Part shown: piece by piece, positions 1 through 54,766 of the stretch
How the letters are laid out: each line of letters opens with the position of its first letter
Position numbering within the stretch: the stretch's first letter is position 1
Assembly (NCBI GenBank): GCA_947626175.1
Contig: CANQRE010000001.1
Location: 1-54,766 of the forward strand
Length of the DNA stretch: 54,766 nucleotides
Reading direction: 5' to 3'
DNA from: an uncultured Clostridia bacterium
GTDB lineage: Bacteria > Bacillota > Clostridia > Christensenellales > UBA1242
Made by a program: the position numbers and the translations under genes
Notes under the pieces: generated by a model
What the model was told of the DNA's origin: nothing
Databases searched by the model: none
What the model saw: the letters and a program-made list of their open reading frames with translations, nothing else

Positions 1-200
1 TTTTATTTCAGATGAGAGCCTGCGACCTAAAAGAACCATTTTCGCTCCTTCGCCGGGTTCTTATTGGTGTCGCAAACGGTTCGAATCCTACAGGGGGCGC
101 CAGAAAAATAAAGGCTTATAGCGATTTTGAAAATTGGGAAAATTACTTTTGACAACACTTTTGACAACACTTTTTTCCATGGAAGCAGACTAATAAGCAC

Positions 201-230
201 AAAAAACCTAGTCATTGACTAGGTTTTTTA
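201..230. terminator. Bidirectional rho-independent terminator
   Basis: Hairpin CCTAGTC-att-GACTAGG, flanked by an A-run upstream and a T-run downstream. Confidence 0.6.
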
Positions 231-306
231 TTGTTTTTTCGCTATTTTTGTTAAACTTTTTGCTTTTTCGGCGAAGTTTTGATATACTTTTTTCGGAGAA
301 AACAAC

Positions 307-1077
307 ATGAAAATCATATACACAAGCACTCTCGGTTGTCCAAAAGATGACGGAAAAAAACTTTTCCCCGAGCCATTTGAAAAAAGTTTTTGCGATGTTT
401 TGAAAAAGTTGATTCTTAAGGCCGATACTTTGCTGTTTGTGTCAAATCGTTGGCCACGCAGAACATCAGCTCTAGCACCAAAAGACGAAGTTTTCAACGA
501 CTTTCATTACACAAACAAGCAATATGCAAACGCGGTTTTAAAAAGTTTCTCTCTTTCAGGCATAAAGTTTAAAAAGCTTGTTGTGGTGGACAAAGATTAC
601 AAGGGCGACATCAAAAAGGACGTGGAAAACGCCGACTTTATTTTTGTTCAAGGCGGGCACACTCCGCGTGGACTAAAAATTTTGAAAGATCTTGGCTTTG
701 ACGCTCTTTTAAGAAAATATGACAAAACAATTTGCTTTACGAGCACATCGGCAAAACTGCCTGCCACCAAAGTTTTGTCAACCCATCACGGCAACATGAA
801 CGAATATGAAATTGAAGAAGGACTTGGACTTAAAAACTATTCTGTTAGGCCGCACTTTAACATAACGAAAAAGGATTTGTTCAACAAGAAAATTCGAAAT
901 CGAATAAAACTTATAAAAAGCCTTTCACGCCTTCTTCCTGTGCTTGCTTTTGGCAATCAAACATTTGCTGTTGACGACAACGGCGAGCTAACAATTTATG
1001 GCAAAGCGTTTTTGTTTAAAAACGCAAAAAAACATTTGATCTGCAAAAGTGGATCAAAGAAAAAACTTGTTCTATAA
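307..1077 (+). CDS. Uncharacterised protein, weakly peptidase S51 / class-I glutamine-amidotransferase-like
   Basis: 256-aa ORF with a GGAG RBS. It ends 9 nt before folE, suggesting an operon. The FIFVQGGHT stretch only loosely resembles the S51 GGNT motif, so the function is not secure. Confidence 0.5.
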   Translation: MKIIYTSTLGCPKDDGKKLFPEPFEKSFCDVLKKLILKADTLLFVSNRWPRRTSALAPKDEVFNDFHYTNKQYANAVLKSFSLSGIKFKKLVVVDKDYKGDIKKDVENADFIFVQGGHTPRGLKILKDLGFDALLRKYDKTICFTSTSAKLPATKVLSTHHGNMNEYEIEEGLGLKNYSVRPHFNITKKDLFNKKIRNRIKLIKSLSRLLPVLAFGNQTFAVDDNGELTIYGKAFLFKNAKKHLICKSGSKKKLVL

Positions 1078-1086
1078 GGAGAAAAC

Positions 1087-1635
1087 ATGATAGACAAAAA
1101 CAAAATAAAATCTCTCACCCAACAGTTTTTGTTGGCAATTGGCGAAGATCCAAATCGAGAAGGATTGCAAGACACCCCAAATCGCGTGGCAAACATGTGC
1201 AAAGAACTTTTTTCCACAAACAAAAAAGATCTTTCCCGAACAGCTTTTTCTTCTTCCAACTTTGACGGGATAGTGATGGTGAAAAACATTGATTTTTCGT
1301 CAGTTTGTGAGCATCACTTGCTTCCATTTTTTGGACAAGTGAGCGTGGCATACATTCCAAACAAAAAAGTGCTTGGCTTAAGCAAGCTTGCCCGAATTGT
1401 TGAAACTTTTTCAAAAAGACCGCAACTTCAGGAACGTCTTGCAAAACAAATTTTGGACGAAGTTGTTCGCGTGACAAAGCCAAAAGGAGCAATTGTTTTT
1501 GTTGAAGCTACGCACACTTGCATGACAATTCGAGGCGTGAAAAAGCCTAACGCCACAACCAACACTCTTGTTTGCAGCGGCGAATTTGAACGCCCTGACA
1601 TGCAAAATCTTTTTCTTTCTGCAACAAAAAATTAA
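1087..1635 (+). CDS. folE: GTP cyclohydrolase I
   Basis: 182 aa with the family-typical CEHHLLPFFG zinc/active-site block and the LSKLARIVE...RPQLQERL segment. AAGGAG RBS. Confidence 0.9.
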   Translation: MIDKNKIKSLTQQFLLAIGEDPNREGLQDTPNRVANMCKELFSTNKKDLSRTAFSSSNFDGIVMVKNIDFSSVCEHHLLPFFGQVSVAYIPNKKVLGLSKLARIVETFSKRPQLQERLAKQILDEVVRVTKPKGAIVFVEATHTCMTIRGVKKPNATTNTLVCSGEFERPDMQNLFLSATKN

Positions 1636-2411
1636 GCTTGCTTTTGTTTGCTTGTTTTTGTTTGTTCCAAACTCTTTTTCAAGGCGTCCATAAGGTTGAT
1701 CACCCCACTTGGAAGCCTTTTTTGTTTTGGCGATTTAATTTTTTCGCCATTGATTTTTTGCTTTATTGCCTGCAAAATCTTTTCGCGATATTCGTCCTTA
1801 TATTTTTCTGGCTCAAACTTTTCGCTCATGCTGTCAATCAAGTTTTTGGCAAGTTTAAGTTCAGCTTCGTTTGCCAAGCCCTGTTTTTCTATTTGTGGCA
1901 TAGGCTGAACTTCGTCATAAAAATACAGCGTGCTTAAAACAAGTTTTTCGCCGGCAGCCCAAATTGCAACAAGTTGCTGCTTGCTGCCCAAAACCGTTTT
2001 TGCAATTGCAACCTTCTTTTCATCCTGAAGGGCTTTTTTAAACAAGCCAAACGCTTTGTCCGCACCTTGCGGAGCAACATAAAATGATTTTTCAAACAAA
2101 ATTGGATCAATTTCCTTTAACAAAACAAAACTTTCAATTGAAATGCTTTTGTCTTTTGGCGATTTGATTTTTTCAAGCTCGTCATCTGTGAGAGTGACAT
2201 ATTTGCCCTTTTCATATTCATATCCTTTGACAACATCTTCCTTAGAAATGTTTGCCGGACAGTTTTCACACGTTTTTTTGTATTTTATCCTTTGGCCTGT
2301 TTTTTTATATAACATATTAAAGCCAACATCTTTGTTTTTGATGCAAGCGTGAAGTGTTATTGGAATGTAAACAAGCCCAAATTCTATTGCGGTTTTGTAA
2401 CTGTAAGCCAT
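1632..2411 (-). CDS. ku: Ku-type non-homologous end-joining DNA-binding protein
   Basis: 259 aa. The N-terminus (FGLVYIPITLH...) and the basic Lys-rich C-terminal tail are typical of bacterial Ku. Its stop codon overlaps the folE stop within TTAA. Confidence 0.85.
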   Translation of the reverse strand: MAYSYKTAIEFGLVYIPITLHACIKNKDVGFNMLYKKTGQRIKYKKTCENCPANISKEDVVKGYEYEKGKYVTLTDDELEKIKSPKDKSISIESFVLLKEIDPILFEKSFYVAPQGADKAFGLFKKALQDEKKVAIAKTVLGSKQQLVAIWAAGEKLVLSTLYFYDEVQPMPQIEKQGLANEAELKLAKNLIDSMSEKFEPEKYKDEYREKILQAIKQKINGEKIKSPKQKRLPSGVINLMDALKKSLEQTKTSKQKQA

Positions 2412-2487
2412 ATTTTTTCTCCAAAAAAAGGATTGACTTTTTTGGTAATTTTATTTGTGGCTTTTTTGTTTTGTTTGTTGTTTTTTG

Positions 2488-3795
2488 TCAAATAGATTGG
2501 ATTGTTTTCACAAGTTCATCCAAGCACTTTTTTGCAATTTCTTGGTTTTCGTGCTCAACCATGATCCTTATTTTCGGCTCTGTTCCGCTTGCCCTGACAA
2601 ACACTCTTCCTTTTGGAGTGATTTCGCTTAAGAGTCGCGATATTTTTTTGGACAAAATTTCATTGTTCACAATTTTGAGTTTATCTGAAACAACAATATT
2701 TTTATTGAGCTGGCAAAAAAGCTTCACTTCGCTTAGTTTTGATGCTTTTTCGCCGCTGTCCTTAAGTGCTTTTGCAATTTGAAGAGCCGCCAAAATTCCG
2801 TCTCCCGTTGGCAAAAAATCTTTCAAAATTATGTGTCCTGATTGTTCTCCGCCAAGCGAAAAATCTCCCCGCTGCATTTCTTCAATCACATATTTGTCGC
2901 CAATATCAGTGCGCACAAGTTTTATGCCTTCTTCGGCAAGTTTTTGGGCAAGCCCGCTGTTTGTGTGGCTTGTTCCAACAATGGTGTTTTCTTTCAATTT
3001 TCCTTCGCTGTGCAGTTTTTTTGCAAGCACATAAATCAGTTTGTCTCCGTCAATAACTTCGCCCTTTTCATCCACCGCAATAACCCTGTCTGAATCGCCA
3101 TCGAAAGCAAAGCCTATGTCCGCTTTTTCGCTTTTAACTTTTTCTTGCAAAGGCAAAACAAAGGTTGAGCCGCATTTTTCATTTATGTTTTTGCCTGTTG
3201 AAGCAAAGTTTGTTTTTATTATGTTTGCTCCTTTTTTGCGAAAAACTTTTGGGGCAATTTTGTAAGCAGCACCATTTGCCAAATCCAAAACAATTTTCAT
3301 TTGGTCAAAATTTCCTTCCACGCTGTCAAGCAAAAACTTTGAATATTGAGTGCAAAGCGAAGGCATAAACTTGTATTTTCCAACTTTTGTGGATGAAACA
3401 ATGTTTTGGCAAGCAAACAGCCTTTCAAGTTCCAACTCTTCCTTTTCGGAAAGCTTTCTGCCCGTTGAATCAAAAATCTTTATTCCGTTATATTCCTTTG
3501 AGTTGTGCGAAGCGGAAATCATAACGCCATAGTCAGCCTTTCTTTTTTTGACCAAAAAAGATATTCCTGCAGTTGGAACAATTCCAACATCTTCAACATT
3601 TGCTCCGCCCTTTAATGCTCCGCATGCAAACGCCGCGCTCAAATAGCTTCCGCTGATTCGAGTGTCCCTTCCAAGCACAATTTTTGCATTTTTCTTTTTT
3701 CGTGAAAGGGCATTTCCAACCATTTGCGCAATCAGGTCTGTCAAATCGTTGTTCACAATTCCCCTGATCCCGTCTGTTCCAAAATATATTCCCAT
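2488..3795 (-). CDS. glmM: Phosphoglucosamine mutase
   Basis: Phosphoserine loop SASHNSKEYNGIK and an MGIYFGTDGIRG N-terminus. I place the start at the ATG at 3795 (internal Met38 of the track ORF), which shares one base with the upstream TGA stop. Confidence 0.9.
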   Translation of the reverse strand: MGIYFGTDGIRGIVNNDLTDLIAQMVGNALSRKKKNAKIVLGRDTRISGSYLSAAFACGALKGGANVEDVGIVPTAGISFLVKKRKADYGVMISASHNSKEYNGIKIFDSTGRKLSEKEELELERLFACQNIVSSTKVGKYKFMPSLCTQYSKFLLDSVEGNFDQMKIVLDLANGAAYKIAPKVFRKKGANIIKTNFASTGKNINEKCGSTFVLPLQEKVKSEKADIGFAFDGDSDRVIAVDEKGEVIDGDKLIYVLAKKLHSEGKLKENTIVGTSHTNSGLAQKLAEEGIKLVRTDIGDKYVIEEMQRGDFSLGGEQSGHIILKDFLPTGDGILAALQIAKALKDSGEKASKLSEVKLFCQLNKNIVVSDKLKIVNNEILSKKISRLLSEITPKGRVFVRASGTEPKIRIMVEHENQEIAKKCLDELVKTIQSI

Positions 3796-4412
3796 CACTT
3801 CTCCTTCAAGTATTTTCCCGCTCTTTTTGGCTTTACGGTTGGCTTCGTCCTGCCAATGACAAAGTCTTCCTTGTTTGTGTTTTCGGTCACTGTTGTTCCA
3901 GCACAAATATATGTTTTTTCTTGTATTTCAATCGGAGCGATAATGTTGCAGTTGCTTCCAACAAAAGCATCGTCTCCAACTTTTGATCTATGCTTGTTTT
4001 TGCCGTCATAATTCACAAAGACAACCCCGCACCCAATGTTGACGTTTTTCCCAATGTCTGCATCGCCAACATAAGCAAGGTGCGCAGCTTTTGTGCCTTC
4101 GCCCAAAACCGAGTTTTTTGTTTCCACAAAACTGCCAATCTTGACACTGTTTTCTGTTTTTGTGTTTGGCCTTAGGTGTGCAAATGGGCCAATTTTGTTG
4201 TTTTCACCAACTTCCGAGTTTTCGATAACGCTTGAAAAAACAACGCTGTTTCTTTTTATAACACTATTGATTATGTATGTTTCGCCAAAGATTTCAACGC
4301 CGTCTTCGATTGTTGAGTTCTTAAGAATATTTGCGCTTCCATGGATGACAACGTTTTTGCCAATTTTGCAGCCTTTTTCAATGTGGGCAAGTTTGTTTAT
4401 CTTTGATTTCAT
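3795..4412 (-). CDS. Left-handed beta-helix (hexapeptide-repeat) acetyltransferase equivalent to the GlmU C-terminal domain only
   Basis: 205 aa of hexapeptide repeats with the GlmU-like block AHLAYVGDADIGKNVNIGCGVVFVNYDGKNKH. There is no N-terminal uridyltransferase domain. Coupled to glmM by a TGATG overlap. Confidence 0.7.
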   Translation of the reverse strand: MKSKINKLAHIEKGCKIGKNVVIHGSANILKNSTIEDGVEIFGETYIINSVIKRNSVVFSSVIENSEVGENNKIGPFAHLRPNTKTENSVKIGSFVETKNSVLGEGTKAAHLAYVGDADIGKNVNIGCGVVFVNYDGKNKHRSKVGDDAFVGSNCNIIAPIEIQEKTYICAGTTVTENTNKEDFVIGRTKPTVKPKRAGKYLKEK

Positions 4413-4599
4413 AAGTTCTCCATCTTTTTTTATGATATATGTTCAAAATAGGTGTCTTTCGGATTGAAACAATCTTGTTTCAACCTTTTCCTTAAACCCT
4501 TTCATATAAAAAAACGATTTAAAACTTCAAACGTTTTCCTTTGAAAAAAAGTTTTTCACTCTATAAGAAAATCAAAGTAAAGCATTTCACTTAAAAATC

Positions 4600-4628
4600 T
4601 TGACCTAAAAAAACTTTGCATGTATAAT
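4600..4628 (+). promoter_or_regulatory. Sigma-70-type promoter
   Basis: TTGACC, 17 nt spacer, TATAAT, 20 nt upstream of the 4649 start. Confidence 0.6.
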
Positions 4629-4648
4629 TGTTTTTGTGAGGTAAAAAA

Positions 4649-5155
4649 ATGCAAATTGCGCACAACAAGACAATTTTAACAAAAAAAGATTTGGTCAAAA
4701 TGCAGTGGATTTCCGTTTTGAAAGGCTGCTATTTGGCTGTTTTGTTTGCGGTTATATTTGTTCTTATGGCTTTTCGAATTCGAAACGGCGAATTTGTTTT
4801 TGAAAGCTGGTTTTTTGCAGCCGTTGGCATGGCGATAATTCCTGTTTATTTTTTAATTTTTGCAATTTTAATCTACAAACAAAACAAAAAAGTTGCAATT
4901 GAAACAGGCTTTGATTATGACTTTACCGACACAAAAATAATTGCTGTTGCCACAGATTTAATTGACTTTGAAAAAATGGAAGTAACTTATTCTTCCATCA
5001 AAAAGTTTTCAGTTGAAAAAAAATATATTATTGTGATGATTGACAAAAACACATCTTTTGTGATAGACAAAAAAGGCTTTGACAAAGAAGAAGATTTAAA
5101 CAAAGTTATCTCGCTTTTAAAACTTAAAACTCAGCCAAGCCAAAAAAAGCGTTAA
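4649..5155 (+). CDS. Membrane protein, possibly YcxB-like
   Basis: 168 aa with two N-terminal hydrophobic helices followed by a soluble domain. Has its own promoter and a GAGG RBS. Confidence 0.55.
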   Translation: MQIAHNKTILTKKDLVKMQWISVLKGCYLAVLFAVIFVLMAFRIRNGEFVFESWFFAAVGMAIIPVYFLIFAILIYKQNKKVAIETGFDYDFTDTKIIAVATDLIDFEKMEVTYSSIKKFSVEKKYIIVMIDKNTSFVIDKKGFDKEEDLNKVISLLKLKTQPSQKKR

Positions 5156-5211
5156 AAACTTGCCTATTGACTTTGGTTTTTGCCTATGCTATAATTTTTG
5201 CGAGGTGAAAA

Positions 5212-6039
5212 ATGAAATTTAAATACTCAAACAAATCTTTGAAAAAAGGCGACACGGACCTGTTAAATCCAGCAAAGCCAAGCGAAAATCTCAAAAGATT
5301 TAGCGCCACAATCTATGTTAAACCCGGCCGCCGATTTAAAATAAAACTTCACGGAGCCGTGAAAGGAACTTTTATTTTTACAAGACCAAACAAAAACTTA
5401 AGCCTTGTTGGCCTTGATGAAAACATTCAGCCATATGTTCGCAAAGCATCGCAGCACTTTTTGGACTCTGTCATGGTTTCAGAAAATGACGCTTTGGAGC
5501 GAAGCCGAAGCAAGTGGCTGCTTGTGAAATTTCCAACTGTTTTATTGACATTCCCTGAGCTTGAAAAATCATTCAGAAAAGCCGCTGAAAGAATTGGCTT
5601 GTCAAAAGCAAACGCCATCAACAAGTCAACAAAAAATTCTGAAAGAGCAAACAAAAAGTTGCAAAGCGAGCTTGTCGATCTTGGCTTAATTCACGACAGA
5701 AAACAAGACAAAATTGATTCGTTTGAAAAACTGGCAAAAAACGTTAAAGAAGAGTTTGGCATTGAAGAAGATGACGCAAACAAAACAACCTCTGAAGGCA
5801 AAAACGAAGAACAAACTGTTAAAGTTGAAACCTTCTTTAGGGCAGCAACTGACGAAAACAAAACAAACGAACAAGCGGAAGAAAACAACGCTGCTAAAAA
5901 TGACGTTCAAGACAGCAACATTCAAAACAATGACGTTCAAAACGATGATCAAAATAAAGACATTCAAAACAAAGACTCTGACGGCAATATCATCATTGAA
6001 GAAGAGAGCGAAGACGCTAGCATAAATCCTTCAATTTAA
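5212..6039 (+). CDS. Hypothetical protein with an acidic low-complexity C-terminus
   Basis: 275 aa. Promoter is TTGACT, 17 nt, TATAAT upstream, with a GAGG RBS. The tail carries N-D-[VI]-Q-N-type repeats. Confidence 0.6.
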   Translation: MKFKYSNKSLKKGDTDLLNPAKPSENLKRFSATIYVKPGRRFKIKLHGAVKGTFIFTRPNKNLSLVGLDENIQPYVRKASQHFLDSVMVSENDALERSRSKWLLVKFPTVLLTFPELEKSFRKAAERIGLSKANAINKSTKNSERANKKLQSELVDLGLIHDRKQDKIDSFEKLAKNVKEEFGIEEDDANKTTSEGKNEEQTVKVETFFRAATDENKTNEQAEENNAAKNDVQDSNIQNNDVQNDDQNKDIQNKDSDGNIIIEEESEDASINPSI

Positions 6040-6050
6040 CATAATTTACA

Positions 6051-6078
6051 AAAAAAACAGAGAAAACTCTGTTTTTTT
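6051..6078. terminator. Bidirectional terminator between the 5212 gene and aspS
   Basis: Hairpin ACAGAG-aaaa-CTCTGT with an A-run on the left and a T-run on the right. Confidence 0.7.
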
Positions 6079-7813
6079 ATTCTTCAATTTTGATATGCAG
6101 TTCTTTAAGCTGCGAATCGAACGGTCTGCAAGGCGAACCCATAAGCATATCTCTTCCGTTTTTGTTGAGCGGGAAGGCAATAACTTCGCGTATGCTTTCT
6201 TGATTCATGATTGGCATAAGCATTCTGTCAAATCCAAACGCACAGCCTGCGTGAGGTGGCGCACCATATTGGAAAGCGTTGTAAAGTGCTGGAAATTTGC
6301 TTTCAACAACGTCTTTGGTGTAGCCTGCAATTTCAAAGGCTTTGACCATGATTTCCGGGTCGTGATTTCGAACGGCGCCCGACACCATTTCATATCCATT
6401 GCAAACAAGGTCAAACTGATAAGCAACAATATCAAAAGGATTTTTTGTGTTAAGTGCTTCAAGCTCACCTTGAGGCATTGAAAATGGGTTGTGGGCAAAA
6501 TCTGGCTTTCCTGTTTCTTCGTTTTTTTCATAAAATGGAAAATCCACGATCCAGCAATATTCAACTTTGTTTTTGTCAACAAGCCCAAGCCTTTCGCCAA
6601 GCTCGTTTCTCAGCGCTCCGGCAAGATAAACTGCTTTGTTTTCTTGGTCTGCCACAACAAAAAGTGCATCCCCTGTTTTTAAGTCCATTTCTTTCAAAAG
6701 AGCAGTTTTTTCGCTTTCGCTCATGTTTTTTGCAAAGCTTCCGCTAAGTCCTTCGTCAGTTAGTTTCAGCCAAGCAAGACCCTTTCCTTCAATAGACACA
6801 ACAAAAGCTCCAAGTTCGTCAAAAAACTTTCTTGATTTGTCAGCGGCATGGGCTTTGATCGCCTTGATTGTTTTCCCCGCAAAAAAGCTCATTTCAGTGT
6901 TTTTGAAAATGTGTGTAACGTCCTTGATGAGCAAAGGATTTCTTAAATCAGGCTTGTCGGAGCAATAATCCCTCATCGCATCAGTCCATTTTATTCTTTT
7001 AAACGGTGCTTTGCAAACATCTAGATTTGTAAACTTTTCAAAAATTTCAGTCGCCAAAGTTTCACAAACAGCAAAAACATCATCTTGTTCTGCAAAAGCC
7101 ATTTCAAGGTCTATTTGATAAAACTCTCCCGGCGTTCTGTCAGCGCGAGCGGCTTCATTTCTAAAGCACGGAGCAATTTGAAAATATCTGTCAAATCCGC
7201 TTGCCATCAAAAGCTGTTTAAATTGTTGAGGTGATTGTGGCAAAGCATAAAATTCGCCAGGAGCATAAACTGTTGGCACAATAAAGTCCCTTGCCCCTTC
7301 TGGCGATGTGTTTGCAAGAATTGGGGTTTGAAATTCAGTGAATCCAAGTTCGGTGAGTCTGTCACGAACAAACTTCAAAATTTGCGCCCTTTTGACAATT
7401 CGCTCGTGAAGATCTGGATGCCTTAAGTCCAAAAACCTGTATTTCAGCCTTAACTCTTCCTTTGTTTGAGGTGCTTCGCTTATTTCAAAAGGCAAAACAT
7501 TTTTGCATTTCCCAAGTGTTTCAATTTTTTTTGCAACAATTTCAATATCGCCTGTTGGCATTTTTGGATTTTTGCTTTCTCTTTCTTCAACACTTCCTTC
7601 AACGCACACAACTGTTTCCTTGACAATTCCATCAAGGCTTTCATTGTTTTTAAACAAAATTTGAGTGATGCCATAATGGTCGCGAAGAGTCATAAATGTG
7701 ATTCCGCCAAGTTTTCGAATTGAGTTCACCCAGCCAGACAATTTGACCTTTTTTCCAACGTCATTTAGCCTAAGTTCTCCACAATTGTGAGTTCTATATT
7801 TGTTTGCTTTCAT
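6077..7813 (-). CDS. aspS: Aspartyl-tRNA synthetase
   Basis: 578 aa. Class-II motifs FQIAPCFRNE...R and GGLAFGxDR-like (GCAFGFDRMLM). I place the start at the ATG at 7813, preceded by GGAGGAAAA. The track ORF extends 75 codons further into the T-box leader. Confidence 0.93.
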   Translation of the reverse strand: MKANKYRTHNCGELRLNDVGKKVKLSGWVNSIRKLGGITFMTLRDHYGITQILFKNNESLDGIVKETVVCVEGSVEERESKNPKMPTGDIEIVAKKIETLGKCKNVLPFEISEAPQTKEELRLKYRFLDLRHPDLHERIVKRAQILKFVRDRLTELGFTEFQTPILANTSPEGARDFIVPTVYAPGEFYALPQSPQQFKQLLMASGFDRYFQIAPCFRNEAARADRTPGEFYQIDLEMAFAEQDDVFAVCETLATEIFEKFTNLDVCKAPFKRIKWTDAMRDYCSDKPDLRNPLLIKDVTHIFKNTEMSFFAGKTIKAIKAHAADKSRKFFDELGAFVVSIEGKGLAWLKLTDEGLSGSFAKNMSESEKTALLKEMDLKTGDALFVVADQENKAVYLAGALRNELGERLGLVDKNKVEYCWIVDFPFYEKNEETGKPDFAHNPFSMPQGELEALNTKNPFDIVAYQFDLVCNGYEMVSGAVRNHDPEIMVKAFEIAGYTKDVVESKFPALYNAFQYGAPPHAGCAFGFDRMLMPIMNQESIREVIAFPLNKNGRDMLMGSPCRPFDSQLKELHIKIEE

Positions 7814-7822
7814 TTTTCCTCC

Positions 7823-8047
7823 AAAAAAAATCCTAACGCTTTGTTTTGCGTTAGGACGAAAATTTTTATTTCCGTGGTGCCACCCAACTTGCTCCAAAGG
7901 AGCCACTCTTTTGACAATTACGCTTGTCGTAAGGCGATCAAACTTCAAGAAATGTCTTCGTGATTGTGCTGTGCTAACGGTTTTCACCAACTCCGTCTCT
8001 CTGTGAGCCGCTTGCAATCCTACTCTTTTTCTTGTCAAGCATTTGAT
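7823..8047 (-). promoter_or_regulatory. T-box riboswitch leader, Asp specifier (GAC)
   Basis: On the minus strand: AGAGAG GA-motif; specifier-loop context GAA-GAC-A (GAC at 7954-7956); T-box sequence AAGTTGGGTGGCACCACGG (7872-7890); terminator CCTAACGC-n8-GCGTTAGG followed by T8 (7823-7857). Confidence 0.85.
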
Positions 8048-8053
8048 GGAAAA

Positions 8054-8082
8054 ATTATATCTCTCAAAAAGTTTTTTGTCAA
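8054..8082 (-). promoter_or_regulatory. Consensus sigma-70 promoter of the T-box/aspS transcript
   Basis: Minus strand reads TTGACA, 17 nt, TATAAT. Confidence 0.75.
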
Positions 8083-8086
8083 CAGT

Positions 8087-9148
8087 TTAAATTACTTTTC
8101 CATTTGAAATTTTGATTATTTTTCCTTCGCAAAAACTTTCTTCTGTTGTTGACAAAAATGTTTGACATCGGCTTGTGAATTTTAACAACTTTTTTCTGCG
8201 AAGTGGGTCGAGTTCTGAAAAAACATCGTCCAAAATTAAGATTGGATATTCGCCCGTTCGTTTTTTTATTATTTCAAGCTCGGCAAGTTTGAGTGAAAGC
8301 GCAGCAGTTCGCTGTTGCCCTTGAGATCCAAAACTTTTGACTTCAACATCATCTAAGAATATGTCTATGTCGTCTCTGTGTGGGCCAAAAGTCGTGTAGC
8401 CAAGTTTAAAGTCCTTTTCAAAACTTTTTTCAAGTTTTTTGATATATTCTTCTTCGTTTTTGACTTCAATTCCCTTGTATTCAACTTTGAGTGTTTCACC
8501 ATTTGAAATAAACTTGTTTGCCGACATTGCAAAAGGCGCAATTTCTTCAACAAACTTTTTTCTTTCTTCGGCAATTTTTATTCCAGCAGCGGCAAGCGCC
8601 CTGTTCCAAATGTCAATTGTTTCCAAAATGACGGCTTTGTTTTGAGTGCTTTTCAAAAGTTTGTTTCGGTTGTCCAAAATTTTGTCATATCTTGAAAGCA
8701 AATAAAAATACTTTTTGTTTGTTTGCGAAATGTCAATGTTCATAAATCTTCGTCTTTCTTCAGGGCTTTCTTTGACCAATCGCATTTCATATGGCGAAAA
8801 TATAACAAGCGGCACTTCTCCAAGCACATCTCCAATTCGCCTGATGTTTAGCCCATCCATTTTGACAATTTTTTTGCCTTCTTTTTGAACTTGAACCTCA
8901 ATGGTTTTTTCGCGAATTTGATTTTTTGCCTTCAAAACAATTTTTGCGCTTTCCTTTCCGCCAAAAATCATTTCCTTTTCCCTGTTTGTTCGAAAACTTT
9001 TTCCAATGCAGCAAAAATATATTGCTTCCAACAAGTTTGTTTTTCCCTGTGCGTTTTTGCCGACCAAAGAGTTTATCTCTGGCGAGAAATCAAGGTCCAA
9101 AGATTGATAATTTCGAAAGTTTTTAAGCTTTATGTTTTCTATCTTCAT
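8087..9148 (-). CDS. recF: DNA replication and repair protein RecF
   Basis: 353 aa. Walker A GKNAQGKTNLLEAIYF, signature-like SQGQQRT, and Walker B ILILDDVFSELD. Confidence 0.9.
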   Translation of the reverse strand: MKIENIKLKNFRNYQSLDLDFSPEINSLVGKNAQGKTNLLEAIYFCCIGKSFRTNREKEMIFGGKESAKIVLKAKNQIREKTIEVQVQKEGKKIVKMDGLNIRRIGDVLGEVPLVIFSPYEMRLVKESPEERRRFMNIDISQTNKKYFYLLSRYDKILDNRNKLLKSTQNKAVILETIDIWNRALAAAGIKIAEERKKFVEEIAPFAMSANKFISNGETLKVEYKGIEVKNEEEYIKKLEKSFEKDFKLGYTTFGPHRDDIDIFLDDVEVKSFGSQGQQRTAALSLKLAELEIIKKRTGEYPILILDDVFSELDPLRRKKLLKFTSRCQTFLSTTEESFCEGKIIKISNGKVI

Positions 9149-9273
9149 TAGGATTATTATATCACAATTTTTTATAAAAGTCTTTTTTTATTCCCACAAA
9201 AATTTTTTTGCCTCTTTCCTTTTTGCTTGACTTAATTTGGCCCAACATGTAAAATTAAACTAAGGATTATATC

Positions 9274-10626
9274 ATGCAAGAAATAAACACTTTATGGAAT
9301 ATTGTGCTTGAAAAACTAAAGTTGTCGGTTGCCGACGTTTCTTTTGTTATGTGGTTTAAGCCACTGAAAGTTGTTGATCTAAATGACGACAACGTTTTAT
9401 ATCTTGCCACAAAATCCACTTTTGCAAAAAATCAAGTGCTGAAAAACTATTTCGACAGGTTGAAATCTGCTGTTGAAGAGGTTTTTGGCGACAATGTTGA
9501 AATTGAAATTTTGGATCCTTCTGAAGAAGTTGCCTACATTTCAAAAAATAATCCAAAAACCGCAATAAAGGATTTGGAAGCCAACAAGAATCCTTTCAAT
9601 CCAAAATACACTTTTGACAACTTTGTTGTTGGAAAGAGCAATCAAACAGCCTATGCTGCGGCAAGAGCGGTTGCCGAAAATCCTGGCAAAAGCTTTAATC
9701 CTTTGTTTATATACAGCGGTGTTGGGCTTGGAAAAACTCACCTTTTGCACGCAATTGGAAATTATATAAAGGAAACAAAGCCAAATTTAAAAATAAAATA
9801 TGTCACCTGCGAACAATTTACAAATGACTACATTGAATCATTGGGTTCTGCTGGAAAAACAAAAACATATTCGGAATTTCGTGACAAATATCGAAGCTGC
9901 GATGTTTTGATGGTTGACGACATTCAATTTATTTCCAAAAAAACAAGCACACAAGAAGAATTTTTTAACACCTTCAATGATCTTCATCAATTTGGAAAGC
10001 AAATCATCATTTCATCCGACCGCCCACCAAAGGAAATTGAAACATTGGAAGAAAGACTGCGTTCTCGCTTTACAATGGGGCTTATTCAAGACATGCAGCC
10101 ACCAGATTTTGAAACAAGGGTTGCTATCTTAAGAAAAAAATGTCAAATTGAAAAATATTCAATCAGTGACGAAGCAATTTCTTGCATTGCCGAACAAATC
10201 GATTCAAACGTTCGAGCTTTGGAAGGAATGCTTGCAAAAGTTTGTTTCCTTTCCGGCTTGCTTGGAAAAACAACCGCTGACCTAAGCGATGTGAGCGAAG
10301 CGTTCAACAACAAGTTTGAAGAAAAAAATCAATCGGGGTCAACTTCGGATCAAATCATTTCGGCAGTGTGTGAATATTTTTCGATTTCGCGCGAAGATAT
10401 GGTCGGAAAGAAAAAGAGCAAAGAAATTGTTGAGCCAAGAATGATCGCAATATATATGATCAGCGAAATGCTTGATCTTCCACTTGTTTCAATCGGAAAA
10501 ATCTTTGGCGGAAGAGATCACACAACAATTATGCACGCACGTGACAAAATTTCAAGTGAAGTGAAAACAAATAGAAAAATTCAAACCTTTGTCAGTGAAA
10601 TCAAAAAAATGTTGACAAGTGGATAA
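9274..10626 (+). CDS. dnaA: Chromosomal replication initiator DnaA
   Basis: 450 aa. AAA+ Walker A GVGLGKTHLLHAIGN, Walker B VLMVDDIQF, and the C-terminal DnaA-box-binding helix GGRDHTTIMHA. Confidence 0.97.
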   Translation: MQEINTLWNIVLEKLKLSVADVSFVMWFKPLKVVDLNDDNVLYLATKSTFAKNQVLKNYFDRLKSAVEEVFGDNVEIEILDPSEEVAYISKNNPKTAIKDLEANKNPFNPKYTFDNFVVGKSNQTAYAAARAVAENPGKSFNPLFIYSGVGLGKTHLLHAIGNYIKETKPNLKIKYVTCEQFTNDYIESLGSAGKTKTYSEFRDKYRSCDVLMVDDIQFISKKTSTQEEFFNTFNDLHQFGKQIIISSDRPPKEIETLEERLRSRFTMGLIQDMQPPDFETRVAILRKKCQIEKYSISDEAISCIAEQIDSNVRALEGMLAKVCFLSGLLGKTTADLSDVSEAFNNKFEEKNQSGSTSDQIISAVCEYFSISREDMVGKKKSKEIVEPRMIAIYMISEMLDLPLVSIGKIFGGRDHTTIMHARDKISSEVKTNRKIQTFVSEIKKMLTSG

Positions 10627-10830
10627 CTTGAATTTCAAAAAAACTTTTATTCCACAACTTGTCCACATTAAAAAATTCTATATATAGTGTCACAATCGAC
10701 AAAAAAGTGCAATATTTATGAAAAACAACCTTTCCAAAACAACTTATCCACTTTTGCACACAGCCTAATAATAAAGCTAATACTTAAATAAAAAAATAAT
10801 AATATCAAGTGCCCGCTTACGGGCGTTTAA
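10618..10830. other. Candidate oriC segment (DnaA-box cluster plus AT-rich unwinding tract)
   Basis: Near-consensus DnaA boxes: AGTGGATAA (10618-10626), TTGTCCACA (10659-10667) and TTATCCACT (10744-10752), each one mismatch from TTATCCACA. These are followed by an AT-rich tract at about 10765-10815. Confidence 0.55.
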
Positions 10831-10842
10831 GGAGGAAAAGAA

Positions 10843-11943
10843 ATGTTATTAAATTGTATGGGACTTGAGCTTTCAGATGCGTTCTTAAGAGTTAGTAAAG
10901 CGCTTTCAAACAAAGTGACAAATCCAATATTGGAAGGAATAAAAATTTCTGCTGAAGACGATGAACTGACATTAAGTGCAACTGACACAGATCTTTCAAT
11001 TGAAAAAAAGATCAAGGCTGAAGTCAAAGTTGAAGGTGAAACCGTCGTTCCAGGAAAGTTTATAACTGAGTTTGTGAAAAAACTTTCAAACTCGGACATT
11101 GAACTTGAAGTCAATGAAAAAAATCAGCTCTTCATCCGATATGACGGGAACGAAAGCATTATTCAATGCTATAATCCTGTTGAATATCCAGGATTTAGAA
11201 AAATCAAAACTGATGAATGGGTTGGCATAAGCCAAAAAGACCTTCGAACTCTTATCAGCAAAACGATTTTTTCAGTTGCTTTGGATGATTCAAGGCCAAT
11301 TTTAAAAGGTGTTTTGTTTGATATTGATCAAAAGGAAACAACGGCCGTTGCACTTGACGGATATCGTCTTGCAAGAGTCAAAAAAAAAGTTTCTGCAAAC
11401 ATCAAAAAGCAAATTGTTGTTCCAACAAGATCGCTAAATGAAATTTCAAAACTTTTGGACGACACTGACGATGTGATAAACATATACATTGATTCAAATG
11501 CAATCATGATTGACAACAATGACACAAAAATTATTTCAAGGCTTTTGGAAGGCGATTTTGTAAACTACAAACAAATCATTCCAATGAACTATGAAACATA
11601 TGTCATCGTAAACAAAGTTCAACTTGAAGATGCCCTTGAAAGAGTTTCGCTTTTAAGCAAAGTTGGACAAAACAACTTTGTCAAATTTGACATAAAAGAA
11701 AATTCACTTGTTTTGACATCAAACTCTGAAATTGGAAACATCAAAGAAAAAATTTCTGCATCACTAAACGGAAAAGATGTTGTTATTGCTTTCAATCCAA
11801 GATTTTTGCTTGAAAGCTTGAAAGCTCAAACAGATGAGTTTGTGAAGTTGTGCCTAAACACATCATCCAACCCTTGTGTGATTGTTCCAACTGAAGGCGA
11901 AGAATTTTTGTATTTGATTTTGCCAGTGAGAATGTTTGGATAA
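10843..11943 (+). CDS. dnaN: DNA polymerase III beta sliding clamp
   Basis: 366 aa directly downstream of dnaA, with an AAGGAGG RBS. The three-domain length and conserved segments (SRPILKGVLF, LDGYRLA, LILPVRM) fit DnaN. Confidence 0.93.
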   Translation: MLLNCMGLELSDAFLRVSKALSNKVTNPILEGIKISAEDDELTLSATDTDLSIEKKIKAEVKVEGETVVPGKFITEFVKKLSNSDIELEVNEKNQLFIRYDGNESIIQCYNPVEYPGFRKIKTDEWVGISQKDLRTLISKTIFSVALDDSRPILKGVLFDIDQKETTAVALDGYRLARVKKKVSANIKKQIVVPTRSLNEISKLLDDTDDVINIYIDSNAIMIDNNDTKIISRLLEGDFVNYKQIIPMNYETYVIVNKVQLEDALERVSLLSKVGQNNFVKFDIKENSLVLTSNSEIGNIKEKISASLNGKDVVIAFNPRFLLESLKAQTDEFVKLCLNTSSNPCVIVPTEGEEFLYLILPVRMFG

Positions 11944-11967
11944 AAACCGACAATAAGTCGGTTTTTT
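11943..11967 (+). terminator. Rho-independent terminator after dnaN
   Basis: AAAACCGAC-aataa-GTCGGTTTT followed by a T-run. Confidence 0.7.
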
Positions 11968-11981
11968 ATTTTAAATTAAAG

Positions 11982-12010
11982 TTGACAAAGAACAAAAAAT
12001 CCTTTATACT
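11982..12010 (+). promoter_or_regulatory. Sigma-70-type promoter of rpmH
   Basis: TTGACA, 17 nt, TATACT. Confidence 0.6.
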
Positions 12011-12043
12011 AATTTGGTTTAAACCAACAAGGAGGACAAACTG

Positions 12044-12178
12044 ATGAAAAGGACTTATCAACCAAAAAAAGCAAAAAGACAAAAAGTTCATGGCTTTAGG
12101 GAAAGAATGAGAACCAAAGGCGGAAGAAACGTTTTAAAACGCCGTCGTGCTCGCGGCAGAAAAGTTATTGCGGCGTAA
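12044..12178 (+). CDS. rpmH: 50S ribosomal protein L34 (below the ORF-track length cutoff)
   Basis: My own translation gives [44 protein letters not shown] (44 aa). GGAGG RBS. Lies immediately upstream of rnpA. Confidence 0.93.
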
Positions 12179-12183
12179 GAAAT

Positions 12184-12495
12184 ATGGATCACCGACTGAA
12201 AAAAGAGAAACAATTTTCTTATATATTCAAAAAAGGGAAAAGAACATCTTGTCCCCTTTTTACTCTTTTTTCAGTTCCAAGCAAATTTGCTTGTTACAAA
12301 ATAGGATATTCAATTTCCAAAAAAGTTGGAAAGGCAAACAAAAGGAACAAACTAAAAAGACGTTTAAGAGAAATTGTCAGGACTTGTTCTTTGCCAAAGC
12401 CATATTTTAACTATGTTATTTTGGCAAGGCAAGGAGCGGCGGAACTTGATTATCAAACTCTCAAAAAACAAATCTGTGAATTGTTTGAAAGATGA
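12184..12495 (+). CDS. rnpA: RNase P protein component
   Basis: 103-aa basic protein with the conserved rpmH-rnpA-yidD-yidC synteny and an RLKKEKQFSYIFKKGKR N-terminus. Confidence 0.85.
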   Translation: MDHRLKKEKQFSYIFKKGKRTSCPLFTLFSVPSKFACYKIGYSISKKVGKANKRNKLKRRLREIVRTCSLPKPYFNYVILARQGAAELDYQTLKKQICELFER

Positions 12496-12758
12496 AAAAG
12501 CTTCTTCTTCCATTCAAATTTATCTTTTGTTTGCCGATTTATTTTTATAAATATCTTATCTCTCCCCTTCTTCCGCACGTTTGCAAATTTATTCCAAGCT
12601 GTTCAAATTATTTCATTGCAGCGGTCAAAGAGTTTGGCATATTCAAAGGTGGAGCTTTGGGAATAAAAAGGCTTGCAAAATGTGTTCCCGGAAGAAAAGA
12701 ACATGGCTTTGACCCTGTTCCAATAAATGTAAAAGGAGATTTTCGATGGCTACTTTAA
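12492..12758 (+). CDS. yidD: Membrane protein insertion efficiency factor YidD
   Basis: 88 aa with the YKYLISPLL...CKFIPSCSNY...GFDPVP signature. ATGA overlap with rnpA. Confidence 0.85.
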   Translation: MKKLLLPFKFIFCLPIYFYKYLISPLLPHVCKFIPSCSNYFIAAVKEFGIFKGGALGIKRLAKCVPGRKEHGFDPVPINVKGDFRWLL

Positions 12759-14161
12759 ACACGTTGTTGTCTGTTTCAGAGCCAAATGGCTTTTGGGAAA
12801 TAATTATCAAAGCGTTTGAAAATGGCGTTGGAAGCTATATTTTGGCAGTTGTTTTGATAACGCTTATTATCAGAATAATCTGGGCGCCGTTTGACACATT
12901 CAACAAAAAGATCAACAAAAAAAATGCGCGCATGCAAGCCAAAATGCAGCCAGAGCTTGAAAAGCTGAAAGCCAAATATGGCAACGACAAAAATTTGTTA
13001 AATCAAAAAACACAAGAGCTTTACAAGCGCAACAATTTTTCAATGGGCGGAAGTTGTGTGTTTATGCTTGTTTTTATGGCGTTAAACCTTACAATATTTT
13101 TCACATTGTTTTCGTCTTTAAACGCCATGGCGGATTTTAAGATAAGTCAGGAATATGACAATCTTAAATATAACTATGCCAATGTTTTGAATCTTTCAAA
13201 TCAGCAGTTTGACAAAGGCGACAATGCTATTTTTGAAAATTATGAAAACGTGACGTTTAAAATTGAAGATGAAAAACAAACAGATGAAAACGGCGAAGAA
13301 AAAACCGTTCAAATGTTGGTGGCTTTGCTTGATGAAAATGAAATTGGAAGAGTTGAATTTAAAAAGGACTTTTCATATAAAGCAAGCCAAGAAAAAAAGG
13401 ATGAAAATGGCTTGCCAATAACAAATGAAGATGGCTCAACACAAATGGAAGAAGTGACAATATCTTCCGACCAAGCCATTGTGGACATAATCAACAAACT
13501 TGTTGTTGACCAAAAAATCAAAGATGAAAACGGCGAAGAGATTTCGTCCCCTGCATACAAAGGTGGACAAGTTGTTTTGACACAAGAAGATGGAACGCAA
13601 GTAACTTTCAGCGATGCGATTAACAATTATTCTTCAAGATATATCAAAAATTGTTATGAAAACGCAGATGAAAAATCCGATTTTCTTTGGATTGCAAATT
13701 ATTGGGTTGCGGACAGCCCATTCAAAAGATCAATTTTCACTTATGATCAATTTGTGAGTGAAATTGGTGCAAAAAATGTGAGCGAGCAGGAAAAGACGAT
13801 ATACAATGCGTTTATGCCAAACCTTGACAAACAGGTTGGAAGAGTGAATGGCTACTTTATTCTTGCTGTTCTTAGCATTGCAATCAGCTTTTTGTCAATG
13901 TTCTTGTCAAACCTTGGAAACAAAAAGAAAGGCCTGCCAAAACAACCGGGCGGAAAAGTTATGCTTTTTGTTCTGCCAATAATCATGGGAATTTTTGCAA
14001 TTTTCTATAACTCAGTGTTTGCAATATATTTGGTTGTAAGCCAAGCAATAAGTGCAGCACTTGCCCCACTTGAAAACCTTATTATCAACAAATGGGATGC
14101 TCACGACGAAAAGAAACAAGAAGAAAAGCAAAAATCAGTTGTGTCATATCGCAGAAAATGA
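12746..14161 (+). CDS. yidC: YidC/Oxa1-family membrane insertase with a large extra-cytoplasmic insertion
   Basis: 471 aa. The conserved TM1-coiled-coil-TM2 core (RIIWAPF..., MQPELEKLKAKYGNDK..., ELYKRNNF) and FLWIANYW...DSPF are present. An acidic insert of about 200 aa sits between TM2 and TM3. Confidence 0.85.
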   Translation: MATLNTLLSVSEPNGFWEIIIKAFENGVGSYILAVVLITLIIRIIWAPFDTFNKKINKKNARMQAKMQPELEKLKAKYGNDKNLLNQKTQELYKRNNFSMGGSCVFMLVFMALNLTIFFTLFSSLNAMADFKISQEYDNLKYNYANVLNLSNQQFDKGDNAIFENYENVTFKIEDEKQTDENGEEKTVQMLVALLDENEIGRVEFKKDFSYKASQEKKDENGLPITNEDGSTQMEEVTISSDQAIVDIINKLVVDQKIKDENGEEISSPAYKGGQVVLTQEDGTQVTFSDAINNYSSRYIKNCYENADEKSDFLWIANYWVADSPFKRSIFTYDQFVSEIGAKNVSEQEKTIYNAFMPNLDKQVGRVNGYFILAVLSIAISFLSMFLSNLGNKKKGLPKQPGGKVMLFVLPIIMGIFAIFYNSVFAIYLVVSQAISAALAPLENLIINKWDAHDEKKQEEKQKSVVSYRRK

Positions 14162-14187
14162 TATAATTCTAACAAGGGGGATAAAAA

Positions 14188-14985
14188 ATGAATACAAGTG
14201 TGGAAGCGACAGGAAAAAATATCGAGCAAGCAATTGAAAACGCCCTTTTCGAATTGAAAGCTCCAAGAGAAGATGTCGACATAAAAATTTTAAGTGAAGG
14301 TGGCTTGTTCAAAAAAGCCAAAGTTGTTGTTTCAATTTCAGAAGATGTGATTGAAAAATATCAAAAGAAAGAAAAAAAGGCTGAAGAGCAAAAACCAGCC
14401 AAAGAAAATATCGCGATAGAAAAGCCGGCAAAAAAAGAACGCTCGGAAAGCAAAAAAGAACAAAAAAAAGAAAAGCCAAAACAGGCAGAAAAAAATGATG
14501 AGCCAAAGCAAGTTTTGCCAAAAGAAGAAAAGGCGGAAGGCCAAAGACCATCGGCAAGAGAGTTTGTTGAAGGACTTTTGAAAGCTTTAAACAAAAACGC
14601 TCAGGTCAGCGAAATTGAAGAAGACGATGTTGTTCGCATTGAAGTTGACGGCGACGACCTAAATGAACTTATTGGCTATCGCGGCGAAACAATGTTTGCC
14701 CTTTCGTTCATAATGACGTCCGTTTGCAAGCGAGCAGACAAGCGACAAATTTTGGACATTTGCTCTTATAGAGAAAAAAGAGCTGAATCGCTCAAAGCTC
14801 TTGCCAACAGAATGGCGCAAAAGGTTGTCAAAACAGGAAGATATCAAAAACTTGAACCTATGGATGCAAGCGAAAGAAGGCAAATTCACCTTGCTTTGCA
14901 AGACAATGACAAAGTGACAACTTTGTCCAAAGGCACCGAGCCAAAAAGATATGTTATGATTTTCCCAAGAGAATACAAGGAATAA
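14188..14985 (+). CDS. jag: Jag/KhpB RNA-binding protein (Jag_N, KH, R3H)
   Basis: 265 aa with an N-terminal Jag_N-like segment, a Lys/Glu-rich linker, and the C-terminal R3H motif SERRQIHLAL. Conserved position after yidC. Confidence 0.85.
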   Translation: MNTSVEATGKNIEQAIENALFELKAPREDVDIKILSEGGLFKKAKVVVSISEDVIEKYQKKEKKAEEQKPAKENIAIEKPAKKERSESKKEQKKEKPKQAEKNDEPKQVLPKEEKAEGQRPSAREFVEGLLKALNKNAQVSEIEEDDVVRIEVDGDDLNELIGYRGETMFALSFIMTSVCKRADKRQILDICSYREKRAESLKALANRMAQKVVKTGRYQKLEPMDASERRQIHLALQDNDKVTTLSKGTEPKRYVMIFPREYKE

Positions 14986-15062
14986 CAAGTCAACACAACA
15001 AGGAAAAAGAATAACAAGGAAAAACAACAAAGAAAACATATCAACAAGAGAAAAACATAAAC

Positions 15063-15097
15063 AAAAAAAACTGCGATTTGTTTCGCAGCTTTTTTTA
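15063..15097. terminator. Bidirectional terminator (jag / 15095-15892 gene)
   Basis: CTGCGA-tttgtt-TCGCAG with A8 on the left and T7 on the right. Confidence 0.7.
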
Positions 15098-15892
15098 TTT
15101 GTTTATTTCATCCCCTTCAACCTGATCAAAGAAATCGATTTGTTCAAATGTTTCGTTTTCGTTGTAAAATTTTTCGCTTTCATTTTTCTTTTCCAAAGAA
15201 GCAATTTCTTTCCAGTTTTTGTAATTGTCTGCACGAGATAGTGTTCCACGTTTAAGCAGTTTTAGTTCTTCTTCATCGCATCTTTCAAGAGCAATTTTTG
15301 TGCACTCACGCTGCAAAAGTTTGCTTAACAATGGTGTTTTCACATTAGGGTTAGAAAGAACGACTTGTGAAAGGGCGTCATGAACAGTGTAACCTGCGAG
15401 CGCCATTGTTTTTTCTGTTCCATCCAAGCATTGTTGTTTATTTGTCCAAATGTAGGAATAACCTCCAAACTTGACCGAAGGTGCGGTGTTGACAATCTTT
15501 TCAGTCACAGAGCCGTCATTATTTGCCTTCATTATCATAAGTTTGTCATCGCATGACTTTACGACTTTCGAGTTTGGGTCATATTCAGGGTGAAGTTCTA
15601 TGCGAAGATAATTTCTTACAAGGTCGAAGAAAGAATATGTAAGTTTGCCTTCTTTATCTACGGCGTAAATACGTCCATAAGGGTCATCATAATTATCATA
15701 TTTTGACAGCATAAAATATAAGTAATTGTTTTGGTGAAAGCCGTCATACACTTCACGAACACAGCGTCTGAAAAGTTCCAAGTTGCCGGTCATTTTTTCA
15801 TATGTCCCCAAGGTGAACGGATGAGCGTAGCACTCAACATCGCCATTTTCCAAGAAAGACGGCATATATTTTTCAAGTTCTTTTTGTTTCAT
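15095..15892 (-). CDS. Hypothetical cytoplasmic protein
   Basis: 265 aa counted from the ATG at 15892, which is preceded by AAAGGAGAAAA. The track ORF runs 67 codons further and would overlap the mnmE start. No motif I recognise. Confidence 0.6.
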   Translation of the reverse strand: MKQKELEKYMPSFLENGDVECYAHPFTLGTYEKMTGNLELFRRCVREVYDGFHQNNYLYFMLSKYDNYDDPYGRIYAVDKEGKLTYSFFDLVRNYLRIELHPEYDPNSKVVKSCDDKLMIMKANNDGSVTEKIVNTAPSVKFGGYSYIWTNKQQCLDGTEKTMALAGYTVHDALSQVVLSNPNVKTPLLSKLLQRECTKIALERCDEEELKLLKRGTLSRADNYKNWKEIASLEKKNESEKFYNENETFEQIDFFDQVEGDEINK

Positions 15893-15995
15893 AACAATTT
15901 TCTCCTTTGACAAAAATAGTATAACATAAAAGAATGAATTTTTCAAGATATGTTTTTTTGTTGAAAAAGAGAAAAAGTGTGATATAATTATTTTC

Positions 15996-17315
15996 ATGAA
16001 CACAACCATTGCGGCAATCTCCACCCCACTTGGCAAAGGGGCAATATCTATTGTGAGAATGAGCGGCGAAAATGCTTTAAAAATTGCGCTCAAGGTTTTT
16101 TCATGCAGCCAAAAAATCGAGCCGCGAAAAATGGTGCTTGGAAATTTAAATTTGGGACAAGGAAGCGAAAAGTGCTTGATGGTTTATTTTAAAGCGCCGT
16201 TTTCTTACACTGGCGAAGATGTTGTGGAGTTTCAAATTCATGGCGGAATCGTTGTCACAAGGCTTGCGCTTGAAAAACTTGTTGAAAATGGAGCAAAACT
16301 GGCTGAGCCGGGAGAATTTACAAAGCGTGCTTTTGAAAATGGCAAAATTTCGCTTGACGAGGCGGAGGCTGTTGTAAATGAAATAAACAGTGAAAGCGAA
16401 GCACAACTTAAAATTGCTTTGTCTTCTGCCAGCGGAAAGCTTTTGAAACAAACAAAAAAACTGCAAAACAATTTGACCGAACTTTTGGCGGAAATTGAAG
16501 TGAGCATGGATTATCCTGAAGAAGACGAAAACGAAATTGTCAGGGATAAAATTTTTTCAGTGCTTAAACAAACTCAAAACGAAATTGACCAAACAATCAC
16601 AAATGCCGAAAGTTTGCGCTTTGCAAAAAATGGAGTCAATGTTGCTTTGGTTGGCAAAACAAACGTTGGCAAAAGCAGCCTTCTTAACGCGTTAATTGGC
16701 GAAGAAAAAGCGATTGTAACATCCACAAAAGGAACAACGCGAGATGTTGTTGAAGCAAGTTGTGACATTGAAGGCGTGCGATTTAATTTTTATGACACTG
16801 CTGGAATAAGAGAAAGCAAAAACGCCATTGAAAAAATTGGAATTGAAAAAAGCAAAAAATTTTTGGCGGAAAGCGATGTTGTTTTGTTTGTCGTTGACGG
16901 CTCAGCCGACTTGGATGACGATGACAAAAACGTGTTAAAACTTTTGAAAAAGCCTTATTTTGTTGTTGTTAACAAATGTGACAAGCAAAGGCATTTAAAA
17001 AAGCAGCAAAACGAAATTGAAGTTTCAGCTCTCACAGGGCAAAATATTGAAAAACTCAAAAAAACAATTTTTGATTCAGTGATAAAGGACGAGATTGACT
17101 TTTCTTCATCTATTGTTGGAAACGAAAGACAGCTTGATCATTTGAAAAACGCAAGCAAACAGATAAAAAGCTTTTTCAGGCACAAAAATGAAAGTTTGGA
17201 AATTTTGTCAATGCTGATAAAATCAATTTGGAACGAACTTGGAAAAATAACAGGCGAAACAGAAAATGAAGACATTATTTCAATGATTTTTTCAAAGTTC
17301 TGCGTGGGAAAATAA
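15996..17315 (+). CDS. mnmE: tRNA modification GTPase MnmE
   Basis: 439 aa. N-terminal IAAISTP, G-domain GKTNVGKSSLLN ... DTAGIR ... NKCD, and the C-terminal FCVGK. Confidence 0.95.
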   Translation: MNTTIAAISTPLGKGAISIVRMSGENALKIALKVFSCSQKIEPRKMVLGNLNLGQGSEKCLMVYFKAPFSYTGEDVVEFQIHGGIVVTRLALEKLVENGAKLAEPGEFTKRAFENGKISLDEAEAVVNEINSESEAQLKIALSSASGKLLKQTKKLQNNLTELLAEIEVSMDYPEEDENEIVRDKIFSVLKQTQNEIDQTITNAESLRFAKNGVNVALVGKTNVGKSSLLNALIGEEKAIVTSTKGTTRDVVEASCDIEGVRFNFYDTAGIRESKNAIEKIGIEKSKKFLAESDVVLFVVDGSADLDDDDKNVLKLLKKPYFVVVNKCDKQRHLKKQQNEIEVSALTGQNIEKLKKTIFDSVIKDEIDFSSSIVGNERQLDHLKNASKQIKSFFRHKNESLEILSMLIKSIWNELGKITGETENEDIISMIFSKFCVGK

Positions 17316-17316
17316 A

Positions 17317-19188
17317 ATGAAAGAAGAATATGAGGCAATTGTTGTTGGAGCTGGGCATGCAGGCTGCGAAGCCGCCCTTGCCTTGGCAAGAAAAGGACAC
17401 AAAACGCTGCTAACCACCATAAGTTTGGATGCAGTGGCTTTTTTGGCGTGCAACCCATCAATTGGCGGCTCGGCAAAAGGTCAGCTTGTGAGCGAAGTTG
17501 ATGCTTTGGGCGGCGAAATGGGAATTATTGCCGACAAAACAACGCTGCAAATTCGCATGTTAAATCGTGGTCGTGGGCCAGCCGTGCAAAGTCTAAGGGC
17601 GCAAACGGACAAAACCCAATATCACACCGAAATGAAAAAGGTTGTTGAAAGCACCCCTAACCTATTTTTAAAACAAGCCGAAGTTGTTGACATCAAACAA
17701 AAAGGCGAAAACATATTTGTTAAAACCGCAGTTGGTGACATTTTTGTTGCAAAAGTTGTTGTTTTTGCAACAGGGGTTTATCTTGACAGTCGGATTATCA
17801 TCGGCTCTTACACTGAAAAAGTTGGTCCAAACGGATTTAAAAACGCCAAAAAGCTTTCTTCGTCCTTAAGAAAGCTCGGATTTGAGCTTCAACGATTTAA
17901 AACGGGAACGCCGGCAAGGGTTAACAAACGTAGCATAGATTTTTCGCAACTTGAAGTTCAGCCGGGCGATGACGACATTCAGTCTTTTTCATTTATGACA
18001 GATAAAAAAGCCAAAAATTCAGCAAATTGCTATTTGACTTACACAAACCCAACAACTCACGAAATAATCAAAGCCAATTTGGACAAAGCTCCAGCAATTT
18101 CAGGCGAAATAAAAGGTGTTGGGCCGCGATACTGCCCTTCAATTGAAATAAAAATCGTCAGATTTGCCGACAAGGACCGCCATCAACTGTTTTTGGAGCC
18201 AGAAGCCGCAAGCACAAGCGAAATATATTTGCAAGGCTTTTCAACTTCCATGCCTGCGGACATACAAAAAGAGATGATTCATTCGGTCAAAGGCCTTGAA
18301 AACGCTGAAATAATGCGTGACGCTTATGCGATTGAATATGATTGCATAAATCCAATTCAACTAAAACCTTCTTTGGAAAGTAAAATTTGCGAAGGAATGT
18401 TCTTTGCTGGCCAAATCAACGGAACAAGCGGCTATGAAGAAGCGGCCGCGCAAGGAATTATTGCCGGAATAAACGCCGCATTAAAACTTGAAGGCAAAGA
18501 TCCGCTTATTTTATCGCGCAGCGATGCCTATATCGGCGTGCTTATTGATGATATTGTCACAAAAGGAACAAGCGAACCTTACAGAATGATGACAAGCCGT
18601 GCGGAATATCGCCTTTCACTTAGGCAAGACAACGCAGATTTGCGCCTTACCGAAATTGGAAGAAAAGTTGGCCTTGTTGACGACAAGCGTTGGAAAAGAT
18701 TCCTTGCAAAAAAACGAAGCTTGGAACTTGCAAAACAAAAAATTCTTGAAAAAATGAAAATTGACAAAAAAATTAAAGAATTTTTTGAAAAAAATGGAGA
18801 AAATGTGCCAAAAAATTCAATTTCATACAAAGAAATGTTAAAACGATCAAACATTGATGCGTTTAAAATAAATAAAGAATTTGGCATTTTTCAAGGCCTA
18901 AATAACGATGTTTTAAATGAATTAAATTTAATTACAAAATTTGAAGGATATTTAAAACAACAGGAAGAAATAATTGAAAAAATGAAAAAAATGGAAAGAG
19001 AAATTATTCCAGAGGATTTTGATTATCAAAAGCAAAAAGGTTTGAAAATTGAAACAATCCAAAAACTTAGTCAAGTCAGGCCCTTAAATTTGGGACAAGC
19101 TTCACGCGTTTCAGGCGTTTCGCCGGCAGACATTGCTGTTTTGAGCGTGCTAATTAAAAAATTTAAGGAGAAAAAAGGTGAAAAGTGA
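17317..19188 (+). CDS. mnmG: tRNA uridine 5-carboxymethylaminomethyl modification enzyme MnmG
   Basis: 623 aa with the FAD motif VVGAGHAGCEAALA and GidA-family blocks (GPRYCPSIE, FFAGQINGTSGYEEAAAQG). Confidence 0.95.
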   Translation: MKEEYEAIVVGAGHAGCEAALALARKGHKTLLTTISLDAVAFLACNPSIGGSAKGQLVSEVDALGGEMGIIADKTTLQIRMLNRGRGPAVQSLRAQTDKTQYHTEMKKVVESTPNLFLKQAEVVDIKQKGENIFVKTAVGDIFVAKVVVFATGVYLDSRIIIGSYTEKVGPNGFKNAKKLSSSLRKLGFELQRFKTGTPARVNKRSIDFSQLEVQPGDDDIQSFSFMTDKKAKNSANCYLTYTNPTTHEIIKANLDKAPAISGEIKGVGPRYCPSIEIKIVRFADKDRHQLFLEPEAASTSEIYLQGFSTSMPADIQKEMIHSVKGLENAEIMRDAYAIEYDCINPIQLKPSLESKICEGMFFAGQINGTSGYEEAAAQGIIAGINAALKLEGKDPLILSRSDAYIGVLIDDIVTKGTSEPYRMMTSRAEYRLSLRQDNADLRLTEIGRKVGLVDDKRWKRFLAKKRSLELAKQKILEKMKIDKKIKEFFEKNGENVPKNSISYKEMLKRSNIDAFKINKEFGIFQGLNNDVLNELNLITKFEGYLKQQEEIIEKMKKMEREIIPEDFDYQKQKGLKIETIQKLSQVRPLNLGQASRVSGVSPADIAVLSVLIKKFKEKKGEK

Positions 19189-19861
19189 ACAAATAAAACA
19201 AAGGTTTCTCCAATATGGGTTCAAAATTTCATCAAATCAAGCGGAAAATTTTGAAAAATATTACGATTTTTTGATTGAAGAAAATCAAAAATACAATTTG
19301 ACAGCAATAACTGAGTTTGAAGATGTCGTTTTAAAGCATTTTATCGATTGTGCGCTTGGAATAAGTGATTTTTATGGCTCGGTGCTTGATGTTGGCTCTG
19401 GAGCGGGTTTTCCAGGAATTGTGCTTGCAATTTTAAATCCAAATCTCAAAATTACGCTTGTTGACAGCCTAAACAAAAGAGTTTTGTTTTTAAACAATCT
19501 TATTCAAAAGTTAGGGCTAAAAAACGTTAAAGCGCTGCACGAAAGGATTGAAGATTTTAAGGAAAAAGAAAAGTTTGATTGCGTGACCGCTCGCGCAGTT
19601 GCAAATTTGTCAACGCTTGCAGAATATCTTCTTCCATTTGTGAAGGTTGGCGGAAGAGCTGTGATATACAAAGGTTCGGATTTTTATGATGAAGTTGAAA
19701 AAGCAAAAAATGCGATAAAAATTCTTGGCGGGCAAACCGAAGAAATAAAAAGATTTGTTTTAAAGGATATGGCTCGAGCAATCATATCGCTTAAAAAAAT
19801 TGCAAAAACTCCTGAAAAATATCCAAGAAAAAGCAATTTGCCGCGAAAAAGTCCACTTTAA
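19178..19861 (+). CDS. rsmG: 16S rRNA (guanine527-N7)-methyltransferase RsmG
   Basis: 227 aa. GTG start after AAGGAG, SAM motif LDVGSGAGFPGI, and synteny after mnmG. Confidence 0.9.
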   Translation: MKSEQIKQRFLQYGFKISSNQAENFEKYYDFLIEENQKYNLTAITEFEDVVLKHFIDCALGISDFYGSVLDVGSGAGFPGIVLAILNPNLKITLVDSLNKRVLFLNNLIQKLGLKNVKALHERIEDFKEKEKFDCVTARAVANLSTLAEYLLPFVKVGGRAVIYKGSDFYDEVEKAKNAIKILGGQTEEIKRFVLKDMARAIISLKKIAKTPEKYPRKSNLPRKSPL

Positions 19862-19955
19862 ACCCAAAAATTTGGCTTTTTGGGTTAATTTTTGTTTATT
19901 TTTGAAAGCTTTTGTGTTATTATAAGGTGAAATATACCGACAAGAGAGGAAAAAC

Positions 19956-20783
19956 ATGGGAAAGATTATTTCTTTTGCAAATCAAAAAGGCGGGGTTGGA
20001 AAAACAACAACATGTGTCAATCTTTCAGCGTATCTTGCTGTTATGGGACAAAAAGTGTTGATCCTTGACCTAGATCCGCAAGGAAATGCAACTTCTGGGG
20101 TTGGAATTGAAAAAAAGAAAAGTTTAAAAACGGTTTATGACCTTATTGATGGCGACTGCCCTGTTGAAGAAGTGATTTTGCCAACAAGGATTGTAGGACT
20201 TGACATAATTCCGTCAACGGTTGATTTGGCCGCGGCAGAAATTTCACTTGTTTCAATTCAAAACAGAGAGAAAATATTGAAAAACATACTGGAACAAGTG
20301 AAGGATAGTTATGATTTCATAATGATTGACTGCCAGCCGTCACTTGGATTATTGACCGTGAACGCCCTAACCGCTTCGGACAGCGTTATCATTCCAATGC
20401 AATGTGAATTTTATGCGCTGGACGGAATCACACAGCTTATGAACACGATTAGGCTTGTTAAATTTCACCTTAATCCAAGCTTGGACGTTGAAGGCGTTGT
20501 TCGAACAATGAAAGACAATCGTTCAAACTTAATAAATCAAGTAAGCCAGGAGATCATAAAGTTTTTCAAAAGTAAGGTTTTTGAAACGTATATTCCGCGA
20601 AATATCAGGCTTGCCGAAGCTCCAAGCCATGGCTTGCCAATTGTGCTTTATGACCCTTCTTCAAAGGGCGCAGAAGCTTATTTGTCGCTTGCGGAAGAGT
20701 TTTTAAACAGAAACAAAATTAAGTATAAAACTATAACTAAACATACGAAAATTCAGCTAAGAGGAGAAGAAAACAATGGTTAA
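19956..20783 (+). CDS. parA: Chromosome partitioning ATPase ParA/Soj
   Basis: 275 aa with the deviant Walker A NQKGGVGKTTT. Confidence 0.92.
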   Translation: MGKIISFANQKGGVGKTTTCVNLSAYLAVMGQKVLILDLDPQGNATSGVGIEKKKSLKTVYDLIDGDCPVEEVILPTRIVGLDIIPSTVDLAAAEISLVSIQNREKILKNILEQVKDSYDFIMIDCQPSLGLLTVNALTASDSVIIPMQCEFYALDGITQLMNTIRLVKFHLNPSLDVEGVVRTMKDNRSNLINQVSQEIIKFFKSKVFETYIPRNIRLAEAPSHGLPIVLYDPSSKGAEAYLSLAEEFLNRNKIKYKTITKHTKIQLRGEENNG

Positions 20784-21651
20784 ACATGGTCTTGGAAGAG
20801 GAATTGAAAGCCTTTTTGCGATGTATGACGAGGAGCCTTCAGCTCAGCCATCATCCCCTGTACAAAAACAGGTTGATGTTGTTTCGCTTGGGCTTATCCA
20901 CACAAATCCAAATCAGCCACGAAAGCATTTTGATGAAGAGTCTTTAAACGAGCTTGCAAATTCAATAAAGGTTCACGGCGTTATTCAGCCGATTGTTTTA
21001 AATGATAACCATGATGGCACATATATGATAATCGCCGGCGAAAGACGTTTTCGTGCAGCAAAAAAGGCTGGCCTTACTGAAATCCCTGCAATAATAAAAA
21101 ATTATTCAGACAAACAAATTAAAGAAATTTCGATCATAGAAAACTTGCAAAGAGAAGATTTAAATCCAATTGAAGCAGCCAGAGCAATCAAGCAACTCAT
21201 GGAAGAATATAAGCTTAGCCAAGAGGCGGTTTCAGACAGAATCGGAAAAAGTCGCTCCAACATTGCAAACACGCTTAGGCTTTTAAACCTTTATCCAGAA
21301 GTTTTGAATATGGTTGAAAAAGGCCTTCTTTCATCTGGCCACGCAAGAGCCCTTGTTGTTGTGTTAGATCACAATTCGCAAATCAGGCTTGCAAATCAAG
21401 CGATAAAAGAAAAATGGAACGTTCGTGATCTTGAAAAAGCTGTCAGAAAGTTGCAACATCCGGAAAGCAAGGCAAAACCACATGTTGAACAGTCGCTTGA
21501 GTTAAAATCTTTGCTTCTTTCAATGCAACGAACGTTTGGAACAAAGGTTTCGGTGATTGGAAACGACAAAAAAGGAAGGATATATATTGACTATTATTCA
21601 AGAGATGATCTTGATCGGATTGCTGACCTTCTGACTTTGATAAGAAAATAA
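20776..21651 (+). CDS. parB: Chromosome partitioning protein ParB/Spo0J
   Basis: 291 aa. ParB box GERRFRAA, HTH region, and an 8-nt overlap with parA. Confidence 0.92.
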   Translation: MVKHGLGRGIESLFAMYDEEPSAQPSSPVQKQVDVVSLGLIHTNPNQPRKHFDEESLNELANSIKVHGVIQPIVLNDNHDGTYMIIAGERRFRAAKKAGLTEIPAIIKNYSDKQIKEISIIENLQREDLNPIEAARAIKQLMEEYKLSQEAVSDRIGKSRSNIANTLRLLNLYPEVLNMVEKGLLSSGHARALVVVLDHNSQIRLANQAIKEKWNVRDLEKAVRKLQHPESKAKPHVEQSLELKSLLLSMQRTFGTKVSVIGNDKKGRIYIDYYSRDDLDRIADLLTLIRK

Positions 21652-21678
21652 ATTCCTTTAAAACAAACAATTTTATGT

Positions 21679-21707
21679 AAAAACTTGCCCATGCAGGCAA
21701 GTTTTTT
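21679..21707 (+). terminator. Rho-independent terminator after parB
   Basis: AAAACTTGCC-catgca-GGCAAGTTTT followed by a T-run. Confidence 0.7.
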
Positions 21708-21920
21708 GTTGTGTGCAGACAAAAAAATTGAGCAATTCTTAGTAAACCGAAAATTAAAACGACAAAGCTGAAAAGGTTGCAAGCAGAAAAGTCAAAGCAA
21801 AGCATAGTAAAGCAAAGAATACTTAAATGTTTGCTTGCAAACGAAAAGCCGCGGCTAAAAATAGAGAGTAAATTTAAAACGAGCATAGAACCACAACAAA
21901 AAGCAGTGTTCAAACAAAAA

Positions 21921-21936
21921 TGTTTCACGTGAAACA
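21921..21936. other. parS centromere site 1
   Basis: Perfect 16-bp palindrome TGTTTCACGTGAAACA, matching the Firmicute parS consensus TGTTNCACGTGAAACA. Confidence 0.85.
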
Positions 21937-22248
21937 ATTTGAAGGATAAGGCCCTAAAAGTTTAATATAGAATTGCTTTTATGTAACCTTAACGATGGCT
22001 TTAACGATTGGATCGGGCTGTTTTGATACGATTGACCGTGTTAAGTTTTGTTGTTGTTTAGTAGAAGCCTGTTTGCTTAAATTAATGTTTAAAACAAAGC
22101 TTTGAAATGTGCGGTGTTTTGAAAAAAGAAGGGTGTTTCAAAATAAGCGTTGATTAAAAAGTGTAAGTTATTAAAGGAAAAGCTTTTCTAACCCGTAATA
22201 ATCGCTCAAAAAATGTGTTAAAAGATAAACTGTCCTAACTCGTAAAAA

Positions 22249-22264
22249 TGTTTCACGTGAAACA
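22249..22264. other. parS centromere site 2
   Basis: A second identical copy, TGTTTCACGTGAAACA, with the same AAAA/ATT flanks, 328 bp from site 1. Confidence 0.85.
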
Positions 22265-22569
22265 ATTGAGCGTGCCAACTTGCCAACATTAATTTAGCAA
22301 CTTGCTAAAACGTTGAGATTTGCTGCTTGATAAGGGGTCTTTGACTAGGTGTTAAAACAATTCTTATTGTTATTTATGAAAAAGAAACGTCTATATTCAA
22401 AAGGATTAAGCAAACAAGGAAACAATAATGGAAAGGCAAGTTGATGATTGGGTTGTAAAACTGGTGGGCGGCAAAACAAGCAAACAAATCAATCTAACAA
22501 AAAAACTGAAAGAAGATGAACAAATGTGGAAGAAAGAAAGAGAGAAAGTGAGCAGACAAAAAGAATAGA

Positions 22570-23010
22570 GTCAAGCAAGTGAGAAAATACGTTGAGTGAA
22601 TAAAGGTTTGGGCGGGTTAATAAAAGTTTGAATGAGTGATAAGGGGATGAGTGATAAGAAGATGAGTTATAAGTTTGATGAGTGATAGGAATGATTGAAT
22701 GAGTAAGATTATAAGTAACATAGTGAGAAAGAAAGTAAGTAAGTAAGTAAGGTTTTGAACAAGTAAAAGTAGGAAAGCGACCAAGTGAGATTTTGAGTGG
22801 GAAGGTGAGATAGTGAGATGTTGAGATGAAGCACGGTGAGCAGGTAGGTTTATTTTGAGCAGATGAGTAAGAAGTGTTTTTGAGCAGATGAGTAAGAAGA
22901 GTGCTTTAGTAGGGAGCAAGCGAGCAAGAGAGTAAGTGAGTTGCTGGGAGTGTTGGAGAGATGGTGATGTAGGAACTGGTGAGTGAGATGCGGGCGAATG
23001 TGTGTTTTGC
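22570..23010 (+). repeat. C-depleted G/A/T tract with degenerate 15-16-nt periodic repeats and a 22-nt perfect direct repeat
   Basis: I count only 16 C in 22621-22980 (360 nt). ATGAGTGATAAG-like units start at 22632, 22647, 22662 and 22678. TTTTGAGCAGATGAGTAAGAAG occurs at 22853-22874 and 22878-22899. Confidence 0.8.
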
Positions 23011-23224
23011 TAGAATTACATTTGTTTTTAAGTCAAGTTAAATGTTGATTTAAGTTAATAAAAATGTTTTTGCAAAAAGTTATGATTACATAACTATGAT
23101 TGTTGTTTTCCAAATAGAACGGCGAAACTATGAACTTTAACAAACGACGAAACAAAGTGTTAAAACGTTTGACAAAAGCGGGTATATCGTTGTAAAATAT
23201 GCTTGTGATTTTAAGGAGGATAAC

Positions 23225-23773
23225 ATGAAAAAAACACAATGGGAAGGGTCTAAAACCCAACAAAATTTGAGAGACGCTTTTGCTGGAGAAAGCCAAGCAA
23301 GGAACAAATACACCTATTTTGCTTCAAAAGCAAGAAAGGACGGATATGAGCAAATTGCTTCAGTTTTTGAAGAAACAGCAAACAATGAAAAAGAACATGC
23401 AAAAATCTGGTTTAAATATTTGGCTGGCGGCGATGTGAATGCTACATATGAAAATTTGCTTGAAGCTGCAGCTGGCGAACATGGAGAATGGACCGAAATG
23501 TATGCAAGAATGGCAAAAGAAGCAAAAGAAGAAGGTTTTGCCGAGATTGCTTACAAACTGGCCGCTGTTGCAGATATTGAAAAACGACATGAAGAAAGAT
23601 TTAAAAAGATTGCAAAATTGATCAAAGAGAAAACAGTGTTCAAGAAAACTACAAAAAAAGTTTGGATTTGCAGAAACTGTGGCCATGTTTATGTTGGGGA
23701 TGAAGCTCCAAAGGTTTGCCCAGTATGCAATCATCCACAAGCTTATTTTGAAATATTGAAAGAAGAGTTTTAA
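23225..23773 (+). CDS. rbr: Rubrerythrin
   Basis: 182 aa. Ferritin-like diiron N-domain (NLRDAFAGESQARNKYTYFA, EKEHAKIW) and a C-terminal rubredoxin-like CRNCGH...CPVCNHP. Confidence 0.92.
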   Translation: MKKTQWEGSKTQQNLRDAFAGESQARNKYTYFASKARKDGYEQIASVFEETANNEKEHAKIWFKYLAGGDVNATYENLLEAAAGEHGEWTEMYARMAKEAKEEGFAEIAYKLAAVADIEKRHEERFKKIAKLIKEKTVFKKTTKKVWICRNCGHVYVGDEAPKVCPVCNHPQAYFEILKEEF

Positions 23774-23888
23774 GTGAAAATTTGATTAAAAATTATCAAA
23801 AAAACCGTAATATTTTGTAAAAAACAAAAAAATATTGGTTTTTTTCGCTTTAAAAAACAAGTGACTTACAATTTATAAGGATGATTTT

Positions 23889-24614
23889 ATGTGGTATTCA
23901 ATGCTTATAGGTGTTTGCTTGGCAATTGCATTGATGGCGTATTTTTTGCTGAGCAGAAAGATTAAAATGCCAACAGTGAACACCGAAATTTTGGTAAAAA
24001 AATATAATAACAGGCTTGTAAAACTTGAAAAATTTTTAAAAAAGAACAAAATTGAAGGTCAAGTTGGACAGTTTTTCAGTCAGATTGAAAAAAAAGACAT
24101 TTCACAAAACGCTGTGAAGGAAAATATTGAAACAATAAAAAAAATCGAAGACAACAACGAACTTATTGAAGAAATATTTTTGGCGCAAAACAAAAAGGAA
24201 GTTCAAGAAAAGTTTTCCAAACTGCAAGAAGGTTGCGTTTTGTTTGAATTTGCTGGTGAACTTGAGCCGAGCGATGATGAGATTTTGTTTGATATGATTG
24301 GTTTTTCAAAAACAAAGCTTGATTTTGAACAGCAACGATATTTTGGGTCGCAATATTTTTACAAAATTCAAGAAAAAATTGTTTTTGTTATGAATTCTTG
24401 TGCTTTGGTTGTCGAACCGAAAAATATATTTGAATCAAAAATTGTTAATTTTGATGTAAATGTTCAAAAAAATAAAGAAAAAAGCACAAAAAATGAGCCA
24501 ATTTATGAAATTGTGTTCAAATTTGAAGCGGAAGAATCAAAAACGCTTCTAAGTGTTCCGCAAAAAGAAAATCAGAAAATCCTCAACAAATATATAAAAA
24601 AAGCCTCCGCCTAA
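23889..24614 (+). CDS. Hypothetical N-terminally membrane-anchored protein
   Basis: 241 aa with one N-terminal hydrophobic helix. A terminator hairpin overlaps the stop codon. No motif I recognise. Confidence 0.55.
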   Translation: MWYSMLIGVCLAIALMAYFLLSRKIKMPTVNTEILVKKYNNRLVKLEKFLKKNKIEGQVGQFFSQIEKKDISQNAVKENIETIKKIEDNNELIEEIFLAQNKKEVQEKFSKLQEGCVLFEFAGELEPSDDEILFDMIGFSKTKLDFEQQRYFGSQYFYKIQEKIVFVMNSCALVVEPKNIFESKIVNFDVNVQKNKEKSTKNEPIYEIVFKFEAEESKTLLSVPQKENQKILNKYIKKASA

Positions 24615-24632
24615 CGCGAAGGTTTTTTTTTG

Positions 24633-24857
24633 TTAATCAATCCACAGGACTCTGTCTTGCATGATTATTGTGATCATATCAACAAGCCAAAGGAAGAAAA
24701 TTCCAACGAAGATGATCAACACTGCCAAAATTATTCCAACGACATTGTTTTTTTCGATGCTGCGGAAAAGTCTGTAAACAACCCAAACAATATCAAGGAA
24801 AGGCAGGGCCAAAACAACTTTGAGCCACTTTGGAAGTTCGTCAAAAGTTTTAACCAT
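24633..24857 (-). CDS. Small two-helix membrane protein
   Basis: 74 aa counted from the ATG at 24857, preceded by AAGGAG. The track ORF is longer. Two hydrophobic segments. Confidence 0.55.
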   Translation of the reverse strand: MVKTFDELPKWLKVVLALPFLDIVWVVYRLFRSIEKNNVVGIILAVLIIFVGIFFLWLVDMITIIMQDRVLWID

Positions 24858-25071
24858 ATTCTCGCTCCTTTTATTATTTTTTTTCACCCAAATAATATCG
24901 CAATAACACTGTTTTGTCAACAAAATAAATATATGTTTTGAGAGTGTGAATATGTTATTTATATAATATATAAGATAATAAAATCATTATAATTGTTCGG
25001 CGTTTTTATGAAAGTGGGCCAGTTTGCGGCTTTGATTTGAACATTTCAACGCAAAAAGTTTTAAAAACAAA

Positions 25072-25842
25072 TCAATACGTGAAGTGAACTTTTATTTTTG
25101 CGCGAACATTAAGTTTTCCTGCAAAAATCGAACTGCCGCTTGAAAGCGTTTCAATGTTTGAAATTTTGCAAGGATTTACGCAGCAAACATATTCTTCATG
25201 GATTCCGGCAACAGTTGGCTCTTCGTCAGACAAAACATTGGCTTTGGCTTTTGCGTCTTCCAATGCTTTGGCAAGTGCCTGCTCATAATATTCGCTTGAG
25301 TTTGAACAGCCAAAAGTAACTCCTTCAAACCTGTTTGCCCCTAGCGAAAGCATATTGTCAACGTGCGTGCCAACGTTTTCAATGTCGGAAAGTTTGATTT
25401 CAAGTGTTCTGTAAACATGATAAAGCGATTGCTGCTCATTTTCGGTGAAGTTTTGATATTCATAAACGCTGTAATAATTTGTGCGGATGTTGTTTTCTTC
25501 AATCCCTTGAGAAGAAAGATACTCGTGCAGCTTTTGCATTATTTGATTGTTTTCTTCAGTTGCGCTGCCTATTTCAGAGCCGCTTGTTTCCGCCCCAATT
25601 GTTATTGTTGCAGTGTCGGGAGATGCAAGCACGCATGCTTCGCCCCACACAAAAATGTGGCGATGGCAAATGTTTGGAACGGAGCTTTGTTCGTCCGCGG
25701 CAACCGCAGCGGGAACCGCTTGCTGCAAAAGCTCGTTTGTTTCGTCAGCCAAAAGGGGTTGTGTTTCAGGGCTAAGGCCGCCGCCAATCAGCAAAGCGGC
25801 TCCAAGAGAAGCGATTGACAAAAGTGATAAAATTTTTTTCAT
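25072..25842 (-). CDS. Secreted SIMPL/DUF541-like protein
   Basis: 256 aa with a signal peptide (MKKILSLLSIASLGAALLIGGG). The layout (PDTATITIG..., IRTNYYSVY..., LGANRFEGVTF) resembles the SIMPL domain. Confidence 0.6.
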   Translation of the reverse strand: MKKILSLLSIASLGAALLIGGGLSPETQPLLADETNELLQQAVPAAVAADEQSSVPNICHRHIFVWGEACVLASPDTATITIGAETSGSEIGSATEENNQIMQKLHEYLSSQGIEENNIRTNYYSVYEYQNFTENEQQSLYHVYRTLEIKLSDIENVGTHVDNMLSLGANRFEGVTFGCSNSSEYYEQALAKALEDAKAKANVLSDEEPTVAGIHEEYVCCVNPCKISNIETLSSGSSIFAGKLNVRAKIKVHFTY

Positions 25843-25921
25843 AAAAAACCTCCACGTTTAAAATGCGTGGAGAAAAATTTCTTATTCAAACTCGTGTAAA
25901 AACGACAAAATTTTTGCGTTG

Positions 25922-26326
25922 TTAAATCAAAATTTCGTCACAGCGATCCAAAAGGTCTTCAAAGTTGTCGATTGATGCTTGCTGTTCTTCGGTCAAGTCA
26001 TAAAAATTTGACATTGGAACTGCGTCAACATAATCAACATGTGCGTGCTGCACTTGATCCTTTCGTAAAAAGGTGAATCTGTTGTCGGGAGTCGCGCTTT
26101 TGCAAGCAAATTGCAACATTCCAAGTTTTTTTTGAGAGTCCACGGCGTCAATATTAACAAAAAATTCGCAACCCTTAACTCTTGCAAAAACTCTATTGTG
26201 TTTTATGGTTGAGCAGAATCCGTTCGAGCGAAAACTGCTAAGATTGTTAACATGCTTTATGTCGCCAACATAATAATCTTGCACTTTCAAATCAAAATTT
26301 GTCTTTTGTTCAAATAAGTCTTTCAT
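25922..26326 (-). CDS. Hypothetical protein
   Basis: 134 aa counted from the ATG at 26326, preceded by GGAG. No motif I recognise. Confidence 0.5.
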   Translation of the reverse strand: MKDLFEQKTNFDLKVQDYYVGDIKHVNNLSSFRSNGFCSTIKHNRVFARVKGCEFFVNIDAVDSQKKLGMLQFACKSATPDNRFTFLRKDQVQHAHVDYVDAVPMSNFYDLTEEQQASIDNFEDLLDRCDEILI

Positions 26327-26523
26327 TTTTATCTCCAGGACTATAGTATAACACAACGCCCGATTTTGTCAATATATAGTAAAAATCTTTTGCGAAAATT
26401 TTGACCAAAATTGACAAATTTTAAAAAATTTTGAAACCAAAAACCGCCACGATATTTATCAAATTAGAACTGTCATATTGGCATTTTCTAGCAAAAACGA
26501 AATAGTTAAAAATTAGCTAAAAA

Positions 26524-26571
26524 ACACAATATATATTATTTTTGAAAATTGCTTGACACAATATATTGTGT
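26524..26571. promoter_or_regulatory. Tandem NrdR boxes overlapping the nrdD promoter
   Basis: ACACAATATATATTAT (26524-26539) and the perfect palindrome ACACAATATATTGTGT (26556-26571), with starts 32 bp apart. Box 2 overlaps -35 TTGACA (26553-26558); an extended -10, TGCTATGTT, follows. Confidence 0.8.
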
Positions 26572-26621
26572 TGTGCTATGTTGAAGATAGCTAAAAAAGC
26601 AACAAAAGGAGAACTAAGAAA

Positions 26622-29000
26622 ATGGACAAGATTATTAAAAGAGATGGTCGAATTGTTGATTACGACATTTCAAAAATTGAAAACGCAATCGTAAGGGCAA
26701 TGATGTCGTTTGGCGAAGGCGATGTTAGAGATGCCAGAAAGATGGCAAAAATAACTGAACTTGAACTTGAGGACTCTTTTGGAAAAGGCAAATTGCCTTC
26801 AGTTGAGGACATTCAAGACACCGTTGAAAAAGTTTTGATGAAAAACGGGTTTGAAAATGTTGCAAAATGCTATATTCTTTACAGAAAAAATCATGAAAAA
26901 ATCCGCAATGCGTCACAAACGCTTATGGACTACAAAAACACGATGGACAAATATCTCAAACTTAGCGACTGGCGCGTGAAGGAAAACTCAACCGTGACAT
27001 ATTCTGTTGGCGGACTTATCCTTTCAAACTCCGGGGCTATGACTGCAAACTATTGGCTTAGCGAAGTGTATGACAAAGAAATTGCTGATGCTCACAAAAA
27101 TTGTGACATCCACCTTCATGACTTGTCAATGCTAACAGGCTATTGCGCCGGTTGGTCACTTAAGCAGCTTATCAAGGAAGGTCTTGGCGGTGTTCCGGGA
27201 AAAATCACTTCATCGCCAGCATCGCACCTTTCAACTCTTTGCAACCAAATGGTAAACTTTTTGGGAATTATGCAAAATGAATGGGCGGGCGCACAAGCAT
27301 TTTCATCTTTTGACACATATCTTGCTCCATTTGTCAAAGTGGACAACCTTTCTTATAAAGAAGTTAAACAATGCATTCAATCATTTATTTATGGCGTGAA
27401 CACTCCTTCGCGTTGGGGAACACAAGCGCCATTCACAAACATAACTCTTGACTGGACAGTTCCAAATGACCTTGCCGAACTTCCTGCAATCGTTGGCGGA
27501 AAGGAACAAAACTTTAAGTATAAAGACTGCAAAAAGGAAATGGATATGGTCAACAAAGCCTTCATCGAAATCATGATCGAAGGTGACGCAAACGGAAGGG
27601 GATTCCAATATCCAATTCCAACATATTCAATCACCAAAAACTTTGACTGGTCTGAAACTGAAAACAACAGATTGTTGTTTGAAATGACAACAAAATATGG
27701 AACACCATACTTTTCAAACTACATCAACTCCGACATGGAGCCAAGCGATGTGAGAAGCATGTGCTGCAGACTTAGGCTTGACCTAAGAGAACTGCGCAAA
27801 AAATCAGGCGGATTTTTTGGAAGCGGCGAAAGCACAGGCTCAATTGGCGTTGTAACAATCAACATGCCACGAATTGCATATCTTTCAGCAACCGAAGAAG
27901 AATTCTTTGACAGGCTTGACAAAATCATGGATATTTCCGCTCGCTCGCTTAAGATCAAGCGTGACACAATCACAAAACTTTTGGAAGCTGGACTTTATCC
28001 TTACACAAAAAGATATCTTGGCTCATTTAACAATCACTTTTCAACAATCGGCCTTGTTGGCATGAACGAAGCATGCTTAAACGCAAGGTGGATCAGAGAA
28101 AACTTGACACAAACAAAGGCTCAAACATTTACAAAGAAAGTGCTCAATCACATGAGAGAACGACTTTCAGATTATCAAGAAAAATATGGCGACCTTTACA
28201 ATTTGGAAGCAACTCCTGCTGAAAGCACAGCTTACAGGCTTGCAAAACACGACAAAGAACGCTATCCAGACATTATCACAGCCAACGAAAATGGAACGCC
28301 TTATTATACCAACAGCTCACATCTTCCAGTTGGATTTACTGCAGATGTGTTTGAAGCACTTGACATTCAAGATGAACTGCAAACACTTTACACTTCAGGA
28401 ACTGTTTTCCACACATTCCTTGGACAAAAACTTAGCGACTGGAAGTCAACGGCTGCACTTGTGAGAAAAATCGCTGAAAACTACAGACTTCCATATTACA
28501 CAATGAGCCCAACATATTCAATTTGCAAAGAACATGGTTACATTCAAGGCGAAGTTTATGAATGCCCAATCTGCAAAGCAAAAACTGAAGTTTATTCAAG
28601 AATCACTGGCTATTACAGACCAATCCAAAACTGGAACGATGGAAAAGTTCAAGAGTTTAAGGACCGACAAACTTATGACATTGGAAACTCAGTTTTAAAA
28701 CTTAAAACAGGGGATTGCTGCGACAGATTTTACATTGAAGAAACCCCAGCACCTGTCAATGATGAAATATTACTCTTTGCCACAAAAACTTGTCCAAACT
28801 GCAAAATGGCAAAACGAATTTTGGATGCTGCAGGAGTGAAATACACTGTTGTTGATGCTGAAGAAAACAAAGATCTTGCCATAAAGATGGGCGTTAAAAA
28901 AGCCCCAACATTGCTTGTTCCAGATGGCGAAACATATGTCAGATATGACAACGCAAGCGAAATAAACAGATTTGTGGAAGGAAGAAAACAACGAGCATGA
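26622..29000 (+). CDS. nrdD: Anaerobic (class III) ribonucleoside-triphosphate reductase fused to a C-terminal glutaredoxin/NrdH-like domain
   Basis: 792 aa. N-terminal ATP-cone (KRDGRIVDYDISKIENAI), a Zn-ribbon CKEHG...CPICK, and the glycyl-radical motif SRITGYY. An extra ~110 aa ends in a redoxin fold with CPNC (28791-28802). Confidence 0.9.
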   Translation: MDKIIKRDGRIVDYDISKIENAIVRAMMSFGEGDVRDARKMAKITELELEDSFGKGKLPSVEDIQDTVEKVLMKNGFENVAKCYILYRKNHEKIRNASQTLMDYKNTMDKYLKLSDWRVKENSTVTYSVGGLILSNSGAMTANYWLSEVYDKEIADAHKNCDIHLHDLSMLTGYCAGWSLKQLIKEGLGGVPGKITSSPASHLSTLCNQMVNFLGIMQNEWAGAQAFSSFDTYLAPFVKVDNLSYKEVKQCIQSFIYGVNTPSRWGTQAPFTNITLDWTVPNDLAELPAIVGGKEQNFKYKDCKKEMDMVNKAFIEIMIEGDANGRGFQYPIPTYSITKNFDWSETENNRLLFEMTTKYGTPYFSNYINSDMEPSDVRSMCCRLRLDLRELRKKSGGFFGSGESTGSIGVVTINMPRIAYLSATEEEFFDRLDKIMDISARSLKIKRDTITKLLEAGLYPYTKRYLGSFNNHFSTIGLVGMNEACLNARWIRENLTQTKAQTFTKKVLNHMRERLSDYQEKYGDLYNLEATPAESTAYRLAKHDKERYPDIITANENGTPYYTNSSHLPVGFTADVFEALDIQDELQTLYTSGTVFHTFLGQKLSDWKSTAALVRKIAENYRLPYYTMSPTYSICKEHGYIQGEVYECPICKAKTEVYSRITGYYRPIQNWNDGKVQEFKDRQTYDIGNSVLKLKTGDCCDRFYIEETPAPVNDEILLFATKTCPNCKMAKRILDAAGVKYTVVDAEENKDLAIKMGVKKAPTLLVPDGETYVRYDNASEINRFVEGRKQRA

Positions 29001-29905
29001 CAGACGTTTTGATTGTTGGAGCAGGAGCGGCAGGCATGACTGCTGCTCTTTATGCTCTTAGAAATGGAAAAAAAGTGACAATTTTGGAACAAGACGCAAT
29101 TGGCGGACAAATTGCACAATCGCCAAGAGTTGAAAACTTTCCAACCATCATGCAAATTTCCGGCGAAGAGTTTGCCGACAAGCTTTTTGAGCAAATCACT
29201 GAGCATGGCGCAGAGTTCAAATTTGGCAAAGTTACAAAAATTGAAAAAGTTGGAGATATATTTGAGATTGAAACCGAGTTTGACAAACTGAAGGCCAAAA
29301 GCGTTATTCTTGCAATGGGTGTTGAACACCGAAAGCTTCATTTGGAAAACGAGGAACAACTCATTGGTCACGGCATAAGTTATTGCGCCTTGTGTGACGG
29401 AGCGTTTTATGCGGGCGAAGATGTTGTGCTTGTTGGAGACGCCAACACCGCACTTCAATATGCCCTTCTTCTTTCGTCATATTGCAAAAGCGTTCACATT
29501 GTTACCTTGTTTGACAAATTTTTTGCAGACGATGTGCTGGTGCAAGCCTTAAAAACAAAGTCAAACATTCTTGTAACGCATGAAGCAAAGCTTGTCAAAC
29601 TTGAAGGCGAAAAGGAGCTTTCCGGACTTGTTTTTGAAAGAAAAGACAAAAGCCTTTTAAACATAAAAACCAAAGCCCTTTTTGTTGCCATTGGACAAGT
29701 TCCAAACAACGATTTGGTGAAAAATCTTGTTCAACTTGACAAGGCAGGATATATTGTTGCGGACGAAAATCTTGCAACGCAAACGCCAGGACTTTTTGTT
29801 GCAGGGGATTGCCGACAAAAAAAAGTTCGCCAGCTGACAACGGCTTGTTCAGATGGTGCAATTGCCGCCACAAGTGCTTGCAACTATTTGATGACAAAAA
29901 AATAA
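28997..29905 (+). CDS. trxB: Thioredoxin-disulfide reductase
   Basis: 302 aa. FAD motif VGAGAAGMTAA, redox centre CALCDG, and NADPH motif VGDANTA. ATGA overlap with nrdD. Confidence 0.9.
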   Translation: MTDVLIVGAGAAGMTAALYALRNGKKVTILEQDAIGGQIAQSPRVENFPTIMQISGEEFADKLFEQITEHGAEFKFGKVTKIEKVGDIFEIETEFDKLKAKSVILAMGVEHRKLHLENEEQLIGHGISYCALCDGAFYAGEDVVLVGDANTALQYALLLSSYCKSVHIVTLFDKFFADDVLVQALKTKSNILVTHEAKLVKLEGEKELSGLVFERKDKSLLNIKTKALFVAIGQVPNNDLVKNLVQLDKAGYIVADENLATQTPGLFVAGDCRQKKVRQLTTACSDGAIAATSACNYLMTKK

Positions 29906-29930
29906 AAATCCGCCGAAGGGCGGTTTTTTT
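29906..29930 (+). terminator. Rho-independent terminator after trxB
   Basis: CCGCC-gaag-GGCGG followed by T7. Confidence 0.75.
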
Positions 29931-30017
29931 AATGTTTCAAATTTTCAGTTTAAAAATTTTAAAATAAAAGAATTAAGAAAAAAGGCAAGACTTTCAAAAT
30001 CTTGCCACAATTTTTGT

Positions 30018-30899
30018 TTAAGAAAACATAACAGTTGCAAACCCTTCATCAGGCATAATCATGATGGAAATGTCGGTGCCTTCAAAATGATATGTTGCCC
30101 AAAACATTCCGTCTTCAATTTCGGAAAACACGTCAAGGTTTTCGCTTAGCACTTCTTTTAGATAGGTTGCAAATTCATCATAATTTGTCACGTTAAAACA
30201 AAGGCTTTCAACATCGATATTGTCAAGTTCAAACCCTTCCAAACTTAGATCAACACCCAAAAGTTCCGACAACGCACTTTCAAGTTCTTCGGATTCGGTT
30301 ACGATGTGCGGCGTAACTTGCAACGAAAGAACATAGTGCGTTTCAGAACTTGAAATTGTGATAGTGATCACATTTGTGCCGTCATCTTTGATAGCCTGGC
30401 CATCGGAATTCAAATAAAAGCCCAGCAAAACCAAGTTATTATATATTGAAAGTTTGGCGGAGGCAATTTCATCACAATCAAAAGTTATTGTTAGCTCGTT
30501 TTCAGTTGAATTTATCAAAACAACATTTGTTGTGTCAAATGGAAAGAAGTCGCCATCAACAAACTCGCTCAAGTCCGCCTTTGCCTGTTCAATCAAAGGA
30601 TTTGGCTGCGGCTTTTCTTCTTCCACAGGTGGAGTTTCGGGCGTTTCAGGTTGAGTGGTGGGATCATCCTTTGTTTCATCGTTTGGATGTGAATCGTCAT
30701 CCGAAGGACCAGCATCGGGAGTGGAACTTTCGTCAGGAGACGAAGGAAGATTTGTCTCCGGCAAATTTGTTTCCGGCGATTCGATTGCAGGTGGCTCTGG
30801 AGGAGCAGACGGAGTGGACTTTTTGTTGCACGCAAAGCCAAACGGAACAATGCAAACAACAAGTGCTGCCAAAATAGAGATTATAATTTTGTTTTTCAT
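30018..30899 (-). CDS. Lipoprotein with a Pro/Glu/Thr-rich linker
   Basis: 293 aa. Signal peptide plus lipobox (VPFGFAC), then a low-complexity PEPP/ETP linker, then a globular C-terminal part. Confidence 0.7.
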   Translation of the reverse strand: MKNKIIISILAALVVCIVPFGFACNKKSTPSAPPEPPAIESPETNLPETNLPSSPDESSTPDAGPSDDDSHPNDETKDDPTTQPETPETPPVEEEKPQPNPLIEQAKADLSEFVDGDFFPFDTTNVVLINSTENELTITFDCDEIASAKLSIYNNLVLLGFYLNSDGQAIKDDGTNVITITISSSETHYVLSLQVTPHIVTESEELESALSELLGVDLSLEGFELDNIDVESLCFNVTNYDEFATYLKEVLSENLDVFSEIEDGMFWATYHFEGTDISIMIMPDEGFATVMFS

Positions 30900-31205
30900 A
30901 ATTTACCTCGCGAAAAGTTACACAAATTATAGCACCATTTTTCGACAAAACAAAACAGATTTCGACAAAAGATTAAAGCAAACTTGCGCTATGTAACAAA
31001 ATGTTAAAAAACACAAAAAAACGGCAGTTTTTGTTTGTAAAAAAAAGAAAATTCGTTTTGCCTTTTGCAGGCAAAATTTTGATAAATGTTTTTTCTGTCA
31101 GCCAAGTAAGCAAAAACTTTAAAAAATTTAATATATTATTATCAAAAACAGTGTTTACATATTTGAATTTTTTTGTTATAATTCAATCGTGAAAAGGAGA
31201 GCAAA

Positions 31206-34200
31206 ATGAAGAAAAACCCTTTTGCAAAAAGAACAAATGTTTTTGAAAAAAATCTTCTCCAACGAGTTTTTATATCGCTAATTTGTTTTATGTATTTTTT
31301 CTCGGTCAGTCTTGGAAGTTTTTCGCAAACTTTGGGAAGGGAAATTTCTTCTTTTGCTGAAGAGAGTGAAAATTTGCAAAGCGATGGCATTGTTCGCCCG
31401 GAAGACATCAGCGAAGGGCTTTCTCGAAAAAGTTTTGAGGACATTGAAGGCCGCCGCGTGACACTTCGCCAGCCATATATGGAAGTGACGGACACAGATG
31501 TTCGTAGAACAAAAGCCGACCTTCTTTCTGACGAGTTTCAGTTCATAGATCCTCAAACGGGTGAGCCATATGTTGGGCTTGGACAGGAAAACGCAAAAAT
31601 CAATTTTGCCGAATTTGGAACGTTAAACAGCGACACTGACCCAATGTATCCAAAACGCGGGCTTGAAAACAACAGTGAAGGAAAATATTTTAACGCATTT
31701 CAAAAATATATGTTGCTTCGCCAAGCATGGTTTTACAGAACAAAACAAGCCGCAAGAGATATTGAAAACAACAGCTTGAAAAAACATCCTGCAGCGGATG
31801 GAATATATGGCCAGATTGCCGACAGCGCAAAGGCGGTGAAAAAAACAATCATATCCGACCCAATATATAAAACGCCTTTGACAACGGGACTGTATCTTGT
31901 TCCGGGCGAAGTGGCTGTGGTCACAGTTTCAGGGCTAAACGAAGGACAAACAGTTGAACTTACAACCCATCAACAGGATTCGCTTGGCTATGACGGCTCG
32001 ATTCCAAAAGATTTTGTTCCAGATGAGTCATATAACGGGCTTATAAGCACAGAAAAATATTTTAGATATTGGGACAGCATTCTGATCAAGGAAGCACAAG
32101 AAGCCTTTGAGCAAAAACGAACTCCAAATTACACGCAATATGACTTTGGCCTTAACAGTCAATGGCAATTTCAAAATCAAAAAGTGCCTTGCATGGGCTC
32201 GTCATTTGTTTTGAAGGGCAACGGAACGTTTAAAATTGGAAGCATATATGGCGGGCCGCTGTTTTTGCAGCCAACATCGTCTAATGTTACCCTTACAATT
32301 GAAGGCGCGGTTGAAACTCCGCATTACATCCTTGGCGTGACAACAAAAGACGAGTTTGAAGCAAGTCTTCGCAACGCTCCGGGACTTATTGCAACACTTG
32401 ATGTTGAAAACGGTTTGCTTGTTGGCCTTTCAGAGCACATGCGAAAATGTGACGACATTGAAAAGATTGCATATTTTTGGCATTCTGTTTTTGCAATAAA
32501 TGAATCATTGAACGGAAGGGCATATAACTACAACATAACAATGGCGTATGATTTGCACGTTCCTGCAGGCGAAGCTGTTGCACTGAGCGGAAGCTTTGCA
32601 GCCCAGCCGCAGCAATGGTTTGGAGTGTGCATGAACTACAAAACATTGACAACGCAAGGAAATTGGGGAACATTTCACGAGCTTGGCCACATTCAAGCAA
32701 AAACCTATGGCGTGAACTGGGGAATGTGCTCAAGCAATTGCCCAAACCCATGTGAAGGCGAAGTTTGGAACAACACACTCATCATTTTGGCGTATGCAAT
32801 GCTGTGCAACATGGATCCAAGGGTGACATATGTTGAGCACGGCGAATTCGTTCATCCTTTCACGGTTGTGAAAAGATCTATGAGCGTTCAAAAGGTGGAT
32901 GATTATCACAACTTTTCTGGCACGCCAGGAGAGCATTTTGATCAACTTTCGCTTTATGCAACGCTTATTCATTCGTTTGGGCCAGAAAGATTTGTTGACT
33001 TTTTTTACACTTACAAAGTCAATCCATCTTATTGCACAAACGCTCGCGCAGATTTTATATATCGCATAGGGCTTGTTGACCATGTCAACATTTTTGATTG
33101 GATCAACACAAATTATTATGGAAATGTGACTGAAAACGATTTTAGCAGTGAGCAACTTGAATATTTGAAATCTCTTCCTGTCTTTTATCCAATTGCCTAT
33201 GAATGGGCAAACGGAATCAACGGCAACGAAACTGCCAGAAAATATGACGTTGACGGAAAATATCAAACAATTTTCAATTTGTCAAAGCAAAGTTTTGCAA
33301 GTCCAAAGGATTTTGAAATTGTTGAAGTGTCGCAGCCAAAATATGGAACAATCAAGTATGAACAAGAAAAGCAAAGGGCAATTTACACTCCGCCAGCAAT
33401 AGTTGTTGAAAGCGACTCGTTTGACATTGTTGTTTCAACATTTGGCGGAAGGATTGTTTCGCTTAACGTTCGGATGAACCTTGTTTACAACGGCGCTCAT
33501 GTGGAAGTGTTTAAACTCAGCGAAGATTATGGCAAAAATGTTGACCAGGTGATTGAAACATTTAAAGATGCCGAGCCTGATCGCACAGAAGAAAGCCTTG
33601 TTGCAGGCAAAGCGGAATTTAATTCAGATGAACTTGAATATTATCGCATAAAATTCAAATTCAAGGCATTGGAGGCTGGATTTTACAAATTCACCGCTTG
33701 CGGCGATGACGGCAAAGAAGTTTTCTTCAGCAAAAATGGAGAATATATCAAAAACGGGGCAGGGCAAATCAAATATTCAGGAGTGAACTCCTATGTTGCT
33801 TTTGATGCACCGGACAACAACTTTGCTTCAACTTATCTTGACAAGGGAGAGGAAGTTGACATTGTGTGCCACCTTATGAATTGGGGCGGAAGAGGACTTG
33901 CACGAGTTGGAGTTGTGTTTCCAGGAGCAAATCAAGTTGTTGACATTCCTGCTGAAAACATGACAAATGCACTTGTTTCAAAGCAAGAAGAAGAGCAGGC
34001 AAAACAGTTCAAGGGCTGGCAGCCAAAATTTTTGGATAGCATAAAAGATCAATCGATGGCTTATGAAGAAGATAAAACCGATTGGCAAGTGATTGAATGT
34101 CCTGACTATCAAGTTTATGCCGAATATAACGGACTTGGCGCAAAAGCACTTGTTGACGGAAATATGTCAACCATTTTCCATTCGCGACACAGTGGTGGCC

Positions 34201-35777
34201 CAATTCCATCTCTTCCTCATGTTTTTGTGATTGATTGCAAAAAGAACTTGCTTGCAAATTATTTTAGCATTCATCGCCGAACAACCGACAACGATATGCT
34301 TTTTGAAATTGCTCTTTATGGAGCAAAGGATAATGGAAAAAATCAAGCTCCAAGCAGCGAAGAATATGTTTGCTTGTTTGACGGCGAGCTTGAAAATCCA
34401 AAACTGACGACCTACAAAATTCAATTTGAAAAGGACCTTTTCAGATATTTCAAACTTGTTGTGAAGAAAAACAAATCGCACACTGTGATCAGGGAAGTGT
34501 CGGCAGGATTTGAAACAGATTTAAATCAAACGGTCAAGCCAAGCAGCTTTGAAAAACGAAACGATGGATTTAAGGAAAACAAGGCAAACGGAAAACTTTC
34601 AACCGAAAAGCAATCTGCCGTTTATGAGTTTGAATTTTTGGGCTCAGGATTTGATGTTTTTGCTGACACTGCTCCAGAATATGGAAGCGCCGATGTGTTT
34701 GTGGACAATAACCTTGTTGGACAAATCGATTTGTCAGACAAACTTATTTTCAACAAATGCGTTTTCACTCTTTCAAATCTTTCAGTAAAAAGCCACAGCG
34801 TGAAAATTGTGACAACTTCAAACAAACAGTTCAACATTTCATTTGTCAATGTCACATATGCTGTTCCTGTTGAGGCGGAGGACTATCCAACTTTGGGCAA
34901 AGATTATGGCGACAAATCGCCGTTGCTGTTTGACGATCAGTGGAAAACGTTGATTGCAAATCACAAAAATCTTTCACGAATTGACTTTTTGAAAGCCGAG
35001 CCAAAAGGATATGAGGACACGCTTGTTCGACTAAACACTTTCATTCGTGTTTATCAAAAAAAGGATGATCAAAATCAAATTGCATTTGTGTATCCAGGCA
35101 CAATTGTCGCGCCAAGTGATTGTTCATTTTTGTTTGCGGGATGTGAAAAACTTGAAGCGATAAACTTTGAAAATTTTGACACATCATCGATGACGCTTGC
35201 TTTGTCAATGTTCTATGGCTGTCAGTCGCTCACCGAACTTGATCTTTCAGGCTTTGATACACAAAAAACGCTGTGCTTTAGCAAAGCTTTTGAAAACTGC
35301 ACAAGCTTGCACAAACTTAACATTTCAAGCTTTGTTGTTTCAAAGCAGGCACAAACCACTGACCTACTGAAAGGATGCGAAAATTTGTTTGAAATAGATG
35401 TTCCGCAGGTGTTTGAAAACAAACTTGGCCTTGCAAAGAACTTTGTTGACTATCAAACAAAAATGTTCTCCACAGAGATTTCTTCAAAAAACGCAGGGCA
35501 CACAATGTTTTTGCATGAAGATCACACTTACACCCATTTTGACCTTGTTCCTGCAACGCGTGACGAAGGCGGAATCAAGGAGCATGACGAATGCGTTTGC
35601 GGTAGAATTGTGATAGACGGAAAAGGCGTGAGCAGAGAAAGCCTTGCAATTGAGCCAAAGGGCTACGGCGACATAATTGCTGGCGTGACAGTTCCTTGCG
35701 CGGTGCTGGCAATTGGCGGAATAACTTTTGTTGCCATCCGCTCCAAAAACAAAAAATCTAAAAAGAAATCAAAATAA
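31206..35777 (+). CDS. Large surface protein: M60-like (enhancin-type) zinc metallopeptidase, discoidin-like domain, BspA-type leucine-rich repeats, C-terminal membrane anchor
   Basis: 1523 aa. N-terminal hydrophobic signal/anchor; HELGH followed by a downstream Glu (HEXXH...E); a VDGNMSTIFHS... F5/8-type-C-like segment; LRR_5-like repeats (FAGCEKLEAINF, FYGCQSLTELDL, FENCTSLHKLNI); and a terminal TM helix plus KKSKKKSK tail. Confidence 0.8.
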   Translation: MKKNPFAKRTNVFEKNLLQRVFISLICFMYFFSVSLGSFSQTLGREISSFAEESENLQSDGIVRPEDISEGLSRKSFEDIEGRRVTLRQPYMEVTDTDVRRTKADLLSDEFQFIDPQTGEPYVGLGQENAKINFAEFGTLNSDTDPMYPKRGLENNSEGKYFNAFQKYMLLRQAWFYRTKQAARDIENNSLKKHPAADGIYGQIADSAKAVKKTIISDPIYKTPLTTGLYLVPGEVAVVTVSGLNEGQTVELTTHQQDSLGYDGSIPKDFVPDESYNGLISTEKYFRYWDSILIKEAQEAFEQKRTPNYTQYDFGLNSQWQFQNQKVPCMGSSFVLKGNGTFKIGSIYGGPLFLQPTSSNVTLTIEGAVETPHYILGVTTKDEFEASLRNAPGLIATLDVENGLLVGLSEHMRKCDDIEKIAYFWHSVFAINESLNGRAYNYNITMAYDLHVPAGEAVALSGSFAAQPQQWFGVCMNYKTLTTQGNWGTFHELGHIQAKTYGVNWGMCSSNCPNPCEGEVWNNTLIILAYAMLCNMDPRVTYVEHGEFVHPFTVVKRSMSVQKVDDYHNFSGTPGEHFDQLSLYATLIHSFGPERFVDFFYTYKVNPSYCTNARADFIYRIGLVDHVNIFDWINTNYYGNVTENDFSSEQLEYLKSLPVFYPIAYEWANGINGNETARKYDVDGKYQTIFNLSKQSFASPKDFEIVEVSQPKYGTIKYEQEKQRAIYTPPAIVVESDSFDIVVSTFGGRIVSLNVRMNLVYNGAHVEVFKLSEDYGKNVDQVIETFKDAEPDRTEESLVAGKAEFNSDELEYYRIKFKFKALEAGFYKFTACGDDGKEVFFSKNGEYIKNGAGQIKYSGVNSYVAFDAPDNNFASTYLDKGEEVDIVCHLMNWGGRGLARVGVVFPGANQVVDIPAENMTNALVSKQEEEQAKQFKGWQPKFLDSIKDQSMAYEEDKTDWQVIECPDYQVYAEYNGLGAKALVDGNMSTIFHSRHSGGPIPSLPHVFVIDCKKNLLANYFSIHRRTTDNDMLFEIALYGAKDNGKNQAPSSEEYVCLFDGELENPKLTTYKIQFEKDLFRYFKLVVKKNKSHTVIREVSAGFETDLNQTVKPSSFEKRNDGFKENKANGKLSTEKQSAVYEFEFLGSGFDVFADTAPEYGSADVFVDNNLVGQIDLSDKLIFNKCVFTLSNLSVKSHSVKIVTTSNKQFNISFVNVTYAVPVEAEDYPTLGKDYGDKSPLLFDDQWKTLIANHKNLSRIDFLKAEPKGYEDTLVRLNTFIRVYQKKDDQNQIAFVYPGTIVAPSDCSFLFAGCEKLEAINFENFDTSSMTLALSMFYGCQSLTELDLSGFDTQKTLCFSKAFENCTSLHKLNISSFVVSKQAQTTDLLKGCENLFEIDVPQVFENKLGLAKNFVDYQTKMFSTEISSKNAGHTMFLHEDHTYTHFDLVPATRDEGGIKEHDECVCGRIVIDGKGVSRESLAIEPKGYGDIIAGVTVPCAVLAIGGITFVAIRSKNKKSKKKSK

Positions 35778-35909
35778 CGAAAAACAGTTTAAAGTTTAAA
35801 AGGCAAAAAAGTCATTTAAAAGGCGGCTTAAGCTGCCTTTTTTTGTTATTAAGCAAAAATAAAACAAACAACGACTTGTTTAAAAAGACGTGATTCGACA
35901 AAAATAAAT

Positions 35910-35939
35910 TTGACATAAAAAATTTTAATGTGATATAAT
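35910..35939 (+). promoter_or_regulatory. Sigma-70 promoter with extended -10
   Basis: TTGACA, 18 nt, TGaTATAAT. It places the transcription start downstream of the track ATG at 35942. Confidence 0.6.
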
Positions 35940-35959
35940 CAATGAAAAGGAGCTTTCCA

Positions 35960-36346
35960 ATGGACGTAGAAAAAATAAAAGAACTTATTGACGATTTGGC
36001 AGAATATAAAAATGACGGCGAGTTCAATCGCATGTTGTTGGAGCTCAAAATTTTGGCCTATGGACGCACATATTTTTCGCCACACATGCTTGAACGTGCC
36101 ACAAAAATTTGTTTTTATGATTACATACAGGAAATTTTGGACAATGTTTTCAAGCCACGCCCAGAAGATTACAAGCCAAGCGATTACAAATTTACGCCAA
36201 TGGAATCAAACAGCTTTGTGCTTGAATGGCTGACAAAACTTCTTTGCAAAAAAGTTTTGGAAAAAAAGGAAATCACAAATCTGGAAATAGATTACAGCCA
36301 AGACGTGTCAACAATAATTGACTTGGTAAGGCAAGCAATCGATTAA
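35960..36346 (+). CDS. Hypothetical protein
   Basis: 128 aa counted from the ATG at 35960, after the AAAGGAG RBS. No motif I recognise. Confidence 0.55.
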   Translation: MDVEKIKELIDDLAEYKNDGEFNRMLLELKILAYGRTYFSPHMLERATKICFYDYIQEILDNVFKPRPEDYKPSDYKFTPMESNSFVLEWLTKLLCKKVLEKKEITNLEIDYSQDVSTIIDLVRQAID

Positions 36347-36354
36347 TGATCAAA

Positions 36355-36388
36355 CAAAAAAAACAAGCACAACGCTTGTTTTTTTTGT
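36355..36388. terminator. Bidirectional terminator
   Basis: ACAAGC-acaac-GCTTGT flanked by A7 and T8. Confidence 0.7.
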
Positions 36389-36414
36389 GAAAAATTTTAA
36401 TTTTTGACAAAAGT

Positions 36415-37224
36415 TTAGTTTTTGCCTTGTATAGTTTCAGGCTGAGATATGCCTTTTGTGACAGAATAAAACTCGTCAACAACATCCACAAATTCCTTTG
36501 GAAGTTTTGTTAGCGCTTTTTGTTTTAGATCTTCATCTATGCCAAACATTGCCTCGGCCATGCTTCCAACAATGCAAGCGTTTGTGTCAGTGTCGCCGCC
36601 AAAAGAAATTGCTTTTTCAATTGCCTCAGGAAAGGAATTTGACTCAAACAAAGAAAACAGGCAAACGTCAATCGTGTCGGCGCAGGTGTAATTAAAACTT
36701 TTTAGGTCAGGCTTTTTTATTTTTAAATCAAGCTTTTGGATTATCTCACTTTTGCTCAATCCCTGATTTGCATAAAAAATTATCAGTGCAATTTTTGTTG
36801 CACAGTCCACCGCTTCTTTTGAGTTGTGAGATGGAATTGTTGCAAGGCGTGCATGTTTTTTGACATCTTCTTCAGTTGTAAAAAAGTTGCCAACGGGTGA
36901 AATTCGCATCATCGCCCCGTTGCCGTGGCTACTGCCAATTTTGTTGCTTTTTGCCCAGTTTAAAAAATTTGGCGAAAACATCGTTTTGAAATATGCAACG
37001 TTTTTTGGGATTTGCGACTGAAATTTTAACGCATATTGTTTAAGCGTTTTGGCATAATCCTTGCCGTGCAATATTGCATCGGCGATTGCAACCGTCAAAA
37101 TTGTGTCGTCACTAAAAAACGCATCATCTTCAATAATGTTTTTTATTTTCACTGTGCTGTGCTTTTGAACTTGGCCATATTCATAAATCGACCCAGCCAG
37201 GTCACCAATAATTGCTCCAAGCAT
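36415..37224 (-). CDS. ADP-ribosylglycohydrolase family protein
   Basis: 269 aa counted from the ATG at 37224 (AAGGAGAAAAACC upstream). N-terminal MLGAIIGDLAGSIYEY and C-terminal GGDTDTNACIVGSMAEA are the two metal-binding blocks typical of the ARH/DraG family. Confidence 0.8.
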   Translation of the reverse strand: MLGAIIGDLAGSIYEYGQVQKHSTVKIKNIIEDDAFFSDDTILTVAIADAILHGKDYAKTLKQYALKFQSQIPKNVAYFKTMFSPNFLNWAKSNKIGSSHGNGAMMRISPVGNFFTTEEDVKKHARLATIPSHNSKEAVDCATKIALIIFYANQGLSKSEIIQKLDLKIKKPDLKSFNYTCADTIDVCLFSLFESNSFPEAIEKAISFGGDTDTNACIVGSMAEAMFGIDEDLKQKALTKLPKEFVDVVDEFYSVTKGISQPETIQGKN

Positions 37225-37396
37225 GGTTTTTCTCCTTGCTTTCAATTTTAGCACAATCGGGCAAGAAAATCCATTCAACAAGCAAAAAAACAAATAAAGA
37301 AATCCATCAAATTTTGTTTGTTTAAATTTGCTTGACAAGCAGCGGAAGCAAGTTTTATTCTAAAAATGTTTAAATTTAGCATAAAAGGAGAGGGAT

Positions 37397-37903
37397 ATGG
37401 CTAAAGAAAAATGGGATGTTTACACCCGCGATTTCACAAAAACAAAAAAGAAGGTTTGCCGCGGCGACAAGCTTAAGGATGACGAATATCACATGGTGGT
37501 CAACGCGTGGATTGAAAATGACAAAAATCAGTTTTTGATCACTCAGCGTGTTGCAACAAAGCCGCATGGCCTTATGTGGGAATGCACAGGCGGCTCGGCA
37601 CTTGCAGGGGAGAGCGACATTGACGCTTGTGTTAGAGAAATTAAGGAAGAACTTGGCATTGACATTGACAAAACTTCGGCAAAATTTTTGGGAATGACAA
37701 CGAGATATTACAAAAATTGCCCAGACATTTTGAGAGTTTACATATTTAGGGACAACACTCCACTTAAAAACGTGACAATTCAGCAGGAAGAAGTTGCGGC
37801 GGCACAATGGGCAAGCAAAAAAACAATCTTGAAACTTATTGAAGAAAAAAAGTTTGAAGCAAATGCTTTTGTCAAAGACGCGCTTGATTGCAAAGCAAAA
37901 TAA
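37397..37903 (+). CDS. NUDIX hydrolase
   Basis: 168 aa with the NUDIX box GGSALAGESDIDACVREIKEELGI (GX5EX7REUXEEXGU). Confidence 0.85.
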   Translation: MAKEKWDVYTRDFTKTKKKVCRGDKLKDDEYHMVVNAWIENDKNQFLITQRVATKPHGLMWECTGGSALAGESDIDACVREIKEELGIDIDKTSAKFLGMTTRYYKNCPDILRVYIFRDNTPLKNVTIQQEEVAAAQWASKKTILKLIEEKKFEANAFVKDALDCKAK

Positions 37904-37975
37904 TTTTCAAACTTAATGTTAAAAAAAGCGACAAATTTTGCCGCTTTTTTTGTTTTAAATTTGTTTGTCAAGATG

Positions 37976-38551
37976 TCAAATGGAAGGGCTGTTTTTTTGT
38001 TTTTCAATATTTTCAGTCGAATTATCAAATTCAAGAAGGCTTGAGTTTTTGATTTTAATGTTTTTCAAGTTACCGTCATTAGGGAAGCCGTTAAAGTAAC
38101 ACGAAATCAGCCTTCCAATTCCATAATGCGAAACAACCAAAATGTTTTTATCTGCGTGCTTTGAGCAAATCTCATCCAAAAAATCTGCAACGCGCGAATA
38201 AGCACTTTCAAGCGTTTCGCCATATTCAGGATTGGACCAGTTTTTCATGTTCCATCTTTCATCATCTCGCTCATCAATAGGTTGCCCTTCCAGTTTGCCA
38301 TCACCGCGCTCAGTCAGCCTTGAATCATAGCAAATTTCCATATTTTTGTGAAATTTTGCAATTTCTGCCATCGTTTGGCTCGCTCGCTTGAGCGGCGAAC
38401 AAAAAGCAATGTCAATAGCCTTGTCCTTCAAAACTTCAGCAATTTCCTTTGCCTGCATAGTTCCATTTGCATTCAATGGCGAATCTATTTGCCCAGCAAA
38501 TATTTTTTTGACATTGTTGTCAGTTTGACCATGTCGAACAAACAAAAGCAT
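37976..38551 (-). CDS. Histidine phosphatase (phosphoglycerate-mutase superfamily)
   Basis: 191 aa with the RHG motif LLFVRHGQTDNN and a downstream SPLKRA. Confidence 0.85.
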   Translation of the reverse strand: MLLFVRHGQTDNNVKKIFAGQIDSPLNANGTMQAKEIAEVLKDKAIDIAFCSPLKRASQTMAEIAKFHKNMEICYDSRLTERGDGKLEGQPIDERDDERWNMKNWSNPEYGETLESAYSRVADFLDEICSKHADKNILVVSHYGIGRLISCYFNGFPNDGNLKNIKIKNSSLLEFDNSTENIEKQKNSPSI

Positions 38552-38692
38552 ATAAACCTCCTGTGTTTAAAAAAACATGTGGAATAATTAAACTTGCAAT
38601 TGACAATCTGAAAGATCAATAACCTTTAAAAATGATCTTGTGATTTCGTGATCTCTCCCTGTTTTTTTTGATTATAATACAATTTGTGGCGG

Positions 38693-38721
38693 TTGTCAAT
38701 GTTAAATGTTGCAGCTATAAT
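38693..38721 (+). promoter_or_regulatory. Sigma-70-type promoter upstream of the three-gene operon
   Basis: TTGTCA, 17 nt, TATAAT. A second TG-n-TATACT element lies near 38800. Confidence 0.5.
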
Positions 38722-38865
38722 GTTGATTGGCTTATCTTGCTTTAAATTTAAAATTGTAACAAAATTTTAGTTATTGTTAATTTGCTTTATTATAAAGATT
38801 TTGTTATACTACAAATGATAAGACTTGGTCATTTATTTTCTTGTTGTTTGATGGAGATGGCGATA

Positions 38866-40653
38866 ATGGAAAAATATAAATATATACAACTAGACGTAAA
38901 AAATAGTCAATTGCTTGGTTTAGAAAATCTTAGCAACAATTACAGAAGAGTTTTAAAAGGGGATGTCGATTTAAACACCAATATAATTTACATCTACAAA
39001 TCCACAAAAACCAAAAAAATTTATATTGGACAAACAAGCAATTTTATACAAAGGCATGCGCAACACTATAATGGCAGCGATGAAAAATTTTTAAAAGCTA
39101 AATTTGATAAAGTTATCGTGCTCTTGTCTGGATTATTCAATGGTTCGGCGTTGGATGATGTGGAGGGGCAGCTTATAACATATTTCAATGCCGATTCAGC
39201 GAATTTAAGAAAAGCCAACGTTTTATATGACAACATAGTAATTAACGGCAACAGAGGAAACAAAACTTCCGCATATTTAGAAAAAGAGAAAATTGCTTGC
39301 GACGTTGTTTTGCCGTTTTGGGAAAAGGTCCTTTATCCAAATGGATGGGTTTCGACACCGACTTTGGAGGAGTTGAAAAACAAGGCCTTAGTGAAATATA
39401 GTCCAATAAAAACGTTAACAAATGAACAAGACCAATTGATAACAGAAATCATCAAAAACCCTAAAGACAATTACGTAATCAATGGTGATGCGGGCACTGG
39501 CAAAACAGTTCTGCTAACAAATTTGGTGGCACGTCTGTTAAAAGAAAAAACAAAAATCCAGATTGGTGTTGTTGTGCAAAAGAATTGGATAAAAACAGGC
39601 CGCGAAATTTTTAAAATATTCGATATAAGCTCTAACAATTTATTGGTTGCAACCTCCACAACGATAATAAATAGTGGGAAGACTTTTGATGTCATCATTG
39701 TTGATGAGGCTCACAAATTGTCAAGAAGAGGGAACAAACAGATGAGCTCATTTAATCAAGTTTATAAAAAACAAAAATATGTCAATTGTGAATCACATCT
39801 TGAAATTTTACAAAAACTTGGCAAGCAAATTATATTGATGTATGATGTTTTACAAGCAATTCGCCCAGCCAATATTTCGAGAGACAAATTCATAAATCTA
39901 ACAAAGAATTATAGAAAAAGATTTTTGACGGCACAATTTCGAATTCAAACAACAAAAGAAAAACACTACACTGCTGAAGACTATATAAATGGAATTAAAC
40001 ACTTATTATATAAAGACACAGGATTACTTAATTCTAAATTAACTCTGTTTAACCCAAATTTTGATAGGGGTGTTTTTAATGACCATTCAGAGGAGGCATA
40101 TTTTGGTTATTATTCCACTGAACCAATTCATAATATTATGAAATGGCTTGAAGAAGACAAAATTTTTCATCCCGAACACACAAATAGGTTGCTTGCGGGT
40201 CTAGTCGAAAAATGGGGAATAAAAGACGGAAAAAACATAAACAAAAAACATTTTATTGAAGGAGATATTCAAATGCGTTGGAATTCCACTCAAAACGATT
40301 GGATAAACATAAAAGACAAAGACGCGGAAGAACAAGTTGGTTCAGTTTTCGCTGTTCAAGGAATTGATTTAAACAAGGTGGGAGTGCTTATTGGTGACGA
40401 CTTGCAAGTTAATAAAAACGGACATCTTTATGGAGAACCTAAAAATCTTTTAAATAACAATTGTAAATTTAGCAGAAAAGATATTGCAAATTTAAAAAAC
40501 AAATTTGAATTCACTTTGTTTGTATTGAACATGTACTATGTGCTTTTAACACGTGGAATAGATGGCGTAAGAATTGGTTTTTGGAAAAATGAACATTTCC
40601 AAAAATATTTGGAAGACACGTTAACTATAAAAAGTTTTAAGGAGAAGAAATGA
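38866..40653 (+). CDS. GIY-YIG nuclease domain fused to a DUF2075 (Schlafen-group-III-helicase-like) P-loop ATPase
   Basis: 595 aa counted from the ATG at 38866 (GGAG 9 nt upstream). GIY-YIG block IYIYKS-x5-IYIGQTSNFIQRHAQH (38983-39066); Walker A GDAGTGKT (39484-39507); DEAH (39703-39714); C-terminal QGIDLNKVGVLIG and LLTRGIDGVRI blocks typical of DUF2075. Confidence 0.8.
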   Translation: MEKYKYIQLDVKNSQLLGLENLSNNYRRVLKGDVDLNTNIIYIYKSTKTKKIYIGQTSNFIQRHAQHYNGSDEKFLKAKFDKVIVLLSGLFNGSALDDVEGQLITYFNADSANLRKANVLYDNIVINGNRGNKTSAYLEKEKIACDVVLPFWEKVLYPNGWVSTPTLEELKNKALVKYSPIKTLTNEQDQLITEIIKNPKDNYVINGDAGTGKTVLLTNLVARLLKEKTKIQIGVVVQKNWIKTGREIFKIFDISSNNLLVATSTTIINSGKTFDVIIVDEAHKLSRRGNKQMSSFNQVYKKQKYVNCESHLEILQKLGKQIILMYDVLQAIRPANISRDKFINLTKNYRKRFLTAQFRIQTTKEKHYTAEDYINGIKHLLYKDTGLLNSKLTLFNPNFDRGVFNDHSEEAYFGYYSTEPIHNIMKWLEEDKIFHPEHTNRLLAGLVEKWGIKDGKNINKKHFIEGDIQMRWNSTQNDWINIKDKDAEEQVGSVFAVQGIDLNKVGVLIGDDLQVNKNGHLYGEPKNLLNNNCKFSRKDIANLKNKFEFTLFVLNMYYVLLTRGIDGVRIGFWKNEHFQKYLEDTLTIKSFKEKK

Positions 40654-41948
40654 AAGAGTTTAAAGCTTTTTACAAAGTTGTCGAAGGGAAAGAAGGAGAG
40701 AGATGTCACTACTCCACAAGATTAGATACATATGGTTGCGGATGTTTCCATAATTGTAAATATTGCTATGCAAAATCTTTGCTGGCCTTTCGTGGCTTGT
40801 GGAATCCTGAAGAACCTAGTGTTGCTGATATAAAAAAGATCGAAAAAAAGATCAAAACCTTAAAAAAAGGCTCTGTTGTGAGGTTGGGTGGAATGACAGA
40901 CTGCTTTCAGCCATGTGAAGAACAACACAATGTCACTTATAACACCATAAAGTTGCTAAATGAAAGAGGTGTCCATTATTTAATTGTTACAAAATCAGAT
41001 TTAATAGCAACCGATAAATATATGAAAATTTTGGACAAAAATTTGGCTCATATTCAAATAACAGTAACAAGTACTGACGATAAAATTGCTGCGCAATATG
41101 AAAACGCAACGCCTCCAACAAAAAGAATAAAAGCCATTGAAAAACTCGGGGCCGAAGGTTTTGATGTGGCTATTAGAATAAGTCCATTTATCCCAGAATT
41201 TATTAATTTTGAAACGCTCAACAAAATCAAGTGCAAAAAAGCGATTGTGGAATTTTTGAGGGTTAACGCTTTTATTAAACGAACCTTCAATTTAGATTAC
41301 AGCTTATACACCCATAAAGAAGGTGGGTATTATCATTTGCCGTTGGAAACAAAGAAAAAGCTTTTAAAAAAAATAACTGGGTTTGAACAAATCAGTGTTT
41401 GCGAGGATTGCTCGGAAGCTTATAATTATTGGAAAAGCCATGTAAATTATAACCCAAGCGATTGTTGCAATCTTTCCTTTAATTCCTCCAAAAGTAAATA
41501 CATAGGAAACTTAAAATTGTTAAAAAACACAAAATATGGATTTTTAAGTTCGCAAAAATATTGTCCGGGCACTTCTTTGAATATAAAAAATTGGCTTAAA
41601 ACTCTTGATCCTGATGTTTGTGTTGTTTCAGGATTTCAAAGCAAACTGGAAAAAGAATTGCTTGATTTCCTTTTGCAAGAGAAGCGAAAGATAATCTTTG
41701 TGCTTTCTACTGACGTTTATGAAAAATGTCCACAAAAATTTAAAGAAGCTGTAAAAAATGGCAGCATGCTTATCATATCCCCGTTTGACACTCAACTGCG
41801 GATAAAAACCAGAAATGCTGCAAAAACAAGGAATAAATTTATTATTGAAATGGTGGACAAATTGTTTATCGGAGATTTAACATCAAACGGAATGCTTGAC
41901 ACAATGTTAAAGGACAAAACTTATTGCTTAATAGGAGAAAAAACATGA
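40650..41948 (+). CDS. Radical-SAM (SplB/COG1533 DNA-photolyase-like) domain fused to a DprA/Smf-like (SLOG-superfamily) Rossmann domain
   Basis: 432 aa. YGCGCFHNCKYCYA carries CxxxCxxC (40743-40766). The last ~115 aa read VVSGFQSKLEKELLDFLL...IIFVLSTDV...GSMLIISPF...TRNKFIIEMVDKLFIGDLTSNGMLDT, paralleling the DprA pattern SG.A.GID...V.. G.d..YP...G.liSe.p...RNRIIAGLS..vlV.E....SG.L.T. ATGA overlap with the upstream gene. Confidence 0.75.
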   Translation: MKEFKAFYKVVEGKEGERCHYSTRLDTYGCGCFHNCKYCYAKSLLAFRGLWNPEEPSVADIKKIEKKIKTLKKGSVVRLGGMTDCFQPCEEQHNVTYNTIKLLNERGVHYLIVTKSDLIATDKYMKILDKNLAHIQITVTSTDDKIAAQYENATPPTKRIKAIEKLGAEGFDVAIRISPFIPEFINFETLNKIKCKKAIVEFLRVNAFIKRTFNLDYSLYTHKEGGYYHLPLETKKKLLKKITGFEQISVCEDCSEAYNYWKSHVNYNPSDCCNLSFNSSKSKYIGNLKLLKNTKYGFLSSQKYCPGTSLNIKNWLKTLDPDVCVVSGFQSKLEKELLDFLLQEKRKIIFVLSTDVYEKCPQKFKEAVKNGSMLIISPFDTQLRIKTRNAAKTRNKFIIEMVDKLFIGDLTSNGMLDTMLKDKTYCLIGEKT

Positions 41949-42307
41949 AAAACGATCAAAATGTTGCGGTAGCCAAATGTAAGGAACTTGTTAAAAATTT
42001 TTGTAGTGAAAGAGATTGGGATCAGTTTCATAATCCAAAAGAACTTGCAATAGGCATTTCCACTGAAGCCAACGAATTGCTTCAAATTTTTAGATTTAAG
42101 TCCGAAGAAGAAATGAATGCCATGCTTAATAGTGACAAAAGAAAAAAGATCGAAGAAGAACTTGCAGATGTGTTTTACTTTGTGCTTCGTTTTGCCCAAA
42201 TGAATGACATTGACTTATATACTATATTGTCCAACAAAATAGCTGTTAATAGTCAAAAATATCCTGTTGACAAAGCCAAAGGCAGCAATAAAAAATATAA
42301 CGAGTAG
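41945..42307 (+). CDS. MazG-like / DCTPP1-type all-alpha nucleoside-triphosphate pyrophosphohydrolase
   Basis: 120 aa counted from the ATG at 41945, which forms an ATGA overlap with the upstream stop. RDWDQFHNPKELAIGISTEANELLQIF and EEELADVFYFVLRFA blocks, plus a C-terminal KYP. Confidence 0.8.
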   Translation: MKNDQNVAVAKCKELVKNFCSERDWDQFHNPKELAIGISTEANELLQIFRFKSEEEMNAMLNSDKRKKIEEELADVFYFVLRFAQMNDIDLYTILSNKIAVNSQKYPVDKAKGSNKKYNE

Positions 42308-42443
42308 TTATCGGATGAGCTAGAAAATTTTTAAACTTTCTTTTAAAAATTTGCGGGGCCAAATTTTGTTTAAAGAGCAAATATATTAAAGGGGTAACGT
42401 ATAGTAAAACTCTGGAATGGAGTTCTCTCTGCAATTAAGACAA

Positions 42444-42482
42444 AGAAACAAGCATTATGCTTTTGTTTCTTTTCCTTTTTTT
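42444..42482. terminator. Terminator closing the three-gene operon (possibly bidirectional)
   Basis: AGAAACAAGCA-tta-TGCTT(tt)GTTTCT followed by a T-rich run. Confidence 0.65.
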
Positions 42483-42550
42483 GAAATTATCTTACCATTC
42501 CACCTCTTGTCAAGCACCTTTCACGGCATAAAGTTAGCCACTATATGATT

Positions 42551-43231
42551 TTATGATTTTATAAGACTATCGAAGAATTGATAGAACTCATTAAATCTTT
42601 TTACTAAATCATCTAAAAAAATCTTAATTGGTTTTGCTTTGTAGTTGAATTTATGCGACTCGTCATCACGTAGTCTTATAACGGAAATACTAGGCTCTCT
42701 ATCGAACCCTTCAAATTGACAATCAATAATAGAATGTTTGTCGGCATTATCAAGATTGTTTAATAATTCTAGGAAATATTTATGGTCATCAAACTCTTTA
42801 AGTTCTATTTCATTATTTAAATATTGACCTATTGATTCAGGAGGATTGTTGTTTTTTCGAAATTTTTGTTTTGCTACTGAATAAAGAGTTAGACAATCTT
42901 TAACAACTTTACTTAAACCCGCTATGAATTCTTCTTTTGAATATTGACTATTAATTAATGTTTTCTGCCATATCTGATGTTTTTGTGTTGTTTCAATAAC
43001 ACTCAATGCAGTTGAAGTGTCAATAGATGGTTCATCAATTAACAGTTTCGTCTCTGACCACAATATTTTTATTTTATCATTTAAATATATCATACGACTT
43101 ACAATACCAAAATGTTTAAGTTCGAAATTAAAAAATGTATTGTATTTATCGTCTTTATATTTATCTGGTAAAAACCTCGCATTATATGTCTGCCCACCAT
43201 CTATCGAGTCAATTATTTTTATTATTTCCAA
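42551..43231 (-). CDS. Hypothetical protein co-transcribed downstream of the serine recombinase
   Basis: 226 aa with a TTG start preceded by AAGGGGG, 39 nt after the recombinase stop. No motif I can name. Confidence 0.5.
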   Translation of the reverse strand: MEIIKIIDSIDGGQTYNARFLPDKYKDDKYNTFFNFELKHFGIVSRMIYLNDKIKILWSETKLLIDEPSIDTSTALSVIETTQKHQIWQKTLINSQYSKEEFIAGLSKVVKDCLTLYSVAKQKFRKNNNPPESIGQYLNNEIELKEFDDHKYFLELLNNLDNADKHSIIDCQFEGFDREPSISVIRLRDDESHKFNYKAKPIKIFLDDLVKRFNEFYQFFDSLIKS

Positions 43232-43270
43232 AATACCCCCTTAAAACAAAAACCTAAACCGGGGTTCGAT

Positions 43271-44812
43271 TTAGGTTTTGATTGGCGGACTGCTAGGGTC
43301 TTTATACGCACCCTTTTTAATATTATTAACAGCCATTTCTGGCTGTTTTATTTCGCCCTCAACTTCTTCTATATTATCAGGTTTTGTTTTATTTGTCAAA
43401 TGCTTTTCGGTGAAGTTATAGGTTATAACTATTTTGTCATGATAAACAATAATTTCTCTAATAAAGAATCTTGTTATCATTTTGCGGATTTCCATATTTG
43501 CAATATCTCCACAAACTGTTTGCCTGAAATAATCTTTTATCAGTTCCGGAGTTAGATAAGAGTAATTTCTTTGTTTTGCTTGTTCTATATCAAAATCCAA
43601 CTGCATGATCTGATTTTCCAATTCTTTCAGTCTTATCTTTGTTTGCTCTGTAATTATTCCTTGCTCAATAGCTGAAATTAAATTGTTTGATGCCTTTAAT
43701 GCTTCACTGCGTTTTTTCTCAAGTGATTTTATTGTTGCGTTGCTTTCATTGTTTGATTGATGAAATTTACATAAATCTTTTATCAAGTTGTCTATCTCAT
43801 TGTTATCGTAAATCATCTCCCATGTTTTTTGAAATATTATGTTTTCTAAATATTCTTTTGTTATTGAAGCTGTTTGACATTGATGTTTTTGCCTTCGTTT
43901 CGACAAGCAAGAATAGTAGTGATATTCCGTTCCCCATCTATTGATTGATTTTACTCCAACCATAAATTCTTTACAATCTCCACAAATAAGTTTGCCAGAT
44001 AATACATAATTGTATCTTTCTTTTTTGCTGCCGGGTTTATGCTTATTTGAATTTCTTATTGCTTGAACGGTTTGCCAAGTTTTTTCATCAATAATTGCTG
44101 GATAAATGTTTGTATAAATTTTCTCACCATGCTGGACTATGCCGATATATTTTGTATTTTCCAAAATCTTGTAAACTCGCTTGTCATCAATATAATGTCC
44201 TCGTTTTGTTCTTATGCCTCTGTCTATTAAGTTTTTAGCAATATTTTTCCCTGTTTCGCCATTTGCAAAGCGAGTAAAAATTTCTTTTACAATTAAAGCT
44301 TCGCTTTCGTCTATTATGTTTTTCTTATCAACAACTTTGTAGCCAAATATTTGAAATCCACCTGTATATTGTCCTTTCAAATAACTTTCATTTAGTCCTC
44401 TATGAACTTTTTGTGAAAGCTCTGCTGAATAATATTGATTCATGCCTTCAAGTAAGCTTTCAAGTATAATTCCTTCTGGTGTGTCAGGTATGTTTTCCAT
44501 AGCTGATATAACTTTAACTCCATTGTTGTTTAGAGTGTGCTTGTGGATTGTTGTTTCATATTTGTTTCGTGAAAATCTATCTAACTTATAAACTAACACA
44601 TAATCCCATTGTCTTTTATTGCTATCCTTAATCATGCGTTGAAAATCTGGTCGCAAGTCATTTGTTCCTGTCATCGCACGATCAATGTAAGTATCCACAA
44701 CTAAAATATCATTATTTTTTGCAAAATCTTGACAAACTCTTAATTGTCCTTCAATAGATTGTTCTGTTTGACTATCACTTGAATATCTTGCGTAAATAAC
44801 TGCTGTTTTCAT
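43271..44812 (-). CDS. Large serine recombinase (resolvase/invertase N-domain, recombinase domain, zinc ribbon, coiled coil)
   Basis: 513 aa. Catalytic N-terminus VIYARYSSDSQ, then VYKLDRFSRN, a Cys cluster CGDC...C...C, and a long coiled-coil C-terminus. AAGGAGG RBS. Confidence 0.93.
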   Translation of the reverse strand: MKTAVIYARYSSDSQTEQSIEGQLRVCQDFAKNNDILVVDTYIDRAMTGTNDLRPDFQRMIKDSNKRQWDYVLVYKLDRFSRNKYETTIHKHTLNNNGVKVISAMENIPDTPEGIILESLLEGMNQYYSAELSQKVHRGLNESYLKGQYTGGFQIFGYKVVDKKNIIDESEALIVKEIFTRFANGETGKNIAKNLIDRGIRTKRGHYIDDKRVYKILENTKYIGIVQHGEKIYTNIYPAIIDEKTWQTVQAIRNSNKHKPGSKKERYNYVLSGKLICGDCKEFMVGVKSINRWGTEYHYYSCLSKRRQKHQCQTASITKEYLENIIFQKTWEMIYDNNEIDNLIKDLCKFHQSNNESNATIKSLEKKRSEALKASNNLISAIEQGIITEQTKIRLKELENQIMQLDFDIEQAKQRNYSYLTPELIKDYFRQTVCGDIANMEIRKMITRFFIREIIVYHDKIVITYNFTEKHLTNKTKPDNIEEVEGEIKQPEMAVNNIKKGAYKDPSSPPIKT

Positions 44813-44875
44813 ATTATTTTGTGCCTCCTTTTACAATTTTTAAATTTACTACATTTTTTGGATTGAAAACAGAAA

Positions 44876-44930
44876 GTTTACCCAAACTTGAGCCAAACTT
44901 TACCCAAGTTTTCCTAAACTTTACCCAAAC
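44876..44930 (-). repeat. Three minus-oriented copies of the TTTGGGTAAA(G/C)TTT motif
   Basis: On the plus strand: GTTTACCCAAAC (44876-44887), ACTTTACCCAAG (44897-44908) and ACTTTACCCAAAC (44918-44930), in the recombinase upstream region. Confidence 0.75.
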
Positions 44931-45167
44931 TTTTTCTAAACTTAACATACATACAAACTCCTTTTTTTATCGAATTTTTTTCGATACTTCTTGACTATCA
45001 AAATGGGACAGACATATCAAAGAAATAGAAAAAAATATTGTCTTTATAATTTTTTAATTTTTGTTTGCTCGAGCAACATTTTTTTCCTTTGAGATGGATG
45101 GAGCATTTTGATACGCTCCTAAACGAAAAAAAAGATAAGGCCAAAAAGGAAAAAAGGAGTTTGTTAA

Positions 45168-45250
45168 GTTTGGGTAAATTTGGGGTTTTGTTGGGGTTTT
45201 CTTTGGGTAAACTTGTTTTTATTTTGGGTTTTGTTGGGGTAAAGTTTCTG
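45168..45250 (+). repeat. Plus-oriented G/T-rich motif block ending in copy 1 of a 28-nt perfect repeat
   Basis: GTTTGGGTAAA (45168-45178), TTTGGGTAAAC (45202-45212), and TTTGGGTTTTGTTGGGGTAAAGTTTCTG (45223-45250). Forms an imperfect inverted repeat with 44870-44945. Confidence 0.8.
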
Positions 45251-45302
45251 TTAAAGTTTTCTTATTTGTTGTAAAGTTAAGGCATCAAGACGGAGGCAAA
45301 TT

Positions 45303-45482
45303 ATGTGTAAGAAAACTGAAAAAGAAAAAGAGATCTTAACAATAGGTGCACCAAAGATTTCTGCTCTTTCAAAGAACGATTACAACACTTTTATCTCTTG
45401 TCTTGAGTTCCAAATTAGAGAGTTTTATAAGGAAAAAGAAAAGAAAGTTGAAAATAATTCTTCAACTGACAAAAAAGGATAA
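45303..45482 (+). CDS. Small hypothetical protein (59 aa, below the track cutoff)
   Basis: My own translation gives MCKKTEKEKEILTIGAPKISALSKNDYNTFISCLEFQIREFYKEKEKKVENNSSTDKKG. GGAGG RBS 7 nt upstream. Confidence 0.45.
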   Translation: MCKKTEKEKEILTIGAPKISALSKNDYNTFISCLEFQIREFYKEKEKKVENNSSTDKKG

Positions 45483-45622
45483 AAGAAGTCATATTATTCG
45501 GCATAAAATTACACTTTTCTAATTGACTTTGTGTTAAAATTTTAGTGTAAAATTTTAAAGAAAAATCCGATTTAGCTTTCCTACTAATTTTCTAATTTCA
45601 CAACTTGATTTTAGGAGGTAAT

Positions 45623-45943
45623 ATGAAAAGTTTTTCGAGTATAAGAGAAGATTTAAAAGACATAAGATATTACTATATGAGAAAAGAAGATTTTGATAAG
45701 GCTTTTTCGACTACCGGTGAAAATATCATTTTGAAAAAAGTCCATCAATATCACGAGGTCATGAAGCAAGCCTCTCCTAAATTGTATGATTTGTATATCT
45801 CGCTTTATATAAACTGCCATACACAAGAATCGCTTTCTGATAAGTTAGGCTTTACCCCTGAATATATACAAATGTTGAATAAGCAGTTATTGAAATACTT
45901 GCAATCTCAACTTATTACAAATGAACGGGAGTGTGCATCATGA
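45623..45943 (+). CDS. Sigma-70 region-4-like / DUF1492-like small transcriptional regulator
   Basis: 106 aa counted from the ATG at 45623, after TAGGAGG. The C-terminal LYDLYISLYINCHTQESLSDKLGFTPEYIQMLNKQLLKYLQ has the layout of a sigma region-4 HTH, as in phage and ICE late regulators. Confidence 0.6.
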   Translation: MKSFSSIREDLKDIRYYYMRKEDFDKAFSTTGENIILKKVHQYHEVMKQASPKLYDLYISLYINCHTQESLSDKLGFTPEYIQMLNKQLLKYLQSQLITNERECAS

Positions 45944-46185
45944 AAGAGTTAAGTAATTTGTTAAATGATGCTGTCAATGTTTACAGAACAAGAAAATATA
46001 TTGTTAAGCAAATTTTGGTAATTCGTGAAAGTCCAACAGAGCAAAATATTTTGTTTAGTGAAGATACTTTTTATAAACGAACAAAAACACGAGATAAGGA
46101 ATACAATATCATTTTCAAAGATAAAGACAACCTTGATGGCAAGCGTCTTCCTTCAACTTCATATAGTCGGCGTTATGTAAATTAA
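45940..46185 (+). CDS. Small hypothetical protein coupled to the regulator
   Basis: 81 aa counted from the ATG at 45940, which forms an ATGA overlap with the upstream stop. Confidence 0.5.
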   Translation: MKELSNLLNDAVNVYRTRKYIVKQILVIRESPTEQNILFSEDTFYKRTKTRDKEYNIIFKDKDNLDGKRLPSTSYSRRYVN

Positions 46186-46232
46186 AATTCCAGAGCTTAA
46201 TTGCTCTGGTTTTTTTGTTTCATATCAAAATT

Positions 46233-46328
46233 TTTGTTGGGATAAAGTTTGGGTTTTGTTGGGATTTTGTTTTGTTTTCTTTTGAAAAATTTGGGTTTTG
46301 TTTGGGTTTTGTTGGGGTAAAGTTTCTG
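46233..46328 (+). repeat. Second G/T-rich motif block ending in copy 2 of the 28-nt perfect repeat
   Basis: TTTGGGTTTTGTTGGGGTAAAGTTTCTG at 46301-46328 is identical to 45223-45250, preceded by GGGATAAAGTTTGGGTTTTGTTGGG. Confidence 0.8.
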
Positions 46329-46570
46329 GTAATAAAGCACAAATTTTTATATACTTTTCGTGTAATCAATGGCAAGGCAAAGAAAATGGCGAATGTCTTT
46401 TGCGTGAAATTTCGTAAAGGTGGCCACCTACACAAAACATCGCACAAGAACGAGTTGTTTTAAGAAAGCCCTTGCTTATGATTGCAAAATTACAACTTAA
46501 TATTTTTGTTTTTCGCTGGGTCATCGGCAAATACACGGACACAAAATCTTAATTAAAAAAGGAGAATAAA

Positions 46571-46831
46571 ATGGCTAAAAGTAAAAAGGAAAGACGCTGG
46601 TTAGTTCCTAACAAAAGAGCTAAAGGTTATGCTGAAGAACGCCATGCCAAAGTTCACCAAAGGGGTCAAAAAAATGGTCATGAGTTAACCCCTTTTGAAT
46701 CGGGAGTGAGAACGGGCTATCTTCAATGCCAAAGTGATCATGCTGGGCTTTACAGATTTAAGAAAGCTTTAAGCGAGGGTAAATCAAAAGCTGAAGCAAA
46801 AAGATACTCAAAGCAAATTGGTAGCAAGTAA
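46571..46831 (+). CDS. Small basic protein (possible DNA-binding/packaging protein)
   Basis: 86 aa, Lys/Arg-rich, with an AAGGAG RBS. First gene of the co-directional module. Confidence 0.55.
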   Translation: MAKSKKERRWLVPNKRAKGYAEERHAKVHQRGQKNGHELTPFESGVRTGYLQCQSDHAGLYRFKKALSEGKSKAEAKRYSKQIGSK

Positions 46832-46893
46832 AAAGGTTTGCTAACACCTAAAAAGTAAGCAAAAAATCTAATTTATTAAAAGGAAATATAAAA

Positions 46894-47307
46894 ATGGAAG
46901 AAAAGAAAACACAAAAAACTGCAAATGCAGTAGCAGAAACAAAAAATGTTCTTTATGTAGAACGCGAAAATTTTAAAGGTAATGATGGAAAAGACTATTG
47001 GGCATATATTGTCAGAGGCAATATTAGAGGTCGTGAAGTTAAAGTTGACTTCACACCAAAAGACAAAGGTGGATATGAGCCACTTGATATAGTTTTTGAT
47101 GTTTCTCCAAAAGCCGAATTGATTATGAGTGAGGAAAAAATGGTTGATTCAACAACAGGAAAAGTTACAAAATTCACTTCTTATAAAGTTTTGACTGTTG
47201 ATGAAGATGGAATTCCTTATGAATGTTCGATTAAGCCATCAAGAGATAGTGATAAAGCACTATTGAAAATGCTCATGAACTCCATCAATGTAAAAAATAA
47301 CAAATAA
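46894..47307 (+). CDS. Hypothetical protein (ssDNA-binding role possible but unsupported)
   Basis: 137 aa with an RBS. No motif I recognise. Confidence 0.5.
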   Translation: MEEKKTQKTANAVAETKNVLYVERENFKGNDGKDYWAYIVRGNIRGREVKVDFTPKDKGGYEPLDIVFDVSPKAELIMSEEKMVDSTTGKVTKFTSYKVLTVDEDGIPYECSIKPSRDSDKALLKMLMNSINVKNNK

Positions 47308-47321
47308 AAAGGAGAATTTTA

Positions 47322-48176
47322 ATGAGTTACAATTATAATTCTAAAATGGCTTGGTGGAAAATTGCGTTGATTGCCCTTGCCGTTATCCTTATTGTTGGTG
47401 CTTTGGCTAGTTTAATTACCAGCCTTGTCATTAACAGAGATGATGCACAAGAGGGTCAACTCTCCACAAAGGCTTATAGTGTTGGTGGGCTGAACGAAGA
47501 TGGGACTTATTTGGATACAAGAGGCAGCATTTACACAAAAGATCTTTTTAAGTGTGCTGACTTAAAGTGTTCTTTGGTTTTTGATCATAATATTTCTTAT
47601 AAAGTTTTCTTCTATGATGGAAATGAAAATTTTATGTCTTCAACTACTGCTTTGGCCGGCAATTACAGTGATGTTCCCTATGGTGCATCTTATTGTAGAA
47701 TAGTTATAACTCCTGATTCTGACCAAAATATTAAATGGTATGAAGTAAAGGGTTATGCTAAACAGCTGACAGTTGAATACAATTCAAACGCAAAGATAAC
47801 TCCTATAAAAAATGTGTTAAACTATGAGTGTGAAGATGGCACTGATTTTTACTATGACTATGAAACTCCACAAACGCAAAGTGGAAGTCAATATAAGGCT
47901 TCAAAACCTATTGCAGTTGAAGAATATACTAAAATTGTGATTTCTACAAAGGTAAAATGTTATATTCTTTATGGCGACAAAGATGGTCATAAATGCACCT
48001 CATATCGTATGGTTAGTGTTGGGCAAAATGACACTTATGTAGAGGGTCAAAACACTTTTGCCGATTTTAACACATATACTTTTGATATTCCAGAAGGTGC
48101 TGCATATTTCCGCGTCGTATGTTCTCAATCTGCTTATAGTTATGGTTATATTTCAGGTTTGTATCTAACTAAATAA
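47322..48176 (+). CDS. N-terminally membrane-anchored hypothetical protein
   Basis: 284 aa with an AAGGAG RBS. TM helix WWKIALIALAVILIVGALASLITSLVI is followed by a Tyr/Gly-rich, probably beta-rich, ectodomain. Confidence 0.6.
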   Translation: MSYNYNSKMAWWKIALIALAVILIVGALASLITSLVINRDDAQEGQLSTKAYSVGGLNEDGTYLDTRGSIYTKDLFKCADLKCSLVFDHNISYKVFFYDGNENFMSSTTALAGNYSDVPYGASYCRIVITPDSDQNIKWYEVKGYAKQLTVEYNSNAKITPIKNVLNYECEDGTDFYYDYETPQTQSGSQYKASKPIAVEEYTKIVISTKVKCYILYGDKDGHKCTSYRMVSVGQNDTYVEGQNTFADFNTYTFDIPEGAAYFRVVCSQSAYSYGYISGLYLTK

Positions 48177-48205
48177 TGTGCTATAATTGATTTGTAGGTG
48201 AAAAT

Positions 48206-48943
48206 ATGAAGAATTTTCTAAAAATATTTATTTTAGTTATTTTAATTTTAGGAATTATCGGTGCTGGTGGTTATTTGGGCTATCATTATTTAGGTAACAA
48301 AAAGGAAAACAATGTTGATTTTTCTTCAATGACTTATGTTGCTCTTGGTGATAGCATAACAGCAGGTAGTCGGGGTAAATTATCCGGTGTATTCTCTGGT
48401 TATATGGATGCTCCATATTGCGAACTTGTAAAGGAAGAATTGGGTTTAAAAAGCGTTAAAAATTATGGGGTTAGCAACTCTACTATTGCAAGTGGTGATG
48501 GTTATGTTTCCCCTATGGTTGAACGCTATAATGAAATGGAAGATGCTGATATTGTTTCAGTTATGGGTGGAATAAATGATTATGGCAAGCCTGTTTCTCT
48601 TGGCACAATAAGTGATACAGAAACGACAACATTTTATGGTGCTTTGAACACCCTTGCAAAAGGTTTGAAAGAGAAATATTCAAATGCTTTCATTTTCTTT
48701 ATGACTCCTTTGTCTGTTCCTAACTTTGCTCCTCTTTTGCAAAAATATTGTCAAGCCATAAAAGAGGTTTGTGCTAGATACAGTATTTTGGTTTTAGACA
48801 CAAATTCTTTATGTGATTTTTCGCAAGAATATAACGCTGATGGTTATATTGGTGATGGTGTTCATCCATCAGAGGAATTTCATAAAAAAGTGCTTGCTCC
48901 TACAATTTCTAAATTTATTAAAAACAACTATAAAGCAAAATAA
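48206..48943 (+). CDS. Membrane-anchored SGNH/GDSL hydrolase (esterase)
   Basis: 245 aa. N-terminal TM; block I VALGDSITAG, block III GGINDY, block V DGVHPS. Confidence 0.8.
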   Translation: MKNFLKIFILVILILGIIGAGGYLGYHYLGNKKENNVDFSSMTYVALGDSITAGSRGKLSGVFSGYMDAPYCELVKEELGLKSVKNYGVSNSTIASGDGYVSPMVERYNEMEDADIVSVMGGINDYGKPVSLGTISDTETTTFYGALNTLAKGLKEKYSNAFIFFMTPLSVPNFAPLLQKYCQAIKEVCARYSILVLDTNSLCDFSQEYNADGYIGDGVHPSEEFHKKVLAPTISKFIKNNYKAK

Positions 48944-48966
48944 AAATCTTAATTATAGGTGGTATT

Positions 48967-49524
48967 ATGGCAAAAAAGAAGAATAGTAAATTTGCTACAA
49001 TATTATCACTTATGGTTATATTGGTGTTGGTGGTCGGATTTGTCGGTCTTCTAATATTCTTTACCGACAACTTCGACACTGACTTAAAGCAATTTTATTT
49101 AAGATGCGGCAACGACATAATTGTTGCAAATAGAGATGATTTCTCTATAAAAATGAATCAAGAATATAAGTTTGAAGTTGGCAGTGAGTTAGAGGATTTA
49201 GTTGGTGAAACAGATTATCTTGTTTCGGTTATTCCTAACATTACTTCAACAACGGTCTTTACTTTTAAAGTTGATGATCAACCTGTTGATTTTGAAAGTG
49301 TGCAAAGCTTAACAAAAGGGTTTGACATCAATGCTTATGATGGTTATTTCACCTTTAAAGCAACAAAAGATCTAAAAGATATTTTGCAAATGTATTATGG
49401 TGGTAAAACAATAACCGAATGCCCTACCTATGTTGATAGTAACTTATCATATATTTCATTGGTGGTGCAAAGTAAGAAAAGCGAAGATTTTATAAGGATA
49501 AATTTATTGTTAAAAAGTGAGTAA
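48967..49524 (+). CDS. N-terminally membrane-anchored hypothetical protein
   Basis: 185 aa with TM helix FATILSLMVILVLVVGFVGLLIFF. Confidence 0.55.
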   Translation: MAKKKNSKFATILSLMVILVLVVGFVGLLIFFTDNFDTDLKQFYLRCGNDIIVANRDDFSIKMNQEYKFEVGSELEDLVGETDYLVSVIPNITSTTVFTFKVDDQPVDFESVQSLTKGFDINAYDGYFTFKATKDLKDILQMYYGGKTITECPTYVDSNLSYISLVVQSKKSEDFIRINLLLKSE

Positions 49525-49529
49525 TAAGT

Positions 49530-51032
49530 ATGGTAAATAAAAAAGTTAAAAGCTTTCTTTTATCTGCCATTTTACTTTTCTCTTGCTTGTTAATGACTTT
49601 GTTAAGCATACCAAACACAATGACCGTTCATGCTGCAAATATTGAAATAAATGGTGGCTACTCGGATGTGTTGGAAGATTTGCAAGACAATGAAAGTTTT
49701 AATCCTGATGAATATGAAATAGATCAAAATGATTTTTCTTTGAATTTTATAACTTTGGCTGAAAGCTCTGATCGTGAAGTATTTGTTTATGTTTACCAGC
49801 CATGCACTTCTCGAGGAATTGTCGCAACAACAATAAACCTTTCGACAGGGATTCACAAAAATTTAAGTTATAAAAACTATAAGCTTAAATTGATAAATCA
49901 AAGAGGTGTTTTTTACAAGTATTTGGTTGAAGATTTAGCTGTTAGTGATGAAGAAATTAGATATTATGAAATATCTTCAATTTATCGTAAATGGGATGGA
50001 AATTTGGATGATGCCGAAGCAGAGTCTGGAACAATTAGTGAAGTGCCTTTTGCAGTTGCGAAACAATATATTTTAAGGGGTTATGATGACAATATATCTT
50101 ACTCTTGTAATGATGTTGATGTCATAACCGTTACTGACAAATATGTTGGTTTTGTAAGATATGATGATGGTTATACCGGTAGTCCCGGAATGGGGTTTGC
50201 ATGGCATTCTCCCGGTAGTGATAGCCATTTTATAGCATTTTCTACCGACAAACCTATTGATAAATTGATGGAAGCTGATGTCTTTTATACTTCTCAATCT
50301 TATTATTGGCATAGTGGTTATTTAGGTATTGCTGGTGGTGAAAGCTATGGTGAAATACAGGAAAATTATGCTTATCCAACTTATAAAGATAGAGTTGAAC
50401 TTCAAGTTGGTCATGGCTTTGGTTACTACAAATATTCTTGGGATAGAATACAAACTGTTGATGAATTTATTGCAACAGAAGATAGAGAGTTCGTTTATAA
50501 TTGCGGTATTTTTAATGTAAGAACAGAAGTTAAAATGACTGATGAGGGCTTGCAGGATTTAAAAGGTAAAGATTGGGTAATTCGTTTTGCAGAAACTGAA
50601 TTTAGTGATTTTCGTCAATCTATGGGTGTTGGTGCTGCTTCTGGGCCTAGCGATCATATTAAAAGAAGCACTATTGTTGGTGATGTTACTATTTTGCGTT
50701 TGCAATTTGAAACTGATGGCATTGTTTACAATCTTGGTGTTGTTGATAATAAAATGACCGGTGATGGAATACCCGACAATTATACTGAAACAACTTTTGA
50801 GTTAACTTCTGCTTTCAAAACATTTATTGCAATATTGTTATTTATAGTTTTACTCTTGATCTTGTGGCCTGTATTACCATATATCTTTATGTTCTTTGGC
50901 TGGCTTTTGAAAGGATTGTGGAAAATTATCACCTTACCATTTAAGGTTTTCAAATCCTCGAAAAAAGACAAACGAGAGTCGCAACATGATTCGCAACAAG
51001 AAAAGCAAAAGACAGATAAAAAGAAAAAATGA
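49530..51032 (+). CDS. Type-I membrane protein (signal peptide, large ectodomain, C-terminal anchor, basic tail): spike/adhesin-like
   Basis: 500 aa. Signal peptide ending ...TVHA/AN, a C-terminal hydrophobic stretch of about 45 aa, then a KSSKKDKRESQ...KKKK tail. Confidence 0.65.
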   Translation: MVNKKVKSFLLSAILLFSCLLMTLLSIPNTMTVHAANIEINGGYSDVLEDLQDNESFNPDEYEIDQNDFSLNFITLAESSDREVFVYVYQPCTSRGIVATTINLSTGIHKNLSYKNYKLKLINQRGVFYKYLVEDLAVSDEEIRYYEISSIYRKWDGNLDDAEAESGTISEVPFAVAKQYILRGYDDNISYSCNDVDVITVTDKYVGFVRYDDGYTGSPGMGFAWHSPGSDSHFIAFSTDKPIDKLMEADVFYTSQSYYWHSGYLGIAGGESYGEIQENYAYPTYKDRVELQVGHGFGYYKYSWDRIQTVDEFIATEDREFVYNCGIFNVRTEVKMTDEGLQDLKGKDWVIRFAETEFSDFRQSMGVGAASGPSDHIKRSTIVGDVTILRLQFETDGIVYNLGVVDNKMTGDGIPDNYTETTFELTSAFKTFIAILLFIVLLLILWPVLPYIFMFFGWLLKGLWKIITLPFKVFKSSKKDKRESQHDSQQEKQKTDKKKK

Positions 51033-51117
51033 TTGTGATAAAGAGTGGTTTGCTTAATGGCACGCCACTCTTACACAATTTCTTTAATTTAATAAGGTAG
51101 TAAAAGGATAAGTGATT

Positions 51118-51210
51118 ATGAAAAAGTTAAAGTGTATTTTATTTATTGGTTTGGGTATGATCGTTGCTTTTGTCATTGGTTACTTTATTTTTACAATGGG
51201 TCAAGTGTAA
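51118..51210 (+). CDS. 30-aa hydrophobic micro-protein (not in the ORF track)
   Basis: My own translation gives MKKLKCILFIGLGMIVAFVIGYFIFTMGQV. AAGGA RBS. Its TAA overlaps the ATG of the next gene (TAATG). Confidence 0.45.
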   Translation: MKKLKCILFIGLGMIVAFVIGYFIFTMGQV

Positions 51211-53423
51211 TGAAAGCAAAAGTTTGGTTGAAGAAAAACTATTTTCACATTATTTGCATATTGGCTTCACTTGGTTTTATTGCGTGTGCTATATGGCTCT
51301 TTCCTGATGCTTGGTTAAGAATTAAAGAAAGTGGTGTTGATATTTGGAATTCAATCAAATACTATGTTAAGCATTTATTTCGATTGGATTTTTTTGTCGA
51401 TGTAACTGTAATCAATAATTCAAATATAAATACTTCACTTGTAAACATTCCCTCTAATTTTGAAAATTTTAAGAGTTCTTGGTCGGCTTATTGGAGTATT
51501 TTTGCCACAAAAGAGAATTTTTTTGCTTATTTAGATGCAATTTCTAGGTTTTTATTGATTTTAAGTCAAGTTTTGCTCATTGTTGTTGTTCCTTTGATTA
51601 TTCTGCTTTATATCTTTTTCAAAGTTTATTTCTCTAAACACAACAACAAATATGGAATTGACACCAAACCGTTGACATTCTATAAATGGCTAACTAGAAA
51701 AACAATAGTTCCTGTAAAAAAGTTTGTTAAAAGCTTTCTTGAGTTTATGAAAGAAAACAAAATGTATATTGCTTTATGGCTTTTAATTTGGGCATGGAAT
51801 TTTAACATTTTGACAATTTTTATAGAGTTTTTGGCATTTTACTTCTATTTTGTGATGTCTTTTGATTTCAGCTGCATTTATACACAGTTTTATAAATTGT
51901 TCTGCGATCTTTCAGTTCCTTTTTCTACTATACCACTTTTTGTTTATATCATTTTTGGTATTTGGCTTATTTGCTGGTATAGGAAAAAGATTGGCTACAA
52001 AAGACTTTGGCATTATGAAAGAAAAAACTGTGGATTTATCAATGAACGACCTATTGTTGTGATGGTTTGTGGGACAATGGGCAAAAAGAAAACAACTGCA
52101 ATAACCGACATGGCTCTTTCACAAGAAGTTATGTTAAAAGACAAGGCTTTTGAAAAAATACTTGAAAATGATTTGAAATTCCCTGCATTCCCGTTTATAC
52201 ATTTTGAAAACGCAATAAAAGATGCGATGCGTAAACACAAAATTTACAATCTTGCAACCTGCCGGCAATATGTGAGAAAGTTATCAAATATGTTCTACGC
52301 TTCATTGAATGTTGATAAATCATGTCAAAAGTCAATTAAACGCAATGTAAAAAAGTGTTTTGGCCTAACCTATGACAATTTGATATTTGATTATGATTTT
52401 GCTCGGTATGGTTTGACTTATGATGACAAATTGAAAGTTGTGGATATATGGACTGTGCTTGAAACTTATGCACAACTTTATTTCATATATATAATTCAGT
52501 CATCTTTAATTATTTCAAATTATAGTGTTAGGACGGACAATTTGCTTGATGATTTAGGCAATTTTCCTATGTGGAATACAGATTTCTTTAAGCGTGATAG
52601 TCGATTGATTGACAGCTATTCAAGACATGCCCATATAATTGATTTTGATGCTTTGAGGCTTGGTAAAAAGGTTATAGAAAATAATCCTAAAAAAGACAGC
52701 TTTGAATTTGGTGTTATCAACATAACGGAAGTTGGTAAAGAAAGAAAAAATCAACTTGAATTGAAAGAAATTAAAAGAAGTGGCGAGTCAGCGAATCAAA
52801 AGAACGATGGCTTTATTGATTGGCTTAAAATGATTAGGCACTCTGCAACTGTGGATAATTTCCCTTTTGTTAAAGTCATAACTGATGAACAGCGTCCTGA
52901 AAGTCTTGGTGCTGATGCCAGAGATTTGTGCGAAATTGTCCACATAAAAGAGTCTGGCGAGATCAAACTTGCCATGCCATTTTTTAGTCTAACGGAACTT
53001 TGTTACTCCTTCATTTTCAATAAATTTTCTGATTTGTATTATAGGTATCGTTTTGTTCGTGGTGATAACACTTTGATTATGTATCTATTTAAGGGTTTGG
53101 TTTCTAAACTTGATAGTTACTATCATGGTATTTACAACACATTTGGTTATAGTAAATTAAAAGTTGCAGTTGAGAACGGAACACAAGACGGGATTATAAA
53201 ATTACAAAACTACTATTTAATGTCAAAGAAAATTTATAGCAAAAGATTTAGCACAGACTGTTTCAGTGATTATTTTGAAAAGAAAAATTTACAGAGTAAT
53301 TTGGGTATTGATGATTTGGAAGAATATGGAACGGAAAAAGCAACTTTTGATGAGTTAAAGCAACAAAACAGTTATTTCATAAATGATTTGATAGAAAAGC
53401 AAAATACGGATAAAAACGAATAA
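51210..53423 (+). CDS. Polytopic membrane protein with a C-terminal putative P-loop NTPase domain (deviant Walker A)
   Basis: 737 aa counted from the ATG at 51210. About five N-terminal TM helices, then VVMVCGTMGKKKTT (52071-52094), i.e. GxxGKKKT rather than GxxxxGK[ST]. A hydrophobic-strand-plus-E candidate Walker B reads FGVINITEVG. Confidence 0.6.
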   Translation: MKAKVWLKKNYFHIICILASLGFIACAIWLFPDAWLRIKESGVDIWNSIKYYVKHLFRLDFFVDVTVINNSNINTSLVNIPSNFENFKSSWSAYWSIFATKENFFAYLDAISRFLLILSQVLLIVVVPLIILLYIFFKVYFSKHNNKYGIDTKPLTFYKWLTRKTIVPVKKFVKSFLEFMKENKMYIALWLLIWAWNFNILTIFIEFLAFYFYFVMSFDFSCIYTQFYKLFCDLSVPFSTIPLFVYIIFGIWLICWYRKKIGYKRLWHYERKNCGFINERPIVVMVCGTMGKKKTTAITDMALSQEVMLKDKAFEKILENDLKFPAFPFIHFENAIKDAMRKHKIYNLATCRQYVRKLSNMFYASLNVDKSCQKSIKRNVKKCFGLTYDNLIFDYDFARYGLTYDDKLKVVDIWTVLETYAQLYFIYIIQSSLIISNYSVRTDNLLDDLGNFPMWNTDFFKRDSRLIDSYSRHAHIIDFDALRLGKKVIENNPKKDSFEFGVINITEVGKERKNQLELKEIKRSGESANQKNDGFIDWLKMIRHSATVDNFPFVKVITDEQRPESLGADARDLCEIVHIKESGEIKLAMPFFSLTELCYSFIFNKFSDLYYRYRFVRGDNTLIMYLFKGLVSKLDSYYHGIYNTFGYSKLKVAVENGTQDGIIKLQNYYLMSKKIYSKRFSTDCFSDYFEKKNLQSNLGIDDLEEYGTEKATFDELKQQNSYFINDLIEKQNTDKNE

Positions 53424-53450
53424 AAACATGAAAATTTTAGTAAAACAGAG

Positions 53451-53478
53451 GCAAAAATGGGCTTTTTGCTTTTGTTTT
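53451..53478 (+). terminator. Hairpin/terminator between the NTPase gene and rep
   Basis: GCAAAAA-tgggc-TTTTTGC followed by a T-rich run. Confidence 0.5.
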
Positions 53479-53511
53479 GTGTAAAAAATTCAATTTTAGG
53501 AGTGATTTCGT

Positions 53512-54444
53512 ATGAAGAAAAATAACAAAGAATTAGAGCTTACACCTATCAGAAATTTCAATGATCCTTTTGGGAAATGGTGTAAGGTCTATAACGATGG
53601 AAATCATTTTGTGGCCACTCGAACAACACATAATGACAGAAAAACAATAGTTCGAGATAAAGATGTTACTGATGAAGATTTGCTCTTTAATGAGCTTTAT
53701 TTAACAGCGTGTAAAAATCATATTGTGCGTAAGCCACTTTATGAATTTATGAAAGATAATATTTCAGAAAAATATCCCGAAATGGAGAATCTTGATGAAT
53801 ATGTTGATACGCATATAAAAATGAAATTGCACAATTTTTATAGTAGAGTTAAAAGATTTAGAAGAAAAGCTTATTTGAATAATTGGAATAAATTTGTAAC
53901 TATAACCTATGACGATAAATTGCACACGCCAGAAAGTTTTAGAAAAAAGTTAAGAAAGTGTTTGTCGAATTTGCATTGTCGCCATGGCTGGACTTATATG
54001 GGCGTTTTTGAACATGCTCCCGGCACTGACAGACTTCATTTTCACGCAATTATGCACATACCTGATGGGCAAATGATTGGTGAAATGGAAGAAAAAAACG
54101 ACTATTCGACAGCCCAAAAGAAGATGCAAAAGACAATGAGTAACACTTTCTTTGCTAAAACTTTCGGTCGGAATGATTTTAAGGATATGACAGAAGAAGA
54201 TCTAAAATACGGTCATGCTATTGAGTATTTGTTAAAATATTTAAGTAAAACAAACGAAAAGATAGTTTATTCTCGTGGAATCCCTACAGAGATGAATATG
54301 TATGTGGAAAATAGAGATATTGTAACGGAATATGAAGATTATGTTATGAAATATGTTTTGTTTGATGATTGTGTAAGAAACGGAAAATATTTGCCTTATG
54401 GGCAGCGAAGATATGAACAGACAACATTATTTGCTACTACCTAA
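53512..54444 (+). CDS. Rolling-circle replication initiator (HUH endonuclease, two-tyrosine YxxKY type)
   Basis: 310 aa. Motif I FVTITYD; motif II RLHFHAIMH (HUH, from 54037); motif III EYLLKYLSK (Tyr codons at 54226 and 54238). The spacing is typical of superfamily-I Reps. TAGGAG RBS. Confidence 0.85.
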   Translation: MKKNNKELELTPIRNFNDPFGKWCKVYNDGNHFVATRTTHNDRKTIVRDKDVTDEDLLFNELYLTACKNHIVRKPLYEFMKDNISEKYPEMENLDEYVDTHIKMKLHNFYSRVKRFRRKAYLNNWNKFVTITYDDKLHTPESFRKKLRKCLSNLHCRHGWTYMGVFEHAPGTDRLHFHAIMHIPDGQMIGEMEEKNDYSTAQKKMQKTMSNTFFAKTFGRNDFKDMTEEDLKYGHAIEYLLKYLSKTNEKIVYSRGIPTEMNMYVENRDIVTEYEDYVMKYVLFDDCVRNGKYLPYGQRRYEQTTLFATT

Positions 54445-54520
54445 TGAAATTATTTAGGTGTTTTTGTTGATTTTCAAAATTAAAATTTTACGCAAACGCT
54501 TATGAAAGAAATGTAAAAAA

Positions 54521-54573
54521 CAAACAAGGGCGGTTTTCAAAAGCGGTTTAGCGTGAAAACGCCCTTTGTTTTG
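54521..54573. other. Long imperfect hairpin 1 downstream of rep
   Basis: CAAACAAGGGCGGTTTTCA pairs with TGAAAACGCCCTTTGTTTTG (about 18 bp with small bulges); 14-nt loop. Confidence 0.7.
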
Positions 54574-54599
54574 CTTTCTTTCGGCTGGGTTGAGTTAAA

Positions 54600-54658
54600 A
54601 GACGACACCTTGTCAGCGTGCGTCAGCACGCTCTCGTTAATAAGACAAGGTGTCGTCT
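54600..54658. other. Long perfect hairpin 2 downstream of rep (nested stem-loop)
   Basis: 15-bp perfect arms AGACGACACCTTGTC / GACAAGGTGTCGTCT enclose an inner 7-bp hairpin AGCGTGC-gtca-GCACGCT (54615-54632). Confidence 0.8.
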
Positions 54659-54766
54659 AATGCTCCCAAATCAAATTTTTTACTTATCAACAAAAGAAAA
54701 GTTTGCAAAATTTTTATACAAATTTAGTGCAAATATGTTATTATATTGATAGAGGTATAAATGGAA

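What the first reader, a model, noticed from the sequence alone, without database searches (positions are those of the whole stretch)
42483..54700. Integrated rolling-circle-Rep element with a large serine recombinase, many membrane proteins and no recognisable capsid: ssDNA-virus-like (inovirus/plectrovirus/pleomorphic type) or an RCR mobilisable element
Seen: a 513-aa serine recombinase on the minus strand faces a repeat-rich switch region. Beyond it lies a strictly co-directional, tightly packed gene train (46571-54444).

The train encodes, in order: an 86-aa basic protein, a 137-aa protein, three N-terminally anchored proteins (one an SGNH esterase), a 500-aa type-I membrane protein, a 30-aa hydrophobic peptide, a 737-aa polytopic protein with a P-loop-like motif, and finally an HUH Rep followed by two long hairpins. 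The Rep module is about 9.7 kb.

Established: HUH/YxxKY Reps initiate rolling-circle replication of ssDNA phages and plasmids. Small ssDNA or pleomorphic viruses (Inoviridae, Plectroviridae, archaeal Pleolipoviridae) combine a Rep, small hydrophobic coat or membrane proteins, a spike or adsorption protein with a C-terminal anchor, and a membrane-associated NTPase. Integrative mobilisable elements of Bacillota can also combine an RCR-type relaxase, a membrane-anchored coupling ATPase and a serine recombinase.

Inference: this is a prophage-like or IME-like element of a type I cannot place. The absence of any recognisable capsid, tail or VirB4 gene makes a membrane-extruded or vesicle-like virion an attractive hypothesis.
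Basis: partly seen in the sequence, partly recalled or inferred. Interest (0 to 1): 0.75.

Follow-up and report, generated by a model that had tools for sequence, protein, structure and literature searches.

The report
Mobile rolling-circle element, probable capsid-less prophage
This is a real, recently mobile ~12-kb element from a very large, completely unannotated family in gut Clostridia, and its gene layout best fits a non-lytic, membrane-extruded single-stranded-DNA phage that current virus-finding tools do not see.

Summary
The element's left end is exact, at window 43282. Near-identical copies (97-99.8% nt) in at least 10 other assemblies share sequence from that base inwards. They have at least 6 different left flanks and at least 8 different recombinase C-terminal tails, so the element has moved recently. 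The 226-aa gene and 42483-43281 are flank. The right end most likely lies about 660 nt beyond the end of the contig.

The constant core is a 185-aa anchored protein, a 500-aa type-I membrane protein, a conserved 30-aa peptide and a 737-aa membrane ATPase. The 737-aa protein occurs in at least 284 species genomes (mostly Christensenellales-like gut Clostridia) and forms 970 clusters at 50% identity. Only 1 of 2.9 million IMG/VR contigs carries it. Around this core, replication genes (two HUH Rep types) and integration genes (IS30-like, another DDE, tyrosine, serine) are swapped, as in filamentous phages.

One relative is a 13,013-bp circular contig and two are tandem arrays. The region after Rep is strongly structured in most relatives.

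The ATPase folds confidently (pLDDT 91) but matches pI/Zot only weakly, through collinear motifs.

Best reading: a divergent filamentous-type ssDNA prophage (~0.45). Rivals: a conjugation-like DNA pump, or a vesicle-type virus.

The parts
43282..54766 (.). The part of the mobile element held in the window. The left end is exact; the element most likely continues about 660 nt past the contig end.
   Evidence: Homology to independent copies L105, L107 and L108 (97-98.5% nt) starts at exactly 43282 (TTGGCGGACTGC...), with different DNA to the left in each. Four contigs from four samples end at the same base, 97 nt after the stop of the gene that starts at 54761.
43271..44812 (-). Large serine recombinase, 513 aa. 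It is the integration/excision enzyme. Its ORF runs out of the element across the left junction, so only codons 1-510 are element-encoded.
   Evidence: Resolvase + Recombinase + Zn_ribbon_recom; PHROG 95 integrase at 8e-111. Variants are identical to residue 510 (..DPSSPP) and then have at least 8 different tails.
44866..44946 (-). Iteron cluster 1: 11-nt-periodic GGGTAAAGTTT-type repeats in inverted orientation, upstream of the recombinase gene.
45166..45254 (+). Iteron cluster 2, upstream of the small regulatory genes.
45303..46185 (+). Three small soluble proteins (59 aa at 45303-45482; 106 aa at 45623-45943; 81 aa at 45940-46185), followed by a terminator-like hairpin at 46190-46209. Presumed early or regulatory genes.
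   Evidence: ORFs with ribosome-binding sites. Homologues of the 106-aa and 81-aa proteins precede the same train in L001. No family hits. Terminator-like site.
46232..46330 (+). Iteron cluster 3, upstream of the late gene train.
46571..46831 (+). 86-aa strongly basic soluble protein, a candidate DNA-binding protein.
   Evidence: 22 K+R against 8 D+E and no TM segment. 67% identical homologue at the same position in L001. No family hit.
46894..47307 (+). 137-aa conserved soluble protein. A single-stranded-DNA-binding role is inferred from position only.
   Evidence: Present in 27 of 81 loci at the head of the train; alignment A4. No hits in Pfam, PHROGs or PDB.
47322..48176 (+). 284-aa protein with an N-terminal membrane anchor and a variable ectodomain.
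   Evidence: TM segment at residues 7-40. The N-terminal part is conserved in 28 loci and often duplicated.
48206..48943 (+). 245-aa membrane-anchored SGNH/GDSL esterase. It resembles the esterase domains of phage tail fibres.
   Evidence: Lipase_GDSL_2 at 1.7e-22; PHROG 5240 tail fiber protein at 1e-33. Present in 12 loci.
48967..49524 (+). 185-aa N-terminally anchored protein; part of the constant core.
   Evidence: TM segment at residues 5-38. Present in 38 of 81 loci, always directly upstream of the 500-aa gene.
49530..51032 (+). 500-aa type-I membrane protein: signal-like N-terminus, variable middle, conserved C-terminal domain with TM and a basic tail. Candidate adsorption or terminal protein.
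   Evidence: TM segments at residues 5-33 and 422-461. Present in 55 of 81 loci, 450-740 aa long, conserved at both ends. No family hit in any of 38 members.
51118..51210 (+). 30-aa single-pass hydrophobic peptide, translationally coupled to the ATPase gene. Candidate coat subunit or pump subunit.
   Evidence: TAATG overlap. Consensus MKTFKRILWVLLGxVIxxVIGYFIYTxxxV in at least 27 loci, mostly exactly 30 aa, always directly upstream of the ATPase gene.
51210..53423 (+). 737-aa hallmark protein: an N-terminal polytopic membrane domain (about residues 1-270) and a C-terminal P-loop ATPase. Walker A is at nt 52056-52097, Walker B-like ..INITE.. at 52701-52751, and the RH..Q..R motif at 52815-52925.
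   Evidence: AlphaFold2 pLDDT 91.4, pTM 0.84. Invariant K294, E507 and R562. Only weak fold matches, to FtsK/HerA-type packaging ATPases. Collinear weak matches to pI/Zot. More than 2,900 homologues and 970 clusters at 50% identity.
53512..54444 (+). 310-aa HUH rolling-circle replication initiator with two catalytic tyrosines.
   Evidence: PF23343 at 2.2e-9. Motifs FVTITYD, HFHAIMH and YLLKYLSK. Adjacent to the ATPase gene in 41 loci.
54445..54700 (+). Structured intergenic region with two long G+C-rich hairpins (about 54527-54567 and 54598-54660). Candidate origin, single-strand origin or packaging signal.
   Evidence: z = -7.4. The 330 nt after Rep have z at or below -4 in 37 of 41 sequences (40 related loci plus the window), down to -16.
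54690..54766 (+). Start of a YdeI/OmdA-like cargo cassette: promoter-like site at 54715-54744 and ATG at 54761. The contig is cut after exactly 77 nt of a stretch that also exists in a chromosomal locus.
   Evidence: L097 and L111 continue into a 190-aa OmdA/DUF8412 gene. L121 carries a 91% identical copy without the element. Promoter-like site.

Best explanation
This is an integrated copy of a ~12-kb mobile element from a large, unannotated family whose constant core is a membrane export module. I read that module as the morphogenesis module of a non-lytic, filamentous-type ssDNA phage.

Shown:
- The serine recombinase at the left end has inserted near-identical copies at several sites.
- Relatives exist as a circle and as tandem arrays.
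- The Rep carries the full rolling-circle motif set.
- A strongly structured region follows Rep throughout the family.

Inferred mechanism:
1. After excision, or directly from tandem copies, Rep nicks an origin in or near the hairpin region and spins off single-stranded circles.
2. The basic 86-aa and 137-aa proteins bind that DNA in the cytoplasm.
3. The 737-aa protein, a polytopic membrane domain fused to an FtsK/Zot-like ATPase, works with the translationally coupled 30-aa peptide to drive the DNA out through the membrane.
4. The membrane-anchored 500-aa, 185-aa and 284-aa proteins are taken up as terminal and host-recognition proteins.
5. The anchored SGNH esterase modifies the cell wall or the receptor.
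6. The iteron clusters in front of the recombinase gene, the early genes and the late train are operator sites of a genetic switch.
For: Mobility:
- The left end is base-exact, with at least 6 distinct flanks and at least 8 recombinase tails.
- An 8-nt inverted repeat lies at matching distance from the two inferred ends (0.5% of shuffles).
- There is a circular 13,013-bp relative and two tandem arrays of 10,854-bp and 14,040-bp units.
- Element proteins occur in 23-47 sequences per 90% cluster, while host proteins of the same contig are singletons.

Replication:
- Rep matches PF23343, the family that covers inovirus G2P, and has all three RCR motifs.
- Structure after Rep is conserved in 37 of 41 sequences (the window included).
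- All genes are co-directional and tightly packed, and GC skew is +0.16 to +0.25 across 45-54 kb.

Phage-like architecture:
- The order type-I membrane protein, small hydrophobic peptide, ATPase, Rep mirrors Orf6-Orf7-Orf8-Orf9 of the Gram-positive filamentous phage B5.
- The core is constant, whereas Rep (PF23343 or Rep_OBD+SF3 helicase) and the integrase (IS30-like in 48 of 81 loci, another DDE, tyrosine, serine) are exchanged. PMC13595969 describes this as the pattern of filamentous phages, whose hallmarks are a hydrophobic alpha-helical coat protein plus an FtsK-like ATPase.
- A P-loop that follows N-terminal TM helices is also seen in plectrovirus SpV1 ORF2 and plasmavirus L2 ORF3.
- The 30-aa peptide meets the size and TM criterion used for inovirus structural proteins in PMC6813254.
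- The esterase matches phage tail-fibre esterase domains.

ATPase:
- Its best fold matches are FtsK/HerA-type virus packaging ATPases.
- Walker A and the RH..Q..R block each align separately to pI/Zot, at collinear positions. With the 313-491 insertion removed the profile comparison reaches probability 88.6%; a reversed-sequence control scores 12 against 45. The ungapped global-mode alignment also places Walker B opposite the pI LDE motif.
Against: - No member of the ATPase family hits Zot in Pfam, PHROGs or NCBIfam.
- Unmodified profile comparisons with pI/Zot stay at 32-57% probability. The 88.6% value rests on a deletion chosen after the fact.
- Foldseek found no Zot or pI structure among the listed top 50 matches of either library.
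- There is no classical 40-90-aa coat protein with a signal peptide. The 30-aa peptide is more conserved than coat proteins usually are, and its coupling to the ATPase gene suggests a pump subunit.
- The family is almost absent from virus collections: 1 of 2.9 million IMG/VR contigs and 1 GenBank phage record.
- Minimal 6.5-kb relatives keep only the peptide, the ATPase, Rep and a transposase.
- No circular junction of this particular element was found.
- No particle, ssDNA or induction data exist.
Confidence: 0.45

Rival explanations
1. Integrative element that moves by cell-to-cell DNA transfer. Rep acts as a relaxase-like nickase. The 737-aa membrane ATPase, with the 30-aa peptide, is a single-protein DNA translocase, comparable in logic to a coupling protein or to actinomycete TraB. 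The anchored surface proteins and esterase serve in mating contact and wall passage. No particle is made.
For: - The architecture of a polytopic membrane domain plus an FtsK/HerA-like ATPase is the general layout of DNA pumps.
- Minimal relatives keep the ATPase, peptide, Rep and transposase but have no surface proteins, so the pump seems to suffice.
- The family is nearly absent from virus collections.
- Coupling of the peptide to the ATPase gene fits a pump subunit.
Against: - There is no hit to any relaxase, coupling-protein, FtsK_SpoIIIE, TraG/VirD4 or VirB4 family in Pfam or NCBIfam, for the window protein or for 33 + 53 family members.
- Solved FtsK, TrwB and VirB4 structures do not appear among the fold matches.
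- Rep belongs to the ssDNA-phage type family, not to a known MOB or Rep_trans relaxase family.
- Hypervariable ectodomain proteins and a tail-fibre-like esterase are more typical of virions.
Confidence: 0.25
2. Enveloped or vesicle-type pleomorphic virus, like Plasmaviridae or Pleolipoviridae. The 500-aa type-I protein is a spike or fusion protein, the small membrane proteins sit in a host-derived envelope, and the ATPase loads the genome into budding vesicles.
For: - The inventory matches: Rep, a type-I membrane protein with a C-terminal anchor, small membrane proteins and a membrane-linked NTPase.
- Plasmavirus L2 has an ORF3 with TM helices followed by a P-loop, and envelope proteins with a signal peptide and C-terminal anchor.
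- Its genome size of 11,965 bp is similar.
Against: - No sequence similarity was found to any L2 protein.
- Budding through a walled Clostridia envelope has no precedent (my own knowledge).
- Tandem arrays, the structured region after Rep and the B5-like gene order are filamentous-phage traits.
Confidence: 0.12
3. Integrated rolling-circle plasmid, or recombinase-borne transposon, whose membrane proteins are cargo for the host (surface remodelling or transport). It has no dedicated export of its own DNA.
For: - Rep plus a structured single-strand-origin-like region is also the layout of RCR plasmids.
- Cargo is clearly carried at the right end: YdeI/OmdA-like or GNAT genes.
Against: - The membrane module, not the Rep or integrase, is the conserved identity of the family across 81 loci and at least 284 species. 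That is the reverse of what is expected for cargo.
- The ATPase keeps invariant catalytic residues across 970 clusters at 50% identity.
Confidence: 0.08

Closest known systems
Gram-positive filamentous phages (Tubulavirales: Paulinoviridae, e.g. Propionibacterium phage B5; Inoviridae in general)
   Same: - Small, co-directional genome of 5-15 kb.
- HUH Rep.
- Gene order large signal-peptide/C-anchor protein, small hydrophobic protein, membrane ATPase, Rep.
- Swappable replication and integration modules.
- Tandem prophages.
- Structured intergenic region.
   Different: - The ATPase is 737 aa, with about 270 aa of polytopic membrane domain in front and a roughly 180-aa insertion between Walker A and B. 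It is not recognised by any Zot model. pI has the ATPase first and one TM after it.
- There is no recognisable major coat protein apart from a 30-aa peptide.
- Extra anchored proteins and an esterase are present.
Plectroviridae (Spiroplasma phage SpV1-R8A2B)
   Same: - An IS30-family transposase as the integration module in most relatives (48 of 81 loci).
- A P-loop protein whose Walker A follows N-terminal TM helices (SpV1 ORF2).
- A roughly 700-aa signal-peptide/C-anchor protein (SpV1 ORF1).
   Different: - There is no significant sequence similarity (BLASTP E > 0.01; hhalign 35%, P-loop only).
- The hosts are walled Clostridia, not Mollicutes.
- The window copy uses a serine recombinase.
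IME1 elements of Dehalococcoides (bioRxiv 10.64898/2026.09.15.751708)
   Same: They were first filed as integrative mobilisable elements without capsid genes. They were re-read as budding or filamentous viruses from a pI-like ATPase plus small TM proteins. They occur both integrated and as circles.
   Different: IME1 elements are 21-28 kb, proposed to be dsDNA, restricted to Chloroflexota, and have a detectable pI-like ATPase and particles seen by microscopy. None of this is shown here.
Clostridial serine-recombinase transposons (Tn4451/Tn5397, TnpX/TndX) and multi-targeting large serine recombinases (my own knowledge, not tested)
   Same: A large serine recombinase at the very end of the element, and insertion at many sites rather than one attB.
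   Different: The cargo here is a replication-plus-export module. The recombinase ORF reads across the junction. Insertion sites lie just downstream of stem-loops, which is not described for those systems.
Plasmaviridae (Acholeplasma phage L2) and Pleolipoviridae
   Same: Size, integration, type-I envelope-like proteins, and a TM + P-loop protein.
   Different: No homology was detected. L2 is dsDNA with DnaA-box origins and no HUH Rep. The hosts lack a wall or are archaea.

Membership tests
Filamentous phages (Tubulavirales / realm Efunaviria) | pI/Zot-type (FtsK-like) morphogenesis ATPase | tested here: inconclusive
   There is no Zot hit in Pfam, PHROGs or NCBIfam for the window protein or for 33 + 53 family members. 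hhalign against 8 and 27 pI/Zot sequences gives 32-57% probability for separate local matches at collinear positions: Walker A, and the RH..Q..R block. Probability is 88.6% only after post-hoc removal of an insertion. The best fold matches are weak ones to FtsK/HerA-type packaging ATPases.
Filamentous phages (Tubulavirales / realm Efunaviria) | Small, highly hydrophobic alpha-helical major coat protein (30-90 aa, 1-2 TM) | tested here: inconclusive
   The only candidate is the conserved 30-aa single-TM peptide. Its size is at the lower limit of the criterion in PMC6813254. Its coupling to the ATPase gene and its high conservation suggest it may instead be a pump subunit.
Filamentous phages (Tubulavirales / realm Efunaviria) | Circular ssDNA genome of about 5-15 kb, extruded without lysis | not testable with these tools
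   Size fits: about 12 kb here, 6.5-14 kb in relatives, and a 13,013-bp circular contig. The Rep and the structured region imply an ssDNA stage, but no strand or particle data are available.
Filamentous phages (Tubulavirales / realm Efunaviria) | Adsorption protein with a signal peptide and C-terminal anchor, encoded upstream of the ATPase gene | tested here: met
   The 500-aa protein has TM segments at 5-33 and 422-461, a variable middle and a conserved C-terminus, and lies directly upstream in 55 of 81 loci. The same order is seen in B5. This is analogy of position and topology only; no homology is shown.
Plectroviridae | Sequence relationship to SpV1 or MV-L51 proteins | tested here: not met
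   BLASTP of all element proteins against all SpV1 ORFs translated in code 4 gave nothing below E 0.01. hhalign of the ATPase family against SpV1 ORF2 gave 35%, P-loop only.
Conjugative or mobilisable elements (ICE/IME) | Relaxase of a known MOB family or a Rep_trans-type relaxase | tested here: not met
   The only nickase is the PF23343 Rep. No relaxase family was hit in Pfam or NCBIfam.
Conjugative or mobilisable elements (ICE/IME) | Coupling protein (VirD4/TcpA/FtsK_SpoIIIE type) and a VirB4 ATPase | tested here: not met
   No such Pfam or NCBIfam hit was found for any of 86 family members or for the window protein. No second ATPase is present in the element. Fold similarity to the wider FtsK/HerA superfamily is weak.
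Large-serine-recombinase mobile elements | Resolvase + Recombinase + zinc-ribbon domains, placed at an element end next to the att site | tested here: met
   Domains. The junction is 11 nt inside the 3' end of the ORF. An inverted repeat GTATAAAG/CTTTATAC lies 18-26 nt from the two inferred ends.
Large-serine-recombinase mobile elements | Excised circular form (attP junction) | tested here: inconclusive
   The predicted junction was not found in the JGI metagenome or IMG/VR collections. The element's left end itself is also absent from the JGI metagenome collection (not checked in IMG/VR), so at least that scan could not have found the junction. None of the listed recombinase tails is encoded by the right-end sequence.
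HUH rolling-circle Rep (ssDNA-phage type) | Motifs I (uuTuxx), II (HUH) and III (YxxxY), plus a family HMM match | tested here: met
   FVTITYD at 128-134, HFHAIMH at 176-182 and YLLKYLSK at 239-246. PF23343 scored 37.9 bits against a cut-off of 27.8.
Plasmaviridae / Pleolipoviridae | Homology or fold relationship of the spike and membrane proteins | tested here: not met
   No BLASTP or HMM similarity to any L2 protein. The fold of the 500-aa protein was not tested. Pleolipovirus proteins were not compared directly.

The most novel reading that the evidence does not exclude
The 737-aa protein and its coupled 30-aa peptide form a DNA-export machine of a new kind, neither a Zot/pI morphogenesis ATPase nor a type-IV coupling protein. 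It would define a deep, previously unseen lineage of capsid-less elements (virus or transfer agent) that is common in gut Christensenellales-like Clostridia and escapes all current virus and conjugation detectors.
Probability: 0.2. Interest if true: 0.85.

Novelty: new variant of a known kind. Interest (0 to 1): 0.72.

Why it matters
If the reading holds, a common group of gut Clostridia carries a large, active population of chronic, non-lytic ssDNA phages that are missing from virome catalogues: 1 of 2.9 million IMG/VR contigs, against at least 284 host species. Christensenellales-like lineages are repeatedly linked to host health, by my own knowledge.

This would add a new morphogenesis ATPase architecture to the filamentous-phage world and extend such phages to walled Firmicutes of the gut on a large scale. 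It would also provide a ready marker, the 737-aa protein, for finding them.

The elements carry defence-type and other cargo next to their ends, and they move between sites with a low-specificity serine recombinase, which is itself of interest as a tool.

A cultured carrier exists (Pumilibacter intestinalis), so the question can be tested directly.

If the DNA-pump reading is right instead, this would be a new minimal transfer system.

Tried and rejected
- **First AlphaFold2 run.** With 33 close homologues it gave a poor model (pLDDT 65.6) and meaningless Foldseek hits. I replaced it with a 53-sequence diverse alignment.
- **PDB sequence searches.** Searches with the ATPase, 137-aa and Rep profiles found nothing.
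- **Family scans.** Scans of the 500-aa family (Pfam) and the 137-aa family (PHROGs), member by member, found nothing consistent. PADLOC found no defence family for the ATPase or the 500-aa protein.
- **The 226-aa gene and 42483-43281 as part of the element.** Rejected, because homology to other copies stops at 43282.
- **Contig NODE_1798 as the excised circle.** The predicted 517-aa recombinase length matched, but its left flank is just another insertion site and it has no terminal repeat. Rejected.
- **Right end at the hairpins.** Several contigs end at 54622-54665. These breaks scatter and lie in the inverted repeats of low-coverage assemblies, so I read them as assembly artefacts.
- **Right end at 54689, with OmdA as flank.** Considered because L121 shares 54690 onward without the element. 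Not favoured, because OmdA follows Rep in copies with different left flanks, four contigs end at one base beyond it, and the inverted repeat fits that end.
- **Fold of the region upstream of the late train (46186-46570).** Not different from shuffles.
- **Rfam and tRNA scans of the window.** Nothing found.
- **Literature.** No paper links inoviruses with Christensenellales. The UniProt entry of the best viral fold hit could not be identified.
- **Empty-site search.** A look-up by the neighbouring 432-aa protein found nothing on record.

Full report
**What is in the window**

- A 513-aa large serine recombinase (43271-44812, minus strand) has Resolvase, Recombinase and zinc-ribbon domains.
- A divergent control region holds three small genes.
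- A co-directional, tightly packed train follows at 46571-54444.

The train encodes, in order:
- an 86-aa basic protein;
- a 137-aa protein;
- three proteins with a single N-terminal membrane segment (284 aa, a 245-aa SGNH/GDSL esterase, 185 aa);
- a 500-aa protein with a signal-like N-terminus and a C-terminal membrane segment with a basic tail;
- a 30-aa hydrophobic peptide (51118-51210) whose stop codon overlaps the start of the next gene;
- a 737-aa protein with four to six membrane segments in its first 270 residues and a Walker A motif at 288-296;
- a 310-aa Rep.

The Rep passes the curated threshold of Pfam PF23343 (Replication-associated protein ORF2/G2P). It carries the three rolling-circle motifs in order, including a two-tyrosine YLLKYLSK motif. 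By my own knowledge, that motif resembles the phiX174 gpA active site.

The 256 nt after Rep fold far better than shuffles (z = -7.4). An 11-nt-periodic repeat occurs 11 times, against 1.07 expected. All copies fall in three clusters: in front of the recombinase gene, the early genes and the late train.

Nothing in the element matches a capsid, tail, terminase, VirB4, relaxase or coupling-protein family in Pfam, PHROGs or NCBIfam.

**The element is real and has moved recently**

The window is a complete 54,766-bp NCBI contig. Its housekeeping proteins are singletons in a 15-billion-protein collection. The element's proteins sit in 90% clusters of 23-47 sequences from many samples.

I fetched more than ten independent contigs that carry copies 97-99.8% identical in DNA. 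Against three of them, homology with the window begins at exactly base 43282 (TTGGCGGACTGC...), 11 nt inside the 3' end of the recombinase ORF. The DNA to the left is unrelated.

The recombinase proteins are identical up to residue 510 (...DPSSPP) and then continue into at least eight different tails. At the DNA level there are at least six distinct left flanks. One has HEPN_AbiU2 plus an 815-aa methyltransferase. One has a Vut_1 transporter. The window has the 226-aa gene and a defence-like operon.

All seven flanks examined carry a stem-loop that ends 2-11 nt before the junction, at -7.6 to -13.9 kcal/mol. Control 45-mers average -4.9, and only 7% reach -10. I cannot explain this. It may reflect selection for neutral sites behind terminators, or stacking of different elements at one site.

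**The right end**

- In longer copies, Rep and its hairpins are followed by a 190-aa YdeI/OmdA-like gene that starts at window 54761.
- This gene follows Rep in copies with different left flanks.
- Four contigs from four samples all stop at the same base, 97 nt after its stop codon.
- An exact 8-nt inverted repeat (GTATAAAG/CTTTATAC) lies 18-25 nt from that end and 19-26 nt from the left end, as expected for the two arms of a serine-recombinase attP. Only 0.5% of shuffles reach this.
- A chromosomal locus without the element (L121) shares the OmdA cassette at 91% identity, starting at window-equivalent 54690. The window contig ends exactly 77 nt into that stretch, as an assembly-graph branch at k = 77 would.

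I therefore read OmdA as captured cargo, with the element ending about 660 nt past the contig end (about 12.15 kb in all). The alternative, an end at 54689 with OmdA as flank, is not excluded. One variant carries a GNAT acetyltransferase in the same slot.

I found no circular junction for this element. However, the one collection I checked for it (JGI metagenomes) does not hold the element's left end at all; IMG/VR was scanned for the junction only.

**The family**

The 737-aa protein has more than 2,900 homologues, and none is annotated. An exhaustive search finds 970 clusters at 50% identity, nearly all 700-800 aa long.

At least 284 of 185,579 species-representative genomes encode it (the scan seeds on two conserved peptide patterns, so this is a floor). 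Almost all are gut Clostridia MAGs: Christensenellaceae and the Candidatus genera Caccovivens, Scatosoma, Gallimonas and Coproplasma. The cultured Pumilibacter intestinalis also has it. By contrast, only one of 2.9 million IMG/VR contigs and one GenBank 'phage' record carry it.

I clustered all ORFs around the gene in 81 loci. The counts were:

| Gene | Loci (of 81) |
|---|---|
| 500-aa protein | 55 |
| IS30-like DDE transposase, downstream of Rep | 48 |
| PF23343 Rep | 41 |
| 185-aa protein | 38 |
| N-terminal part of the 284-aa protein | 28 |
| 137-aa protein | 27 |
| 30-aa peptide, directly upstream of the ATPase gene | at least 27 |
| Alternative Rep (Rep_OBD plus SF3 helicase) | 17 |
| Esterase | 12 |
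| Serine recombinase (tblastn with the window LSR) | 3 |

- The 30-aa peptide has the consensus MKTFKRILWVLLGxVIxxVIGYFIYTxxxV.
- Another relative (L001) has a tyrosine integrase, a LexA-like repressor and a UmuC-like polymerase in front of the same early genes and train.
- A further one uses a different DDE transposase.

So the membrane module is the stable identity of the family, and replication and integration genes are exchanged around it.

One relative is a circular contig of 13,013 bp with a 141-nt terminal overlap. Two others are head-to-tail tandem arrays of 10,854-bp and 14,040-bp units inside large chromosomal contigs. A one-unit contig defines the ends of the 10.85-kb unit.

The 330 nt after Rep have z at or below -4 in 37 of the 41 sequences scored (40 related loci plus the window; down to -16). 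Some relatives are minimal, at about 6.5 kb. They hold small soluble proteins, the peptide, the ATPase, Rep and a transposase, with no surface proteins.

**What the 737-aa protein is**

With a diverse 53-sequence alignment, AlphaFold2 gives a confident model (pLDDT 91.4, pTM 0.84). It shows a helical membrane domain followed by an alpha/beta ATPase domain.

Foldseek finds nothing significant in the PDB. The best matches are the STIV2 B204 packaging NTPase (E 0.18), HerA and AAA+ proteins. In BFVD there is one significant match, to an unnamed 269-aa viral protein (E 6.6e-4). Weak matches follow to A32-like packaging ATPases and an Acidianus two-tailed virus protein. These point to the FtsK/HerA-type division of P-loop ATPases. 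No Zot or pI appears in the top 50 matches listed for either library.

Profile comparison with pI/Zot proteins aligns Walker A (55-57% probability). These were M13, B5, Pf1, Pf3, RSM1, fs1, SpV1 ORF2 and L2 ORF3, later extended to 27 sequences. With the deeper profile it also aligns, independently, the block WLKMIRHSATV..VITDEQR..ADARD with pI's DWFLHARKLGWDIIFLVQ..DKQARS (32%).

The two local matches are separate but collinear. In global mode, Walker B (..INITE..) also falls opposite pI's ..LVLDE... When the roughly 180-aa helical insertion between Walker A and B is removed, the comparison reaches 88.6% probability. A reversed control scores 12 against 45. That deletion was chosen after seeing the alignment, so I count this as suggestive only.

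A P-loop that follows N-terminal membrane helices, unlike M13 pI, is also what I see in plectrovirus SpV1 ORF2 and plasmavirus L2 ORF3.

**Weighing the readings**

A recent taxonomy commentary states that filamentous phages are defined by a hydrophobic alpha-helical coat protein plus an FtsK-like ATPase. It adds that their replication modules are freely replaced: Rep_trans, HUH, RepL, or IS3/IS30 transposases in plectroviruses (PMC13595969). The family here shows exactly this pattern.

Its gene order, type-I membrane protein then small hydrophobic peptide then ATPase then Rep, is that of Propionibacterium phage B5. The following also fit a chronic ssDNA phage:
- tandem arrays, which I know from CTXphi-type prophages;
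- the conserved structured region;
- the size;
- the tail-fibre-like esterase;
- the variable ectodomains.

A conceptually parallel case, IME1 of Dehalococcoides, was recently re-read from 'mobilisable element' to filamentous or budding virus on similar grounds plus microscopy.

Against this reading:
- homology of the ATPase to pI is not significant without the post-hoc deletion;
- no classical coat protein is present;
- the peptide's coupling and conservation suit a pump subunit;
- the family is nearly absent from virus catalogues;
- minimal relatives lack any surface protein. They may be satellites, or they may show that the pump alone is the functional unit.

I therefore give the filamentous-type prophage 0.45, a conjugation-like DNA pump 0.25, a vesicle-type virus 0.12 and a plasmid with cargo 0.08.

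**Novelty**

I found no description of this family. It is best placed as a new variant of a known kind: a deep, unrecognised branch of capsid-less rolling-circle elements, most likely filamentous phages, with a new ATPase architecture. Its abundance in gut Clostridia, its invisibility to current tools, the base-exact evidence of recent movement and the existence of a cultured carrier make it worth experimental follow-up.

Noticed in passing
window 38782-42307 (+): A three-gene block lies just left of the element. It encodes a GIY-YIG nuclease fused to a Schlafen-group-3/DUF2075 helicase (623 aa; PADLOC Nhi 8.9e-15, AbiO 6.8e-11), a radical-SAM protein fused to a DprA-like domain (432 aa; weak pVip and PsyrA hits), and a MazG-like pyrophosphatase. 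It looks like an anti-phage defence operon. Homologues of the first two genes lie beside another element of the family in L060.
   Followed up: partly
window 43236-43281, and the left flanks in L111, L112, L113, L114, L117 and L119: Every insertion of the element sits 2-11 nt downstream of a stem-loop (-7.6 to -13.9 kcal/mol, against a control mean of -4.9). This is an insertion-site pattern not known to me for serine recombinases.
   Followed up: partly
window 42551-43231 (-): This 226-aa ORF next to the junction has no hit in Pfam, PHROGs, NCBIfam or PADLOC. Other copies of the element have a HEPN_AbiU2 gene and an 815-aa N6-methyltransferase on the same side, so the flank may be a variable defence island or a neighbouring element.
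   Followed up: partly
window 54690-54766; L121 342-1038: A YdeI/OmdA-like gene with its promoter is shared at 91% identity between the element and a chromosomal locus that lacks the element. The contig ends exactly 77 nt into the shared stretch, which probably explains why the assembly stops here.
   Followed up: yes
L002-L007 (Logan contigs): These are minimal 6.5-kb relatives holding only small soluble proteins, the 32-aa peptide, a 713-aa ATPase, Rep and an IS30-like transposase. L002 carries two diverged copies in tandem. They may be satellites of the full-size elements.
   Followed up: partly
L046 1308-2429: The circular 13-kb relative has a different Rep, with a Rep_OBD nuclease domain fused to a superfamily-3 helicase. 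This architecture is better known from eukaryotic CRESS-DNA viruses and some plasmids.
   Followed up: no
L087 (SpV1 ORF2) and L096 (L2 ORF3): The plectrovirus SpV1 ORF2 and the plasmavirus L2 ORF3 both have N-terminal membrane helices followed directly by a Walker A motif, with similar surrounding sequence (..WWLW..). This suggests that the two Mollicutes virus families share a pI-like protein.
   Followed up: no
L001 516-4622 (MT835493.1): A relative deposited as 'Bacteriophage sp.' from human faeces has a tyrosine integrase, a LexA-like S24 repressor and a UmuC-like polymerase upstream of the same early genes. This hints at SOS-controlled induction in that branch.
   Followed up: no
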